From a virus (Duplodnaviria; Caudoviricetes), in the IMG/VR virus record IMGVR_UViG_3300020037_009644, positions 64,001 to 128,000 of that record: a stretch of DNA of 64,000 bases; one strand, given 5' to 3'. Positions within the stretch are counted from its first letter, which is position 1, and each line of letters begins with the position of its first letter. A program made the translations under genes and the position numbers. This document shows, one piece after another, positions 1-64,000 of this stretch. Under the pieces are notes generated by a model. That model was not told the DNA's origin. It searched no databases and saw nothing but the letters and a program-made list of their open reading frames with translations.

Positions 1-42
1 GGGTATGTTTCTGAACGGAAGATTTTGAACGTTGGTCATGGA

Positions 43-486
43 TTATTTGAAGAAGCTCGGAGGAAGACCGTAAAAATTATTCTCTCCGGTTTTCATGTTA
101 GGATTGGTTTGATCTTTACGAAGTTGTTTTTTGATGTGCTCGAATTGAAGATCGCGCTTTAGCTTTTGGAGATTTTCGATGTTTTCACTTGAAAACTTTA
201 TTTCTTCCGGAATTTGAGAAGAGGTCATGATTTTTTCAATTTCCGAAGAGTCTGGAATGTTGGGGTCGAAAAATTTTTGAGATGTTTCATCCTGCCATTC
301 ATCGTATTTTTGTTTGACATATACTGTCAATATGTTTTTTTCGGGATTGTTGATGATAAGGAGATTTCCCAAAGCCCCATCTTTCCCGAGAACCCATTCC
401 TCTTTTGTTTGATCGAGAAGAATTCCTGAGTAACTCTGTCCGTTTTCAAGCGTAACGACCAGATCCTTGCTAACCAAGTTAATCAT
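43..486 (-). CDS. Hypothetical protein with N-terminal Sm/LSm (Hfq-like)-type motif
   Basis: LVVTLENGQSYSGILLDQTKEEWVL resembles the Sm1 pattern V-x-L-x-N-G-x-x-(Y/L)-x-G-x-L. ATGA overlap with the upstream gene. Confidence 0.5.
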   Translation of the reverse strand: MINLVSKDLVVTLENGQSYSGILLDQTKEEWVLGKDGALGNLLIINNPEKNILTVYVKQKYDEWQDETSQKFFDPNIPDSSEIEKIMTSSQIPEEIKFSSENIENLQKLKRDLQFEHIKKQLRKDQTNPNMKTGENNFYGLPPSFFK

Positions 487-1058
487 AATGAAGCGAGAGT
501 TTCTCTTTTGAGCCCGATAGAATACAGTTGATCGAGGAGATTTTTATATGAGGCTCGGTCGTCGGGAGCTTCGTCAACCGCCTGTTGGGCGAAGGCAAGA
601 TCACCGTAAGTTTCGATGGGGAGGTTTGAATCAGCGATTAGAGATGTGTACTCTGATGGAAGAGGAGTTGTCTTGGTAATCTTCTTAGCTTTGGATTGGA
701 GAATGAGATATTTGTTAACCAACCCTCCGGAGATTAGATAGGAAATTTTATGAATGACCGTCTTATTGGGGATAATGTTGCAGTCGAAAATCCAGTCGAT
801 GTAGTTCTTGACAACCGTGCTCGACTGACCAATTGCCGCCATGGCTTTTTTGATGATGACGATCTCCGAACATTTCCCGGGAGCAGTGCCATTAAACCCA
901 AGAGCATAAGGTCGTTGGTAATGATTTTGAAAGCGATGACAAAAATATCCGAGGAGGTGATAATCTTTCCAAGAAGCTGGATCGACAGAATGGAAAGAGT
1001 TCATTCGGGTCAAGAAATTTTGCCAGACCTTGGATAAAAGAAGGTTTGAATTGGTCAT
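483..1058 (-). CDS. Hypothetical phage protein (191 aa)
   Basis: Long ORF coupled to both neighbours by 4-nt overlaps. No recognisable motif. Confidence 0.75.
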   Translation of the reverse strand: MTNSNLLLSKVWQNFLTRMNSFHSVDPASWKDYHLLGYFCHRFQNHYQRPYALGFNGTAPGKCSEIVIIKKAMAAIGQSSTVVKNYIDWIFDCNIIPNKTVIHKISYLISGGLVNKYLILQSKAKKITKTTPLPSEYTSLIADSNLPIETYGDLAFAQQAVDEAPDDRASYKNLLDQLYSIGLKRETLASL

Positions 1059-1510
1059 AATGTCTCCGATTCAATAAATGCAATATCTTCTGTTTTTGAT
1101 TTGTAATAAAGGATGGACATTTTTATAGAAACGACATTGGCTTCTATCTTTTTTTGATCTTTGTGATCTACAATGATGACTTTTCTTTTCCAAAGATCGG
1201 AAAGGAAGATTGCCAAGGAGCTAAAATCCATCATTTGATGATCCCCGCCGATGTGCCAAGGATTATCTTCTTGACGATAATCATAGATAGAAAATGTATA
1301 TCCGCAACCATCTTGAACGTACCACTCATAATTTGTTTTGTATCCACCGTCTCCGTCGGTCGGCTCGCCAAAAGCTTGAACCAGCTCTTTATAAGAAGCG
1401 TAAAGATATCCGCAGAGACAATTGTCTCCATCAAAATCCACGTTTTCTTTTGAGCCGGATTCAAAATGAGGAGCTTCTATTAAATCATTTTCTAGCTGCC
1501 GTCTATTCAT
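1055..1510 (-). CDS. Hypothetical protein
   Basis: Start moved to the ATG at 1510 (MNRRQ...), which overlaps the end of the upstream gene. Confidence 0.65.
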   Translation of the reverse strand: MNRRQLENDLIEAPHFESGSKENVDFDGDNCLCGYLYASYKELVQAFGEPTDGDGGYKTNYEWYVQDGCGYTFSIYDYRQEDNPWHIGGDHQMMDFSSLAIFLSDLWKRKVIIVDHKDQKKIEANVVSIKMSILYYKSKTEDIAFIESETL

Positions 1511-1748
1511 GATTGATTTCTTCCAATAGTTGTTGGTAAAATTCTTTGGGGATATCACTTATTTTGAGGTAAAAATCATTGGATGAATATTCACGTCCAT
1601 GAATGAAATATTTGGAGACCCCAGAGAGATAGTCGACGTAAGCCGGTCCGGTTACACAATGAAGCTTGCATGAATTATAGCTTTCAAAGCAGATGTAACC
1701 GTGTCCTCCTGCCAAAGGCATTTTGTAAGGTTCTTTATCATCAATCAT
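1503..1748 (-). CDS. Small hypothetical protein with one LHxxxGPA...YFIHG repeat unit
   Basis: Start reassigned to ATG 1748, overlapping the helicase stop. KLHCVTGPAY...YFIHG resembles the LHRxDGPA-x(n)-WYxNG repeat common in large phages and giant viruses. Confidence 0.6.
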   Translation of the reverse strand: MIDDKEPYKMPLAGGHGYICFESYNSCKLHCVTGPAYVDYLSGVSKYFIHGREYSSNDFYLKISDIPKEFYQQLLEEINHE

Positions 1749-3213
1749 TTTCAATCCAGATAACCTCAAATCCTTTTTCTTGTCTATACGTTTCGCATCT
1801 TTTCTTAGAGTGAGCGTTGAGAAACTTGACGTTGTCCTGAAAATCAACGATATAAGCTTTTTTCTTTCCAGGATAAGCCCGAATGACCCTGCCGATTCTT
1901 TGCAGGGCTCGACCAGAAGCTTTTCCGCCGCCGGCAAGGATCAATCCAGAAATTTCTGGAATGTTAACCCCGATATCAAAGACGACCGAGGCAAGAATTA
2001 GATCAATTTTTTTGTCTCTAAAATCTTGAATGACCTGATTTCTTTTCTCGAGAGAATCCTTACCAGAAAGAAGAGCGTATTTAATGCCGCGCGCTTTGCA
2101 AAGGTCGGCAAGAATGTTTCCGTGCTTGATTTGTTTGAAGAGGACGAGAACGCGAAGATCGTTGTTGACCAACGACAGAGAATTGTCGATGACCAAATTG
2201 TTTCGAATCTCATTCTCGACGATGTAGTTTTTGTAAACCTGCTGATAGGTATTTAAAGGAGCTGACCCACGCTTAAGCTTGGGAACGTCGACGAAAGTTA
2301 TGACCGGCTGAACAATAACTCCCCTTTCGATTAACTCGCTGGCGCTAATATCGACAATCTTGGGACCGAGGATTGACTCGGCAAGAAGATCGGTGCCGTC
2401 CTCACGATAAGGAGTTCCGGAGAGCCCGTAAAGGCTCTCCGGATTAATGGCGGCATAGATTGAGCGAAGAGAATTTGTTACGATGAATTGACACTCGTCG
2501 ACAATGTGGACCGGAGAGTCAGCAAGCATCTGAATGATTTTGCCCTTATCTGATTCGGAAAAGGCATCTTCGTCGATCTCGTCGTCTTCGTTGATCAAAT
2601 CGGCAAGATCAATATTAAGAGCTTTGCCAAGTGTCCAGATCGAGGCGACGTTAATCCTTTGAATGTCGACCATTCCGTTGCCAATCCAGCCGATCTTTTC
2701 TTCGAAAAGAGAGGATAGGGTATCGTGAAATTGTTGAAGAAGCTGCAATCCAACGACATGAATGACACAAGGCTTGTTCAGCTTGGCTGCCATCATTGCG
2801 ATAATCAGGGTTTTTCCCGAAGATGTACACGCTCGAATAACACCCCTTCTATGATCGTCGGTTAGGTCAACTACCCTTTGTTGGTAATCTCTTGGAACAA
2901 TTTTAAGCCCAGCTAATTTCTTGGAAAGATCAATAGGTTCAGGGGCAAGATAAGGTGGTCTTCTATCCTCGGTCGCGTAGACAAGATTGTTTTCGGTCAT
3001 GAACTCTTGAACTTTATCAAGAAGACCAAGACTAAAGCGTCTTTTGTTATTGATGAGATATGTTACCCCATCCCAATGACCTCGACGAAATGCTTCGACG
3101 TGTTCTACTCCGACCTGACGAAAGGAAAGCTTATTCCGAAGAAGAGGAAAAAGAGAATCGTCGTCAAAATCGACAGAGCACTCCTTGTGATCAAGGATAG
3201 TTATTTTATTCAT
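1741..3213 (-). CDS. Superfamily 2 DNA helicase (UvsW/ResIII/XPB-like)
   Basis: Q motif PRDYQ, Walker A TSSGKT, DECQ (motif II), SGTP (III), FDIGVNIP (V), QRIGRVIR (VI). Confidence 0.93.
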   Translation of the reverse strand: MNKITILDHKECSVDFDDDSLFPLLRNKLSFRQVGVEHVEAFRRGHWDGVTYLINNKRRFSLGLLDKVQEFMTENNLVYATEDRRPPYLAPEPIDLSKKLAGLKIVPRDYQQRVVDLTDDHRRGVIRACTSSGKTLIIAMMAAKLNKPCVIHVVGLQLLQQFHDTLSSLFEEKIGWIGNGMVDIQRINVASIWTLGKALNIDLADLINEDDEIDEDAFSESDKGKIIQMLADSPVHIVDECQFIVTNSLRSIYAAINPESLYGLSGTPYREDGTDLLAESILGPKIVDISASELIERGVIVQPVITFVDVPKLKRGSAPLNTYQQVYKNYIVENEIRNNLVIDNSLSLVNNDLRVLVLFKQIKHGNILADLCKARGIKYALLSGKDSLEKRNQVIQDFRDKKIDLILASVVFDIGVNIPEISGLILAGGGKASGRALQRIGRVIRAYPGKKKAYIVDFQDNVKFLNAHSKKRCETYRQEKGFEVIWIEND

Positions 3214-3223
3214 CGGATTGATT

Positions 3224-3568
3224 TTAGATCTGATCCGAAGAGGCTAGCAAATCATTTTTGACAGAAGTTGTGACATTATGATAATAAAAATCTAGCTCTT
3301 TTTTGTATTGGGCAAGTTGTTCTTGATATTTTTCGTTTTGCTTGGCTGTTAATTGAAGTTTAATTTGCTGATCGATTGTGGCGCTTGGAGAATACCCTGA
3401 AGTAATTCTAATCACTAAGGATTCACGATCTGGATGATTAGAGTACGCCTCGATCAATTGATTAAGATCGATGCCGGCGCTTTTAAGTGCGGTAATTTTT
3501 TGGAGGGTCTTGTATTCTATTTTCCCAGGATACTTAGGTTTTTTGGGTGGAACAAATTTGCTGGTCAT
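3224..3568 (-). CDS. Hypothetical protein
   Basis: Likely start MTSKFVPPKK at 3568 (or 3580), which minimises overlap with the upstream ORF. Confidence 0.6.
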   Translation of the reverse strand: MTSKFVPPKKPKYPGKIEYKTLQKITALKSAGIDLNQLIEAYSNHPDRESLVIRITSGYSPSATIDQQIKLQLTAKQNEKYQEQLAQYKKELDFYYHNVTTSVKNDLLASSDQI

Positions 3569-4016
3569 TGTTATTTTCATTTTGGTTGGAGAAGTGAAGA
3601 ATAAGATCTTCAAAGAACTCTTGTTGTCTTTTGATGTTGGAAACGATATTTTGAACCTGAGCAGATTCTGGGAGGATAAACATGAATTTGATATCGACGA
3701 TGAAGTTGTCAACGATGACCTGGACCGGAAGTTCGATATCTGGGTTGGGAGAATAAACCGGCTTTATTTCAAAGGAATTGAGAAGACGAATGACCTGTTC
3801 CCAATAAACATCAAGCTCTTGGGCATAGATGATGATCTCGAGATGAGATCCGGCGTGCCTTCGACTAAACCCCGAGCGAACAATGTCGCACCCGACGTGG
3901 GTCAAAGAATCTCCGAGAAGAGAAAGGATCTTCTCGAAGATTTTTGAATTGGTTCCGGCGTCGTCGGCATATTTTGGCAAAGATTGCTGAGATGTTAAGA
4001 TTGATTTGATCGCCAT
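3534..4016 (-). CDS. Hypothetical protein (160 aa)
   Basis: ORF preceded by an AAGGA SD-like sequence. Same strand as neighbours. Confidence 0.65.
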   Translation of the reverse strand: MAIKSILTSQQSLPKYADDAGTNSKIFEKILSLLGDSLTHVGCDIVRSGFSRRHAGSHLEIIIYAQELDVYWEQVIRLLNSFEIKPVYSPNPDIELPVQVIVDNFIVDIKFMFILPESAQVQNIVSNIKRQQEFFEDLILHFSNQNENNNDQQICSTQKT

Positions 4017-4037
4017 ATCAAAATCCTTTCACGACAT

Positions 4038-4232
4038 TTATAGATCAGCCTTGGTTGGGCAGATAGAACACGTTTTAAACCAGATTTTGTTTTTAAAGGA
4101 CATAATCATTATGCCTTTGCAATTATCAACCTGACATGGAGAACCACGAAGCTCAAACAAGGGGCACTCTTCTATTTTTCCATCTGTCCGGAAGCACCCG
4201 TTAATGTCTCCAAAAAACATCGGATTATTCAT
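4038..4232 (-). CDS. Small zinc-ribbon-like protein
   Basis: CQVDNC...CSIC cysteine pairs in 64 aa. Fills the gap between coupled genes. Confidence 0.55.
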   Translation of the reverse strand: MNNPMFFGDINGCFRTDGKIEECPLFELRGSPCQVDNCKGIMIMSFKNKIWFKTCSICPTKADL

Positions 4233-4235
4233 TGT

Positions 4236-4442
4236 TCAAACTCTGTCTGTATCAATTATTTTTTCTTCACCATTTTGGTGAATTACTTTGATATCTAAAT
4301 TAGATGGTTCTCGGGGACAGGTTTCAGCCGAGGTATCAATTTCTAGTCTAGAACCATCTACAAAATAGATCGTCAATGATTGATTGAACCCTTGTTTAAA
4401 AACGGCATCAGAGATTGATTTTCCTTGAATTATTTCAAGCAT
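4236..4442 (-). CDS. Small hypothetical protein
   Basis: Start moved to ATG 4442 (MLEIIQGK), immediately after the tubulin stop. Confidence 0.55.
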   Translation of the reverse strand: MLEIIQGKSISDAVFKQGFNQSLTIYFVDGSRLEIDTSAETCPREPSNLDIKVIHQNGEEKIIDTDRV

Positions 4443-4443
4443 C

Positions 4444-5763
4444 TTATTTTCTCTTGTCCACATTTCCAGCAAAAAACTTGCTAAACGAGGAGCTCTTCGA
4501 AGCAATTTGATCTTTGACCTTTTGAGCAGCCGAGATTGTCTCATCTCCGGTATTGATCGAAAGATTCACCTGGCGTCGTTCGGTCTTGGCTTTCATTTGC
4601 TCTTGTGCCTCCTTGACCTCCTTCTGGAGAGAAGTAACCCGAGATTCGGGCAGAGACAGCCCTGAGAAGACCGAATAGACCACGGCGCAGTCTTCGGTAC
4701 TGTCGGTCACATAAACCCCTTTAAAGAGGGTTACAGCCCCACACTTGTCCTGAATCATGGTTGAGGCATAGTTGGTCGCCGAAGAAGGAATCTTTTCGAG
4801 AACAGCCTTCGATCCGCAGACAATAAATCCAGCATATTTGCTCGATTCGAGATTGAATCCGGCGGCAAGGAGATTGCCATCAAGCTTATCGATGACGGCA
4901 GTGGCGAGAGCGACCTCGTCCTGATAATTTGCAACTTTCATTGAAGAGAAAACGCAGAATCCCTCTCCATCAAGCATGATTTTGGCGTAGTCGGTCGAGT
5001 CGAGAGCAATAGCGCTTGACTTTGAGGAAAGGACGTTGAGAAGATCAATCGGTTCGACGATGGCTTTGTTAGCAACCTCGTAGAAAGAAAGTTGTCCGAC
5101 ATCTTTGTAGATCGTCTCGATTCTAGCGTTGTCTGCACAAATGACCGATTGGACTTTCTTCTCTTGAACCAGCTTGCTGAGCTTGGCAAGAGTCGTGATC
5201 GAATTACTTTTGGTTCCGGCGTCTTCGGAATCCATAGGAAGAACAGCGATGACGATAACCGGAAGTCCAATTTTTCCAAGGACCTCGATGACCGGAGCCA
5301 GCGACCCGGCACCCGAGCCACCTCCAAGTGAAAGACAGTAGACCAGTGCTTGGGCTGTGTCAAGTTTGGTCGCAACCATTTCGTAAAGATGGTCCATGTA
5401 AGCTGTTGCAGCTCCTTCGCCAATCTCCAACGATTTACCAGCTCCGTTGAGACCATATTCGGTATGAAGCTTGTTGGTCTCGGGAATCTTGATCCCCTCG
5501 AGATCCTGAATCGCAGTATTCATCACGACGGTTTGATAGCCGAGGTTGTAGAAAACCTCCGCAAGCTTCGAACCAGCGGCGCCGGCTCCCAGGACTCCCC
5601 AGCGAATTGATTTTCGGGGCGGCATCATGATTTTAGCTGGCATATCTTCGGCTTTTGACTCTTCGGATGATTCTTGATTTTGTTTCTCCTTCATTCTTTG
5701 CTTGAGGAGGGTTAATTTATCGAGGTTAAGATCGTCTTGAACAACTGTAATAATTTCGGGCAT
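4444..5763 (-). CDS. Tubulin/FtsZ-family GTPase (phage tubulin, PhuZ/TubZ-like role)
   Basis: GVLGAGAAGSKL (T1), MNTAIQDL, signature SLGGGSGAG, T7-like ALDSTDY. The likely start is MPEIITV at 5763; the longer ORF call overlaps the GT2 gene. Confidence 0.92.
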   Translation of the reverse strand: MPEIITVVQDDLNLDKLTLLKQRMKEKQNQESSEESKAEDMPAKIMMPPRKSIRWGVLGAGAAGSKLAEVFYNLGYQTVVMNTAIQDLEGIKIPETNKLHTEYGLNGAGKSLEIGEGAATAYMDHLYEMVATKLDTAQALVYCLSLGGGSGAGSLAPVIEVLGKIGLPVIVIAVLPMDSEDAGTKSNSITTLAKLSKLVQEKKVQSVICADNARIETIYKDVGQLSFYEVANKAIVEPIDLLNVLSSKSSAIALDSTDYAKIMLDGEGFCVFSSMKVANYQDEVALATAVIDKLDGNLLAAGFNLESSKYAGFIVCGSKAVLEKIPSSATNYASTMIQDKCGAVTLFKGVYVTDSTEDCAVVYSVFSGLSLPESRVTSLQKEVKEAQEQMKAKTERRQVNLSINTGDETISAAQKVKDQIASKSSSFSKFFAGNVDKRK

Positions 5764-5791
5764 GTTATTTTCTTTTTCTTCTTCTTTGCTA

Positions 5792-6604
5792 TTATTCTTG
5801 TTTTTCTTTAATCCAAACAGCTCTTCGATCCCAAAATACCTTGGGAACCAACGCAGATAGCTCGTGAATTTTTTGATGTTGAACCATTTGCTCACGATTA
5901 AAAATGCCTCGAGCTTGATTGAATCTCTCGAGCTTGCTATAGCACATCCAATGTAAATGGAAGTGAACTGGTTCGTTAAGAAAGAGGTTTTTGGGATGAT
6001 GGTAGAGATGAGAAATTTTCCCATCCACCTTACGGTGGACAGGAATGCAATGATAGCTTACCTTACCCTGAAATGCTGGATTATGCGCAAAATGAAAGCC
6101 TTTTTTAGCTTTCCAGATACGGGCGTGGGGGTCATGCATCTTGATGATAGAGTTGGTTTTTTTGGAAAAACGATTCTCGATTGGATGCTCAATGAGGGGG
6201 CAAACCGGGTTGATCGTCGAGAGAGAAATTATGTCGCAACTCCCTCGATTCTCCTCGATGAGGGATTTGGTTCTTTTGAGAAAGATTTCATCAGCGTCGA
6301 GTTGGACGAGCCAATCTCCCTCCGAACATAAAGATTCTGCTCGAGCGAGAGCATGATTTCTTACCTCGACCTCGGGGAATGGGGCGGTCATTTGCTCCCA
6401 TGGTTGGCTATGATCTGGCGAAAATGAAAGATGGTATTTTTCGAGAACGACTTTGTCCCTTGGAAGAGATTCAAGATACTCTAGAGTTCCATCGGTTGAA
6501 CCGTTATCCAAGAAATACATTACGTCAACCCATGGAGAGTGGAACTCGTAGAGATCTTTGATGAACTCGATTTCGTTGTTGATGATGGTCCAAGAGATAA
6601 TCAT
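5792..6604 (-). CDS. Glycosyltransferase family 2 (GT-A)
   Basis: FLDNGSTDGT, VRNHAL, WLVQLDADE (DxD) motifs. Confidence 0.9.
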   Translation of the reverse strand: MIISWTIINNEIEFIKDLYEFHSPWVDVMYFLDNGSTDGTLEYLESLPRDKVVLEKYHLSFSPDHSQPWEQMTAPFPEVEVRNHALARAESLCSEGDWLVQLDADEIFLKRTKSLIEENRGSCDIISLSTINPVCPLIEHPIENRFSKKTNSIIKMHDPHARIWKAKKGFHFAHNPAFQGKVSYHCIPVHRKVDGKISHLYHHPKNLFLNEPVHFHLHWMCYSKLERFNQARGIFNREQMVQHQKIHELSALVPKVFWDRRAVWIKEKQE

Positions 6605-7668
6605 AGAATCTTAAGGTATTGATCTTTCAGAGAACTCCAAAGAAATTGTTTTGAAAACTCTCGATTGGACTGAGCTTTATCGAGAAGAGGTTGGTAGTTT
6701 TCATAGACGTCGGTCATGGCATCGGCAAGATCAGAGACGGTACAGTCAAAGTAATTACCAATTTGTTGGTTTTGAAAGACTTCGTAGATAGCAGGGACCG
6801 GATTGTTTGATTTAAGCGAGGTTACCAAGCCTGTATCGCAAATTGTTTTGTGAGCCGTGTTGTTAGAAACAATGGCGGGCGTGCCGAGAGCAATAGCTTC
6901 TCGGGCAGGAATTCCATAGCCCTCTCCTTGAGATGGAATGACAACGCAATCCAAAGACCGCATGAAGCCGAGATAATCTTTGTCAGACATCGGAGAGTAA
7001 GACAGAGAAATATTATCAGCTTTAGAGTGGGTAACTGCTTTTTGAATCTGCTCGAAATATGGACCAAAGCGAGAGTGCAACTTAAGCTGAATTCGGGGAA
7101 CGTTCTTGAACCGAAGTGCAAAAGCTTCGATCAGCTTAATCATATTCTTTCTTTGCCAAGCTCCGGCAGAAAGACCAAAGGTAAAAACCGAGTTGGCTTC
7201 TTTCTTTGCAGGAGATGTCAGAAATGGTTCGAGGAAACATCCAAGAGGGATAACATGAATGGGCTTTGTTACTCCAGCTTTTTGATAAACTGGAACGAGC
7301 CACGCATCGGGAACGATTACTTCGTCGTAGTATTCGTTGAGAATATTGACCCAAAATTTGGGAATATCATCGGACTCAAACATCGAAAGAGCAATGGTTT
7401 TTTCGTGAGCCTTGCGAACCTTTTGATGGGTTGGAATCATTCCCTCATTCAGACCGAGGATGTAGGTCCAGATGCCCACTTTGCCGTAGGCAGTAAAAGG
7501 CTTAACCAAATCTTTCATGACCCTAGCTGGAATATCCCGATAGTTAGCAGTTCCAATCAACGATAGATTCACGTCGCGATCGTTTTGAACCGCCGAGATG
7601 ATTCCGATTCCGTGCCGCCCGATTGAGTCATAGGGAAGAATGTTACTCCAAACAGTTAGATCGACCAT
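6601..7668 (-). CDS. Glycosyltransferase family 4 (GT-B)
   Basis: VIPLG, RKN, PSQGEGYGIPAREAIALGTP (EX7E). Confidence 0.92.
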   Translation of the reverse strand: MVDLTVWSNILPYDSIGRHGIGIISAVQNDRDVNLSLIGTANYRDIPARVMKDLVKPFTAYGKVGIWTYILGLNEGMIPTHQKVRKAHEKTIALSMFESDDIPKFWVNILNEYYDEVIVPDAWLVPVYQKAGVTKPIHVIPLGCFLEPFLTSPAKKEANSVFTFGLSAGAWQRKNMIKLIEAFALRFKNVPRIQLKLHSRFGPYFEQIQKAVTHSKADNISLSYSPMSDKDYLGFMRSLDCVVIPSQGEGYGIPAREAIALGTPAIVSNNTAHKTICDTGLVTSLKSNNPVPAIYEVFQNQQIGNYFDCTVSDLADAMTDVYENYQPLLDKAQSNREFSKQFLWSSLKDQYLKIL

Positions 7669-8225
7669 GATTGATTATCTCCCAATTTTTCTTGAAGCTT
7701 TTCCCAATAAACGGCTTTCTTGATTCCACGAAGTTGATGAACAGCCGGTTCCTCAAATTGAGCGTTGTCATGGAGAAAGTCGAGAGACACGATGGCTCTA
7801 ATATAGGCAAGCTTAGAGTCCAGGTCAAGACTTACGAAAGCAACGTGTTGGTTGGGAGATGTCCGATCGAAAATTTCTTTGTCGTAAGAAAAGCCCTGGG
7901 ATTGAAAAATCCAAGAGGTGCCGAATTTTTTGCCTATCTTGACGTCTTGGGTTTTAATGTGCAAATTGAAAGAAGCGTCTTTGAGATCGAAGTCCCAGCT
8001 TTTTTCTTTCGGTTTGTAAATTTTGAAATCGGGCTGAGTAATCTTTGGAAATTTCGGAAGAAGAGTTTGATAAACCGCAATCTCACCCAATTTGCCAATC
8101 AAAGAATCGCGCGTTCGTTTGTCTTTGTTATGTTGATTCCGGGTCGAATAAAAGGAAGTATCGACGTCGGTACTGAATTTGATGCAGCTGGCTATTTCTT
8201 CGTCGGAAAATTGATATTGGGTCAT
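7656..8225 (-). CDS. PD-(D/E)XK nuclease-like protein
   Basis: GKLGEIAV helix, PDF, WDFDL, LHIKTQ follow the restriction-endonuclease-like E...D...xK pattern. Confidence 0.55.
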   Translation of the reverse strand: MTQYQFSDEEIASCIKFSTDVDTSFYSTRNQHNKDKRTRDSLIGKLGEIAVYQTLLPKFPKITQPDFKIYKPKEKSWDFDLKDASFNLHIKTQDVKIGKKFGTSWIFQSQGFSYDKEIFDRTSPNQHVAFVSLDLDSKLAYIRAIVSLDFLHDNAQFEEPAVHQLRGIKKAVYWEKLQEKLGDNQSWSI

Positions 8226-8261
8226 GTCCTGCCTTTGATGGTGTCGAAGCAGGAGGAATTA

Positions 8262-9176
8262 TCAATCAGATGATGATAAGTTCAAAAACCATCTGTTGTT
8301 AGAATACCATTTGACGACTTGCTCAAGTCCGGCGATGTTGCTGGATTTTGCCTGCCATCCCTGCGAAATAAGTTCAGAAGAATCCAAGGAAACCTCTTGG
8401 CTAAACGGGATCTCTTTTGAAGTGGTGGGCGACTTGACGCCCGATTTATTGAGAAGCGAGGCGATTAAATTAATCAAAGCCCCGTCCGTTAAATTAAACG
8501 GAGCGCTGACATTAAAAATTCGACGATCCATTTCGGTCGAAGAAATAGATAAAAGAATACCATCAATCAAGTCATCCATTGAAATAAGATTATGATTTAT
8601 TCCAGCATCTGGAAAATCGAATTGATCAATAATCGAAGCAATCGCATAAGGAAGAAGTGAGTGAGCGTCTTGCCGAATTCCAAATACAGAGGTGGGTCTA
8701 AGAATTGTATATTTGAGTCTGCTAATTTGAAGAAGATTTTCGCAAGCAATCTTAGAAATAGAACAAACATTGTCGGCTGAGCAGGCGTCGTCTTCTTTGG
8801 CTCCAGACGGTGAACTGTAAACCTGATCGGTGCTTAGGTAAACAATCTTATCAATCCCTCGAGAAAGACAGCACTGAATGACGTTATGCATTCCCTGAAT
8901 TTCGTCGATGGGATTTTTACATTGGAGCAGATTGATTACCGCATCAGGTTTTTCGAGATTAAAGATTTTTTCGAGAATCTTAATATCAAGGGCTGTTGCT
9001 AGATGAAAAGAATAGTTCTTGTTAACATAAAGGTTTTTTTCGGAATTATCCGAAGAAAGATCATCAACCCCAACAAGCTGGTAAGGAAGCTTGTCGAAGA
9101 TGATCTTTCTAATTATGTTAGATCCAACGGCTCCGGCAGAGCCGATGATGAGTATTTTAGTCGGTCGACTGATCAT
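8262..9176 (-). CDS. NAD-dependent epimerase/dehydratase family protein (RmlB-like, degenerate active site)
   Basis: GSAGAVG Rossmann motif. STDQVY in place of STDEVY, CSISK in place of YxxxK, RPTSVFG, and a C-terminal GLEQVVKWY. Likely start ATG 9176. Confidence 0.8.
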   Translation of the reverse strand: MISRPTKILIIGSAGAVGSNIIRKIIFDKLPYQLVGVDDLSSDNSEKNLYVNKNYSFHLATALDIKILEKIFNLEKPDAVINLLQCKNPIDEIQGMHNVIQCCLSRGIDKIVYLSTDQVYSSPSGAKEDDACSADNVCSISKIACENLLQISRLKYTILRPTSVFGIRQDAHSLLPYAIASIIDQFDFPDAGINHNLISMDDLIDGILLSISSTEMDRRIFNVSAPFNLTDGALINLIASLLNKSGVKSPTTSKEIPFSQEVSLDSSELISQGWQAKSSNIAGLEQVVKWYSNNRWFLNLSSSD

Positions 9177-10635
9177 GGTTTTTGATAATTCCCAAATCAC
9201 TACATGTTTTTAGTAAACTATACTTTTCATGGTTTTTGATAACTCCCAACTCAGCCAAATCATTAAATATTTTTAGTAAACTATCCTGAGATGGTTCACC
9301 GTTACCTAATAACTCTCCATCGTCAAAATGAAAATTGTCAATTTCATTTTTATATTCTCCCTCTGTTAAAGAAGAGAGTTTTTCCAATTTTGAATTTACA
9401 TCTTTTGGTTCTTGAAGATACTTTGTAAATCTAAATGGTCCAGAACCTTTCGGGGTCTTTCCGTTAATCGAGTCGAGCGCCTTCTGAGCCTTTTCTTTTT
9501 GGGCAATATGAATTGTTGGGTCGATAAGAGAAACAGGAGCAAGAGCTAATGTTATATCGTCAAATTGTTTGAATAGTTCTACAACTTTCTTCTCTTCAAC
9601 CAGCCCGAGCTCTGTGGCGATTTCGATGAAAGATTTTGTTTCAGAAGGATCTGACAGTCGGAACAAAAGAGTTTCTTTAAGTTGTTTCGCTTTTTTAACA
9701 AGAAGGGCTGCGGCGAAATGATCGCCGCCCAATTTAACCGTCAAAGTTCCAGATTCAACAGCTTTGATATATTCAAAATTGATCTCTTGATATTTGACCT
9801 CGGCAGAAATTAGATCGTCGACGATTTTTTGTTCATTGGCAGATAAATAAAGAGGTTGCGTTGCCAAATGAGATATATTTTTATTTTTCTGGCTTCTCAT
9901 ATTTAATTCATGACGAACGACATTGAGAAAATCTTTTTTGTCTTTCTGAAACTTATCATCTTCAATTTTATCTCGAAGAACTATTTCTTCTTGATTCATC
10001 TTTAAAGAAATAAGGCAAAGATCATCGAAGGCAGAGTTAAGGTTGCATCCATTCCAATTTGTTGCAGAGCAATCTTTCATTACAAATATTTCGAACATCT
10101 TGTTCAGAAGAAAATCCCTTTCTTCTGGGGTGTGACATTTTTCTTCATCCAAAATTTGGAGAAAGACGTTGGGAAGATTTTTCCAATTAGCTTTAAAGAT
10201 CTCTAAATCTGGAGAAGAAACATTGAATTTTGAACTAGCCAAAAGAAGCTCAACAATTGATTTTGATATCGTGGTAAATTTTGATCTATGAAGAAGATTA
10301 TGGCAAATTGATGTTAGATAGGCATATTTTTTTTCATCATTGTCAATTTTAAGATGATTGCGAATAACCTCAGCACAAACAAGATGATTTAGTGAATGAG
10401 AAACTCCAACATTGTTTGTTTTACAGAATTCGATTAGATCTCTAAATAATCCAGCTTGTTTTTGGCTAAAATTAGAAAGAGTATTTTTCGCATCGCTGCG
10501 GCAAAGAAAACCATAATTTGAATATGATTCAACCATTTGATCAATTGTTGGATGGTCAGAGTCACAAAGAAGAATGCTTTGTAAGCTTCTTTCAAAATTT
10601 TGTTCAATTGACGGTGGTGTAAGAGTAAATGTCAT
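9157..10635 (-). CDS. Hypothetical protein (492 aa), possible degenerate HD-like N-terminal region
   Basis: AT-rich long ORF coupled to gmd. HSLNH...ICHNLL loosely resembles an HD domain with HD changed to HN. Confidence 0.7.
   Translation of the reverse strand: MTFTLTPPSIEQNFERSLQSILLCDSDHPTIDQMVESYSNYGFLCRSDAKNTLSNFSQKQAGLFRDLIEFCKTNNVGVSHSLNHLVCAEVIRNHLKIDNDEKKYAYLTSICHNLLHRSKFTTISKSIVELLLASSKFNVSSPDLEIFKANWKNLPNVFLQILDEEKCHTPEERDFLLNKMFEIFVMKDCSATNWNGCNLNSAFDDLCLISLKMNQEEIVLRDKIEDDKFQKDKKDFLNVVRHELNMRSQKNKNISHLATQPLYLSANEQKIVDDLISAEVKYQEINFEYIKAVESGTLTVKLGGDHFAAALLVKKAKQLKETLLFRLSDPSETKSFIEIATELGLVEEKKVVELFKQFDDITLALAPVSLIDPTIHIAQKEKAQKALDSINGKTPKGSGPFRFTKYLQEPKDVNSKLEKLSSLTEGEYKNEIDNFHFDDGELLGNGEPSQDSLLKIFNDLAELGVIKNHEKYSLLKTCSDLGIIKNHDQSTD
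9173..9284. repeat. Imperfect tandem duplication (two ~54-60 bp units)
   Basis: TCATGGTTTTTGATAA(T/C)TCCCAA...TTTTTAGTAAACTAT occurs twice, encoding SLLK...LG(V/I)IKNH twice. Confidence 0.85.
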
Positions 10636-11624
10636 AGATTTTGTAATTCTTGGTTTGCTAGAAATAAATCATGCTCGATCATATCGCAAATCATTTGATC
10701 GAACGAAATTGTTGGTTGCCACCCAAGCTCTTTTCTAATCTTCGAGGAGTCGCCCTCGAGATGAAGGACTTCGGATGGACGAAAAAGTGAAGGGTCGACC
10801 TCGACGTACTCTTCCCAATTGAGATTGAGTTTGTCGAAGACGTATTCTATGAGATCTTGGACAGAGCGAGACTCTCCGGAAGACATCACCCAGTCGTCGG
10901 GTTTATCGGCGGAAATAATTTGAATTAGTCCACAACAGACGTTCCTCGCATCGAGCCAATCTCGTTTGGTGCTTGTGTCCCCGACCAAAAGCTTATTTTG
11001 CAGCCCCAATTTTATTCTTGCAGCTGCGTGAGTCACCTTTCTTGGAAGAAAATCTAAGGACCTTCGGCTGCTCTCGTGGTTGTAAGAGATGGCATTACAA
11101 GCAAAGATTTTATGAGCCTCTCGATAGTTGATTACCGAATGATAAGCAGCAAGCTTCGAGATTGCGTAAGGAGATTTTGGAACCATGTTGGTTAATTCGT
11201 TTTGTGGAGCTGTTCCAATCTCTCCGCCAAAAAGCTCGGAGGTCGATGCTTGCAGAAATCTTGTTTCTGGAGAAAACTGGCGAATAGCTTCGAGACAGTT
11301 CAAAGTTCCGGTGGCGTTGACAGCGAATGAGTGCAATGGATGAGAGAAGCTATACCCGACGTGAGATTGGGCGGCGAGATTGAAGAAGAAATCTGGCTTC
11401 GTTTGACTAACAAGATAGGCTAAAGAAGCCAAATCCGTCAGGTCTCCTTCCCAAATTGAGAAATTAGGATTATCAATGCAGTTTTTGAGGTTGCTAAGAT
11501 TAGGCGTACTAGAGCGTCTGGTTAAGCCGATAACCTTATGATCTTCACAAGAAATCGAAAGCAATTTCTCGACAAGCCAAGAGCCGGTTTGTCCTGTTGC
11601 TCCTGTAACAATGGATGTTTTCAC
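10632..11624 (-). CDS. gmd: GDP-mannose 4,6-dehydratase
   Basis: VTGATGQTGS, RRSS, NLAAQSHV, QASTSELFG, SPYAISK, NHES, RDW, FRPSEV. Confidence 0.96.
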   Translation of the reverse strand: MKTSIVTGATGQTGSWLVEKLLSISCEDHKVIGLTRRSSTPNLSNLKNCIDNPNFSIWEGDLTDLASLAYLVSQTKPDFFFNLAAQSHVGYSFSHPLHSFAVNATGTLNCLEAIRQFSPETRFLQASTSELFGGEIGTAPQNELTNMVPKSPYAISKLAAYHSVINYREAHKIFACNAISYNHESSRRSLDFLPRKVTHAAARIKLGLQNKLLVGDTSTKRDWLDARNVCCGLIQIISADKPDDWVMSSGESRSVQDLIEYVFDKLNLNWEEYVEVDPSLFRPSEVLHLEGDSSKIRKELGWQPTISFDQMICDMIEHDLFLANQELQNL

Positions 11625-12754
11625 GATTCGAATCTCCGAATTTTAACTCGATACATATTCAAGACTTTCAAAATATGATCTTGCTCCTCCGAACTCAATT
11701 GAGGAAAGCTGGGCAGAACAATAACATTATCACTTAATTTTTTGGAAATGGTTTCTTCTCCAAGAAAAATGTTGGGATTGTTATGTAAAAATTTGTGCGA
11801 GCTCAGAGGGTAGAACATTGGGCGAATTTCTATTCCGTGCTCTTTGAAATATTCATTAGCTTTTTCAAAGGTATGGTCTTCGTCGTCAAATCTAACTCCA
11901 AACATCCAGTTGGGATTTTGACAATCATCACTCAATTTTTGAGCATGAACATCAGACATTTGAGAAATAGATTCTCGATATCGAGCGAAGACAGTTTTCT
12001 TTTTTTCAAGAATCGTCGGAGCCTCCTCTAGCTGCTTGAGAAGAATTCCCGCGGCAACATTGGTCATTCGGTAGTTGTACCCGAGTTCCGAATGAATGAA
12101 ACGAGTTTTGGATTGTCCGCAATTGTGAATGCGATAGAGAGTCTCGATAAGAGCGTCGTCGTTGGTTAAGAAGGCTCCACCCTCGCCGCAGGTAACGTTT
12201 TTGTTTCCATAAAACGAGATTGCCGAATTGAGACTTGTCGTTCCGGTGAACTGATCTCCGTATTTCCCAAAAAGACCTTCGCAGTTGTCCTCGACGAATA
12301 CGACGTTGGGGTATTTGACCTGCAATGCGGGGACGTTAATTACGTTGCCGACGTTGTGAACGATGAGGCAAGCAATTTGATTTTTCCCATATGATTTAAT
12401 CAAATCATCTAGCTTAGAGAGATCGTAATTCCATGTTTCAAGATCTGCATCACAGGTTACCAATTGGAATTTTTTATCGTAGAGATAGCCGTTAATGGCG
12501 CTTACGAAAACATTGTTGGGAACAATTAGCTGAGTTATCTCCGGATAGGCAAGGTACAGATGGATAGCGCTAAGATGAACGGCGCAGGTTCCGTTAGACG
12601 TTAACAAAACGTGTTTAACACCAAGCATCTCCTTGAGCTTATCAGAGGCGAGGGATAGAAATTTTCCTTGCGAAGAAATCCATGTTGAATAGCACGCTTC
12701 GTCGGAATATTGGAATGAATTTTCGGATAGATAAGGTCGATAGACTGGGATCAT
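11621..12754 (-). CDS. DegT/DnrJ/EryC1/StrS PLP-dependent aminotransferase (GDP-perosamine synthase-like)
   Basis: WISSQG, SNGT, EDNCE, SFYGNKNVTCGEGG (PLP lysine), LGYNYRMTN, IRPMFYP, LPSFP. Coupled to gmd. Confidence 0.92.
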   Translation of the reverse strand: MIPVYRPYLSENSFQYSDEACYSTWISSQGKFLSLASDKLKEMLGVKHVLLTSNGTCAVHLSAIHLYLAYPEITQLIVPNNVFVSAINGYLYDKKFQLVTCDADLETWNYDLSKLDDLIKSYGKNQIACLIVHNVGNVINVPALQVKYPNVVFVEDNCEGLFGKYGDQFTGTTSLNSAISFYGNKNVTCGEGGAFLTNDDALIETLYRIHNCGQSKTRFIHSELGYNYRMTNVAAGILLKQLEEAPTILEKKKTVFARYRESISQMSDVHAQKLSDDCQNPNWMFGVRFDDEDHTFEKANEYFKEHGIEIRPMFYPLSSHKFLHNNPNIFLGEETISKKLSDNVIVLPSFPQLSSEEQDHILKVLNMYRVKIRRFES

Positions 12755-12782
12755 TTATTTCTTGAATCTTTCAGGACAATGC

Positions 12783-13613
12783 CTAAATACGCCTCAATTC
12801 TTCCAAAAAGACATCTTTTCTTTTGGTTATCTTAAGGTCAGAATAGACCGGAGACCTGTCGGAATAAAGAATATCACCAACATGATCTTCGTCGTTGCGA
12901 TAGCCGAGAGAATTTCCAACAGCGACGGCGAGACAAAAATTACCACCAATTCCAACCATAATGTTTTTCTTAGACCCGGCAAGATAGGCACAATCTTTCC
13001 TGATATTTGCGATGTTTGGTGTTGTTATTCCTAGCTTGGGTATAGTTTTATCTATTATTTTGTCAGCAGGGATGTTTTGGCACAGCTCTTGGTAAATACT
13101 ATAGATATTATCCGTTCCGTAATAAGCATACTCTGGATTGTATTCTATTTCTTTTTCTCCCAGAAACATTATTTTGAGAGGTTTGGAATTTAAAATAGAA
13201 AAAACTTCTTCTTTAATCTCATCCCAAAATTTTCGATGAAAAGACCTAATCTTGGTTGATATGGTTAAGTAAATTTCTTTTGGCAATTCCGTATCGATGT
13301 CGCACAATTCTTTTCGCATCAACGGTCTAATTGGGACGAAGCACTCTTGAGAACAGAGCAGAGATGGATTTCTAAAAGGTTGATTATCATAGGCAACCAA
13401 TTTGTATTTCGGATTTCCGTCAAAAATCAAATGATAAAATTCGGTAATAAAATCAATATATGAAGTATTTCCGCTTCTATAATTGGTAAAAAATGGTTCA
13501 TAAAAAGCCAACTCAATGACGTCGTATTTAAAGGCAACAAAATCAAGTTGAGATTTGACGTGGATCAAATCTCCCAATCCAATTGGTATTGAGATGGCTA
13601 ATTTATTCATCAA
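12783..13613 (-). CDS. Putative glycosyltransferase (GT9-like/GT-B)
   Basis: N-terminal PIGLGDLI motif, C-terminal VGIGGN...LAVA, located in the glycan cluster. Confidence 0.55.
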   Translation of the reverse strand: MMNKLAISIPIGLGDLIHVKSQLDFVAFKYDVIELAFYEPFFTNYRSGNTSYIDFITEFYHLIFDGNPKYKLVAYDNQPFRNPSLLCSQECFVPIRPLMRKELCDIDTELPKEIYLTISTKIRSFHRKFWDEIKEEVFSILNSKPLKIMFLGEKEIEYNPEYAYYGTDNIYSIYQELCQNIPADKIIDKTIPKLGITTPNIANIRKDCAYLAGSKKNIMVGIGGNFCLAVAVGNSLGYRNDEDHVGDILYSDRSPVYSDLKITKRKDVFLEELRRI

Positions 13614-13912
13614 TAGTTCTTGTGTTGAAGCTGAATATTTTTTCCGTCATCGAGGTTCTTTCCATCTAGAGCTGATTGGATCAGTTTGACGATAAGAGTA
13701 TCAACCTCGGCAACCAGATGACTTCTTTGAACGTTAAGATCAGTTGCAGCTTTAAAAACCTCGTAAAGCTTCTCCATACCCTCTCGGGTAGAGAACTCAG
13801 AGAGAAACTCTTCAAAGGTCATACGACGCACAGCATAAAGTTGATCTTGTCTTGTCCAGAGCTTCATGTCAACGGTGATTAATTTATCAATTGCAGATCC
13901 AATGGTATCCAT
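13610..13912 (-). CDS. Small helical protein (DUF4254/DUF6165-like)
   Basis: TIGSAIDKL...KLW...QD...LNVQRSHLVAEVD pattern seen in small proteins of glycan loci. AGGA SD. Confidence 0.6.
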   Translation of the reverse strand: MDTIGSAIDKLITVDMKLWTRQDQLYAVRRMTFEEFLSEFSTREGMEKLYEVFKAATDLNVQRSHLVAEVDTLIVKLIQSALDGKNLDDGKNIQLQHKNY

Positions 13913-13926
13913 ATTTTCCTTTTTCT

Positions 13927-14553
13927 TTATTTGAGTTTTGCCGGAACTCCGATATAAATTCCAGCAGCGTTAATGCTTTTGACGACACAAGCTCCCGCTC
14001 CAATGGTGGCTCCTGAGACGATATTGACCTTCTGAATGGTGCTTGAGTTAATTCCAAAGTAGACCCGGTCTCCTATTCTATTGTTTCCGGCAATGGCAAC
14101 CTGCGGTGCAGTGGTAAAATAGTCTCCACAAATTGTGTCGTGTCCAATTGTCGTTGTTAGATTTAATTGGGTAAAATTGCCCAGCTTGATATTGGTCGTA
14201 ATCAAAGAATTATGACAAATAACGGATCCATATCCAACCGAGGAGCCGTCTCCAATATATGCCGATGGGTGAATGACCTTTGGAAAAAGATTGTTAAGCT
14301 CTTTGTCATTTTGAGGTTTAACGAAATCAATTAATGATTTTGCTATTTTTTCTCTCAGAAAGGGATCTCCAAAAGCGATGACAGCCATATCTCCTTTTTT
14401 AAAGACATCTTGGGTAAAAACCGGCTTACCCATAAAATTAGGTCTTGAAACCAAATCAATAAAAGCAACTGGAGTTGGAAGCAAGGTATCCCTTATCATC
14501 CAATTAACCTCGGAGGCGAAACCTCCAGCTCCGAAAATATAAAGATCACTCAT
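13927..14553 (-). CDS. Sugar N/O-acetyltransferase, PglD/NeuD/PerB family (hexapeptide repeats)
   Basis: IFGAGGFASEV, GDPFLREKI, IHPSA, catalytic IGHD, IGAGACV, GVPAK. Confidence 0.92.
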   Translation of the reverse strand: MSDLYIFGAGGFASEVNWMIRDTLLPTPVAFIDLVSRPNFMGKPVFTQDVFKKGDMAVIAFGDPFLREKIAKSLIDFVKPQNDKELNNLFPKVIHPSAYIGDGSSVGYGSVICHNSLITTNIKLGNFTQLNLTTTIGHDTICGDYFTTAPQVAIAGNNRIGDRVYFGINSSTIQKVNIVSGATIGAGACVVKSINAAGIYIGVPAKLK

Positions 14554-15449
14554 GGCAGAGGTAAGTTTTCCTGAATGATTTTGAAGATAACTTCGGGGTT
14601 ACTAAGATGTTGATTGAAAATTTTAGATTTGTAGATTAGCTTCTGATCAAAAAGATCGTTGAGCCAAAATTGTCGATGATAAGAAAGATTAGAGAAAGAT
14701 AAAAAGTTTTGACCAACTTCGAAAAAATTATTTCGGTTCATGGCGAAGGTAAATGAACCAGATGATCTCCCGACAACCAAATTAGATTTGGTGGTTAAAT
14801 AAGCATTTTCGTTGAGATCAAATCCGGATTTTCCTATGATGTCTTGGCTATAAAAAACATTTTCTTGACTTTTGATCGAGGGGTCTTTGTTTGAGATAAT
14901 AAAACAAAGCTGCGGATATGATGAAGACAGAAGATTAATAATTGGAGCAAATGAAAAATTGGAGGCTTGACCAGAAAGAACATTGCCATTAGAGATAAAG
15001 ACTTTTCTTTCTGAATGACAAGCAATCCAAGAATCAGTATTTACGAGATCAAATTTGGACCAATCGGAAAATCCAGGATAAAAATCTAACGGATTATCGG
15101 AAATGTCAGTAAGAGATGTCTCGAAGTTAGATTTGAGAACTTCATCAAAAGCTGCATAAAGACAATCAAAAGATATTCCAAATCTATTCATAAACCTAAA
15201 GGTATCAGCAGCATACCAGGTATTCCAATACAACACGTCATCTTTTTTGAAAAAGAGCGGCTCGGTCGGACAGCTTTGAACAAGATCTCGATCAAAGCCA
15301 AGGTTGGTGATGTCTTTGAGAACCTCAGGATGATTTTTGTGAGAATAGACAAAAGTGTGCTCTGGAAAATGTTGAACAATCTTGGACACCAAAGATCTTG
15401 AAAGATGGATGTCTCCAAGGTGGAAGTGATTATAGAAAACAATTTTCAT
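14550..15449 (-). CDS. Putative glycosyltransferase (GT9-like/GT-B)
   Basis: NHFHLGDIH N-terminal motif and DLNE...VVGRSSG C-terminal motif. Cluster context. Confidence 0.55.
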   Translation of the reverse strand: MKIVFYNHFHLGDIHLSRSLVSKIVQHFPEHTFVYSHKNHPEVLKDITNLGFDRDLVQSCPTEPLFFKKDDVLYWNTWYAADTFRFMNRFGISFDCLYAAFDEVLKSNFETSLTDISDNPLDFYPGFSDWSKFDLVNTDSWIACHSERKVFISNGNVLSGQASNFSFAPIINLLSSSYPQLCFIISNKDPSIKSQENVFYSQDIIGKSGFDLNENAYLTTKSNLVVGRSSGSFTFAMNRNNFFEVGQNFLSFSNLSYHRQFWLNDLFDQKLIYKSKIFNQHLSNPEVIFKIIQENLPLP

Positions 15450-16042
15450 CGGTGGTCAAGATCCGTGGGGTGAACTGGAAGATATGGACCAGGAACCAAA
15501 AATTTGCTTGATTGATCGTAATTTCTTAATCCGGTAATATGATGATGATATGATTTAATCGTCTTTGATGGGTTGGAAACTTTGTATCCATGATCGTGGA
15601 AAATTCGACAAATGCGATTATCAGATCCTCGAAATCCAAGAACGAATTCACTATCTTTGATAACCTCGTCGGATACTCTTCCTCGCCAGATAAAAGAATC
15701 TTGACTATCGGCGCGACCCATAAAAACGGCAGAGCTTGTTTGCAAATTAGATTGAAGATCCCAACGAGTTAGACACCAAGCTTCGTTGGATTCAAGATGT
15801 TTGGTTAATTGAATTGATTCATCGAAAAAAATATCTGAGTTAGCTATGATATTGATATCATTGGAGCCCGTCATCTTGTTTGCCATTCTAAAGAAATGAG
15901 AAAATAAGATGCGGTCTTGACCTTCAATAATAACAACGTCGATCAATTTATTTTTGTAGTTCTGAATAAAACAATGATCGATTTCTTTTTGCCTCTCAGA
16001 ACTTTTGTCTTGATAATAATTGACGAAAAGATTAATTTTCAT
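15446..16042 (-). CDS. Putative GT-A fold glycosyltransferase
   Basis: IIANSDIFFD (DxD-like), LTRWD, SQDSFIW, GFRGSDNRI, YHHH. Confidence 0.65.
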   Translation of the reverse strand: MKINLFVNYYQDKSSERQKEIDHCFIQNYKNKLIDVVIIEGQDRILFSHFFRMANKMTGSNDINIIANSDIFFDESIQLTKHLESNEAWCLTRWDLQSNLQTSSAVFMGRADSQDSFIWRGRVSDEVIKDSEFVLGFRGSDNRICRIFHDHGYKVSNPSKTIKSYHHHITGLRNYDQSSKFLVPGPYLPVHPTDLDHR

Positions 16043-17019
16043 AGGAGATTTAACATTTCTAGAAGCTCAATTACCCTGGTCTCGTAGGTGTGTTGAGATT
16101 TCACTTTCAAATATCCATTATAACCTATTTCGTTGGCAAGGTCAGGATTTTTGATGCACATGTTAACCTTAGAAATGACCTCCTCAACGGAGTTAGCGAT
16201 TAAAATATCCGAATTATCAGAAAAGTAATTTTGATAATTGGGAAAACGATAAGAGATAACGGGTCTCCCAGACGCCATACAGGTCAATAAACGATCAGAG
16301 AAATAAGAAGAAACATCGTTGTAGTTCGACATCGAGAAGATACAACGGGTCGTATTGTAAACAGAGTTGACTCCCGAGCCGACCAAACTCTTGGTGACCT
16401 GCATGTTATTTGAGTAACCTCTGCCATAAATGGCGAAACGGCTGCCCATTTTTTTCTTAAGCTCCAAAATAAATTTCGTCCTTAGCCCGGCATCGGCAAA
16501 CGAATTGGCTGCATAATAATTTCCGGCAAAGCACAAATCGTGAGTAAATTCTTTTTTATATTGAGGAAAAAAGAGCTCTGGATCGTAGCCGATTTGCCAA
16601 TATTTGATATTTTTACAGCCGGCTTGTTTATACATTTCTAGTTGACCGACGCTAGAGATCAAAGAGACATCCATTGATTCAGAAATTGAAACCATTTCTT
16701 TGGATGCGGTATTTCTAACGTCTCCGCTCCAGTTGGTAAAAATACATTTCTTACCAACAATCGTTGATTTGGCTCGAATCAAAGAATTATTATCAAGAAT
16801 GTTGGTCATTTGCAATTGCATATGAACAAGGTCTGGCTGAAAGTCTCGAACAATGTTGATAAATTCTTGACGGACGGTGTTAACCGATCCAGATTTCTCA
16901 AAGAGATTGTAAAAATCAAATATTCTCAAGTTTACATTTGGAATATTATTAAAAGCTCGATACATTCCCTCTTGAATATTTCCAGAATAATTCAACGGCA
17001 AATAAAGAATTTTGATCAT
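16039..17019 (-). CDS. Glycosyltransferase, CgeB/YkvP-like (GT-B)
   Basis: FQPDLV, GYDPELF, CFAGN, YFSDRLLTCMASG, EIGYNGY...HTYETRV. Confidence 0.85.
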   Translation of the reverse strand: MIKILYLPLNYSGNIQEGMYRAFNNIPNVNLRIFDFYNLFEKSGSVNTVRQEFINIVRDFQPDLVHMQLQMTNILDNNSLIRAKSTIVGKKCIFTNWSGDVRNTASKEMVSISESMDVSLISSVGQLEMYKQAGCKNIKYWQIGYDPELFFPQYKKEFTHDLCFAGNYYAANSFADAGLRTKFILELKKKMGSRFAIYGRGYSNNMQVTKSLVGSGVNSVYNTTRCIFSMSNYNDVSSYFSDRLLTCMASGRPVISYRFPNYQNYFSDNSDILIANSVEEVISKVNMCIKNPDLANEIGYNGYLKVKSQHTYETRVIELLEMLNLL

Positions 17020-19142
17020 GGACAGCCTTTACCGCAAAAGAATTCAGAGAATTTAGATATTAGCTCGGACTCTGAGGTTTCTTTTCGTTTTCCTTTGGTT
17101 TTGTTTGGCAAGATGTGGGCGAGATTAAATAAGATGTCTGTATTAAAAACCACCCCATTAATTTGATCAAGCTCACAAGAAAGATAAGCATGAGATTTTT
17201 CTAAATATTCTGAATTACTGGTAATTATTGGAACGTTCATGCCGATTGCCAAATCATTAATGGATGATTTAGAATTAATCAAATCAAGATCAAGGAGTCC
17301 GGCAGAATTAAGAATCAAAGACGAAATCTTCGACCACGGCAAGAATTCGGATATCTTCTTGACGAAAATGGGTCCGTCTAAATTAGATCCAACGACACAA
17401 AGATTTGGCATGGTTGTTTGCCAAAGATCAAGAAGAGCCCTGGTTACTAATTCATTTTTCTCGAAATAAACAAGGTAATTTTCTTTAATTGATGATTCCT
17501 TGGCGTCAGGGGCTAAAATTGGCTTGGAAAGATAATCAATTGTTAGATCGTGATTTAGCCTGTCTTTTAGATAGAAAAAATTCGCTCTTGATCCAACAAC
17601 TATTCTTTTTCCTTGGTTAAGGATAGCTATGATTTCTTTTTTCAATTCAACCTTGGAGTCCCAGGGATCTAGATAAAGATTATCATGAGGTTTTTTAAGA
17701 GATGTAATACTAGAGAATAAGAAGTTGGATTTTTCATTTGGTTCAGAAAATGAAACGCCTCCCCAAAATGAATTCTTAGAATCTTTGACCCTGATTCCTT
17801 TAACAAAGGGCAGATTTTTAACAATCCATTGTTTACCAGAGAATGTATCGGATTCAATAATTGAATTGAATTCAAAGAGATGATTTTGAGGATCCAAAGA
17901 AAACTTGGTTGACTTACGCGTGCTCTCTCGCACGTCGGCTTGCGGATAAACGGAACCATGTTTGACAGACCCTTTGGTCATCTCTTTAATCAAAGCAAAT
18001 CGATTGACCGTTGGCAAATCTTCTAGAACAACAATTTGTTTGATCAGAATTTCTCCAACACAATCTTCAAGCATGTGTATTTGAAGCTTGGGTGAACTAT
18101 AGCTGACTGGCAGAGTTAACTGAATACTCTTGTTTAAGAATGTTGAATCTATCGTAGCACTAGAAAATTGAGATTGATTATCTGAAGAAAATCCGACATA
18201 TAATCTTCCGTTGCCAGATAATTTCTGAGCGGTCAAAATAACAATATAGCTTCCACCTTTTCTCAATTCAGAGAAAGGAATGTCAAAAGATCCACCTTTT
18301 TTGATAGCAATGAAGTGTTGATTGTTGCTATTTAAATGCTTGGTTAACTTGTTATTAGAATTGAGATGAATTTTATCCAATGATTTTTTTGAATCATAAA
18401 TAACAAGCTGAGAATAGCTTCCGTGATGAACCAAGGAATCATTTTGAGATATTGGTGCTATTGATGTTTTTTGCAATGTCTTTGTAAGATCAAATGAATA
18501 AGGTTTGTTTAAAACTGGAGCTGGCGGCTCTTCTCGATGCTGAATTATTGCCGAGGTTTTAGAGAGAAGTTCTGACGAAGCCTTCAAATGAATTATTTCA
18601 CAACCAACGTGAAATACGAGCTCTCCATTAACTATAGCGACAGCATTGTCTGGAATGGTTTTTATCTCTTCAACAAATTTTGCCTCTGCAAACTTGGCAC
18701 CCTCAACTGCGTAGACCTTATTTCCAAGGAGTTTGATTCCTTTAAAATCTCCACACCGGTTTATGATAGCCTTCCAATTATTAGCCATATGATCTTTTTC
18801 GTTCAATGATTCTGTCGGAGAGTCTAAAGAGAAGCCGACAATTGAAATTTCTCCCAGACTCCCAGAGGGTCTAGAAATTTCTATTTTGTTGTCGTTGTAA
18901 ATAACCGGAATTACCTCTGTATCTTTGGAATAACACGTTAGTTTTTGTCCGTTTACTTCAAAAACACCGTTACCCGAATTCTTTTTGACGTGGAGATTGA
19001 TATTCTCGGTGACCATTGCTGGTAAAACGAACACAACCTTCCCTTGCTTGGACTCGAGGCAGTATCCACCATTTTTAATAGAGCAGGCAAAAGAAGAATG
19101 ATGTAATTTAACCAGGTCTTTGCCAAAAAAGTTAACTGTCAT
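17016..19142 (-). CDS. Multidomain protein: two beta-sandwich-like repeats plus degenerate GT-B C-terminus
   Basis: KxSGNG motif occurs twice in beta-rich segments. C-terminal LAIGMNVPIITSN resembles a GT4 tail lacking EX7E. Confidence 0.6.
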   Translation of the reverse strand: MTVNFFGKDLVKLHHSSFACSIKNGGYCLESKQGKVVFVLPAMVTENINLHVKKNSGNGVFEVNGQKLTCYSKDTEVIPVIYNDNKIEISRPSGSLGEISIVGFSLDSPTESLNEKDHMANNWKAIINRCGDFKGIKLLGNKVYAVEGAKFAEAKFVEEIKTIPDNAVAIVNGELVFHVGCEIIHLKASSELLSKTSAIIQHREEPPAPVLNKPYSFDLTKTLQKTSIAPISQNDSLVHHGSYSQLVIYDSKKSLDKIHLNSNNKLTKHLNSNNQHFIAIKKGGSFDIPFSELRKGGSYIVILTAQKLSGNGRLYVGFSSDNQSQFSSATIDSTFLNKSIQLTLPVSYSSPKLQIHMLEDCVGEILIKQIVVLEDLPTVNRFALIKEMTKGSVKHGSVYPQADVRESTRKSTKFSLDPQNHLFEFNSIIESDTFSGKQWIVKNLPFVKGIRVKDSKNSFWGGVSFSEPNEKSNFLFSSITSLKKPHDNLYLDPWDSKVELKKEIIAILNQGKRIVVGSRANFFYLKDRLNHDLTIDYLSKPILAPDAKESSIKENYLVYFEKNELVTRALLDLWQTTMPNLCVVGSNLDGPIFVKKISEFLPWSKISSLILNSAGLLDLDLINSKSSINDLAIGMNVPIITSNSEYLEKSHAYLSCELDQINGVVFNTDILFNLAHILPNKTKGKRKETSESELISKFSEFFCGKGCP

Positions 19143-20146
19143 TCTTGCGGACTTATTTCGTGAATGATATCGTCCAAAGTCAATTTCAACCTCCCAAATT
19201 GTTTAATGAAATGCTTTTGTTCGGCGACCCAGGGAACTCTTTGACTTAGCTTGTTTCTTTTAGATGATTCGTGTCCAAATATTTTGGCTTTTTGCGAATA
19301 AGCCATCCCCAGCTGCAAGAAATCTATTTCGTTAGAGAACAAATATGAGGCTTTGCCAACCAAGAAAAGAAAATCACATATGGTGAACTTAAGAAATTTG
19401 AAGATATTGCTATTGGAAAATAGCCCCATTTCTTTATCCATAATAATTGGAGTTATCCCCTGACTATGTAAAAAATGAGCTAACGAAGAAATTTCCGCAA
19501 AGCTCAAATCGAAATAATTTTCGGGGTTGCTAGAATATCCCATTTTGGATGGAAGAATTAAAGCAAATGGAAATCCGGAAAGCCAGGGGTTTATTTTGTA
19601 AGATTTACCCATCTCATCTAGTTCAGGAGATGGTTTGCGTGGAAAGTATTTTAATTGGGGAAAGTACTTACTTTTCCATGGGAACAAGAAATTCTTAGAA
19701 ATAATCTGCCACGATGGTTTATCTTGGTTTTCAATCTTAAACCCAAAAATATTGCGACAAACTTCCATGTTGAACTCTAGATTAAAAATTGGATTCTTTC
19801 CATCTAGAGTAAAAAGTGGAGATGGATATAGATCGGTAAGAATTTTTTGATTATCAAATTTGTAGTCAAAACCCATCATGTCGACGATGTCTTTGTGATG
19901 ATGCGGAAAAAATCCAACGATGTCTTTTGATAATCTTTGTTCTTTGAGATATTCAAAGATGGAACAGGCAAATAAAGTTTCCCATAATCCTTGTTGAATT
20001 GTAAATCCAACAATCTTTGAATTTGTAAGAATTCTTTTTATATCTTCGCTTGATGAAGACGCAATTAGTCTATCGTCTTTAACTTTCCAAGATTGGAATG
20101 GACAAAACGGATACCTAAGTTCTTTTAGATCCTGATCTTTTTTCAC
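19139..20146 (-). CDS. Hypothetical, GT9-like degenerate protein
   Basis: GTG start. QGLWETLFACSIFEYLK aligns with the GT9 N-terminal GxGD-helix-LK pattern. Confidence 0.5.
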   Translation of the reverse strand: MKKDQDLKELRYPFCPFQSWKVKDDRLIASSSSEDIKRILTNSKIVGFTIQQGLWETLFACSIFEYLKEQRLSKDIVGFFPHHHKDIVDMMGFDYKFDNQKILTDLYPSPLFTLDGKNPIFNLEFNMEVCRNIFGFKIENQDKPSWQIISKNFLFPWKSKYFPQLKYFPRKPSPELDEMGKSYKINPWLSGFPFALILPSKMGYSSNPENYFDLSFAEISSLAHFLHSQGITPIIMDKEMGLFSNSNIFKFLKFTICDFLFLVGKASYLFSNEIDFLQLGMAYSQKAKIFGHESSKRNKLSQRVPWVAEQKHFIKQFGRLKLTLDDIIHEISPQE

Positions 20147-20214
20147 AAACCCGAACTTTCACCTCATAAATAATGACGGCTCCAAAAAGGTAAAGCCCAA
20201 ATAAATACGAACAT

Positions 20215-21321
20215 TTACGCAGCATCGCAAAGCTCCATGATTTTAAATGTTACATCATCCCAAGAATACCCGGGAGGATTGAAAAATGGTTTAAATTTGG
20301 ATAAAAGAAATTCTATATTGTTGTAACAATACCTAAGTGTATCGACAGCCAAATCAATATTTGCAGAGAAGATTGCGTTTTGTGGACTTCCTTGGTAATA
20401 TTGCATATTGAGAGGGGCTTTGACAAGTTTGCCATCAATTAGAAGAGAGTTATTATCGTTGCAAAAATCCAAATGCCCACCATACCGAGGAGCAATGACA
20501 ACGTTGTTACAATAAAGTCCGTCGAGAGCCGGAATGTAAAAAGCTTCAGCATAGGTTAGGGTATAAATGACCTGACAAGATTTATGAAGAGAATAGATGC
20601 TTGGAACAAAAGAGTCGATTAATTCTATTTCTGGTCGATTAGGATAAAGCGAGTTTAAATCCTTGATGATCTTATGAACGTCTACCTCGAAGGCTTGAGT
20701 TATTTTTTTAGAAGAAGAGAGCCGAGCAACGAGACAAACATTATCATTGCTCGTAAATGCTTTGTAAAAAGCTTCAATGGCGTCTCGAATTCTTTTTCGA
20801 GTATGGGGTTGCCCGATAACCATTAAGAATTTGACTTCTTTTTTGGTTTTTAGCGGATATGGTTCGGCAGAGGCAATCTCGGCAAGATCGACGCCGTGAG
20901 GAATTACCTTAAGCTTGCTTTCAGGGACCCCAGATGAAATAAAAATATCTTTGGCAAATAATGATGGCGGAAGAATCAAATCTACGTATTGATCGCCAGA
21001 GCAATATTTGACGAAATTGGTTGGAATATTGGGAGCAAATTCGTAGCACCAAATCCCGAATCGATTTTTAGTTCCAGAAGAAAGGTAATTTGGATAGTTC
21101 AGCGGAGCTGTATAGCTGATCTGACAATCGTAAACTCCAGAAGGCTTGTCTCGAAGATATGGTTTAAGATCTTCGCTTAGAAAACATTGCTCTACGCCAT
21201 CGGTTGAAATCAGATCAAGATTATGACCTGATTTAATCATCGAACGAGCTAGATTTTTAGCGACGACGCTCCAGCTGTGATTTTTTCCAAAGAGGAATTG
21301 TTGGATTTTGATTCTTGACAA
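20215..21321 (-). CDS. Glycosyltransferase family 4
   Basis: PPSLF, VIPHGVD, RKRI, AEAFYIPALD (EX7D), GGHLDF. TTG start with GGAG SD. Confidence 0.9.
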   Translation of the reverse strand: MSRIKIQQFLFGKNHSWSVVAKNLARSMIKSGHNLDLISTDGVEQCFLSEDLKPYLRDKPSGVYDCQISYTAPLNYPNYLSSGTKNRFGIWCYEFAPNIPTNFVKYCSGDQYVDLILPPSLFAKDIFISSGVPESKLKVIPHGVDLAEIASAEPYPLKTKKEVKFLMVIGQPHTRKRIRDAIEAFYKAFTSNDNVCLVARLSSSKKITQAFEVDVHKIIKDLNSLYPNRPEIELIDSFVPSIYSLHKSCQVIYTLTYAEAFYIPALDGLYCNNVVIAPRYGGHLDFCNDNNSLLIDGKLVKAPLNMQYYQGSPQNAIFSANIDLAVDTLRYCYNNIEFLLSKFKPFFNPPGYSWDDVTFKIMELCDAA

Positions 21322-21884
21322 GATTGAGCTCCGGTGCCATTAAAGGCGGAACTCAACTTTTTGCCGATGGGCAGCTTAAACATGATGCCGCCAAGTCGCG
21401 AGCCTCCCCAAAAACTCACCTGGGTGTGCTCAGCTGAAACTGGAGGAAAATTCAAAGAGAAGTTCCGGTCTTTTTGACTAGAGCTATAACTCAATGTCAG
21501 ATGAGGAATGAATTCGGGGTAATCTTTTGAGAACTCAAAACCGGCTTCAAGAAGAGCTTTCTCAAGCCCGTTCTGAAAAGAAATCAAATAGGGAGTCTGA
21601 AACTTGACGATAATCGGAATTCCTTTTTCTCCAGCAATTTCTTGAGGTATCGCCGAATCTTTGGGAAAAGTGCCCACCTCGTCCATAATGGTGTCGAAGG
21701 GGCGCTGTTTCTCCAGATAGGCAGCTGTGACCTCCATCAGCCGAGCGACCTCGCCAATCGGCAATTTTGGAAGATAGGAGAGGGTCACGTGGTAGCTCTC
21801 GGGATGGGTTTTCTTACCGGGGACCGGAAGTCCAAAAAGCACCTCAGCAACTTTCGGGGGGACGGTTAAACAAAGAATTGACAT
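21249..21884 (-). CDS. 2H phosphoesterase (2',3'-cyclic phosphodiesterase / T4 57B-Acb1-like)
   Basis: Two HxT motifs: YHVTL and PHLTL. Start at 21884 gives a TAATG overlap with the ligase. Confidence 0.88.
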   Translation of the reverse strand: MSILCLTVPPKVAEVLFGLPVPGKKTHPESYHVTLSYLPKLPIGEVARLMEVTAAYLEKQRPFDTIMDEVGTFPKDSAIPQEIAGEKGIPIIVKFQTPYLISFQNGLEKALLEAGFEFSKDYPEFIPHLTLSYSSSQKDRNFSLNFPPVSAEHTQVSFWGGSRLGGIMFKLPIGKKLSSAFNGTGAQSCQESKSNNSSLEKITAGASSLKI

Positions 21885-22552
21885 TATTCCCAGTATCCTT
21901 TCCAATCATCTTTGAAATGGTTTTTCAATTTTTCCATATATGAATTTGTTTTAACCTTGCAAACAGATTGGTATTTTCCATAGCCTTTGCAAACAACACC
22001 CTCGACAACGTCGAAATTACCTTTCCTAACGTCTTCTACAAAAGAGCCATTGAATTTTCCTTGATAGATGACTCTCGCCGATCGGCAATCTTTAGCAACA
22101 TTAACAAAAATATCTGGGGATAGATACGTTTCTAGAATTTTTTCTTCTTGATTTTTCAACAAAATGAGATCAATTAAAACAACATCATGACTTGATCTTG
22201 GATTATGTTGTCCGGCAAAAGAGTCTTTTCCGAAATATTCGAAGACAAAACGAACATTGTCATAATGATTCAAATTGCACTTTTGCAATCTTGTCAAAAT
22301 TAGATCTCCATAATTCTTGAGATATTCCCAGATATAGTCTCCAGCCCACTTAATTTCCGGATGAATATTGGAAAACTCACTTTTGAAAAAATAATCATGT
22401 AAAGGATAATCCGAACGAGTTCCATACATGAAATTTTTTGGATTTTCAAGATCATGTTCGGCAACCAAACACGTCCCATCATATTTTTCGAACGCAATAA
22501 ATTTGTCCATCATTATTTCAAATGATGATGGAATTTTGCAATAGTTTTTCAT
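21884..22552 (-). CDS. RNA ligase-like ATP-dependent nucleotidyltransferase (Rnl2-type core)
   Basis: Motif I FEKYDGT, III FEYFG, IIIa LIDL, IV EGVVCK, V KVKT. Confidence 0.85.
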   Translation of the reverse strand: MKNYCKIPSSFEIMMDKFIAFEKYDGTCLVAEHDLENPKNFMYGTRSDYPLHDYFFKSEFSNIHPEIKWAGDYIWEYLKNYGDLILTRLQKCNLNHYDNVRFVFEYFGKDSFAGQHNPRSSHDVVLIDLILLKNQEEKILETYLSPDIFVNVAKDCRSARVIYQGKFNGSFVEDVRKGNFDVVEGVVCKGYGKYQSVCKVKTNSYMEKLKNHFKDDWKGYWE

Positions 22553-22571
22553 TTCTTACTCTAATTTTGTT

Positions 22572-25478
22572 TTAGGACCCAATCAAACCGGCAACTTGGC
22601 TGCTTGATACGGTGATTTGCGGATTGTTCCAACCGGCTTTCTTGAGATAGACGGTTACAATAATCTTCGTTGTCAAGGTAAGGTAAACGTTGTCTTCTTG
22701 CAAGTTGTTTGTATCAAAGGTCAACATTCCCGTATCCTGATCAACCAGAACTCCAATACTCATTAACTGAGGGGTTACTTCTAGATCAAGCCCGGCGTAA
22801 ATTGATCCAACGACAGCTGTAAACCTAACTCGACCCAAAGCTAGATCCTCCGGTTGAACAGAAGAGCAATCAGCATATTTCATTGCCGAGTATCCTTTGC
22901 TAGTCAATCCAGATCCTCGATCAGCAACAAAAGCATCGAAAACATTGATTGAAGAGTCAACCAGGGTGGAGGTAGGCATATTGATCTCGACAATTCCGAT
23001 CTCGAAATCTTGTTTCATGACCGCGCCGTCGGGTCGAAGAATCTGTCCGGTTCCGATGATTAAGTTGTCTGGAATGCTAAAATCAGTTCTCCCAGGATCG
23101 ACCGACGGAATTGTCTCATTGAGATTTTCGCATAGGCTCGCGCTTGTCGAAGTACAATCAGACTCGTCGACGGCATTCGAATAGGTAAAGGCTGCGGGGA
23201 CCTGTCTTGTTGCTGAGGAAAGAGCAATAAGCCATGGTTGCCAAAATGGCTGGTGAATTATTTGATAGGTAACATCAGAAAATGGAACTGTTGTAAATAC
23301 CGGATCCAAATTAATGACCGGAGAAACAAGATAACCATCGTAGATAATGTCGGAAGAAGAGAGGTCGTCAAAATTTCCTTCGGTTCCGGTATATCCGTCG
23401 AAGAAATAACCATCTTCTCGACAATAAATGTAATCGTATCGTCCGGTTAACTCCTCGACGGTTAACTGAAGTGTCGTAAAAGAACTTCCTCCAGAAAAGC
23501 TATTGGTTACCTTGTTAATGTAATTGTTAAGCTCATTGAGATCTAGGGCATCAACGTATCCATCACCATTAACATCGGCTCTTAAAATTTCCAGAGCTGT
23601 AAAGTAACCGTCGATTATTTTTTGCTGGGTCGTTGATGAAGAAAGACTTTCTCCAACGAGACCGGCGGCTGCCGCCAGCGAGCTAGCATCAATAACCCCG
23701 ACGCCAAGAACATCTCCCAGCAAATTGGTACATCGAAGAGCCTCAACAATTTTATAGGCTGTTCCGGCGTTGGCTTTGTTGGGAACAAATTTTGAACCAA
23801 GGAGGTTGGTCGATAGAAGATCTGCGTCTGGATTGACGATGGTGAATTTATTATCGACCGCCATTCCTGGATACGATTGAACCTGTTCGATGGTTGTAAA
23901 TTCAGCCGGATTGGTATCTTTGACGCCACCAACAATTAAGGGCTCAGAGACGGATTGAAGAGATTCGAGATCTGATTCTGAGATAAGACTTAAGGTGGGC
24001 TCGAATTGCTGCCTCGTGTAAATCGGATTTCCGTTTCTTTCGTCAGAGGAGACCTGAGACGGAGTGCTCGTAGCTTGAATGATGGCGACGTTAAGAACGT
24101 TTTGACCGGTATCTTCGAAAGAATACCACCCGGATTCGTTGTCGATCGTTGCCCCTGTCTCGTCGTCGATTGTCGTTTTGGATAGAGACATTGGGTTGCC
24201 GGCGTCATAGCCGGCACCATCGGCAATCTTGATAGCATCGGTCCAAATTTGGAACCAAAGATCTTCTTCTTCATTGTCTACCCAAACCGACCCGGAAAAA
24301 AGAGTCTCTCGAGAATTATCGGTTCGGTTATCAGCAACCCCGATATGAATGTCGTTAAGGTTGGCTGCGCCAGAGCGTTTGATCGTTACGGCATAATAAG
24401 ATGAAACAACAATTCCTCCAGAATTTCCAATCGGAGTTCCTGAGAAAACAAAATCAACCGGCTGTAAAACGTCGTTGAGAATGTATCCAGCATCTTTCAA
24501 TGTCGACTGGTTAAAAGAAACCTGAGCAACAGGAGAGATTGAAGGATCAAATTCTATAGCCAGATCTGGGACAATGTCAGATTGGCAGGCGATAGATGTT
24601 TGCAATGGATAAATTGAGACAATTAAATCTCCTGTCCAGTTGAACTTATTTTCCTCTAATGCTCCGGAAATCTCTTCAACACCAAGGAGGAGGGTAACCT
24701 TCTGAAGATTGTCGGTCAGCCCTTGAAATTTTTGACCCACCATCGAAGAAACATCACCAGCGATTAGCTCTTTATCAGTAAGAGAAGATGTTGAGGTGAT
24801 ATTCAGTCCGTCAACAGAGTATTCAGATCCAATTCCAGCCTGAATTATCTGCTCGAGGGTTGAAGAGTCGTCTGGTTTTTTAAAGTCTCTCCAGAAAAGA
24901 TCAGGTTCGAGATCTTGAGAGACCATAATGGCGTCTCGAGAAATTTGGAAAGAAGCAGCCTCTCGAATGATGACTCTACCACCAAGATTGTGAGAACAAT
25001 TATCGTTACCCTTGAAATCGTTGAAAAAGATAGCTAAAATTTCTTTATAGTGTCTTTTGGTTACCTGGCTTTCGTTCTTGAAAAAATAAAAGCGATCGAG
25101 TTGAAGAGAACCGTCGAAAGAAAGACCGATAACGGCTACTTTAACAGAAGATCTTCCTTTGACATCAGATCCTGAGAGAACAATTTCAATTTGGTTGCCA
25201 AGATTGATGTCCGACGGCTGATTTGAAACATGAATTCCTGTCCCATCGAAAATGTTGGCAGCGACGAGGGCAATTTGATCGACTGAAAGATCGTCCGAGT
25301 CAAATAAAATGTTTTGGGTCAGCTGAGAAGGGAGAACACCGCTTCCAAAATGGTTGTTAATGACTGCGGAAAGGCTTTGATCAACGTGGTCCTGTTCGAC
25401 CTCAAGATCTTTTTGGGCAACCCGCTGAGCGTCGTGCCAAATGTTTTCAATAACCGAAGAAGGAAGGCGAATGGTCAT
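22572..25478 (-). CDS. Virion structural (baseplate/fibre-associated) protein with dockerin-like Ca-binding repeat
   Basis: Acidic, beta-rich, last gene of the baseplate module. RADVNGDGYVDALDLNEL. 5 DGY motifs. Confidence 0.7.
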   Translation of the reverse strand: MTIRLPSSVIENIWHDAQRVAQKDLEVEQDHVDQSLSAVINNHFGSGVLPSQLTQNILFDSDDLSVDQIALVAANIFDGTGIHVSNQPSDINLGNQIEIVLSGSDVKGRSSVKVAVIGLSFDGSLQLDRFYFFKNESQVTKRHYKEILAIFFNDFKGNDNCSHNLGGRVIIREAASFQISRDAIMVSQDLEPDLFWRDFKKPDDSSTLEQIIQAGIGSEYSVDGLNITSTSSLTDKELIAGDVSSMVGQKFQGLTDNLQKVTLLLGVEEISGALEENKFNWTGDLIVSIYPLQTSIACQSDIVPDLAIEFDPSISPVAQVSFNQSTLKDAGYILNDVLQPVDFVFSGTPIGNSGGIVVSSYYAVTIKRSGAANLNDIHIGVADNRTDNSRETLFSGSVWVDNEEEDLWFQIWTDAIKIADGAGYDAGNPMSLSKTTIDDETGATIDNESGWYSFEDTGQNVLNVAIIQATSTPSQVSSDERNGNPIYTRQQFEPTLSLISESDLESLQSVSEPLIVGGVKDTNPAEFTTIEQVQSYPGMAVDNKFTIVNPDADLLSTNLLGSKFVPNKANAGTAYKIVEALRCTNLLGDVLGVGVIDASSLAAAAGLVGESLSSSTTQQKIIDGYFTALEILRADVNGDGYVDALDLNELNNYINKVTNSFSGGSSFTTLQLTVEELTGRYDYIYCREDGYFFDGYTGTEGNFDDLSSSDIIYDGYLVSPVINLDPVFTTVPFSDVTYQIIHQPFWQPWLIALSSATRQVPAAFTYSNAVDESDCTSTSASLCENLNETIPSVDPGRTDFSIPDNLIIGTGQILRPDGAVMKQDFEIGIVEINMPTSTLVDSSINVFDAFVADRGSGLTSKGYSAMKYADCSSVQPEDLALGRVRFTAVVGSIYAGLDLEVTPQLMSIGVLVDQDTGMLTFDTNNLQEDNVYLTLTTKIIVTVYLKKAGWNNPQITVSSSQVAGLIGS

Positions 25479-25489
25479 GACATAATACC

Positions 25490-28400
25490 CTAAGAGTAGT
25501 AATTGATTTTTGCTTTAGAAACTGCTGGCTTCAAGATGTCGATCAGTGTTTCCAGGATTTGTTTGACCTGGGCATTTCCGCTAACGTAGCCAAAAGAATC
25601 GATGACGTTCAATGTGAAGTTAAAAATCCCATAAGCTTCATCGTGAAGAATGGCGAAATCTTTCTTTTTGACAATTTCGGTGTCAAAGTTAATGATCTTG
25701 GTTGTATACAAATCTTCGATGGCTGGCAAGACGACGTCGATATTGGAGTTAAAGTTGAGGTCTTTTGATTGACCAGCAACGAGAGCTGGCGACTTTGCTA
25801 TATTGCTGAATTTGACGTTATCGAAAGAGGCATAAGCCGTATGTTTTCCAAGATAATCACCCCCTAAAAAGAGCTGATTGATCGAGTCGGCAAAATTGAT
25901 GTCGGAGGTTAAAGGCGAATCCCCACCACGCTGACCGAAGACCAAGCCTTGACCAAACTTAAAACCTTGTCCGAACTTAATGGTTCCACCCTCTTCTCCA
26001 TCAATGAACATTCTGATTTGGTCTTCGTTGTCTCGATTGTTGAAATCAAAAGTAACCATGATACGATGCCAAGTTTGTCGAGCCCAAGAGACATACTGGC
26101 TAATTTTAAACTCTTGATCATCAACTATAACCGAAAGGCTAATAAAACCATAAGGATCTTTGTAAATTGAAAAGCGATTTCCGGAAACACCTGTCGGAAT
26201 ATAAGAAATTACGACCGGAGTATTTTGATACGGCAAGGATTGCTTAAGCTGAACCGTTCTTGAATCCGAACGAATCGTTGCGTCTCCGGAAATATCTTTG
26301 TCCGAGTTGGCAACTTTGATGCTGACTATTTCCGATATTCTTCCTGATGTTTTAATTGTATTTCTGGTCAAAGAAACAGTTTCTTCTACCGTTGCTCCAT
26401 AAGCATCGAAATAATAACGAAGAGTCGGATCATTGGGAACGTCGTACCGCGGGGAGATCCAAAATTCAATTGTCCCAGAATGATTTAAAGGCAAAATTCC
26501 AGCATTGTCGATAACATAAGGTTTTTCGGTAATTAACAAAGCCTTTTCGAAATTGGAGTTGACCGAAGCTGAGGTCTGAATAAAATCTCGGTCTCCGGAA
26601 ATCCATAGATCGGCATCATTTTCAAGAGGAAGAGAATCAAAGTGAAGAAGAACAAGAGTATTTTTGTTCTTCTTGAAAGGAGATATCCTGATTGAATCCT
26701 CGGTAAAACTCATGCCGTCAATGGAAGCTGGCTCTCCGATGCGAACATCTGTCATTTTTTTATTAAGAATTCTTAGCTCGTCAAGAATACCTTTAACCTG
26801 TTTATCTCCGTTCCTCGATGATCCTATAAAAATCTTTTCGTTTTCAAATGGATCAAATGGGAGAGAGAGGTAAGAGGAATAGTCAAACTCATAAAAAGCT
26901 TCTGGAAGAAGATACGGAACAGCAATCTCTCCGGCAGTTTCCAAGGTAAAAAATCCATTGACAAAACCAGCGTTACCAAGGCTGGTGTGATAGAGCTTAT
27001 ATATCCCAGAAGAAAAATCAGGCGGGGTCGGAGATGATACTCTGACGGTGTGCTCGTCGATTCTTTCGACAATTGAATAGGTTCCGACGGCTGGTCCTGG
27101 AGAAGAAATGACGATGTATTGATTGAGATCAGAGTCGACAAAAGATCCGCTCGAATCTGTTAAAAGATCTCCGACGCCACTCAACGTTCCATATCCTGAA
27201 GATACCTGGGTAGAATATCTCAAAATTGGATAATCATTATTACCTTCGCTGTACATCAAAGAGTAAGCTTCTTTGATTTCAACAGAGGTAGCATTGGCTG
27301 TCGAATAATAAGGAGTGACAATAACGTCGACGTCTGAGATTGAAGAAAATTTGTTAACCGTATTCTTGATCCCAGCAGAAGAAAACAAAAGCGTCTCTGT
27401 CGTGCTTCCGTTAATTGTAACAGAAACAGGGGTTGTAAAATCGGTATTTGACGATGTAACTCGAACTGATAGAGTTCTTCCTTGAGTTCCGTTGCTTGGC
27501 TGATAAGTTGTCAGATTATTAGCCGTAAAGACTCCTGATCCGAATGTTGCATTGTCCGGTCCGATTGGAACGAGAGGAAGGAGGACAGAATAAATGTTGA
27601 CCTCGGAGAGATTGATCGGGGCGGGAAGTTGTGTTTTAATTATGCTAGACGAGCTGCCGTAAACAAACTGTCTTTCACGAATTCGACGATGATTTAATCC
27701 GAGGGTTCGAACCAAAATTGTATCGCCAACCAGAGCATCTCCGAGAATTGTCAAAACATCTTGATTAAGAGCATTTTTGTCGATGCTATAATCTGGGAGA
27801 TCTGCGCGAAGTCCAGCAAGTTCGGTCTCAACTCCATCACGGAGAACAGAGACAACGATGTTTTTGTAAAATGCTAATTGGCTAGAAACGACTACGCTGT
27901 AAGCGTTGACGGTAAACTTAGCGTTGTCGAATGAAAGAGGAATGATTGAGCTTAAGGTTAGTTGATTTCCGGAGACAGAACTGATTGTATAGCTGCCCAA
28001 ACCAAGCTCGGGAAATTCTACAAGATCTCCTCCAACAATTCCGCCGGTGGTGAAATTAACCGAGTCTGAATAAATGATGCTGGACCCAGCCGCAAGATGC
28101 ATGTCGGCTCCATTGATGACATTCTTGGGAACCGTTCCAACGACATATTCCGGTTTGATTGTTCTAAAACGATCAGAAGACGAAGAGATTGGTCGTCCGC
28201 CATATTTCAGAATGTTGGGGACCTCGAACCCGTCAACGAAGAGATGCATTTCGTCACGCAGATCTGAGGAAGAGAGCTTCCAAGAAATTCCGATATGATG
28301 CTTTTCTCCAGCTAACCAATCAGAGACGTCTTTGCTAATTTGACGAAGAGCTCCTTGGTTATCATAAATTGAGAAACAAAGATACCCAGAGCCATCTTTG

Positions 28401-31400
28401 AAAAGAGAAATTCTGTTTTTGTTGTTTTCTTTTCCAAAGTCAAAAATGTAGTGAAGATCATCGGCAAGAAATGAGAAACCGTCAAAAGAATATCCAGGAG
28501 AATATCCATCGAGCGGGTGGTACCCATCAATCGCTAGATAATCTGTATATCCATCCGGGGCAATTCCATCGTAGCCATCGATGTTGAGAATAAAATCAAT
28601 AGAAGATGTTCCTGATCGAAGAACGTCGAGCATCTCATTGAGACCTGGGATATATTTGACGTTGTAAACGTCTCCAGAAGAAGAAACTTTGCCAGAATAA
28701 ACGTGACCATTTAAAGAGTCGACTTCATCTTTGACATACAATTTCCAGCTATTAACGTCGACGTCGTAATAAATGAAGACGCCATAAAGAGCGGTGTAAA
28801 TTGCCGAAGGGACGCCGGAGGAAAGATCTTTTGTCAAATCGAAAGTGTTATTTATTGAATACTCTGGATTGGTTGACTCCGCTCCAATAAAGATATTAGA
28901 AGATGGGATTGTGCTTCCATCTCGCAAAAGATTTGAGAAAGTTAATGTTGCGTCGTTATCTAAGCCATTCCAATCTGGGATAATCCACGTTTCCAGGGAT
29001 CCCTCTTCGAGACGAAGATTAGAGGAAGCTGCAAGAGAGACGGTTTGATTTGATTCAGAAATATTAAGCCCGGAATTATATTTTCCAGATTGAAGTATAA
29101 GATCTCTGGTGGTCTCGATGGGATTGAAGCTGAGGTAGCTATAATTAAGTACCCAATGTTCAAAAATTGCCTCGATAAGCTCGGGCTCGATGTGAGTGAT
29201 ATTCTTGACCAAATTTTTTATCGAAGGAATTGTCGGTCCTTTGGTAAAACTCTGCAAAGCTCCCATCAGGGCGTCGCGATATCTTTCACGGGGAAGTTGG
29301 GGGTCAAAGTTATTGAGAATTGGGATATTGACAAGAGAGCCAAAGTTTCTCAACAAGCCGTCTCGAAGAGCGCCTATTTTATAGGAAACATAGTAATCCG
29401 TCCCTATGTCCAAAGAACGAAGAGCTTGATTAAATTGAATACAGTTGTCTCCAAATTCGTAGGAGATTAAAATTTGGTCAGTAACATAGGAGTAATCAAT
29501 CAGAAGGTCACCCTTGCTATAATCGACGACGGGTGTTCCAGCACCCGTCATTTGAAATGAATAATGAACGATGACCGAATCCCCGGGAGCAGGAGAGCCA
29601 GTCAGCCCAGATAAAGTAATTGTATAGCCAGAATATGAACCGTAACCATCCCAAAGCTCAACGTTGTCTGAGGTTCTGACAACGGAAGAAACTCCCGCAA
29701 GCTCAATGCCGTCACCGAGGTCTGTCAATTCGATATTCAATGGGCTCAAGATTATCTCTTGACTTTCCAAATTGATTGGAGACAAAGAGATGACGTTGGC
29801 AGAAAATGTTGCATTTTCTCCGAAGTCAAGAGGGGAGGTTGAGTTTGTTAAATTGAAGTGATCGAAGACTCCATGAATAGAAAAGACATCAGAGGTTACC
29901 GAAATTGTTTGATTGTCAACAATGTATGGAAGAGATGTATCTCCATTAAGAAATCTTTCATCCGATCTATTAAAGACGGATTGAGTCACCTCCTCATTGG
30001 TAAACTCTGAATATTCAATCGGAATAATGGTCGATGAATTGAGAGAATAATAAAGCTGATTAACTCCATAGATTTGGGAAAAGTTGGTAGTTATCGTTCC
30101 TTTTTTGTAACTGATCGACCCGAGATCGTAATCGGCATCGTTGCTGATGGCAACGTAAATTATTCCATCTGAATAATTAATCAAATATTGCCCAATTGAG
30201 GCGAGGCGATTGATATTTTGGTCTTCGGTTTCGGTTTGTCCGTCAAAGTATATCTCGGTCTCAAAAATATCGGTGTTCGAAAAATAACACGAGCTATTAA
30301 AAGAAGAGCCGATTGATTCTTCGGTTGATCCTTGAATGTAAGAGTTATTGAGAAAAGCTTTGAATACCCTAATCGAACTGGCATTAACAACCTCTTCGGT
30401 CACCAAAATTGTTTCGTTGGTCACCTGGGAATATGAAGCCCTCTCTTGCAGTTGGGTCGTTACTGTCGGGGGATTGTTGCCGGTAAAAAAGACCTTGTTC
30501 CCGCGCCAACCATCAATGCGATAAATTTCTCCGGATGTTTCGTTGTAAATTCTGAAGACGTCGGTAACCGGACCGTTGGAAACTTGAAGCGAATTGGTTG
30601 AAGAAATTTTATTCCCAACACGTTCGTTAAGAACCTCGGTGTGAATTTGAGGAACGTAATCGACTCCAGAGACGAGGACTCTTTCATAATCAAAGGTAAT
30701 CGAAGCCTCTTCTCCTTCGAGATCACGCAAGGGAGATCGAACGAGTTCTTGAGAGCTTGAATCGTAGGTGTAATCTAGATTTTCGGAAAAATATTTACGA
30801 TAGAAATAACTCGCTGCCGGAGGGAAGTTACCGGTGCCATTGTTTTGTGTTTCGCCGTAGACAAAAACCGTCCCGGTCGAATAGTCAATTGAGAATTCTC
30901 CAGGAAAAGAAGGAAGACCATCAATTCTAAAAGCAATTTCTTTTACAAAAGCTGGGTGGGCTTCAGAAAATGGTGGATCGGCTAGCGGGTCTAGAAAAGA
31001 GACACCATCGGAAGAAACTTCGACATCATTTTGATCGACAACTGGATAGTGTCGAAGAGAAAATTTGGTTAAAATTGGAGGTGTTACTTCGCGGATGATC
31101 TCAAGAACCTGAGACACTTCGACAGAATCTGGATCGATTAGTTTGCCAAGGTTTTTATATTCGTAGTCGATGTAGATGAGGTCTCCAGGTCGTGGGATTG
31201 CAAAATCTGAATCTTCAAGGACCGCGCCGGAGAGACGAATTTGATTCAGCTCCAGCGTCTGATAAACAGAGGCTAGATCTGGATCGTATCGATCTGTTTT
31301 TAACTGATAGCCGTATTGAGCTGGGTCATAGTTAAAAGAGTTTCCATTACCATAAACGATTAAAATTCTAGAAACTTTGATAACCTGAGAATATTTAACG

Positions 31401-32131
31401 GAAAGGATCAATCCCTCGAAAGTGCCTCCGGAATCAGTTAATCCGCCAGAAATTAACAATTCATTATCAATTGAAGACGCCTGGAGAGAAACTGGATAGC
31501 TAGGAAAGGAATCAAAGGATTTAAAGTCTGAAATTTTCTTGCCATCTAGAGATGTAGAAACTCGAATAATTTCATAAGCCCCCTCTTCATTCAACCGATC
31601 CCAAGGACCAGCCGATCTTGTTTTCTTTTCATTTTCAACAACCAGGGAGAGGTAATTGTCATTTTTAAGCTGTTGAATATCGTAAGAAGCTCGGGCGATT
31701 TCTGTTGCTTGAGAGTTGAGAATGTCGTTGATCAGCGGATCTCCCAAGTTGTAAATATTGTCTTGCAAATATTGAGAGAGAGATTTTTTAACTTCATTTT
31801 CTGGATCGATTGGTCCAAAAATTAGCTTGGAATTATTTATTCCATCTTCTAAAAGAAAGGCAACTCCATTTTTTGATTTGAAGCGGACAGAATCGGTAGA
31901 TTGAAAAATGACATTGTAAGCTGCCGAAGGAACCAACGATTGACAGGTTATTCTGAGAAATTGATCCTTAATCGATGTTTTTAATGGAAGAGAGCTTGTA
32001 ATTCCAGAATTATCGTTTGCTTCGATAGCGATGTTTCCCGTTCCAATCAAAGAATCCAAGGGATAATTAAATTGAACCAAAATCTGAACGCTAGATATAG
32101 CTTGAATAGAAATAATACGAAGAATAGCCAT
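25490..32131 (-). CDS. Giant baseplate wedge protein (gp7/gpI-like) with LamG/ConA-like domains
   Basis: Follows the J-like gene. YRDAL...KGPTIPSIK and terminal LIDILKPA fit wedge proteins. LamG motifs: GSLETWI, HHIGISW, LFVDG, GILDELRI, GTIEFWI, WHRIMVTF. Confidence 0.78.
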   Translation of the reverse strand: MAILRIISIQAISSVQILVQFNYPLDSLIGTGNIAIEANDNSGITSSLPLKTSIKDQFLRITCQSLVPSAAYNVIFQSTDSVRFKSKNGVAFLLEDGINNSKLIFGPIDPENEVKKSLSQYLQDNIYNLGDPLINDILNSQATEIARASYDIQQLKNDNYLSLVVENEKKTRSAGPWDRLNEEGAYEIIRVSTSLDGKKISDFKSFDSFPSYPVSLQASSIDNELLISGGLTDSGGTFEGLILSVKYSQVIKVSRILIVYGNGNSFNYDPAQYGYQLKTDRYDPDLASVYQTLELNQIRLSGAVLEDSDFAIPRPGDLIYIDYEYKNLGKLIDPDSVEVSQVLEIIREVTPPILTKFSLRHYPVVDQNDVEVSSDGVSFLDPLADPPFSEAHPAFVKEIAFRIDGLPSFPGEFSIDYSTGTVFVYGETQNNGTGNFPPAASYFYRKYFSENLDYTYDSSSQELVRSPLRDLEGEEASITFDYERVLVSGVDYVPQIHTEVLNERVGNKISSTNSLQVSNGPVTDVFRIYNETSGEIYRIDGWRGNKVFFTGNNPPTVTTQLQERASYSQVTNETILVTEEVVNASSIRVFKAFLNNSYIQGSTEESIGSSFNSSCYFSNTDIFETEIYFDGQTETEDQNINRLASIGQYLINYSDGIIYVAISNDADYDLGSISYKKGTITTNFSQIYGVNQLYYSLNSSTIIPIEYSEFTNEEVTQSVFNRSDERFLNGDTSLPYIVDNQTISVTSDVFSIHGVFDHFNLTNSTSPLDFGENATFSANVISLSPINLESQEIILSPLNIELTDLGDGIELAGVSSVVRTSDNVELWDGYGSYSGYTITLSGLTGSPAPGDSVIVHYSFQMTGAGTPVVDYSKGDLLIDYSYVTDQILISYEFGDNCIQFNQALRSLDIGTDYYVSYKIGALRDGLLRNFGSLVNIPILNNFDPQLPRERYRDALMGALQSFTKGPTIPSIKNLVKNITHIEPELIEAIFEHWVLNYSYLSFNPIETTRDLILQSGKYNSGLNISESNQTVSLAASSNLRLEEGSLETWIIPDWNGLDNDATLTFSNLLRDGSTIPSSNIFIGAESTNPEYSINNTFDLTKDLSSGVPSAIYTALYGVFIYYDVDVNSWKLYVKDEVDSLNGHVYSGKVSSSGDVYNVKYIPGLNEMLDVLRSGTSSIDFILNIDGYDGIAPDGYTDYLAIDGYHPLDGYSPGYSFDGFSFLADDLHYIFDFGKENNKNRISLFKDGSGYLCFSIYDNQGALRQISKDVSDWLAGEKHHIGISWKLSSSDLRDEMHLFVDGFEVPNILKYGGRPISSSSDRFRTIKPEYVVGTVPKNVINGADMHLAAGSSIIYSDSVNFTTGGIVGGDLVEFPELGLGSYTISSVSGNQLTLSSIIPLSFDNAKFTVNAYSVVVSSQLAFYKNIVVSVLRDGVETELAGLRADLPDYSIDKNALNQDVLTILGDALVGDTILVRTLGLNHRRIRERQFVYGSSSSIIKTQLPAPINLSEVNIYSVLLPLVPIGPDNATFGSGVFTANNLTTYQPSNGTQGRTLSVRVTSSNTDFTTPVSVTINGSTTETLLFSSAGIKNTVNKFSSISDVDVIVTPYYSTANATSVEIKEAYSLMYSEGNNDYPILRYSTQVSSGYGTLSGVGDLLTDSSGSFVDSDLNQYIVISSPGPAVGTYSIVERIDEHTVRVSSPTPPDFSSGIYKLYHTSLGNAGFVNGFFTLETAGEIAVPYLLPEAFYEFDYSSYLSLPFDPFENEKIFIGSSRNGDKQVKGILDELRILNKKMTDVRIGEPASIDGMSFTEDSIRISPFKKNKNTLVLLHFDSLPLENDADLWISGDRDFIQTSASVNSNFEKALLITEKPYVIDNAGILPLNHSGTIEFWISPRYDVPNDPTLRYYFDAYGATVEETVSLTRNTIKTSGRISEIVSIKVANSDKDISGDATIRSDSRTVQLKQSLPYQNTPVVISYIPTGVSGNRFSIYKDPYGFISLSVIVDDQEFKISQYVSWARQTWHRIMVTFDFNNRDNEDQIRMFIDGEEGGTIKFGQGFKFGQGLVFGQRGGDSPLTSDINFADSINQLFLGGDYLGKHTAYASFDNVKFSNIAKSPALVAGQSKDLNFNSNIDVVLPAIEDLYTTKIINFDTEIVKKKDFAILHDEAYGIFNFTLNVIDSFGYVSGNAQVKQILETLIDILKPAVSKAKINYYS

Positions 32132-32162
32132 AATTAGATGCGATCTTTAGGAGAGAATTTAA

Positions 32163-35100
32163 TTATCGTGATTCAATATAGACCAAGACATTATTGGCTG
32201 CTATTGATTGATCTTTTCGAACAGAGATGCTGAGAACTGATCCGACCGAACCGTTGACGTTAAAATAGGTAGTTCGAACACGATCGACGCCATTGACCGA
32301 GTAAGAAACGTTTTCAAGATCGGAAGAATCGACGGTTGCCCCGAGAGTTCTAACGTTAAGCGCAGAAGAAACAGCGTCGATGACATTTTGACGGACGGTT
32401 GCCGAAGAGTTGATCATTTCTGGAGTCACAATAATATACAATGTCACGTCGACCAGAATTACTGTATCTTCTTTGACTATAACGTCGGCGTTGACCGGTC
32501 GGACATCTTCGATTAGTAATGTTGAGTCCGAAATCATTTTATTGTAGTTGAAGGTAACCGTAATTCTTTCGTTGACCTTGGGGGCGAGATAATCGTAGTA
32601 AGTTTTATATCTTGATTTGGTAACCGGTTGATTGAAATTAGATATTGTTAAGATGGCTCCCGCAGAGGTGCTTGAGGTAAATCCGCTTGAAATTGCGATA
32701 GTGTCAACTAAAAGATAAGTTTTATTGGTAACTTGTGTGCCAGATTTTGTAAAAGAGATGAGTTCGGTATCCGAAGAGGTCGTCAGATAAAAACGAACTC
32801 GAAGCCGATCTCCAATTTGTGGTAAATTATCGTTGTTATCTACGGTATCTGGAAGAGAGACTTGCATTCTAGTAAGAGAAAGATCAACGATCGCCTCATC
32901 TTTGACGAAAGAATTATCAAGAATTTTGTAACCCAGGATATCGTAATCATGAACAATATTCAAAACGTTTAGATTGTTATCGGTCGTGACTTTTTCCATT
33001 TTAACCAGACGACCAATCTTAACGTTAGACGAGATTGAGGCAATCGAAGAGAGTTTCAAAAACTTCCTTGCTGCCGAGGAAAGATCTTGAGTCAAACCGT
33101 TAGCAGAGGCTGTAAAAACGATATCTTCGGCATAGGAGATTGAGGTTCCGGTTACCGCAAAGATTCCGCCAGACTCGGTGATCGAGTTTAATCCGCTGAG
33201 ATTTAATGACAGCTTGCTGGGAGCCATTCTTAAATTTTGAACAATTGAGTCTTCTGAAAAAAGATGCGACGTCGGCTGATTGCCAACTTGCGAAGAAGAA
33301 TTGGTCGCAAAATAATTACCAGATCGAAGAGCCGGCAGGTTGGAAAGAAGAGTTGCCGGAAGAAGAGAGCTGACGTTGGCAAAATAGTTAACTTCGACCA
33401 CGGTTCCAAAGACGGCTGTCGACGATGGTGTTACCGAGATGACGTTAGAATTAAAATTCCCGGGGGAATCTGTATTGTAGACATCCTCGGCATTGTAAAA
33501 AACAGTCACCCCGTCTCCAACCTGAGCGATGGTGTCGGTTGGAAGATAGATAGCCAGCCCGTTGAAATTTCCGTCGTTGTTGATCGTGTTCCAAAGCTCC
33601 GCTCCATCAGAAGATCTTTTGATCGAGATGACGTTGGTAACAGCCGAAGCAACGACACAAGAAATTCTCGATGAAAGAATGGTTATGGTACTCGCTTCTT
33701 CCAAAAAGACGTTGACCGAGACGACGGCGGAAATTGGGTGGGTAACCGTTGCCGTTAAATAGCTTCCGGACGTTGCCAAAGAACTTTCCTCTCGACGAAC
33801 GGCGTTAGAGTATCCCCAATCCAAAGAGTCGGTAACACTTCTAATATTGAAAGAATATTCTTTGTTATCAAAGTCGAAGTAGGGATCGTAGCTATAAACC
33901 CAGGTATAATCTACCTGAAGTTTATCGGAAACAGCCGGGAGAGTAGATCCGGTAATCAGTATTCTTCCGGTTAGATTGATACTGCCCGAGCCGTCCGGAT
34001 TTTGATTAGAAACAACATATCTTTCTCCGGTGGTAACGTTGAAGACCCGGGTAACTGACGCAGAGGGGAAGTGTTTAAGCTGAATAGATGTTCTATTGGC
34101 TGGAGAGACGGTTGAGTTCTCGTTGGTTACGGCAATGTTCTGAATAACCTTGCCAATTTTAGAAACATCTGAGTAGGTTAAAGTATCTTGACCGTTAAAT
34201 GAGATCTTGGACTTATCTTCTGGAAAATCGGAAATGTGATCGTTGATCCAGGTCAACTTGTCAAAACCCCAGGGAGACCCTTTGTAAGCTCCGGTATCTT
34301 TGACAAGTTTGTAATTTCCGGAGACGCGACCGAGAGAATCAATAGAATACGGCTTGAAATTAGCTCCGGATCCTGAACCGACAACGGAGACCAAGTTATT
34401 AACCGGTTGAGCTGGAAGAGTTTTATTTTCGAGATTAGAAATTCTTTTTAAGGTAACCGTTTTATTGGAGTCGCCAGCAATTTGACCAAGAACAAAATCA
34501 TTGGCAGAATTTGTTGGATCGTCTTTATTGGATTTGTCCTGATAGATAAAGGTGTCAACAGATTCCTGCAATCTTCTTCCAAAAACAACGATATCAGCTT
34601 TTCCGCCTGTTCCTTCTGAAAGAATTGTTGGGGTTTCAGTTATCTTGGTAACCGTCGAGACCTGAGTTCCGTCTCGGGTCATCAATGGATCTCCCGGCGT
34701 AATAACGACCGATGTAATTACTCCGGGATCATTCTCAACGGTGTTTTTGTATCCGAGGGCTGTTCCGGTATTGGCTCCTGAGAAAATGGCGAGAAGCCTA
34801 TTCTTAAACGAAGCATCCGATTCGGCATTTTTACCACCGCCAAAAGGTTTGACGTTGGTAATATGAGCAATCCCAGCAATTGTCGTCGAAGACAGGTTGT
34901 ACTTCGAAATGTTAGCCTGTTCTCCGGGGGAAGTGGCTTCGGTGAGAATTTCGACGGCGTAGGTGTCTGAATTGTTGAGGTAGTCGAGGTCGGCTCGGTA
35001 CTTTGCGACCGTGGCTTTGTAAGAACTTTCGAGAACCGGAGAGATGACCAGGTTGTTGACGGCGGAGAATGTTGCCCCATTTCTAGCAGAGAAAAGATCG

Positions 35101-35417
35101 CCCTTACGAACTCCAAGATCAGCTTCCAAAGAATTGAAGGTCAGTAATGCTGCTCCAGTTGCTTTGGCTCCTCGCTGACGGAGGGCTCCGATGTTAGTTG
35201 CCCACTTGTCAATGTCTGAACCGATGGAAAGTCGAAGAGACTGTTTTCTCGAGTTATCGTTGATGACCGAATAGAGTTTCTGCAACTCATAAGAAACTCC
35301 TTCGACGAAGAGATCTCGCGAGACAGCTCCCGGCTGCAACGTCAGAAGTGGCTGATGTTGTTTAAAATATGAAAGAAGTCCTTGGACTATGTCTGAATAA
35401 GAGCGAATTTTAGCCAT
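32163..35417 (-). CDS. Baseplate J-like (gp6) wedge protein
   Basis: PGAVSRDLFVE, IDKWATNIG...R, GGKNAESDASFKNR, C-terminal SDL...VNGVDRV. Confidence 0.9.
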   Translation of the reverse strand: MAKIRSYSDIVQGLLSYFKQHQPLLTLQPGAVSRDLFVEGVSYELQKLYSVINDNSRKQSLRLSIGSDIDKWATNIGALRQRGAKATGAALLTFNSLEADLGVRKGDLFSARNGATFSAVNNLVISPVLESSYKATVAKYRADLDYLNNSDTYAVEILTEATSPGEQANISKYNLSSTTIAGIAHITNVKPFGGGKNAESDASFKNRLLAIFSGANTGTALGYKNTVENDPGVITSVVITPGDPLMTRDGTQVSTVTKITETPTILSEGTGGKADIVVFGRRLQESVDTFIYQDKSNKDDPTNSANDFVLGQIAGDSNKTVTLKRISNLENKTLPAQPVNNLVSVVGSGSGANFKPYSIDSLGRVSGNYKLVKDTGAYKGSPWGFDKLTWINDHISDFPEDKSKISFNGQDTLTYSDVSKIGKVIQNIAVTNENSTVSPANRTSIQLKHFPSASVTRVFNVTTGERYVVSNQNPDGSGSINLTGRILITGSTLPAVSDKLQVDYTWVYSYDPYFDFDNKEYSFNIRSVTDSLDWGYSNAVRREESSLATSGSYLTATVTHPISAVVSVNVFLEEASTITILSSRISCVVASAVTNVISIKRSSDGAELWNTINNDGNFNGLAIYLPTDTIAQVGDGVTVFYNAEDVYNTDSPGNFNSNVISVTPSSTAVFGTVVEVNYFANVSSLLPATLLSNLPALRSGNYFATNSSSQVGNQPTSHLFSEDSIVQNLRMAPSKLSLNLSGLNSITESGGIFAVTGTSISYAEDIVFTASANGLTQDLSSAARKFLKLSSIASISSNVKIGRLVKMEKVTTDNNLNVLNIVHDYDILGYKILDNSFVKDEAIVDLSLTRMQVSLPDTVDNNDNLPQIGDRLRVRFYLTTSSDTELISFTKSGTQVTNKTYLLVDTIAISSGFTSSTSAGAILTISNFNQPVTKSRYKTYYDYLAPKVNERITVTFNYNKMISDSTLLIEDVRPVNADVIVKEDTVILVDVTLYIIVTPEMINSSATVRQNVIDAVSSALNVRTLGATVDSSDLENVSYSVNGVDRVRTTYFNVNGSVGSVLSISVRKDQSIAANNVLVYIESR

Positions 35418-35446
35418 TTCAGTTAAATAAGAAAATAGTGGTTGAA

Positions 35447-35872
35447 TTATTCAACGTTAACCACCGTATCTGTGGTCTGAAGAGCTTTGTTGGCAATCGA
35501 AATCATAGCTTGTAAAAACCTGGGATCGAGTGAGTTTTCGTTGACGATGACCGTTCGAATAGCAGCAAGCTGCTCTTGAGGTGAAAGAACCTGATTTTTC
35601 TCTTGTTCAGACTGAATTTTTTGAAGGGTTTGTAGGGCAGATCGGATTTGAGACTCCGCCATGGTTGCTCTAAATGTAAAATCAAGAAGAGACCCTACTA
35701 CCGCGATAGCATTACATCCGTACCAAGGAAAAAATCGATTGGCTCCCAAGGGCGTCGAGACAATCTTATGAATATCTTGGATTAATTTATCAACATCGGA
35801 GACGGTAGATAAATCTCCGGCTGTTTCTTTGATAACAAGTGTTCCTTGACTTACCCTAAGATCGAAGCTCAT
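35447..35872 (-). CDS. Baseplate gp25/gpW-like sheath initiator
   Basis: KLIQDIHKIVSTPLGANRFFPWYG, DPR. Position upstream of J. Confidence 0.82.
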   Translation of the reverse strand: MSFDLRVSQGTLVIKETAGDLSTVSDVDKLIQDIHKIVSTPLGANRFFPWYGCNAIAVVGSLLDFTFRATMAESQIRSALQTLQKIQSEQEKNQVLSPQEQLAAIRTVIVNENSLDPRFLQAMISIANKALQTTDTVVNVE

Positions 35873-37572
35873 TGTTGAATTGATAATCCGTTAACAAAGA
35901 AAATGGATGGGTTGCGATAGTAAAGATCGGCGAAGGTAAAAATTTCGGAGATCTTTTTTTCGAGAGTAGAAATGGCGTCCAAAATTGGAACAGCAGCCTC
36001 CCCTATAGTAATGCGATTTTGTACCTCTGGAACGTCCTTAAATGTTGGATTATAAGAGACCATTCTAACAAAGCTTTCTTGATCCAAAAAAGATATAAGG
36101 GTATCTAGATTTAATCCCCAAATTGCCGAGTAGATAGCAAGAACATCCACCAATCCGAGACCAGAAACCTCTCCTTTAATTTGTTCAATTGTTTTTAGCG
36201 CATTGAGACCATCGTTGACCAATTTATTTTTTTTGTTGGTCAGCTCGGAAATTTGTTCGATCAACGTTGTGTTTTTTTCGGAAAAATTGTTTTGAGCAAA
36301 CGGGGAGGCAAAGGATCCGAGAGATTGGAAATCTTGAATTTGACGATCGGCATTGAGTTTTTTGATTTTGAGCTCGGCAATTTGGGTATCCAGGGTGCTT
36401 GAAGAAGTTTTAAACCCAGCCCGACAAGAGCCTCCCAGGGATCCGGTGATTGGTCCGTCTGGTCCAAAGTTTGGAATGAAGTTTATTTGACTTTTAACAT
36501 AATCGACTGTTGAACAAGCAACATTTAATTGTTTGATGCAAATTTTGATACTTCGAAGAAGTTTGGAAAGATTGGTCACCTGCACAGATGTTATCTTAGA
36601 AACCATATCTTGAACCGAAGAAGAGATCCCCTGAGAATCTGAGTTAACGCTAATCAAAGCGACCAGGGCGGTAATATCTCCATCAGAGGTAGCTAAGTTT
36701 TGAGGACTTTGCTCGAGTGTATTAGAAACAGATTTTAGAAAGTTGACGTCGGGAGTCGTATCCATCAAACGTTGTCTGATAATAAGCTCAATCCCGGGTC
36801 GTAGAAGAGTTACGCTATTACTAATTTTGCAAGCCTTGCCGTCCTTAAGAAAAGGAATGCAGACCTTGAAAGAGTCGGGGGTTACCGTATTATCCAAACG
36901 GTAATCAACCATGAGAGGCTTGATTAGGTGTTGGACCGTCTTAAAATCCTCGCCTGCCTTTTTAATGTCGGCTGCGTTGTTCGGATTATTATCTGAAAGA
37001 TTTCTAGCCTGTTCGACTCGATCGTTTACAGAAAAGCTTTGCAGATCGGTCTCTTCTGGAGCGAGATCGTCTGTCAACATTTTAAATGGTGGAACGTTGC
37101 GAAGAAATAATCCGTAAAGAGAAGATGAGAGATCTTGTTTGCTGAAAACCTGGGATGTCTCCCTTACTCTTCTTTCACGAAGGGTCATGGCGTTTTGAAG
37201 ATCCTTAAGAGACGTCGTGATCGAGTTGGCAATTTGAAACCTAGACTGACCATTAGAAACAGGAAATCCGGGGTTGTAAAAACCGTTTGCTCCAACGACA
37301 GGCAAACCAATCATTCGATAAAAGGCGTGGCATCTGCTCTCCATTGATTTATTGGTCACCTCAATATTTTTGAAATCAGAGACCAAAGAAGATTCTGCCG
37401 TCGAGTTATTATTTCCAGATGGCGTTGATAAGACAGGTGCAGCCTTGGATCGAAGAGCATCAATAGGAGTTACATATGTTTGAAAGAGTTCATCGATCGA
37501 ATGCTCGAGATCTTGAAGCTCATCGTTGGGATCGATTGATGAAAGATTGGGAAGAAGAACGGAATCAACCAC
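35869..37572 (-). CDS. Hypothetical baseplate-module protein (567 aa)
   Basis: GTG start, helical/coiled-coil segments, within the baseplate operon. Confidence 0.7.
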   Translation of the reverse strand: MVDSVLLPNLSSIDPNDELQDLEHSIDELFQTYVTPIDALRSKAAPVLSTPSGNNNSTAESSLVSDFKNIEVTNKSMESRCHAFYRMIGLPVVGANGFYNPGFPVSNGQSRFQIANSITTSLKDLQNAMTLRERRVRETSQVFSKQDLSSSLYGLFLRNVPPFKMLTDDLAPEETDLQSFSVNDRVEQARNLSDNNPNNAADIKKAGEDFKTVQHLIKPLMVDYRLDNTVTPDSFKVCIPFLKDGKACKISNSVTLLRPGIELIIRQRLMDTTPDVNFLKSVSNTLEQSPQNLATSDGDITALVALISVNSDSQGISSSVQDMVSKITSVQVTNLSKLLRSIKICIKQLNVACSTVDYVKSQINFIPNFGPDGPITGSLGGSCRAGFKTSSSTLDTQIAELKIKKLNADRQIQDFQSLGSFASPFAQNNFSEKNTTLIEQISELTNKKNKLVNDGLNALKTIEQIKGEVSGLGLVDVLAIYSAIWGLNLDTLISFLDQESFVRMVSYNPTFKDVPEVQNRITIGEAAVPILDAISTLEKKISEIFTFADLYYRNPSIFFVNGLSIQQ

Positions 37573-37578
37573 CTGTTA

Positions 37579-39723
37579 TCATGCCTTTCCGGATAGAGCA
37601 ACGTCGGTTGCATCTCGGCGAACCGGTGAATTGGTGAGCGAAGCAACGAAGGAGTAAGGAAGAGATTGTTCGGTAATTGAGGGGGTGGGGTTGGTTGCCG
37701 AGCTAGGGGAGTAGACACTAAGAATGTTGTTATCGTAGGATACGGTAACAGATCCCCCTCCAAGATTGTCGGAGTTTATCAAGGCTACGAAATATTGCGA
37801 GCCATCATAGGTAAATTTTGAAACTGTTCCGAAAGAAACGTCGGCGGAAAGTTTATTTTCAAGCAAGGGTATACACGCCGAAGTCAATCCGATTCCGAGG
37901 CTGGTTCCGGTGGCATCCTTGAGATCGACGATGATTTTGATCGGGAGAGTGGTAAACTGAAGGTTAGGAGAGAGGGTAAATGTCGTCTTGAATTTGCTGA
38001 CCGAGGCAAGAAGGACCGAGCAGAGCGTGCTGTTCGTTTGATTCTGAAGATCGGTGAGGCAAGTCGTAACTTGGGCTGTAAAATCAGCAGCCCCTTCGGT
38101 CGAGACGTTGGTTCTGAACGAGGCGAGAGCTGAGTTAAGACAAGACAATGTCCCAGAAATGTTAGGAAGAACTCCGGTGCTCGGAACGGCTTGTCCGGCG
38201 GGTGTTGCTGGAATTTTTCCGGACACTGCCTCGATTCCTTCGGTCGTCAACATCGAATTGAGCGTAGCTTTCTCGATTGAAACCTCGGGAACACAACCCA
38301 CGGTCGTCAGATTCAGACCAGCTAATGCAGGGACGTTTGGCTTCCAGTTTAGCTCGACGGTTGAGAAATCAATTGAGTCGTCGGAAATCGGAATGGTCGT
38401 TCCCGAAGATCCGTCTTGATGAATAAAGGTATTCAGGGTCGCCTGGCTACCGTTGGCAAGAAGGAACGGGGTTACTCCGTCATCTTCGTAAACAAGACCT
38501 CCTTCGATACAGAGGGTTCCAGAGGTAGCCAAGGAATCGTCGAGCTCGCCATCGAAATCAAGAACTCCAACGTAGGGCTTTGCAACGACAATGCAATTCA
38601 AAATTCGGAAATATCTTTGATTGTCCAATGGAGAGTACCCGCTCGGTTCGAGCCCAAAATCTTCGAGATTGAGAAAAATTCTAATATCTGCCGAGTAAGG
38701 AGCTTGTTTGAGCGGGGTATCTTTAGAGTAGGTCGTTTCGTCCGGATAAAAGATGTTGAACTGAGGCGGGAGCGGGGTAATAATATCGGAAATTTTGTAT
38801 TCCGCGTTGTTAATCGTGTCCCAGACCTGCCAGGTTTCGCGACGAATCGGTGGAATTGAGAAAGCAGCCGCAATCTCGGGAGGAAGACCAAGGGCGGAAG
38901 CGGAATCAAATCCTATTTGTTTGAAATATCGGAGGTTAGCTCTCGGTGCGGAGATTCCATTGGGGGTGTTCTTGAGAAATGAAGGGCAGACGGAAGGGTC
39001 GCAACAGCCGTCTTCGTCAGAGTCGGAACAAAAGAGAAATCCGGCAAGATTGGCTAGAGATTCGATAATAGCCATCACAGATGCCAAAGAAATAAACATT
39101 GCAAAAATTGACTGCATAGTGCATAAAAGCTCTGCAATTTTGTTAATGGCGGATTCTAATGATGTAGCATCATTGAGCTGCAACCCATTTTGCATTACCT
39201 CAATGTTATGAATGATTTGTTCAATGAGACCGAAAATTTCGTCGATGATATAAGTGATCAAAGCGAGAATGAGAATGAGAAGTGAGATGATAAGACGTGG
39301 AAGAAGAAAAACGGGAAATATTGAGAGAAGATCTGGTAAACACTGACTGAAGAGGACAATTAGTTTTTCGGCGACGAGGAAAGGCGAAGGGATAGCGCAC
39401 AAAATATCAATAATGCACTTAAACATTTTGAGCACGGCTGTGAACAAATTGTACAAACTCAAATAAGGAGCCAACTGAGACAACAAATTACTCAATGCGT
39501 CATAAATTGTATGCATCGACGAGTCCGGAAATGGCTTAAACGTTCCAGACGGCAAAAACGCCCCGAGCTGACTAACATAAGACGTTAGATCATCAAGAAA
39601 CGGAGGAATTTCAAATTGTGGGCTAGCATTAACCGGCGCAACTGGAATCCCAAAGCCAGGCACGCTGGGTAGCGGTGGCGGATTCTGTTGAGTTATCGAG
39701 TTATCATTGGCAGAACAAACCAT
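37579..39723 (-). CDS. Baseplate-module protein with hydrophobic helices and C-terminal Ig-like domain
   Basis: Hydrophobic LLPRLIISLLILILALITYII segment, Cys cluster, C-terminal FTLSP...IIVDLKDATG. Confidence 0.7.
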   Translation of the reverse strand: MVCSANDNSITQQNPPPLPSVPGFGIPVAPVNASPQFEIPPFLDDLTSYVSQLGAFLPSGTFKPFPDSSMHTIYDALSNLLSQLAPYLSLYNLFTAVLKMFKCIIDILCAIPSPFLVAEKLIVLFSQCLPDLLSIFPVFLLPRLIISLLILILALITYIIDEIFGLIEQIIHNIEVMQNGLQLNDATSLESAINKIAELLCTMQSIFAMFISLASVMAIIESLANLAGFLFCSDSDEDGCCDPSVCPSFLKNTPNGISAPRANLRYFKQIGFDSASALGLPPEIAAAFSIPPIRRETWQVWDTINNAEYKISDIITPLPPQFNIFYPDETTYSKDTPLKQAPYSADIRIFLNLEDFGLEPSGYSPLDNQRYFRILNCIVVAKPYVGVLDFDGELDDSLATSGTLCIEGGLVYEDDGVTPFLLANGSQATLNTFIHQDGSSGTTIPISDDSIDFSTVELNWKPNVPALAGLNLTTVGCVPEVSIEKATLNSMLTTEGIEAVSGKIPATPAGQAVPSTGVLPNISGTLSCLNSALASFRTNVSTEGAADFTAQVTTCLTDLQNQTNSTLCSVLLASVSKFKTTFTLSPNLQFTTLPIKIIVDLKDATGTSLGIGLTSACIPLLENKLSADVSFGTVSKFTYDGSQYFVALINSDNLGGGSVTVSYDNNILSVYSPSSATNPTPSITEQSLPYSFVASLTNSPVRRDATDVALSGKA

Positions 39724-40583
39724 TATCCATTTTCTTTCTTAGGTCTTCTATTTCCTTCTATAACATTTTGCTTAGCATCTAGTGGTCGTAAGTTTGATAG
39801 AGCCCAACATTTTTTGAAATCATCACACTCCATAGAAGTGATATTAAAATGTGACACAGGAATAATATGATCAATCTGCCAAGTTGGTTTTTCAGCATGA
39901 TGAGACTTGCTATATCTTCCCCAATTTTTCCAAGTCATCCATAGTTCAAATTGTGATTCAAGATGTTCTTTTAATTCTTCAATTGAATAATCCACATATT
40001 TAGTAAAAGATTTACCGCCTTTTTTAATTTCGTGTCTAATTAAAACTCCAACATCATGACGAAGTTTAAAAATAGGATCATTTTCTCTTTTATTCTTTAA
40101 TCTAACACGTTGTTTTTCAAGATTTTCAGGTTTACTTCTATATTTTTTATTTCTAGCTAATATTTCTTCTTTATTACCTTCGTATCTTTTTTTATCGTAG
40201 GCTTTAAATCTTTCAGGATCTTTTTTTCTATTATCTCTTTTAGATTTTTGAAAACAAATTTTGCAATGTGGAAGTAATCGAGATTTATTTCCACTACCAA
40301 ATTCGCAAAGTAGTTTGACATCTCCACATGTCTTACATTTTTTCTTACCATCAAACTCTTGACCTGTACACAATTTACATTTGTTCTTATATATTTTCAA
40401 TTGGCTGTTAAGAAATGCAAAATTTGAAATTTCTTTTTCAAATTTGCAGCCTTTACAAATTTTCTTTCCGGTGAATGAATCTTTATCAATGCATTCAATA
40501 CACTTTCTATATCTCTCGTGAAAACAAGAAATATTTTTCTTTTTAGAACACTCGGTGCATTTTTTTAAACTCTTATCTTTCAT
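39723..40583 (-). CDS. HNH (endonuclease VII-like) homing endonuclease with N-terminal CxxC repeats
   Basis: Three KxCxxC...F...CxxC units. LKEHLESQF...MTWKNWG...WQIDHIIP...NLRPL...N. Markedly AT-rich. Confidence 0.88.
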   Translation of the reverse strand: MKDKSLKKCTECSKKKNISCFHERYRKCIECIDKDSFTGKKICKGCKFEKEISNFAFLNSQLKIYKNKCKLCTGQEFDGKKKCKTCGDVKLLCEFGSGNKSRLLPHCKICFQKSKRDNRKKDPERFKAYDKKRYEGNKEEILARNKKYRSKPENLEKQRVRLKNKRENDPIFKLRHDVGVLIRHEIKKGGKSFTKYVDYSIEELKEHLESQFELWMTWKNWGRYSKSHHAEKPTWQIDHIIPVSHFNITSMECDDFKKCWALSNLRPLDAKQNVIEGNRRPKKENG

Positions 40584-40984
40584 TCAATTTCTCCAGACAG
40601 GAAATCTCTATTCTTAATTTGTTCAGAAATGTAATCTTTGATATCAGATCTTATTTCTGGTTTCAGCTTCATAATTTCTTCCCATTTGGTCATAGAGAGA
40701 TCATCTGGAAGTTTTATTCCTACATTTTTATCTTCGTGAATATACTCAGTTATTTTAACCCCAGCAACGATAGATTCTTTGGTAAAAGAATATGTTTTTT
40801 GATAATTCCACAAACCAGCAAAAAATGGTTTTACTTTTTTATTTTCCATATACGATTGTTTTCTTATCCCAAGGTTTTTAAGAGCCTCTGTTTTTCTAGG
40901 CGTTGGATCCAAACCGTCTAATTTCTGAAATGGATCCTGAATGCTTAATCTTTTTCCGTCTTTATCAAATGCGATTGTAATCAT
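40580..40984 (-). CDS. Hypothetical protein (134 aa) co-inserted with the HNH gene
   Basis: AT-rich, ATGA-coupled to the HNH gene. Confidence 0.7.
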   Translation of the reverse strand: MITIAFDKDGKRLSIQDPFQKLDGLDPTPRKTEALKNLGIRKQSYMENKKVKPFFAGLWNYQKTYSFTKESIVAGVKITEYIHEDKNVGIKLPDDLSMTKWEEIMKLKPEIRSDIKDYISEQIKNRDFLSGEIE

Positions 40985-40998
40985 GATTTTTACCTTAG

Positions 40999-43020
40999 CT
41001 AGAATGTTTTGCCGGCTGGATATCTTGCAACTGATCTATCAGCGGTTCCTGGATAAAAAGTAACTTTTTCTCCATCTATGAAAACAGAACTATTGCTCTT
41101 TAAAATAATATCTTGCTGAGCGTCGAGAGTGATCCCTCCAGGAGATATCAAAAACAACCCCTCGGGACCGAAGCGCAAAATTCCGAGCTGTCCGTTTATA
41201 TTGATTCTCATTTCGAAAGTTCCATTACGCCATCCAGAATTTTGATCCGAAAACCTAGAATCCTGACTGCTTGGCAACCCAACTCCGCCAACTTCGATCA
41301 GAACATCTCCGTCCATCTGGGCGGCGTAAGAAATTCCCTGTTTGTCTCGACCATAGCGAGCCACTACCCCTCCGGCACAGTCAACCCATAGAGACTGACG
41401 ATCGATGGTATTCGCGCCGAAATTAAGAGAGACCATTCCGTCAAAATTCAAGGTTGCCGATCTTCCTCCGGCGTTAGCGTCTGGACCGTTGACGATGATA
41501 GTGTCCGAGACAATTTTGGGAAGAGGTTTGTAGATCGAATTAAGCCTGCTGGTCTGGTCGAAGTTTACCAGCTTTAATCCCGCCTGAATATAGTTTGCCG
41601 ACTCTTGAAATTCTTGACAGGTCTTTGAGATGTCGTGGTAAGCCGTCCCGAGTCTGATCAGAGAGTCGGAGAATCTGTCAACCGGACTAGCATATCCATC
41701 GAGGTCCTGATCCGAGCCGGCAAGCTTGACGACCGGATAAGAAGAGAAGTTTCCAAGGTAAATATCTTTAGAGTCATTTGGTTTTACAAGAGAGTTAGGA
41801 TTTATCGAAGAATCTTCCTTGCTTTTGAGAACAGAATAGTTCTCGTACCTCGTTAGTAGCGCGATGTTCCCTGTCTCGGAGCTGGCTGGAAAGTTGGCTT
41901 TGATCTGACTTTCTTTATCAATATCAACGAAGAAGCGGCTGCTATTCTTTCCGTAATTAACATTTTGGGTTATGTCTGGAGTAGAAAGGTCGCTATTTTC
42001 GAAGGGTTTTCGAGAGTTAATTTCCCAATGATAAGCGAGACTTTTTCGAAATTGCTCGGTAATATTTTGATAAGCGACAGATTTGTTGACCGAATCTTTG
42101 AGAGAAATTTCCGATATCTTCCCAATAGGAAGTGGATTTCTATTTAAATCCAGGATGTTTCCGAAAACGTCGGTCCCTGTACCACGAATTGTCTCCATTA
42201 AATGATTGGGGAATTCAGGAGAAAGAGAAAAGGCATCCGTGCGATTTTCTCGACGAGAGTTTCGAAGAACCGATGGAAGAAGAGCCGGGTCTCCATATCT
42301 AGAGGACTCTTCTGAATATGAGGAGACCTGGTAGCTGGGATCGAATTCGTAGACAATTTCTTTGGACTCGACGAGAGCCGGATTTCTGATCGCTCCACCA
42401 ATTGTCTCTTGAGAAACGGCGACCGTGGGATCTAAACCGATTTTGAAAAGGCTGTCTTCGTATCGATGTTCTTCCAAAAATGACGAATTGCTCGCCGAGG
42501 CTGAAGAATTAGCCAGGTCTCTTTTAATTATCCCAGTAATTTTTCGGATCGAAGAACTAAATTCCCATTGGTCAGAAAAATTGTTGGAAATAATCTCGCG
42601 GATTGGATCGGCATGGAGATAAACGTCGTCTTGTCCGACCTTGAATCCGATTTTTGGGTCGAGAAATAGATTATTCCCCCCTTTGACCTGGGCAAGAATT
42701 CTCCCCGGTTTCAAATTTCCGAAAACGGTCGAATCTGAGAAAATTTGGGGATTGGCTTTGTATCCCAGGATAAACCATTCTCCACCTTGACCCTGAGAAA
42801 GCTTAACCGAGGTTCCGACTCGAGGATAACCGCCGAGGAACTCACCGTCTGTTCCGATCCACGGAGCTGGAATCGGGATGGTGAATTTTTGACGTGGTTG
42901 AGAAAGAGAAACTTCGTCGAGACCTACTTCGACAGTTCCTTGGGTTGGATTGACCTTGAGAATCGTCCCGACCCGATGATTTCCAAACGGAGAACCAAGC
43001 CTTGCGTCAAGAGGTGGCAT
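40999..43020 (-). CDS. Baseplate central spike (gp5/gpV/VgrG-like)
   Basis: N-terminal OB-like VGTILKVNPTQGTVEV...GGYPRVGTSV. C-terminal beta-repeat (ITLDAQQDIILKSNSSVFIDG). Follows the hub. Confidence 0.75.
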   Translation of the reverse strand: MPPLDARLGSPFGNHRVGTILKVNPTQGTVEVGLDEVSLSQPRQKFTIPIPAPWIGTDGEFLGGYPRVGTSVKLSQGQGGEWFILGYKANPQIFSDSTVFGNLKPGRILAQVKGGNNLFLDPKIGFKVGQDDVYLHADPIREIISNNFSDQWEFSSSIRKITGIIKRDLANSSASASNSSFLEEHRYEDSLFKIGLDPTVAVSQETIGGAIRNPALVESKEIVYEFDPSYQVSSYSEESSRYGDPALLPSVLRNSRRENRTDAFSLSPEFPNHLMETIRGTGTDVFGNILDLNRNPLPIGKISEISLKDSVNKSVAYQNITEQFRKSLAYHWEINSRKPFENSDLSTPDITQNVNYGKNSSRFFVDIDKESQIKANFPASSETGNIALLTRYENYSVLKSKEDSSINPNSLVKPNDSKDIYLGNFSSYPVVKLAGSDQDLDGYASPVDRFSDSLIRLGTAYHDISKTCQEFQESANYIQAGLKLVNFDQTSRLNSIYKPLPKIVSDTIIVNGPDANAGGRSATLNFDGMVSLNFGANTIDRQSLWVDCAGGVVARYGRDKQGISYAAQMDGDVLIEVGGVGLPSSQDSRFSDQNSGWRNGTFEMRININGQLGILRFGPEGLFLISPGGITLDAQQDIILKSNSSVFIDGEKVTFYPGTADRSVARYPAGKTF

Positions 43021-46000
43021 TGATTGCCTCCGAGAAGTTCTTGAGATATTTTTCTCTCATCATTTGGTCTGCCTGGTCCTTGGGATCGGTTGATTGGTCG
43101 AAAGAATCGAGCGTCTCGGTTGGGGGATCCGAGAAAACAGCCCAAACGTCGATTACCTTGTAAAATAGATTATCTCTCTCTGCTTGGCTTAGTCCTTCGG
43201 GGTTAACTATATCCGAACCCTGAGAGATTGTTGCCGAAGTAGAATTAATCGCCAAAGATCTTGCTATCGACCAAGCTTGAGAAGATGGAGATTCCGAAGA
43301 CGTCGCGAGATCGATCTCGACAATTTGGACCTGAGTCGCATCGATTGGAACGTTGTTTTGATTATCGGAAATGACAGATGGAGAATTAGAAGAAAGAGAA
43401 AACTTCGAAGGGTTAGCGAGCCATGATTGAATCGAAGCAGCAAATTTGGAGAGGGTTAAATCCGGAGCGTCGAACCCTAGATCGGAATTGTAATAAAGAC
43501 GGATCTCGATGGACAGGGAATTGGTATCCCGGGTTGGGGTCAATAATCCTGAGGTTGAAAGGGCAAGAGTTGCAAGGTTTTGTCGATTCTGAGTCCCGAA
43601 AGAATTGGAAACTAGCTGGGTCATTTGATCTTGCTCACCCAAGTTGTCGTCATCAACATTCCCGGTTTCGGTATTGTCAGAAACGATGACCGTTATCGGA
43701 ATGTTTCCGCTGGGATCGTCGTTACGAACGTGCTTGATCAAGTCTGCTTGGTTTCTATTGGTGTACAAACCTTTTCCGATAATATCCAATGGGGTTGGGA
43801 TAAATTGACCGGGCTTGTGCGCGAAGGTTAGGTTGATCGATGAGGTAAAAGATTGACCGTAGGTAAAGGACGTCAACACCGACTCGTTGTACATTAAAAG
43901 ATCTCGATCAACTATATAAGAAACCTCGCCAGCCTGAAGATATTCATTGCCGCGGGAGGTCAAAGATCCGGTGAAAATCTTTTTCCTTGCCTGGTTAAGA
44001 AGCCAGACGGCGTAGGGTCCACACTGGGATTCGGGATCCGAGAGGAGAGGCATAGAGATGGCGTTATGACCCCGGAACCCATACTGTCGCCACATGTCGT
44101 AGTCGACGGCTAGGGCTGAAGAAACAAAGTTTCCAGATTGTCCAATTTCCAAACCGCTGGCACCTTGGACCAAATTGTTAGATATCGATCCGTTAACTTC
44201 AGCAACAGTCCAGTCAGGACCTTTTTCGGAAAGGGAGAAAGAAATAATGTCAACATCTTTGATGATATATCTTTTACCAGATCCTTCGCCCAGGTCATCG
44301 ATAGACTCATCCTCGATCATGTGCTCGAGAATTTGGGGAAGAGCGACGTCCTTGTTGATCGAAGAGAGAAGAGATCCTTTGGCTGGATCAATGTCGGCGT
44401 TGACCTGAATTCCTTGATTGAGGTTTTTTAACGCCCCTGATAAAAGTTTGATAACTCCCTGTCTCTCGGCAATGAGAGAGGCGAGTTGTTTGGTCAAAGA
44501 GAAGATGTCTATTTGAGAAATTCCTCGTCCGATCGCCGATTTATTGTTGGGAAGAAGATCGGCAAATGTCGGTACGGAAATGTTTTGATTTTTGAGACGG
44601 GTTGTTATTGTTTCAAATCTTAAGCTGAGAGAATCTCCGGAAACTGCTCCGAGATCGAAGGTGTCGACCGAATTTGTTACGGATACCCGCTTGACAATGT
44701 CGAAATTGATTTGAGAATTATTTGGATATTGAAGAGAAGATGATAGCTCGGAAAGCGCCTGTTGATTTATCTCTTGGGCAAAATCTGGTTCGGCTTGCAT
44801 TAGAAGATTTCGAAGAGATTGTCCGCCAAGCTTACCATCATTTTCTGTTGTCAAGAAAATGAATCGGAGGGAGCTTGCCGAGACGTTGGGCATAGATGAG
44901 CCAGATAGAAGATCTGCGGAAGAAGAGTCGTCGATGGACCCGAGAGCTGTCGTCCGAAGACGTATTTGATCTTCGAGGACTTCGATCTTCGACGTTAGTC
45001 CTTGAACCTGATGATAGAAAAGGCTCTCGAGGTATTTGGGAAAAATTTGGACGCCCTGAACATTTTTCTTCTTGAGCATTTCGTACATGACCGAAGACGG
45101 GATTCGGTTGTACATCGGTGGTCTAGCGTTGATATGACCTTGTGAATCGGCGAAGAGCTCGAGACCGAGAAGATCGGAAACCATTTTTGCCTGGTCTCCA
45201 ATTTTGGTATAAGTGCTTTTAAATGTACTCAAAGCCCCAGCAATGCTCGATTCGAAAGCTTGAATGTCATAGTTTTTATCGTAGCTGTCGTCTACGATAA
45301 AGTAATTGATATCTTGGTTAGCTTTGACCTTAAAGAATCGACGCTGGGTCAGCTCGAAAATTTTCTTTCTAAAACTCTCTTGGGCTTTTCTCTGATCATT
45401 CTCGGTCAAAGCAGAATCTTGATCTGTCAAGGTTGGATCGTAGGTAATGTCGTCTCCAACAATTCGGAGGGCTCCATCAGCCGTTCTGATGTTGGCTCGT
45501 TGAGATTCTTCCTGAAAAAAGTTTTGTTGTTGCTGAATTTGATAGTCGAGATCGATGATATCTTTGGCAAGGTTGGTAATAGAGTTCTTATCTAGCCCAG
45601 ATAGAATCGAGGTGTCGACATTAATCTTACCGTTGACGTCGACCTTGTAGAATTGTGGATTGTTGGCGAGATCTGGGAAGATGGTCGTCAGTTGGTCGAA
45701 CCTTTCAGAACGATCACTAAGAAGCTGAGAGATTTTTCTAGTTGCCGTGGTTATGTCGAACTCGCCGCTTCTCAAAAAATTGTAGGCTTCGTTGTTAATG
45801 ATCATTTTCTTGAACGGAACGAAATTGCCCCAGACCGAGTTTGATTTTGAGATGTCGGAGATAAGACCTTTCAAAAATGACTCCGACCAGCTTTGATTGA
45901 AGAGCTCGTCACGGGTAATCATTCCGGAATTGACCGAACTTTTCATGAAGGTATTAAAGTTGTATGGCTGACCTGTTACCAAGAGAGAGAGGACGTTCAT

Positions 46001-47995
46001 AACGTCTTGCCCGGCAAAAGGATCGTTGGTTATGACCGGACTTGTTTCGTTACGAAGCGAGCCGGTTCCAAAAGCGTGAGGAGCCCCGGCAGCGGTCAAC
46101 GTTCCGATACCCTGCTTCCAGCGGTAAACCATTCCTGCTGGATCGTGCATCTTGTTTCTGAATTTGGATGAGGCGACATTTTCAGGAGTCAGAATTTCGA
46201 TGTCACGAATATTGTAGGTATCCTCTTGAAACTTTAGACCCTTATTCCTTCCGGAGGAAAATTTAACACAGCCCGAATTAATCAGAGCGACGTTTTCGTC
46301 TAGAAGAGGCGGGATTTCTCCGTTAATCAGTCCGGTTGAAAGATCGTAGTTTATTTTAAACGGAGTCAATGGGTCGTAGAGAGAGCTGTCGATAACCGAG
46401 ACCGACGGTTTGATATTGAGTTGACCCATATTAAGATAGTGACAATTATCTTTGGCAGAAATGGTCATCCCATAAAACCCACCGTTAGAATTGTGGGTTA
46501 CGTTGTCGACGATACCGGAGAAAATTTGAGGACCGACTGATGAGCGGGTAAACTCAGATCGAAGGAGCGTCCACAACCAGAGAGGAAAATCAGGTCCGGC
46601 AATAGCATCTTTCTCGGCTGCAATAAAGCTATCCTTGCTGCCCGAGAATCCGGCAACGATATTTTCAATGGAGGAGTCGACCGAACCGATGGCAGTATTA
46701 ATCTTACTCAAAATGTTGTCGTTCCAGCTGGCATTAAAGCCTTGGGCAATTCTGGCATCGGTGGAAGTTTGCGAGGAGACAAAAAGATGGACAACGTCGT
46801 TAACCCCGACGATACATTTGTTGTCGAATTCAAGCATCAATCGATCACGAATGAAATTAGTTCCCTCGTTGAATTCCTTGATCGTATTTCTTCGAGAATC
46901 TTCGAGACCCATCGAGAGATACATATTTTGGATAATTTGGGTAAAAATTGGAACTTCGATTAGAGAGAGACCGTTGGCTCCCAAGGTCGCCGAGGCGTCG
47001 AGTTGGATTGCCGAATTAAATCCGAGAACTCCGCCGTCATAGGTAAAAATAATCTCTCGACCTTCTTCGTCGATGACGGCGCGGATCCGTTTGAAAAGAA
47101 GTGAGTTGCTATTTTGAAGAAATTTGATTTGAGGGACCGATCGAGAAATACGAAGCTTGGTCAATTGGCTTTGCAAGTCTTTGATGCTCTCGTCGAGAAG
47201 TCCGGCGGTGCTATTGAAAAATGGATTGTTGGTTATTCCGGAGGTGTCCGAAATCGCCTTTTCGATATCCAACGAAGAAATGACCATTATTTTATTGGGA
47301 TCTTCGATGTTAAAAGACCCAGACCCTTCGCCAAATCTCGTCGAGACGGTTGTTTGAAATGATGAGAGGGTTGTTAGTTCTATGACTCCGGTTCCTTCTC
47401 CAACGTCTGCAAGATAAGGAACGGCAGATGTATTGACCCAGGTCGTTACTTCGTTGGGATCGGAAAGATTTTTGACGTTCTTGAGAAAATCGAGAGTCGC
47501 CAAGGTCGATCCCGAAATCAATCCAGGGCTCAGAATATTTAAAGTATCGACCGAAGAATAAACCTGAGAGAGGGTATAAGAATTTAACCCTCCCGAAGCT
47601 TTGGCGATTTTTTCGATCTTAGAAAGGCGTTCGTGAGCTGCAATTAGGCGACACTTGTTGTAAAATAATCGCTTGAGAGCCTTGATGTAGTTCTTTTCTT
47701 GATCATTCATCAGGTCGTAGCGGTAGTTTTCGGCGAGAGAAGAGAAGTGGCGCTTTTTGATAACAAGAACCGCTTCCGGATTCTGCATTAGGATCTCGAG
47801 ATTTCTTGGACGAATGTTATTCCGAGATCCGTCCTGCACATACCTTCTTTCTTCGCTTTTATCTATCGCTTGCTGAAACGGACCGAGCTTGGTATAATCG
47901 TAGGGATTACCCGGATTGGTTGGAACGTTTTCGTAAACGCCAAACTGCTCGTTAACATAGCCTCGAAGAGAGTCTCCCAGTGATTCAAAACTCAT
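43007..47995 (-). CDS. Baseplate hub protein (gp27/gpD-like), enlarged
   Basis: QIFSGIVDNV, ISAKD, LELFADSQGHINARPP, YGFR, RGNEYLQAGE patterns. Position between tube initiator and spike. Confidence 0.75.
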   Translation of the reverse strand: MSFESLGDSLRGYVNEQFGVYENVPTNPGNPYDYTKLGPFQQAIDKSEERRYVQDGSRNNIRPRNLEILMQNPEAVLVIKKRHFSSLAENYRYDLMNDQEKNYIKALKRLFYNKCRLIAAHERLSKIEKIAKASGGLNSYTLSQVYSSVDTLNILSPGLISGSTLATLDFLKNVKNLSDPNEVTTWVNTSAVPYLADVGEGTGVIELTTLSSFQTTVSTRFGEGSGSFNIEDPNKIMVISSLDIEKAISDTSGITNNPFFNSTAGLLDESIKDLQSQLTKLRISRSVPQIKFLQNSNSLLFKRIRAVIDEEGREIIFTYDGGVLGFNSAIQLDASATLGANGLSLIEVPIFTQIIQNMYLSMGLEDSRRNTIKEFNEGTNFIRDRLMLEFDNKCIVGVNDVVHLFVSSQTSTDARIAQGFNASWNDNILSKINTAIGSVDSSIENIVAGFSGSKDSFIAAEKDAIAGPDFPLWLWTLLRSEFTRSSVGPQIFSGIVDNVTHNSNGGFYGMTISAKDNCHYLNMGQLNIKPSVSVIDSSLYDPLTPFKINYDLSTGLINGEIPPLLDENVALINSGCVKFSSGRNKGLKFQEDTYNIRDIEILTPENVASSKFRNKMHDPAGMVYRWKQGIGTLTAAGAPHAFGTGSLRNETSPVITNDPFAGQDVMNVLSLLVTGQPYNFNTFMKSSVNSGMITRDELFNQSWSESFLKGLISDISKSNSVWGNFVPFKKMIINNEAYNFLRSGEFDITTATRKISQLLSDRSERFDQLTTIFPDLANNPQFYKVDVNGKINVDTSILSGLDKNSITNLAKDIIDLDYQIQQQQNFFQEESQRANIRTADGALRIVGDDITYDPTLTDQDSALTENDQRKAQESFRKKIFELTQRRFFKVKANQDINYFIVDDSYDKNYDIQAFESSIAGALSTFKSTYTKIGDQAKMVSDLLGLELFADSQGHINARPPMYNRIPSSVMYEMLKKKNVQGVQIFPKYLESLFYHQVQGLTSKIEVLEDQIRLRTTALGSIDDSSSADLLSGSSMPNVSASSLRFIFLTTENDGKLGGQSLRNLLMQAEPDFAQEINQQALSELSSSLQYPNNSQINFDIVKRVSVTNSVDTFDLGAVSGDSLSLRFETITTRLKNQNISVPTFADLLPNNKSAIGRGISQIDIFSLTKQLASLIAERQGVIKLLSGALKNLNQGIQVNADIDPAKGSLLSSINKDVALPQILEHMIEDESIDDLGEGSGKRYIIKDVDIISFSLSEKGPDWTVAEVNGSISNNLVQGASGLEIGQSGNFVSSALAVDYDMWRQYGFRGHNAISMPLLSDPESQCGPYAVWLLNQARKKIFTGSLTSRGNEYLQAGEVSYIVDRDLLMYNESVLTSFTYGQSFTSSINLTFAHKPGQFIPTPLDIIGKGLYTNRNQADLIKHVRNDDPSGNIPITVIVSDNTETGNVDDDNLGEQDQMTQLVSNSFGTQNRQNLATLALSTSGLLTPTRDTNSLSIEIRLYYNSDLGFDAPDLTLSKFAASIQSWLANPSKFSLSSNSPSVISDNQNNVPIDATQVQIVEIDLATSSESPSSQAWSIARSLAINSTSATISQGSDIVNPEGLSQAERDNLFYKVIDVWAVFSDPPTETLDSFDQSTDPKDQADQMMREKYLKNFSEAINATS

Positions 47996-48012
47996 GTATT
48001 TTACTTTATCTT

Positions 48013-48855
48013 TTAAATGTTGGTATTTTTGGGAACGGCAACCTGATTCTCGACAAGGGTCGAATAAGAATAAGGTCTGCCATGTCGAGGATCTGTTCTT
48101 GAAGGTCCAGAGGTTGCCGAACGATGCCAGCCAAGAAAGTTCTGACGAAAGCCGCGAGTTTGAGTCGCAATGAAAGCAATTTGATAGGTAAACATACCCA
48201 TGTTATTGACATCTTCGGTAACTGCAAAATCGTCGAAGTATCCTCGGTAAACTCGTCCGGCGTGATACATCTCGACGGTAAAAGCCAGAGAAGCGAGTGA
48301 CGGAGGGCTTTGAGCTGCCGAAGGAATAAATGATTGACTTCCTGAAAGAATTGAGGTTAGAAATGATTCACCGGCGTTAAGAGCCGAGTCTTCGCCGAAA
48401 ACATTTCCGGCAAGAACCTCGGCATTGGCTTGGGCTTCAAGATAGAGGGCGTAGGGATCGAAGGAAAGTTGTTCGTTACGATAGATATCTCGAAGAACGT
48501 TAATTCCCTCAATGCCCGAGGTTCCGGTGGTTCCAGATAACGTAATGCGAGTCAGCTCTTCCCCCCAATATTGAAGAACGAATCCACCTTTGGTTCTTGT
48601 TGGCTGATTAGATTTTTTCTCGGAGACGACCATGTTCTGAGGGTTGATGTACATCTGAACCAGAGGTCCCTCGGGAACCAGCCAATGAATGATCTGGCGC
48701 GTGTCTGTAGCCGCTCGGTTGTTTGGGAGGCGAGATTGTCTCGTCCCGTAACCGAAAGATGATGGGGCGGTATTTCCAGGCAACCCGCTATCTTTAACGC
48801 CGGCGTTAAATAACGAAAGGAAAAGATCGTTTGGTTCAGATGGAAGAGTAGGCAT
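48013..48855 (-). CDS. Baseplate/tail tube initiator protein (gpU/gp54-like)
   Basis: MYINPQN...TRTKGGFVLQYWGEELTRITLSGTTG...YRGYFDDF. Directly after the tape measure. Confidence 0.75.
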   Translation of the reverse strand: MPTLPSEPNDLFLSLFNAGVKDSGLPGNTAPSSFGYGTRQSRLPNNRAATDTRQIIHWLVPEGPLVQMYINPQNMVVSEKKSNQPTRTKGGFVLQYWGEELTRITLSGTTGTSGIEGINVLRDIYRNEQLSFDPYALYLEAQANAEVLAGNVFGEDSALNAGESFLTSILSGSQSFIPSAAQSPPSLASLAFTVEMYHAGRVYRGYFDDFAVTEDVNNMGMFTYQIAFIATQTRGFRQNFLGWHRSATSGPSRTDPRHGRPYSYSTLVENQVAVPKNTNI

Positions 48856-48870
48856 GATTATTTCCGACCA

Positions 48871-50946
48871 TTATGTTAAATTTTGACCCATGTGATTAGC
48901 ATGAATTTGTCCGAGGTTATACTTGCCTATTTCAGCCTGAGCAACGTTGAGCGCCATGGTCTTTTGACAATCGGGACACATTGAGACGGCGGAGAAAGTA
49001 ACCGACTGTTGCTGCGGCGGAGAGTCTGAAGAATTATTCTTGCTGTCCCTAGCATCTTGTTTGGTTGCCCAGTCGTTGATCTCCCCACGAGTCGCTGGGC
49101 TGATAGCATCGATGGCATCGTTGGTCATAAGACCCTCGGTATCGACTTCCCATGATTTGAATTTATTTTTAAGGGCATCTACAAAAGAGTCAATATCTTT
49201 GACACCATCAAGAAAATTACCAATACCCTCAACTATTTTTTCATTTGGTCGGGGTTGATAGAGACCTGGATCGGTTGGGAACGTTGGATTGTTTGCCGAG
49301 GTCGTGCTCGCCTCTCTCATTTGAGCTCTAATCGTCTCTGCTGATTGAGTATCACCTTCGCCTGGTCCGATAGTTGCCCTGACGGTTTGGTTAAGAGACA
49401 TCTGGGTATTTGCGGCAATTTCTTGAGCGTAACCAGAAATAAAATTGAGGAGTGTATTATTTCTTTCCTCGAATTTAGCACCCTTTTCAAGATTTTCTTG
49501 AAGGAGCGTATCAGAATCTTTGGCAATTGGGGAAGTCATTCCACCCTTCATAGCCTCAAAAAATTTATAGGCTTCAGCTTCGTTGTTGACCAATTTGGTT
49601 GGTCCGGAGGTAATCAACTGAACCTGCTTGGTTAGCTGGCGAGCGGCGCCTTCATCTTTCGCTGCATCCTCGAGGGTTACAATTCTGCCACCAAATTGTT
49701 TCATCAAAGAAGTTTCCGCCATCTTTTGAATCTCATCGAATTTACCCTGAGATTTGAGAAGCTCGATTTGGTATCCACCTTGCAACCCTCCAGCTCCACC
49801 AGAAGATGACGAGAGAAAAGATCGTTCGGCAAGCTTCATGCCGCCAAGATTTCCGGTAATATCGGTCAGCATCTCTTTGATTGCCTCGGGACCCAACTTG
49901 GCATTTTTGAGCGCCGGACCCAGTCTCTCGACAACGCGGATAGCTGCCTCGGAATTGTTGCCGAAGAACTTGAACGAAGCGCTGGCTTGATCGGTATAGC
50001 TTTTAATGAATTGAAGAGGAATTTTTAACTCGTTGGTCGCATCTTGCAGGGCTGAAACGTAGCGAAGAGAATCTTCAAACCCCTTGCTGGTAGAATCGCC
50101 AAAACGATTGTAGAGATCGGTAATTTCTCCGAAAACATCTTTGAAAGACATTCCGGAGCCGGTGGCTGTTTTCAGAGCGGCGTCAAGAAGACCGTATTGG
50201 CGAGAGCCGTCGGAGGCTCCCATAATGTTGGCAGACAAAGCTCCGGGAAGTTGAAAGAGCGTCGAGCCGAATTTTTCTACCTGAGAGGTCGAGAGTCCGG
50301 TTGCGAGGGCAACGTCGGTGTTCATTTTAGAATAAGCGACCATTTTTCTTTCGAGAAGATCGTAGTTATCACCCGTCTCGCCGAGAACTTCGGACAGTTG
50401 ACCCGAGGCAGCGGCAACCTGAATCATCGAAGATTCAGCTTGCTTGACAGCATCGGAGTTTTTAGCCATGTCGTTTAAAACATCCACTATTTTAGATTTG
50501 GGGTCGATATTAAATAATCGAATAAGATCACTGACATTCTCTGTCAAATTACCAGCAGTCGTATCTGTATCTCCAATTAGTTTATTAAGCGCTCCGAAAG
50601 ATGCTGGGGGCGGAAACCTTGAAAGCGTAATAAGATCAGCTGTTACGTCTGTAACAAGCATGCCAAATTTTTTAATGCTATCACCACTAAACCCTAAACT
50701 AGTCGCAAGTTTTCCAGTAAGATCTTTAGCTCCCTCGGCAATTTCAAATAATGATTTAGTTATTTCTTCTGCTGTTTTTCCAAATGATGCTCCTGCACTT
50801 TTTGACATCTCGATGACTTTTCCCATCGAGTCTTTATATTTTTCAGCAAACTTATCGAAACCCAAAGAAAGATCTTTAAGAATATCCTGAGCTTCCTGAG
50901 GAGTTTTATTTTTGAGAAACTCTATTAGATCGGGTGTGTCAGGCAT
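48871..50946 (-). CDS. Tail tape measure protein
   Basis: Helical, A/G/S/K-rich, 691 aa, directly downstream of the chaperone pair. Confidence 0.8.
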   Translation of the reverse strand: MPDTPDLIEFLKNKTPQEAQDILKDLSLGFDKFAEKYKDSMGKVIEMSKSAGASFGKTAEEITKSLFEIAEGAKDLTGKLATSLGFSGDSIKKFGMLVTDVTADLITLSRFPPPASFGALNKLIGDTDTTAGNLTENVSDLIRLFNIDPKSKIVDVLNDMAKNSDAVKQAESSMIQVAAASGQLSEVLGETGDNYDLLERKMVAYSKMNTDVALATGLSTSQVEKFGSTLFQLPGALSANIMGASDGSRQYGLLDAALKTATGSGMSFKDVFGEITDLYNRFGDSTSKGFEDSLRYVSALQDATNELKIPLQFIKSYTDQASASFKFFGNNSEAAIRVVERLGPALKNAKLGPEAIKEMLTDITGNLGGMKLAERSFLSSSSGGAGGLQGGYQIELLKSQGKFDEIQKMAETSLMKQFGGRIVTLEDAAKDEGAARQLTKQVQLITSGPTKLVNNEAEAYKFFEAMKGGMTSPIAKDSDTLLQENLEKGAKFEERNNTLLNFISGYAQEIAANTQMSLNQTVRATIGPGEGDTQSAETIRAQMREASTTSANNPTFPTDPGLYQPRPNEKIVEGIGNFLDGVKDIDSFVDALKNKFKSWEVDTEGLMTNDAIDAISPATRGEINDWATKQDARDSKNNSSDSPPQQQSVTFSAVSMCPDCQKTMALNVAQAEIGKYNLGQIHANHMGQNLT

Positions 50947-50960
50947 GGTTTCTCATTATA

Positions 50961-51353
50961 TCAATTGTTGCTGTTGGAGAATCGGCGGCGTTTTCTTTGT
51001 TCCTTGGCGAGCTTGGCTAACTTCAGAGCTTTCTTTTTTATGGGGACAAGAGGAGTTTGGTCCAAGGTTTCCATGATCTTGTCGAATTGTTCGTCGTCCA
51101 TTTCGATAGTATTCTTCTCTTGATCTAATATCTTTCGAGCCATCGAAGGATTGGCGAAGGATCCTAGAAAGACAGCATAATCTTTATCTTTTTTGGATTG
51201 CTCGATAAGATCTTCTCTGTACGAATAATACATCCAGAGATATGTCAAAATGTTTTCTGGATCCAAGATCTCCTGAATCGTTGGACTATCGAGAGGGGAG
51301 CAAAATGTTTTGCAGAGATACCAAAGAAATTTTTGGTCAGGCTCCCCAACTAT
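50961..51353 (-). CDS. Tail assembly chaperone, frameshifted C-terminal part (gpT-like)
   Basis: The -1 frame is open from the slippery site (IVGEPDQKFLWYLCKTF...) into the called 101-aa ORF, whose TTG start is probably internal. Confidence 0.8.
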   Translation of the reverse strand: MVGEPDQKFLWYLCKTFCSPLDSPTIQEILDPENILTYLWMYYSYREDLIEQSKKDKDYAVFLGSFANPSMARKILDQEKNTIEMDDEQFDKIMETLDQTPLVPIKKKALKLAKLAKEQRKRRRFSNSNN

Positions 51354-52015
51354 TTTTTTATTTCTTCTATAACCTCTTTGGGAGAATCGATGACGAGATC
51401 TTGCTTCAGCTCGCTATACACCTCCCAAAGCTTTGAAACTTCTTCCTCTCTCATCTCGTCAAGAAGAGCGAGGACCGAGGATGGACCGCTACCTCCGAGA
51501 ACGTAGGCGAGATCTTTTCCGTTGATTGCAAAAAGAGAGCGGGCAAGAGTCTGATCTCGAAAATCAAAGCTGAGAAGAGCTTCGCTCTTTGGAGTTTCGT
51601 CAGCCATTTGGATTAAAATTTCGCGAAGCTCTTTCTTCTTTAGGCTTTGCAAAGAATAGGTTACCCCGTTGATCGTGACATCCTTCTGCGAGCGCTTGAT
51701 TCCGAGAAGAACTTCGAGCTTGGATTTTGATTTCGGCGAGATTGGCTCTTGTTTAACCTTGGCTTTGGTGACCAATTTGGCAAGAGCTTCCTTGTCTTCT
51801 CGATAATCAATAAAAGCTTCATCCTCCGATTCGAAAGAAGAGGCTGAGGCTTCGGCTTCCATGATGACCGGTGGTTGCGAAACAAATTGTTCCTCGTTGG
51901 GGACAGTGAGAATTCGTTTGGGCACCGATTTAAATGGCAGCTCTTGTTTTTCGGCAGCTCCCATTTCCGCAAAACGACGACGACCGACAGGAGAATTTAG
52001 TTCGTTCAATTTCAT
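51350..52015 (-). CDS. Tail assembly chaperone (gpG-like)
   Basis: Between tube and tape measure. VTINGVTYSLQSL...LARSLFAING...LWEVYSEL. AAGGA SD. Confidence 0.8.
   Translation of the reverse strand: MKLNELNSPVGRRRFAEMGAAEKQELPFKSVPKRILTVPNEEQFVSQPPVIMEAEASASSFESEDEAFIDYREDKEALAKLVTKAKVKQEPISPKSKSKLEVLLGIKRSQKDVTINGVTYSLQSLKKKELREILIQMADETPKSEALLSFDFRDQTLARSLFAINGKDLAYVLGGSGPSSVLALLDEMREEEVSKLWEVYSELKQDLVIDSPKEVIEEIKK
51353..51359 (-). promoter_or_regulatory. -1 programmed ribosomal frameshift site A-AAA-AAA
   Basis: Minus strand reads ATA AAA AAA TAG. Slipping -1 joins the 221-aa ORF to the downstream frame without a stop. Confidence 0.82.
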
Positions 52016-52030
52016 AAATAGATTCCTTGT

Positions 52031-52068
52031 AAAATAAAAGGGAGAATGATGAAAATCATCTTTCTCCC
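52031..52068 (-). terminator. Intrinsic terminator after the tail tube gene
   Basis: Minus strand GGGAGAAAGATGAT-TTTC-ATCATTCTCCC followed by TTTTATTTT. Confidence 0.75.
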
Positions 52069-52105
52069 CATCAATATATCAGAGTTTTAGCTTAATTAGC
52101 TGATA

Positions 52106-52732
52106 TTAAGTGTTTTCGTTCATGTACGCGTTCAAAAGACCTGCTTGATCAAGGGCGCCTGTAAATGCACCTCTATCCGCCTGTTGCTCGAAGGCGTTGA
52201 GAACTAGCGGAGCGCCGTTGCCATTGCCGACCGAAGTAATAACGTTACCTCCGTTGATCTGGCTGTAGATTCGTTCAGCCTTAAAACTACAGCTTTCTTC
52301 GATGATAAATCCTTCGGCGTTGTATGTAAAGTTCAAATTATCGAACCAGACATCTTCGACGATGGTAATCAAAGCATTAGACTCGTCCGCGTCGGCAAAG
52401 ATGTCTTGAATTTCGATATCGAAAGGAATTCGTTGCGAATGAACGTGAATATATCCTCGATTGGTTGCCTCGATAAGTCTTTTGCGATCGTAGCGATACC
52501 GATTGATCGATCCCGAGATTTGGGTACTCCGATTGGGGGCGGAGTCGATAACTCCGTCCGTTCCAATCTCGGAAATCATCGAGATGTCTCTTTGTTCGGT
52601 CAGCTGGAAAGTTTTGACAGCTCCTAGAACCAAGCCGTCAACCTTAATCAGAATGTTGGTTGCAAGATGGACCTTGGTGGCATTATTACCCTGAGAGTCC
52701 CGAATTGCTGTCCCTGTATTTCGTGTAGGCAT
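52106..52732 (-). CDS. Tail tube protein
   Basis: Directly after the sheath. IKVDG..LGAV, SEIGTDG, GSINR, IPFDIEIQD, IIEESCSFKAE. Confidence 0.87.
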   Translation of the reverse strand: MPTRNTGTAIRDSQGNNATKVHLATNILIKVDGLVLGAVKTFQLTEQRDISMISEIGTDGVIDSAPNRSTQISGSINRYRYDRKRLIEATNRGYIHVHSQRIPFDIEIQDIFADADESNALITIVEDVWFDNLNFTYNAEGFIIEESCSFKAERIYSQINGGNVITSVGNGNGAPLVLNAFEQQADRGAFTGALDQAGLLNAYMNENT

Positions 52733-52755
52733 GTTTAGCTAATGATTCCTATGGA

Positions 52756-55209
52756 TTAAAAGTTACCTAGTTCAAATTCAACGTAGATCCAGTTGATTGG
52801 ATAACGGGGGCGAATTCTAGCTGTGAAGTCCCATTGACGAGGCTCGATTTCGTTTTGAGAAACCTTCGGGCTATCGTAGCTCGAGATAAATCCGGCGGAG
52901 ACGAGACCCTTGAGAAACTTGTCAAACTTAGCCTGAAGAGTTCCTTTGATTCCGCGAGATTCCGGCATGCCGATGTAGGGTTTAAGTGCAACACGAGCGG
53001 CTCGAGCAACGATGTCTCGGATGGCGACGATTGAATCTTCTTCTTCCTCGGCGGCTCCCGATTGAGTCGTTGTTTTGCCCCAGAGGCATTCAACTCCTCC
53101 GGCGACCGGAACAAGGACATTGACCCCGGCGGCGAGGAGATCTCGACGAACTTGGGGCGTCAGAAGCTTATCAGAGAGAATTGTGATTCCCGTGAAAGTT
53201 TTGTTGGTCATCGGAACGGCGGGGTTCGGAAGAGCGGCAACCCATCCGGCAGCAGCGCAAGCCGAGAAGAGACCATCTACGAGAGTATTTTCTCCGGCAA
53301 TATTAACGACCACCTCATCTGGGTAGAAGTAAACAGCGCGGAAGGTATCACCCCAGCCGTCGGGAACAGAATAATTCGTCAGGTCCTCGACGTTGCCGTC
53401 AAGAATTTCATTGATCGAGTCTCCTTGAATTCCTTCCAATATTCCGAGATCTTCGACCGCGGCATCTTCTCGACCAAGAAGATTGTCGGGGGTCAGTCCC
53501 GCAATTGCTCCGGTGTACATTCGGCGCTCTTTTTTGTTAAGCGAGGTGCTCATCGCTTCACAGTGAGCTTTGCAAGCTTGAAGAATTCCGGAAATCGTTT
53601 GTGAAGGGAGAGGGATGACAATGTCAACGTCGATTTTTTCGAGAGCTTCGAAGGCATCAGCCCAACCAGCATCATAGAAATCAGCATCTTTGTCGTCGAC
53701 GAGAGTAACTCGAAGAGAAGCTCCGGCAGCCGGGGCAAGATCTTGGGTCATTAAAACACGGCAAGAAGTTTCGGTATCGTCGATGACTTCGAACTCAACA
53801 CCTGATTCGTCGGTAAACGATCCGCTAGAGATCGTCGCAATTCCGTTTGAAACCGAGGCGATGGTATAAGTTCCAGCATTCGAAGCCGGCTCGAGAATTT
53901 TCACCGAACGACCCACATCATTGGCGTCGAAGAGAACGACGCTAGAATCTAGAGTTGCCGATGAGGGACCAACCGAAGCGATAACTCCATCGTCAGCAGA
54001 TTTAGCAACGGCGTCCGTCTGGATTACCGTATATGAATATTCCAAAGAGGTGCTTTGAATAAACGCCGAGGGATTCGAGGAATAGGTCGGATCGTAGAAA
54101 TCAACCTTGTTGGGAAAGATTTGAGTCTCAACTCCGGTGCTAGCCGAGGTTAAGAAAAAATGGACATTGGAGTCAGCGTCAGGAAGAACTCCGAGAGGAA
54201 GAGGGAAGTTGAGATCGTCGTCCTGATCGTTGCCCGAGGCTGAATCTTCCAATTCGTAGGAGACCCTGCGAGGGACGGCAGGCTTGGTTTGCAACGCAAA
54301 AACTCCGGGAGGAGAATTGGCAAAAGCAATTTGAGCTCCGAGGGAAAGTCGATTGGTGATCGAAGGGGATCCGTGTTTGATTTGAAGCTTATCGTTATTC
54401 GTAAAGAAAACCGGGGTGTTCAAATCAGATTCGGCAATATAGCTAATGGTTAGCGATTGTCCTTTAAGAAGGGCTCCACCCTTAACCTTGAGAGTAAACT
54501 TATCTCCCTCGATAAAATAGGTTGTTCCCTCATTTATTGCAAATGAAAGAATTTCGTTAGAAACAGTCACGCCATCGCTTTTCCAGGTTACGACGTTGCC
54601 GTAGCCGTCGAGAGGAGAGCCGGAAACAGTTCCTTGAGCAACAAATTGAGCGAAACCGGGAATAACGTCGCCGTAACCGTCACGACGAACAGAGGTGCAT
54701 TTGATCGTCCAGGTTTCAGTCGGAGCATTAAGATCGGAGAGGGTTAGATTGGAGATGTAGCCGTCGCCAGTATTAAGCGAAGAGGCGAGATAGAAAGCTC
54801 CGCCAAGATCTACCAGGGAGGCAGTCTGCAATTCAAGATGACCTGTTTCGATATCAACTCGATAATCGTATCGTGAGGAAAAAGATCCTGAATTGGCGTC
54901 GAAAGATTGTTCTAGCCCGGCAAGAGTTACTCCGCTCTTCGCAACGGTAAAGCGGTTGCTGATGATTGGGTAAAGTGAAGTTTTGAAATGACGACCGTCG
55001 GTGTCAACCGACGTTGAGGTGTACTCGGGATTAAATCCATCTGATCCTCCGCCAAGAGCCTGAGAGACCAGCGTTTCGAATCTTTGACCTTCGCCCATGA
55101 TGGCGAGAGTTTGAACACCGCTGGGCGAAGAAAGTCCAGAGGCAACAGTCTTGACACTGACGTAAACTGACGGCTCTGCGCCGTTACTTCCTGGAAATTG
55201 TGCCGCCAT
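52756..55209 (-). CDS. Contractile tail sheath protein
   Basis: N-terminal PSVYV. C-terminal AFEALE...HCEAMS...KKER, LLAAGVNVL, GKTTTQSG...E..IVAIRD, EPRQWDFTARIRPRYPINWIYVEF. Confidence 0.93.
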   Translation of the reverse strand: MAAQFPGSNGAEPSVYVSVKTVASGLSSPSGVQTLAIMGEGQRFETLVSQALGGGSDGFNPEYTSTSVDTDGRHFKTSLYPIISNRFTVAKSGVTLAGLEQSFDANSGSFSSRYDYRVDIETGHLELQTASLVDLGGAFYLASSLNTGDGYISNLTLSDLNAPTETWTIKCTSVRRDGYGDVIPGFAQFVAQGTVSGSPLDGYGNVVTWKSDGVTVSNEILSFAINEGTTYFIEGDKFTLKVKGGALLKGQSLTISYIAESDLNTPVFFTNNDKLQIKHGSPSITNRLSLGAQIAFANSPPGVFALQTKPAVPRRVSYELEDSASGNDQDDDLNFPLPLGVLPDADSNVHFFLTSASTGVETQIFPNKVDFYDPTYSSNPSAFIQSTSLEYSYTVIQTDAVAKSADDGVIASVGPSSATLDSSVVLFDANDVGRSVKILEPASNAGTYTIASVSNGIATISSGSFTDESGVEFEVIDDTETSCRVLMTQDLAPAAGASLRVTLVDDKDADFYDAGWADAFEALEKIDVDIVIPLPSQTISGILQACKAHCEAMSTSLNKKERRMYTGAIAGLTPDNLLGREDAAVEDLGILEGIQGDSINEILDGNVEDLTNYSVPDGWGDTFRAVYFYPDEVVVNIAGENTLVDGLFSACAAAGWVAALPNPAVPMTNKTFTGITILSDKLLTPQVRRDLLAAGVNVLVPVAGGVECLWGKTTTQSGAAEEEEDSIVAIRDIVARAARVALKPYIGMPESRGIKGTLQAKFDKFLKGLVSAGFISSYDSPKVSQNEIEPRQWDFTARIRPRYPINWIYVEFELGNF

Positions 55210-55280
55210 TTTCAGTGATCCTTAAATGATTTTTGAAAGGTTTTATGTGCCAACATTCTATGGAGATATTGGATTATGCG

Positions 55281-56072
55281 TTATAGATTGTTTAAAACAT
55301 CCAAAAGATCAATATTTTCTTCGACGGTTAATCCCGCTGCCGGAGTAAATGGATCTTTATAGGTATCTCCGAATTCTAGGCAAAATTTGAAAATCTCAAC
55401 GACGTTATCAATGGGAATTTGACGAACCCATTCGGTTCTTATTTCCAAAGAAATTGTTTGTTTGAAAAGCTTGTCATTTCGAGAATCTCCGTCGGTAGCT
55501 CCGCCGGCAGAGATATTTTTAACAACTATTCCTTGATTGACCAAGATTTCAAAAGCGGTATCTTTAAAAAAGAGCATGATAAGATCGACGAGATCATTGC
55601 GAGATCCCGAGTTTTCTGATTGAACTTCTATGGTAAAAGTTCCTTCCCAAGCTCCAGACTGTTCAAAACATTGAGGGCGAGAAACTATAGCCGAGTTTCC
55701 GTAACCATCAACGTATTCGATCGACATATATCTAACGAATTCTTTGTTTCTAGACATCGAGACCGGTGAATCTCGCATTCCGGAATTACGAACCAAAATG
55801 GCTGGAAAATGCTGGGCGTCTTGGCGATAATACTCTCCGATATACAATCGAGATTGAGAGCTGTCATTAACTCCGGCATCTAACGGAAGATTGGTATTGT
55901 TGGAAATTTTCGAGAATCCGTAGGAATCATTTTGGTAATGATAGTAGTGATCTTGGGAAAAGAACTCCTTCAATGCCCAGATAAGGGTATCGATAACATA
56001 TCCGATACCTGAGTTTTGGGTGTACCCATGAAGAGAGTATAGATCAGTTTTCCAAAGATTACCGGTTGCCAT
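55281..56072 (-). CDS. Tail completion/terminator protein
   Basis: Immediately upstream of the sheath. FPAILVR, GTFTIEV...RNDLVD, ISLEIRTEW. Confidence 0.72.
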   Translation of the reverse strand: MATGNLWKTDLYSLHGYTQNSGIGYVIDTLIWALKEFFSQDHYYHYQNDSYGFSKISNNTNLPLDAGVNDSSQSRLYIGEYYRQDAQHFPAILVRNSGMRDSPVSMSRNKEFVRYMSIEYVDGYGNSAIVSRPQCFEQSGAWEGTFTIEVQSENSGSRNDLVDLIMLFFKDTAFEILVNQGIVVKNISAGGATDGDSRNDKLFKQTISLEIRTEWVRQIPIDNVVEIFKFCLEFGDTYKDPFTPAAGLTVEENIDLLDVLNNL

Positions 56073-56073
56073 A

Positions 56074-59000
56074 TTAGTATACGAAACTTATTGTGATATC
56101 TTTAACTTTAAGCGTACAACCAGATGAATGATTTTGTTGAAATGTTACTATTAGATATGGACAGGTGGTAGCTGCACCAAAACCATAACGCACAACGCTT
56201 TGCGCAGTAACCGTTAATGCCAATGTAGTATCTACACCAGCATTCGCCCAAGCTACGTTGTTAGTATCTGTATTATTGGTTCGTAATGATAATTCAATAA
56301 AATTTGTTCCAGCAATAGTCGAAGCATTATATGTTAATTGACAAGCAGTTATTGTAACTCCTTCAGGTAAAACTCCAAGTAAAGGAATTAGTAAATTACC
56401 ACCATTAGCAGTATTTAAATCTAAATAATTAAATATAAAGCTTGAAGGAAGAGGATCACCTAAATTAGTATCTTGACTAATAACTGTGAGATCGCCAGCG
56501 AGATTACCAGCAAGAACTGCATAGGACCCGTCGCTCAAATTTATAGTAAAATTGCCACAATTTATTGGAACAACATAACTAAATGTTTGATTCTTATTTC
56601 TAGTAACAACGAATGTATTAGAAGCATTGGGAGCTACATCTAGAGAAGACCCATCGATTGTCGTCGAATCAAAGAAATTATCTGTACAAATACCAGTAGC
56701 TTTTGTTCCTCCTGAAGGCATTCTTATAAATGCACTTATGGCGGCAGCTGATCGGTATATTTGATTTTGACAGATAGTATAATTTCTGATAGCGCTGCCG
56801 GTTCCAGCAGATGCTCTGATACCTGTTCCGGATGTTTTCAACCCTCTGACAATGTTTCCGGTAATAATCCCTGATGATTGAACATCAACTCCGGTATCGT
56901 ACCCATAAACTAAACTATTGTATCTTCCAAAGTTAGTATGGTTGTTAACCACCGTAGCTTCAGATTTAACGCCGCTAGATGAATGAGCAACAAAAATAGC
57001 ATAGTTTGGTGGATTGGGAGTAAATAGGCTTAGATAAGAACTATCATATCCATCAAGATGATTTCCATCAATAAGAAGAGAAGAATAGCCATCTGTAATA
57101 TCTAAAGTTTGAACCGAAATCCAGTGAGCGTAATTATTTTTGATCGAAACGCGTCCAAAGCCATATTCTGACTGATCAATGTTAAGTTGAAGATTGCCTG
57201 TTCCAAAAAAGTTTCCAATTATGAAGCAAGTATTGTTTTCAATCGTTAGCCCAGATGTAACGTTGTGTTTCAAAAATTCGGTAGAAGCATTGGTATCACC
57301 TGATATTACGTATCCGATACTGCCACAAATATTTTTAGAAATAGAAGAGTTGACAACATTCATCCCCGGAGACTCAACATCTGTTGTTCCAAGTTCGGTA
57401 GTCATGTAAAAACCCTGTTGATGAGAACAGAAGTTATTTTCAATTCGGACGTTTAAAAGACAGCTGGGGTTAGGAGAGAACCCAACTCCTAAATGATAAA
57501 ATGCAGCCGCAGCTTGGTTTTTACCAACTTCCGAAATTGGCTCATCAATAAACGAACAGTTGGTGACACCGACATTTTTAATCGTTTGACCGGTAATCAA
57601 TTCAAAAAGAATAAATGGAGGTCTTTGGCTAGTATTTCTAGAGGTAAAAGTACATCGATTAACAAAGGTATTTTCACAATCAACGTTGGTTGAGTAGAGA
57701 CAAGCGTTACCAACGTTGAGAAGATCCGCGGGGCTAGAGAAAGAAAGACCGGTTGGATTGTAATTAAAGGTACAATCTTCGAAGAGAACGTTGCTGTCAA
57801 TTTCAAAAGACTTGGCGGCGGTGCAGTTGAAAACTCCGTTCAGTCCTCGAATGATGATTTTTTTGTTAATGTTGACCAGCGGGATGGTGGTCGAGATATC
57901 AAAAGCCCCCTTAACCTGAATCTCATTTTGATATCCGTCTGAAAAATTGATCCAATTGGTCAGAGAGGTAAAATCATAGAAGTTTCCGACAATGTTATTG
58001 TCGGAGACCCAAGTCAAAACGTTGTTGCTTGATTGTTTATGAACGAATCGGCGAACGTCGGTTACCAGATCAACGGTCAACGAAGCAACGGTGACCGCCA
58101 TAATTGCCAGAGGTGTTAAATCTTTACGAGACTGAAGTAGTTCGAAGAAGGTGACCGAGGGAAGATAGTAATTTCCTGAGCCTGGAGTGACGAAGTATTG
58201 CTGTTTGGTTGTTGTTAGAATAAGAGGAGTTAGTTCTCCTGATTCGTTAATGCAAATGACATAGGTCATCGGTTGAGGAAGAGATGTGCCAGCTGTATAA
58301 ATTTGAGGAATTGTTACAGAGGAATTGTTAGCAATGACAATTTTGCCATTAACCAATGCTATTCCGCCGTCAAAATAAACCTCTCCAGAATCAGCAACGG
58401 CTGAGACCGAGCTAACCCCCAAGCCTCGAAGGACTCCGTTCTCATGAAGAAGAGCGTCTCCGGATGTAATAAAGTCAATTGCTGATTGGGTAAAATCAAC
58501 CTCGTCGACAGAACCGAATTGACGGGCATCGTTGGTTTTTTGAATGATTGGGTATGTTGAAACCGGGTCCCAGTTGACCTCACAAGTTGCCAGAAGAAGA
58601 TATTGATCGTTCAGCTGCAATGATGGATAAAGATCAATATCGACATATCTAACATTGACATTGCTAAGAACATCCGTACCTGGGGAGGCTGAAATTTCTT
58701 GAAATGTTAAATCTATATAATCAGAATATGTCTCGTCGAAAAATCGGGTCGGAACGTTTTTTCTTCCTCGAGTTACTGGACCGGGATTACTTATTCCAGG
58801 ACCACCTGAAATTGGAACTCCCAAATATCCGTCGTACTCTCCGGTTGTCGAATTATATTCGGTAACATAAAAACGAATTCGCTTCTGAAAATCGGAGGAG
58901 ATTCCTGATAAATAACCACGAAGTTTGGGACTAACCGAAGAGATATGCCAGTTGGTCGTTGCCAACAATGTTGCCGACTCTGTTTGTCGAGGAAGACGAG

Positions 59001-61284
59001 CTCGTTCGTGAGAGAATGTTTTTCCCTGATCGGTTACGTAGATTTCGTGCCATCTTTGGTAATCATTTGACGTGGGAAGAGTATCTACCAGATTTTCGTT
59101 ATTGAAAGAAACCGAGTCATACCCGAAGTAAATCTTGACAGGAAGCGATGGAACTGCGGAAGTTGCGACGGGAGCTAACCCGCTGTGAATCGAGTTAAGA
59201 ACAGTTATGACCGTCGATCCGCCCGAAGTGTCGCAAGAAGAAACATAAGCAACGTTTTTGATAATGAAGCGACCGTAATCAACCTTATTATAACTAGGGT
59301 CCGAAGAAACTATCGTCGGCTGAATTACCAGAGTTTTCCCAGGAGACATTCCAGCCGGAGCTAAATTGTGGAGAACTGTATAACTGGTTTCGACGGTCGA
59401 AACTCCAATAACTGTTCTCGAAGAAACGTAACCATCCCAATAGCCGTCCCCGATCGCCAGGTAGGTGTCGGCGAATGTATCTAACTTCCTACCGTTGACG
59501 TGGTAGTATCTTTGCTTAAGGGGAACGAGAACCTTGGTAGGAAATTGAGCCGCGACGGAATCGGTCCAAGAGGCAAGATATTCCGGAGATGCTGAATTTG
59601 ATCCGGTTGATCCCAACCCAAGAGCGTCGTAAGAATCAGGAGTACCAGATCCCCCGCCAATAACGTTGTTTGGTGTGCTCGAGGTATCTAGAGTTCCGCT
59701 AGAATTATCACCTGAAATAATCGAAAACCCGGCATTTCCAATACAGTCGGCAAGCATGATTCCGAAGTTGCCATTCTTGGCAAATGACAGAAACCTCATG
59801 CTGTAACCGTAGGCATGGAGTGAATTATTGGTCTCGAGGACGACCGACTCGAGAGTATAATTTCCTGGAGTCGCTCCGCTATTTCCGGTTACATCTATCG
59901 CATTCAAAACAATAGTTTGATCCGCGGGATTTCCATTAGGATAGAGGGCTAGATACAAAAGATAATGGCTGGAATTTAACTGTCCTGGATCGAAACCAAT
60001 TCCCAAAGCCGAAGCTCCTCGTGGATGAGCAACAAGCATGGAGCTGAGAACGTTGGTCGAGACCGGGATTCCAGCTCGATAAGCGTTTACAGGAGCGGTG
60101 GCAAGAATTCCAAAGGTTTCTTTGTCGGCAGAGGGTCGATTGATTTGAGCAATGGCGTCGGTTGCATCGCAAAGATTGACCCCGTTGATCCTGACAATCC
60201 ATTCGGTGTTTGGAATGAATCTTATTTCATCAACGAGGTAGTCTGCTTGGGTTCCGTTGCCGTAATTGATGGTAATCTGATCGCCAATTTGAACCTGAGA
60301 AAATTGGGCGTCAAAAATATACCCAGTATTATCATTTGGAAAAAAACGAACAAGATCATCACCAACCGAGAGGTCGTCGACGAATCCGGTATTTGGAGAG
60401 TGGGTTAAAAATGTTTGACATCGTGTGGTCGAAACGACGTTGCTTCCGTGGGCTGCGTAGCCGTCCAACGCTCCAATATAGCTCGATCTCGCAATTGGGG
60501 CGACGGCGTTGGCATGCTGGGTCGCTCGATGCTGACCAAGATTGTAGGTCTCGGCATCGTCAAGATAATCCAAAGCTTTTTGAACGTCGGTCGCCGTTAA
60601 TGGAATTTCAACAAAATTGTCGGTATTAACGACAATTGCCGAAGCGTTGTGTGCCCCGCTCGTTGAGTTTTCGTGATCAACCAGATCGTCATTAATTTCT
60701 AAAAGAGCATCTGCGACCGTGTCGGCTGAACGATCATTGCCATCTTTGTCAAGGAGACCTGTCCAGGTATAGCTAGGATCTCTTGTATCCGAAGGCATTG
60801 CGTTAATATCAATTTGAGAAGCTACGTGTCTTGCCTTCGTGCTGGAGTCTGAAAGAAATTCGCTTCCTGTAATATGAAGAATGAGATCGGAAAAAATTTG
60901 ATTGGCAAAGGTGACCAAAGAAGCGATGAGGGCAGAATTATTGAGAACTCCGGTATGAAGATCGGAGGTGGAATAATCGAGATCAAGCTTACTCTCTTCA
61001 ATTCCTGCGTTGCTGGCAACCTGAGAGTTAACAATGGGAAGAGTCGCCAGCCCAACCGAGGTTAATTCGCTTGCCCTGATGTGACCATTCTCGTTAAATG
61101 AGACGGAGAGGAAAGAGGCTAGATCCGAAAGGTTGCCGGAAAATTCACGACCCAAAGATCTTTCAACAGCGAAGACTGCGTCTCTTAGCTGATTGATAGC
61201 CGTACCACCAATCTCGGTTACGTTATCATCAACTCGAAAAATTGTGGTGTCGTCGTCGTAATTAAAAGGAAACGGTGAGCTCAT
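56074..61284 (-). CDS. Large fibre/appendage protein with C-terminal parallel beta-helix (tailspike/depolymerase-like)
   Basis: N-terminal FP...DD...INQLRDAVFAVERSLG attachment-type motif. Repeated IxNN/IxGN beta-helix rungs. 7 DGY motifs. Confidence 0.75.
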   Translation of the reverse strand: MSSPFPFNYDDDTTIFRVDDNVTEIGGTAINQLRDAVFAVERSLGREFSGNLSDLASFLSVSFNENGHIRASELTSVGLATLPIVNSQVASNAGIEESKLDLDYSTSDLHTGVLNNSALIASLVTFANQIFSDLILHITGSEFLSDSSTKARHVASQIDINAMPSDTRDPSYTWTGLLDKDGNDRSADTVADALLEINDDLVDHENSTSGAHNASAIVVNTDNFVEIPLTATDVQKALDYLDDAETYNLGQHRATQHANAVAPIARSSYIGALDGYAAHGSNVVSTTRCQTFLTHSPNTGFVDDLSVGDDLVRFFPNDNTGYIFDAQFSQVQIGDQITINYGNGTQADYLVDEIRFIPNTEWIVRINGVNLCDATDAIAQINRPSADKETFGILATAPVNAYRAGIPVSTNVLSSMLVAHPRGASALGIGFDPGQLNSSHYLLYLALYPNGNPADQTIVLNAIDVTGNSGATPGNYTLESVVLETNNSLHAYGYSMRFLSFAKNGNFGIMLADCIGNAGFSIISGDNSSGTLDTSSTPNNVIGGGSGTPDSYDALGLGSTGSNSASPEYLASWTDSVAAQFPTKVLVPLKQRYYHVNGRKLDTFADTYLAIGDGYWDGYVSSRTVIGVSTVETSYTVLHNLAPAGMSPGKTLVIQPTIVSSDPSYNKVDYGRFIIKNVAYVSSCDTSGGSTVITVLNSIHSGLAPVATSAVPSLPVKIYFGYDSVSFNNENLVDTLPTSNDYQRWHEIYVTDQGKTFSHERARLPRQTESATLLATTNWHISSVSPKLRGYLSGISSDFQKRIRFYVTEYNSTTGEYDGYLGVPISGGPGISNPGPVTRGRKNVPTRFFDETYSDYIDLTFQEISASPGTDVLSNVNVRYVDIDLYPSLQLNDQYLLLATCEVNWDPVSTYPIIQKTNDARQFGSVDEVDFTQSAIDFITSGDALLHENGVLRGLGVSSVSAVADSGEVYFDGGIALVNGKIVIANNSSVTIPQIYTAGTSLPQPMTYVICINESGELTPLILTTTKQQYFVTPGSGNYYLPSVTFFELLQSRKDLTPLAIMAVTVASLTVDLVTDVRRFVHKQSSNNVLTWVSDNNIVGNFYDFTSLTNWINFSDGYQNEIQVKGAFDISTTIPLVNINKKIIIRGLNGVFNCTAAKSFEIDSNVLFEDCTFNYNPTGLSFSSPADLLNVGNACLYSTNVDCENTFVNRCTFTSRNTSQRPPFILFELITGQTIKNVGVTNCSFIDEPISEVGKNQAAAAFYHLGVGFSPNPSCLLNVRIENNFCSHQQGFYMTTELGTTDVESPGMNVVNSSISKNICGSIGYVISGDTNASTEFLKHNVTSGLTIENNTCFIIGNFFGTGNLQLNIDQSEYGFGRVSIKNNYAHWISVQTLDITDGYSSLLIDGNHLDGYDSSYLSLFTPNPPNYAIFVAHSSSGVKSEATVVNNHTNFGRYNSLVYGYDTGVDVQSSGIITGNIVRGLKTSGTGIRASAGTGSAIRNYTICQNQIYRSAAAISAFIRMPSGGTKATGICTDNFFDSTTIDGSSLDVAPNASNTFVVTRNKNQTFSYVVPINCGNFTINLSDGSYAVLAGNLAGDLTVISQDTNLGDPLPSSFIFNYLDLNTANGGNLLIPLLGVLPEGVTITACQLTYNASTIAGTNFIELSLRTNNTDTNNVAWANAGVDTTLALTVTAQSVVRYGFGAATTCPYLIVTFQQNHSSGCTLKVKDITISFVY

Positions 61285-61343
61285 TTATTTTTGGTTTCGG
61301 AATTAAGAAAAGGATATGATGTTGAGTTTTTATCGCGCATCCT

Positions 61344-61745
61344 TCAGGGAAGATCGTCTTCGGTAATTTTCTCTTCGTCTTTGAGAATTTCATTAACAAC
61401 TGTATTGTTCGTTGTTGCTTCTGGAAGCTTAGATTTGAGTTGTGATTTGACAACCTTGACGACGTAAGCTGAACAGAATCCGGCAAGAACACCAAACCCG
61501 GCATGAACCAAAAGATTATCACCAATCTCAGAGGGGAAAGGGAGAGTCTTAACAAGACAAATTAATCCTCCAAAAACAGCAGGAAGAAGTGGAAGAATAA
61601 CATCCCGCCAAATAGTTTCCATTTTGTTGCTTTTGTCATTCCATTGTGGGAATAAAGTTTCGGTCAGCTTGCGGATAAACCAAGTTAAGATCCAGGTTGA
61701 GACCGAGAGGATGATGAAGAACAAACCTAATTCTAATATTTCCAT
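61344..61745 (-). CDS. Holin-like membrane protein (3 predicted TM helices)
   Basis: Three hydrophobic segments and a charged C-terminus. Likely start MEILELG at 61745. Confidence 0.6.
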   Translation of the reverse strand: MEILELGLFFIILSVSTWILTWFIRKLTETLFPQWNDKSNKMETIWRDVILPLLPAVFGGLICLVKTLPFPSEIGDNLLVHAGFGVLAGFCSAYVVKVVKSQLKSKLPEATTNNTVVNEILKDEEKITEDDLP

Positions 61746-61799
61746 GGAGATGTCTCTTGTGCCTTGTTGAAGAAAAGAAGATATTTCATAGGTATATGT

Positions 61800-62640
61800 G
61801 ATAATACCATGATTTGTCATGGTAAATATTGGAAAAAGAAAAGGCGACAGCTGCCTCGGCAGCGCCGCCCTGTCGTTAACCACCAATCCCAAAATACTAG
61901 AAGATCCTGAGAAAGAATTTTTTTATTTTATTTTTGCTGGATCTTTTCCAGAAGAACAAAAAAAAATAAAAAATCCCAAGATAAACCTATCTCGTCATCG
62001 ATAGATGATCTACCATCTTGGGATCTTAATTTCTTAAGATGAGGTTTTCTTTATTGGGTCTTCCTGGTCTTTGTCCTGACCGAAGGTCCGCCCTCTGGCT
62101 GCGTAGCAGAGGTTTGATTTTTCATAAGATCTCCTTTCGGATCATCTGAAAATCCCCTATAGAGATCTCAGTTGAGACACCTTCTTTGATCTCTTGATTT
62201 CTAAAGAAATCAAGAGAGTTTCTTCTAGAAGAAGAAACTGACTTAGATCTGAGAAGAAGTATTTATTCTAGAGGATCTTCTTTGGGGAGATCTAATTGAT
62301 GATCTCTGTCAGGATCTCTGCTGGCTCCCCCTATTGTCCCCCTCATTTGGACCACCGTAGTATGAATTCGAAAACCGGAAAAGTCAAGGAACATTTCTTT
62401 AAAAAAGAAACGAAAACGCAGAAAGCCTGGAAAACAAGGGGTCCGCGTGGGTGTGGTTATTTTATTGAGATCATCCTCGATTTGTTTTATTGCAGACCTC
62501 GCTCGCGTTTGGTTTTGTAAGACCTCGAGGCACAGCCCTTCTCATTTTCGTCAATGAGAAAATTATTGAGATCAATTGGGCACTCACCCATCAGCAATGA
62601 CCCTAGCTAGAAAGATCGGAGGTCTTTAAACGGCAAGCCT
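61800..62640. other. Non-coding region dense in inverted repeats and GATCT motifs (candidate origin or structured element)
   Basis: At least 8 inverted repeats, e.g. TCTCTTGATTTCT-AA-AGAAATCAAGAGA at 62190-62217. 13 GATC sites within 61903-62316. Confidence 0.6.
61833..61869 (-). terminator. Intrinsic terminator-like hairpin
   Basis: Minus strand GGCGGCGCTGC-CGAG-GCAGCTGTCGCC followed by TTTTCTTTTT. Confidence 0.65.
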
Positions 62641-62641
62641 G

Positions 62642-62968
62642 TCAGGATCTGGCGTAATCGTCCTTCAGGCGCACGACATCGTCGAGCTCCGGCGTAGAAA
62701 CTTCTATTACCGAAACATCTCCATGTTCAGCAATCATTCGATGAATTGTTCCCGGATCGATATGGCAAACGTCACCTTGTCTCATAAAGAGGACGGCATC
62801 TCCAATTTCTAGGGTCAACAATCCAGATTGAACCATGATTGTTTCTTTTTTGATTTTATGGTACTGCAAAGATAATTTGTGACCATCTTTTATGAACAAA
62901 ATCTTTCCGACGTATTTATCGGTTACAGCCCAAATATTTTCATGACCCCAAGGTTTTTCGACGTGCAT
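62642..62968 (-). CDS. Cupin, mannose-6-phosphate isomerase type II C-terminal-like
   Basis: EKPWG, LSLQYH..KKET, HRM, IEVSTPELDDVVRLKDDY. Confidence 0.88.
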   Translation of the reverse strand: MHVEKPWGHENIWAVTDKYVGKILFIKDGHKLSLQYHKIKKETIMVQSGLLTLEIGDAVLFMRQGDVCHIDPGTIHRMIAEHGDVSVIEVSTPELDDVVRLKDDYARS

Positions 62969-62983
62969 ATTTCCTTTTAGAAT

Positions 62984-64000
62984 TTAAAGAACGAAGGTAT
63001 GTGTGTGACTAAAGCTTTCCAAGGTTGTCGAATCTCCTCTAATTTGATGACTATGAGCCTGGGCAACGATAGCTCCATTGTGACTGGTCGAAGTTAAAAC
63101 TTGTCCTGGGGATATAATCGTTGGACCAACTTGAAATGTATGTGAATGGGGTAGGATAAGACCGGGGACCGAAGAGACCGAGGTGGTAATAATTCTAGGT
63201 TGATCGGAAGTATTAGGGGTGAACAAGAAACGGTAAAAATTATCTGTTTTGCGAACTCTGGTCATAGCAAGTTTTTGAGCTCCCACAACCTGATCAAACA
63301 AAGCGTTGCGAGTTACGTTAAGGACTTCGTAGCGAAAAACTTCTGCATCGGTATATTTATCGTAGGTGATCAACATGTCTCGATCGTTAATCGTTGGTGT
63401 TGAAAGAGTCCAGCCGTTGGGTGCATAGGTCGATTCTAGTCCGGCATCTTGATAAGGAACATCGTCAACAGTTGCATCGAAACGAACCATAATTCTTCCA
63501 TCAGATCTTCGAGGATTGTAATAAGGCTCCCAAGAAAGAACCCTCCCGCCACCTCCGCAGATAGGACATCGTGGATCTGCATATTCTTTGTTTGCTTGAT
63601 AACAGGCGCAATACATTCCTTTCCAAACACGTTTGACAAGCATGCATGGCTGACCGGTTGTTTCGAGGAGAATCTCTTCTCTCTTTAATTGTTCATCGTT
63701 AACGTTGGATCCTCGAATGATTCTTCCAACCCCAGAATATCCATCGGCACAATAATGTTCTCCGCCGAAGTAACTTCCGACGCATTTTCCGGTGATAATG
63801 TCTATTGGACGAAATCTTTTCCAGCCACGATAATCATATGGAGGAATGGTAACCAAAACGGCGTCGGAAGCAGTTTCGGTGGTGTTCAGCATATCATCCG
63901 TTCGGTTGGCATAACCATCTAATTCGGTTACCGGAAAGTTAGGATAGCTAAAATCTGCCGTCTCGGAATGGATTTTGAAGTTTTGTTCTTCGAGTCCTTT
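62984..64000 (-). CDS. Neck/head-completion-like protein with CxC...CxxC zinc motif and HxH repeats (5' end beyond the window)
   Basis: The frame stays open from 63892 to the window edge (KGLEEQ...ELDGYANRTDDM). LLETTGQPCML, CACY...CPICGGGG, PTINDRDMLI, RYEVLNV. Confidence 0.72.
   Translation of the reverse strand, partial: KGLEEQNFKIHSETADFSYPNFPVTELDGYANRTDDMLNTTETASDAVLVTIPPYDYRGWKRFRPIDIITGKCVGSYFGGEHYCADGYSGVGRIIRGSNVNDEQLKREEILLETTGQPCMLVKRVWKGMYCACYQANKEYADPRCPICGGGGRVLSWEPYYNPRRSDGRIMVRFDATVDDVPYQDAGLESTYAPNGWTLSTPTINDRDMLITYDKYTDAEVFRYEVLNVTRNALFDQVVGAQKLAMTRVRKTDNFYRFLFTPNTSDQPRIITTSVSSVPGLILPHSHTFQVGPTIISPGQVLTSTSHNGAIVAQAHSHQIRGDSTTLESFSHTHTFVL

What the first reader, a model, noticed from the sequence alone, without database searches (positions are those of the whole stretch)
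23331..63919. D-G-Y tripeptide strongly enriched in outer virion proteins: candidate modification sequon
Seen directly (manual count): 24 DGY sites. 968-aa protein has 5 (23331-23612), 2213-aa wedge 5 (28502-28579, 29642), spike 1 (41692), sheath 3 (54601-54765, in its insertion region), tail completion 1 (55701), 1736-aa fibre 7 (57046-60465), neck protein 2 (63737, 63911). In the structural region roughly a quarter of D-G dipeptides are followed by Y, against a background Tyr frequency of a few percent. I found none in tube, tape measure, hub, tube initiator, J-like, gp25-like, chaperones, or any non-structural ORF in 1-22.5 kb. Codons vary (GAT/GAC, GGN, TAT/TAC), so selection is on the protein, not a DNA repeat. 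The host proteins are unrelated in fold. Inference: DGY is a shared recognition tag on exposed virion surfaces, most simply a sequon for Tyr-O-glycosylation by the adjacent phage glycosyltransferases. Tyr-O-linked glycans are known on some Gram-positive S-layers. Alternatives are a docking site for a decoration protein, a cross-linking site, or metal-binding turns.
Basis: partly seen in the sequence, partly recalled or inferred. Interest (0 to 1): 0.92.

Follow-up and report, generated by a model that had tools for sequence, protein, structure and literature searches.

The report
DGY tag on huge-phage tail proteins
The outer tail, baseplate, fibre and neck proteins of this uncultured huge phage and all its reachable relatives carry the exact tripeptide Asp-Gly-Tyr about ten times more often than chance; it behaves like a short surface tag that something reads, most plausibly a sugar-attachment site for the phage's own glycosyltransferase, but no modification has been shown.

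Summary
I counted the same 24 DGY sites at the stated coordinates. That is 24 of 90 Asp-Gly dipeptides in the structural ORFs, against 0 of 25 in ORFs at 1-22.5 kb. DGY is the strongest tripeptide outlier (Poisson p about 1e-16; next best 1e-5).

- **Clade-wide:** 556 of 2411 DG near the sheath gene in 80 relatives, and 506 of 1371 in wedge homologues.
- **Virion-only:** in a complete 459-kb relative, 25% of DG are DGY in the virion block and 3.2% elsewhere.
- **Family-specific:** the tube has 0 of 191.
- **Exact:** permutations of DGY, and NGY, EGY and DAY, are not enriched.
- **Recurrent:** about 40% of sporadic DG positions in variable regions are DGY, and tandem (DGY)n loops use varied codons.
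- **Probably exposed:** lost Tyr is replaced by polar residues, rarely Phe.
- **T4 control:** no enrichment.

A GT4-like glycosyltransferase gene follows the DGY-richest protein in 51 of 52 relatives. Because it is near-universal, co-variation could not be tested, and no modification is shown.

Verdict: a real, apparently undescribed surface tag. Tyr glycosylation is the leading reading, at about 0.4. The same tag was noted earlier in this scan in at least 14 other genomes; a claim there that it comes and goes with the transferase was not reproduced.

The parts
22572..25478 (-). 968-aa baseplate-distal protein, the DGY-richest family. Five DGY sites at 23604-23612, 23556-23564, 23406-23414, 23391-23399 and 23331-23339 (aa 623, 639, 689, 694, 714). 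Site 639 lies in a dockerin-type Ca loop.
   Evidence: Homologues carry 423 DGY of 1004 DG.
25490..32131 (-). 2213-aa baseplate/wedge-associated giant protein. DGY at 29642-29650 (aa 828), plus a DGY-rich loop at 28502-28579 (aa 1185, 1193, 1202, 1208). A LamG/ConA-like domain lies at aa 1969-2075.
   Evidence: The loop is a variable-length (DGY)n array in homologues. The family carries 506 DGY of 1371 DG.
40999..43020 (-). 673-aa protein with a single DGY at 41692-41700 (aa 441). It is not conserved in three relatives (0 of 16 DG), so it is probably incidental.
52756..55209 (-). Contractile tail sheath, 817 aa. DGY at 54757-54765 (aa 149, unique to this phage), 54673-54681 (aa 177) and 54601-54609 (aa 201), all in the inserted domain at aa ~95-265.
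   Evidence: Sheath fold. Site 177 is conserved in 98 of 120 homologues and site 201 in 117 of 120; a third site at aa 184 is conserved in 110 of 120 but reads PGF here. Sites 177 and 201 fall in loops, and aa 194-204 have pLDDT below 50.
55281..56072 (-). 263-aa protein next to the sheath gene ('tail completion' is a positional name). DGY at 55701-55709 (aa 122).
   Evidence: Conserved in 59 of 65 homologues.
56074..61284 (-). 1736-aa fibre-like protein with 7 DGY sites (aa 274, 613, 617, 818, 1116, 1398, 1411), at 60457-60465, 59440-59448, 59428-59436, 58825-58833, 57931-57939, 57085-57093 and 57046-57054.
   Evidence: Sites 274, 613, 617 and 818 are conserved, and many sporadic sites occur in relatives; the family carries 170 DGY of 459 DG.
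62984..64000 (-). Neck-like 535-aa protein that runs past the window end. DGY at 63911-63919 and 63737-63745 (aa 225 and 283), plus a DGYDGY pair at aa 182-187 just outside the window.
   Evidence: The family carries 23 DGY of 39 DG in four genomes.
20215..21321 (-). GT4-like, GT-B fold glycosyltransferase of 368 aa with a conserved E-x7-E motif (E259, E267). It is the candidate reader/writer of the tag.
   Evidence: Pfam and PHROG hits. AF2 model with pLDDT 95, closest to chlorovirus B736L, PglA and BshA. It follows the 968-aa gene in 51 of 52 relatives and is present in the most distant subclade.
5792..20146 (-). Variable glycan-synthesis cluster: GT2, GT4, epimerase, GDP-mannose 4,6-dehydratase, DegT aminotransferase, PglD-like acetyltransferase, a CgeB-like GT and unannotated ORFs.
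   Evidence: Only partly conserved in relatives.

Best explanation
DGY is a short linear motif that is under selection on the outward-facing virion proteins of this huge-phage clade. Those proteins are the peripheral baseplate proteins, the fibre-like protein, the outer domain of the sheath, and the neck-like and sheath-adjacent proteins. The motif sits in loops and is read in trans by a conserved factor.

The most likely reader is the clade-conserved cytoplasmic GT4-like glycosyltransferase encoded directly after the DGY-richest protein (window 20215-21321). On this reading it would attach a first sugar to the Tyr hydroxyl. The variable neighbouring transferases and sugar-nucleotide enzymes, here a GDP-N-acetylperosamine route, would then extend it, coating the tail surface with glycans.

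Shown: the motif's statistics, specificity, distribution, turnover and synteny with the enzyme. Inferred: exposure, that the transferase acts on protein, that Tyr is the acceptor, and the purpose of the coat (shielding or adhesion).
For: **Real and exact.**
- DGY observed/expected is about 10 in the window and in pooled relatives. The five permutations of DGY score 0.4-2.2.
- NGY scores 0.75, EGY 0.21, DAY 0.65 and DGW 0.67.
- There is no extended flanking consensus.

**Virion-specific and family-specific.**
- In a complete relative, 71 of 286 DG are DGY in the virion block against 13 of 409 elsewhere, Fisher p 6e-18.
- Rich families: 968-aa 42%, 2213-aa 37%, sheath about 33%, 1736-aa about 35%, neck about 59%.
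- Poor families: tube 0 of 191, 1662-aa 0 of 25, and the transferase itself 0 of 86.

**Turnover typical of a tag.** Among DG positions present in fewer than 20% of homologues, 76 of 191 (wedge), 34 of 81 (968-aa) and 14 of 57 (gp6-like) are DGY. The conserved DG columns of the gp6-like protein have none.

**Tandem loops.** (DGY)2-6 loops use different synonymous codons per unit. Most large proteins carrying (DGY)3 among 2.9 million viral contigs are homologues of this phage's 2213-aa or 1736-aa proteins.

**The Tyr looks exposed and its hydroxyl seems to matter.** At conserved DGY columns only 12 of 74 replacements are Phe and 51% are Asn, Thr, Gln or Ser. At other conserved Tyr columns of the same proteins 341 of 614 replacements are Phe; Fisher p 6e-11. 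The sheath sites lie in loops of the inserted domain.

**A candidate enzyme.**
- The order wedge, 968-aa gene, GT4-like gene holds in 51 of 52 loci. The gene is also found in the most distant subclade.
- The E-x7-E catalytic motif is conserved and the GT-B fold is confident.
- In 5 genomes of the clade (three at least 91% complete) there was no sulfotransferase (PF13469) and no Wzy_C oligosaccharyltransferase. A protein kinase occurs in only 2 of 5.

**Control.** 28 T4 virion proteins have 5 DGY of 67 DG, not significant.

**Precedents.** Three-residue O-glycosylation motifs starting with Asp exist in Bacteroidetes (PMC8550257). Phage-encoded transferases glycosylate mycobacteriophage capsid and tail-tube proteins (as summarised in PMC12619734). 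Tyr-linked glycans exist on S-layers (PMC2943079).
Against: - No chemical evidence of any modification exists.
- The transferase and the motif are both near-universal in every relative reached, so their association carries no co-variation signal.
- One subclade keeps the transferase but has lost every sheath DGY. One relative keeps it with 0 of 7 in the 968-aa homologue.
- One DGY-rich fragment (18% complete) has other genes after the 968-aa gene and no transferase on the contig.
- The transferase's nearest solved relatives act on lipids, small molecules or sugars, not proteins.
- Direct cytoplasmic Tyr glycosylation is rare (my own knowledge), and no Tyr sequon is known.
- The glycan genes could instead serve the collagen-like fibre proteins on the same contig, or could modify host surface polymers.
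- Exposure is inferred, not measured.
Confidence: 0.4

Rival explanations
1. DGY is a docking or interface motif. A conserved virion or assembly protein (a decoration fibre, a chaperone or a neighbouring subunit) would bind the exposed Asp-Gly-Tyr turn, so proteins that carry it are decorated or held together.
For: - The motif is exact, order-specific and confined to virion proteins.
- Sites in the sheath and the 263-aa protein are nearly invariant across 42-64% identity, as expected for contact with a conserved partner.
- The invariant sheath loop at aa 194-204 has low pLDDT in the monomer model.
- Tandem arrays could give multivalent binding.
Against: - No reader protein was identified.
- About 40% of sporadic DG positions in hypervariable regions being DGY is more typical of modification sites than of defined interfaces.
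- A whole subclade lost all sheath sites while keeping the same sheath.
Confidence: 0.22
2. DGY loops bind a ligand directly. They would be Tyr/Asp/Gly-rich, antibody-paratope-like loops that stick to host or environmental polysaccharides, or bind metal ions, increasing adsorption.
For: - The motif sits on fibres, peripheral baseplate proteins and next to a LamG/ConA-like lectin domain.
- Tandem (DGY)n loops exist.
- Dockerin-type DxNxDGY calcium loops occur in the 968-aa family.
- Tyr, Asp and Gly dominate recognition loops in antibodies (my own knowledge).
Against: - Composition-driven stickiness would not demand one residue order, yet YGD, GDY and DYG are at background.
- Host-binding loops should vary between phages, but the sheath and 263-aa sites are nearly invariant.
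- Only 1 of 24 window sites fits a calcium-loop pattern, and calcium binding does not need Tyr.
Confidence: 0.15
3. DGY is a fold-level feature. It would be a favoured beta-turn followed by an aromatic strand start, spread partly by a shared mobile domain, with no reader at all.
For: - Sites precede beta-strands, and beta-formers are mildly enriched at positions -1 and +1.
- The sheath's DGY-bearing insertion domain recurs in neck-like and other proteins.
- Profile comparison gives a weak match between the sheath insert and the 263-aa protein (probability 14%).
Against: - Asn-Gly, the best type I' turn, followed by Tyr is not enriched (observed/expected 0.75). DGF scores 2.2 and DGW 0.67.
- Replacements of the Tyr are polar, not Phe.
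- Beta-rich T4 fibres gp34 and gp37 have 0 of 20.
- The tube, 1662-aa and 691-aa families have none.
- Tandem DGY arrays are not a fold element.
Confidence: 0.1
4. DGY marks another tyrosine chemistry, such as phosphorylation, sulfation, nucleotidylation or oxidative Tyr cross-linking, carried out by a host enzyme or an unrecognised phage enzyme.
For: The hydroxyl-bearing Tyr appears to be required. Many ORFs of the clade have no annotation.
Against: No sulfotransferase (PF13469) was found in five genomes, and a protein kinase occurs in only two and not in the complete 459-kb genome. The tyrosinase search found nothing, but its positive control also failed, so it is uninformative. No such enzyme is syntenic with the DGY-rich genes.
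Confidence: 0.08

Closest known systems
Virion glycosylation of mycobacteriophages by phage-encoded glycosyltransferases (Freeman et al. 2023; read only through its summary in PMC12619734, since the paper itself is not held)
   Same: Phage glycosyltransferase genes lie beside structural genes, and virion surface proteins would be glycosylated in the cytoplasm before or during assembly.
   Different: In those phages glycans sit at the C-termini of the capsid and tail-tube subunits. Here the tube family has no DGY at all (0 of 191 DG). The candidate sites are dispersed internal loops marked by an exact tripeptide with Tyr, and nothing has been shown chemically.
[quoted passage not shown]
   Same: A minimal three-residue motif beginning with Asp marks many unrelated surface proteins for one glycosylation system.
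   Different: That system acts on Ser or Thr of exported proteins outside the cytoplasm. Here the hydroxyl residue is Tyr at position 3, Gly is obligatory at position 2, the proteins assemble in the cytoplasm, and no Wzy_C-type transferase is encoded.
Tyrosine O-glycosylation of Gram-positive S-layer proteins (Paenibacillus alvei SpaA, Thermoanaerobacter; PMC2943079)
   Same: Glycans are linked to the Tyr hydroxyl on a repetitive surface array.
   Different: S-layer glycans are built on a lipid carrier and transferred en bloc by a membrane O-oligosaccharyltransferase. The review reports no sequence motif ('consensus' and 'sequon' do not occur in its text). No Wzy_C homologue is found in the phage genomes.
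DxDxDG / dockerin / EF-hand calcium-binding loops
   Same: An Asp-Gly pair sits in an exposed loop. The 968-aa family does contain dockerin-type loops of the form DVNGDGY[IV]D.
   Different: Only 1 of 24 window sites has the D-x-[DN]-x-D-G frame. Calcium loops do not require Tyr after Gly, so they do not explain the Tyr specificity.

Membership tests
Protein glycosylation sequon (a short motif that marks acceptor sites for a dedicated transferase) | A short exact motif is over-represented on the target class of proteins and at background elsewhere. | tested here: met
   Observed/expected is about 10 in virion proteins. The rest of a complete genome shows 3.2% of DG, equal to background. Permutations are at background.
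Protein glycosylation sequon (a short motif that marks acceptor sites for a dedicated transferase) | Sites are solvent-exposed. | tested here: inconclusive
   Sites fall in loops and low-pLDDT segments of the sheath model. Tyr replacements are polar. Sites arise in variable regions.
Protein glycosylation sequon (a short motif that marks acceptor sites for a dedicated transferase) | A dedicated transferase co-occurs and co-varies with the motif. | tested here: inconclusive
   The GT4-like gene is syntenic in 51 of 52 loci. No lineage without the gene or without the motif was found, so there is no contrast to test.
Protein glycosylation sequon (a short motif that marks acceptor sites for a dedicated transferase) | A glycan is chemically attached at the motif. 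| not testable with these tools
   This needs mass spectrometry of virions or of co-expressed proteins. No cultured relative exists (tblastn against 50,697 phage records found nothing).
Mycobacteriophage-type virion glycosylation | Phage-encoded glycosyltransferases lie next to structural genes. | tested here: met
Mycobacteriophage-type virion glycosylation | The acceptors are the C-termini of the capsid and tail-tube subunits. | tested here: not met
   The tube family has 0 DGY of 191 DG. DGY sites are internal. The capsid gene was not identified on this contig.
S-layer-type Tyr O-glycosylation (en bloc transfer) | A membrane O-oligosaccharyltransferase with a Wzy_C domain. | tested here: not met
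   No PF04932 match in five genomes of the clade, while the positive controls gave matches.
DxDxDG / dockerin calcium loop | Asp or Asn at loop positions 1, 3 and 5, with Gly at position 6. | tested here: not met
   Only site 639 of the 968-aa protein fits.
Type I' beta-hairpin turn preference | Asn-Gly should behave like Asp-Gly, and any aromatic or beta-branched residue should follow. | tested here: not met
   Observed/expected: NGY 0.75, DGW 0.67, DGI 0.77, against DGY 8.6.

The most novel reading that the evidence does not exclude
DGY is the first sequon for tyrosine O-glycosylation, and the first sequon-directed virion glycosylation system in phages. A cytoplasmic GT4-like enzyme, conserved across a large clade of huge phages, would glycosylate the Tyr of exposed Asp-Gly-Tyr turns on assembled or assembling tail proteins. 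Phages would gain and lose sites much as animal viruses remodel glycan shields.
Probability: 0.35. Interest if true: 0.85.

Novelty: new variant of a known kind. Interest (0 to 1): 0.72.

Why it matters
If DGY is a glycosylation tag, it would be a directly testable three-residue code for modifying tyrosine. It would be a new enzyme-sequon pair for glycoengineering. It would also show that huge environmental phages coat their tails with sugars at evolvable sites, with consequences for adsorption, defence evasion and particle stability.

An exact tripeptide is gained repeatedly on the outer proteins of hundreds of uncultured phages and is absent from their inner proteins and non-virion proteins. 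No paper in the searched library mentions a 'DGY motif'. The finding also gives a simple sequence marker for predicting which proteins of these poorly annotated phages face outward.

Tried and rejected
- **Chance or composition:** rejected by the Poisson, Markov, shuffle and cluster-collapsed tests.
- **A DNA repeat:** rejected. Codons vary, and tandem units within large proteins differ at synonymous positions.
- **A general property of myovirus structural proteins:** rejected by the T4 control, 5 of 67.
- **Calcium loops:** 1 of 24 sites.
- **Shared domain ancestry:** hhalign found no significant match between the sheath insert, the 263-aa protein, the fibre-like protein and the tube. The best was probability 14%. 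One mobile sheath-insert domain explains only a few sites.
- **Enriched Cys next to DGY:** not supported (1.7-fold, n=9).
- **Cultured relatives:** tblastn of the sheath against the phage collection, and a single-protein scan of viral contigs, found nothing.
- **(DGY)3 in bacterial genomes:** more than 120 hits, almost all low-complexity stretches in high-GC Actinobacteria. Uninformative about host or function.
- **Hunt for relatives lacking DGY or the transferase:**
  - The relative that looked DGY-poor near the sheath (G001) is strongly enriched genome-wide and has the cluster.
  - G007 has the transferase and 0 of 7 in one family, but 32 of 138 overall.
  - G006 is DGY-rich without the transferase on the contig, but is an 18% fragment.
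  - The most distant sheath subclade lost the sheath sites only.
  - The earlier scan notes' claim that the motif comes and goes with the transferase could therefore not be reproduced here.
- **Complex prediction:** the transferase with the wedge DGY loop gave no verdict.
- **Tyrosinase search:** it found nothing, but its positive control also failed, so it says nothing.
- **Tyr-glycosylation sequon in the literature:** none found in the S-layer review. Two primary papers are not held.

Full report
**Setting.** The window is bases 64,001-128,000 of a 153-kb IMG/VR contig, judged 36% complete, so it belongs to a huge phage of roughly 400 kb. All long ORFs run on the minus strand.
- ORFs at 22.5-64 kb form a contractile-tail module. 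Supported names are sheath (Foldseek against phi812, T4 and others), gp6-like wedge and gp25-like proteins, and tube.
- ORFs at 5.8-21.3 kb are a glycan-synthesis cluster: GT2, several GT4-like genes, a CgeB-like GT, an epimerase, GDP-mannose 4,6-dehydratase, a DegT aminotransferase and a PglD-like acetyltransferase.
- No cultured relative exists in the phage collection.

**The observation.** I translated every ORF and found the same 24 DGY sites at the stated coordinates.
- 24 of 90 DG dipeptides in the structural ORFs are followed by Tyr, which makes up 3.6% of residues. ORFs at 1-22.5 kb have 0 of 25.
- DGY is the strongest of all tripeptides: 24 seen against 2.3 expected, p 1e-16, or 1e-9 under a first-order Markov null. 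The runner-up reaches only 1e-5.
- Merging neighbouring sites leaves 14 clusters, p 1.6e-7, still significant after correcting for 8000 tripeptides.
- 1000 within-protein shuffles never exceeded 9.
- Codon choice at the sites mirrors the genome's.

**Specificity.** All three residues and their order matter.
- In 160 loci of relatives, DGY has observed/expected 10. DYG, GDY, YGD, GYD and YDG score 0.85-1.8.
- Near the sheath genes, NGY scores 0.75, EGY 0.21, DAY 0.65, DGW 0.67, DGF 2.2 and DGH 3.0. Phe and His are one nucleotide change from Tyr.
- Flanks carry no extended consensus.
- This argues against a plain beta-turn preference, because Asn-Gly is the better turn. It also argues against composition-driven sticky loops.

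**Distribution.**
- The enrichment is clade-wide: 556 of 2411 DG around the sheath gene in 80 relatives, 506 of 1371 in wedge homologues and 423 of 1004 in 968-aa homologues.
- In a complete 459-kb relative the virion block has 71 of 286 and the rest of the genome 13 of 409, which equals the Tyr frequency.
- Protein families behave the same way in every genome. The 968-aa, 2213-aa, 1736-aa, neck-like and sheath families are rich, and the 263-aa family keeps its one conserved site. The tube (0 of 191), 1662-aa, 567-aa, 280-aa and 691-aa families are empty.
- T4 virion proteins show no enrichment: 5 of 67 overall, and 0 of 20 in the long fibres.

**Conservation and turnover.**
- Some sites are nearly invariant: sheath 177 and 201, a third sheath site that this phage has lost, site 122 of the 263-aa protein, and four fibre sites.
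- Many others come and go. Of DG positions present in fewer than 20% of homologues, 40% (wedge), 42% (968-aa) and 25% (gp6-like) are DGY. The conserved DG columns of the gp6-like protein have none.
- Loops made of tandem DGY units, up to six, occur at homologous places in wedge, fibre and neck proteins, with different synonymous codons in successive units.
- Among 2.9 million viral contigs, most large proteins with (DGY)3 are homologues of this phage's 2213-aa or 1736-aa proteins.
- When the Tyr is lost it is replaced by Asn, Thr, Gln or Ser, and only in 16% of cases by Phe. Other conserved tyrosines in the same proteins go to Phe in 56% of cases (p 6e-11).
- In the sheath model, sites 177 and 201 lie in loops of the inserted domain, one with low confidence despite invariance; site 149 begins a strand. 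Inserted sheath domains face outward in solved sheaths (my own knowledge).
- Together these features describe an exposed short linear motif under recurrent positive selection.

**What reads it.**
- A 368-aa GT4-like gene directly follows the 968-aa gene in 51 of 52 relatives that have enough downstream DNA.
- It is present in the most distant subclade reached.
- It keeps the E-x7-E motif and folds confidently as a GT-B enzyme. Its closest solved structures are a chlorovirus transferase, PglA and BshA.
- The rest of the glycan cluster varies between genomes. A distant subclade has the gene as a double-GT4 fusion followed by a CgeB-like/GT2 fusion.
- Searches of five genomes found no sulfotransferase and no Wzy_C transferase, and a kinase in only two. 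The tyrosinase search was uninformative because its control failed.
- The transferase is therefore the only clade-wide enzyme positioned to act on the tag.

**Limits.**
- Because both motif and enzyme are universal in every lineage reached, there is no co-variation signal.
- My attempts to find lineages lacking either failed.
- One subclade lost all sheath sites yet keeps the enzyme and the fibre sites.
- Earlier scan notes on other genomes of this clade reached the same reading. Two of them claim the motif disappears with the enzyme, and I could not reproduce that.
- The complex prediction gave no verdict.
- The collagen-like proteins on the same contig are an alternative acceptor for the sugar enzymes.

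**Comparison with known systems.** The closest functional analogies are these:
- the Asp-initiated three-residue O-glycosylation motif of Bacteroidetes (PMC8550257);
- mycobacteriophage virion glycosylation (via PMC12619734);
- Tyr-linked S-layer glycans (PMC2943079).

The case here differs from each in acceptor residue, cellular compartment or transfer route. No paper in the library mentions a DGY motif.

**Verdict.** That DGY is a tag read in trans is well supported (about 0.75).

Noticed in passing
window 4444-6024 (-) and 1741-3213 (-): A TubZ/PhuZ-like tubulin and a UvsW-like helicase lie just past the glycan cluster. Both are conserved at 39-44% identity in three relatives. The tubulin ORF as called overlaps the GT2 ORF (5792-6604) by about 230 nt, so the tubulin's true start is probably further downstream.
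   Followed up: partly
window 8262-14553 (-): GDP-mannose 4,6-dehydratase, a DegT-type aminotransferase and a PglD-like acetyltransferase together look like a GDP-N-acetylperosamine route. Homologues of the dehydratase and aminotransferase at 44-50% identity occur in only one (G001) of the three relatives compared.
   Followed up: partly
window 62642-62968 (-): A 108-aa cupin of the mannose-6-phosphate isomerase type sits between the fibre-like and neck-like genes, so a sugar-metabolism gene lies inside the structural module. It is absent from three relatives.
   Followed up: partly
window 21249-21905 (-): A LigT/2H phosphoesterase with a weak sub-threshold match to the anti-CBASS protein Acb1 lies between the transferase and the 968-aa gene.
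   Followed up: no
window 39723-40583 (-): An endonuclease VII/HNH-like gene is inserted in the baseplate module. It is absent at that place in relative G001, and copies occur elsewhere in other relatives, which suggests a mobile homing element.
   Followed up: partly
window 54470-54820 (sheath aa ~131-248): The sheath's DGY-bearing insertion domain is mobile. Near-identical domains (39-50% identity) occur inside non-sheath proteins of 650-1100 aa and in the neck-like protein of relative G003.
   Followed up: partly
L403-L410 and L433 (relatives): A subclade whose sheaths (40-43% identity) have lost every DGY still carries DGY in its fibre-like proteins and still has the GT4-like gene. In other distant sheaths the same positions read DAY, DSY or DTY, hinting at a looser D-small-Y form of the motif.
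   Followed up: partly
L359:20032-26013 (relative): In a distant subclade the syntenic transferase is a 762-aa fusion of two GT4 modules, followed by a 1228-aa fusion of CgeB-like and GT2 modules.
   Followed up: partly
own contig 144290-152973, outside the window: Two giant proteins (1153 and 1720 aa) rich in collagen-like QGSPGL/GTQ repeats dominate the tripeptide statistics of the contig's right end. They are possible alternative targets of the glycan enzymes.
   Followed up: no
L109, L118, L127 and L113, L114 (unrelated viral contigs): Other phage lineages also have large proteins with (DGY)3. These include a 1556-aa family with 4 of 7 DG as DGY and a 421-aa protein with 9 of 9. The motif may therefore extend beyond this clade.
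   Followed up: partly
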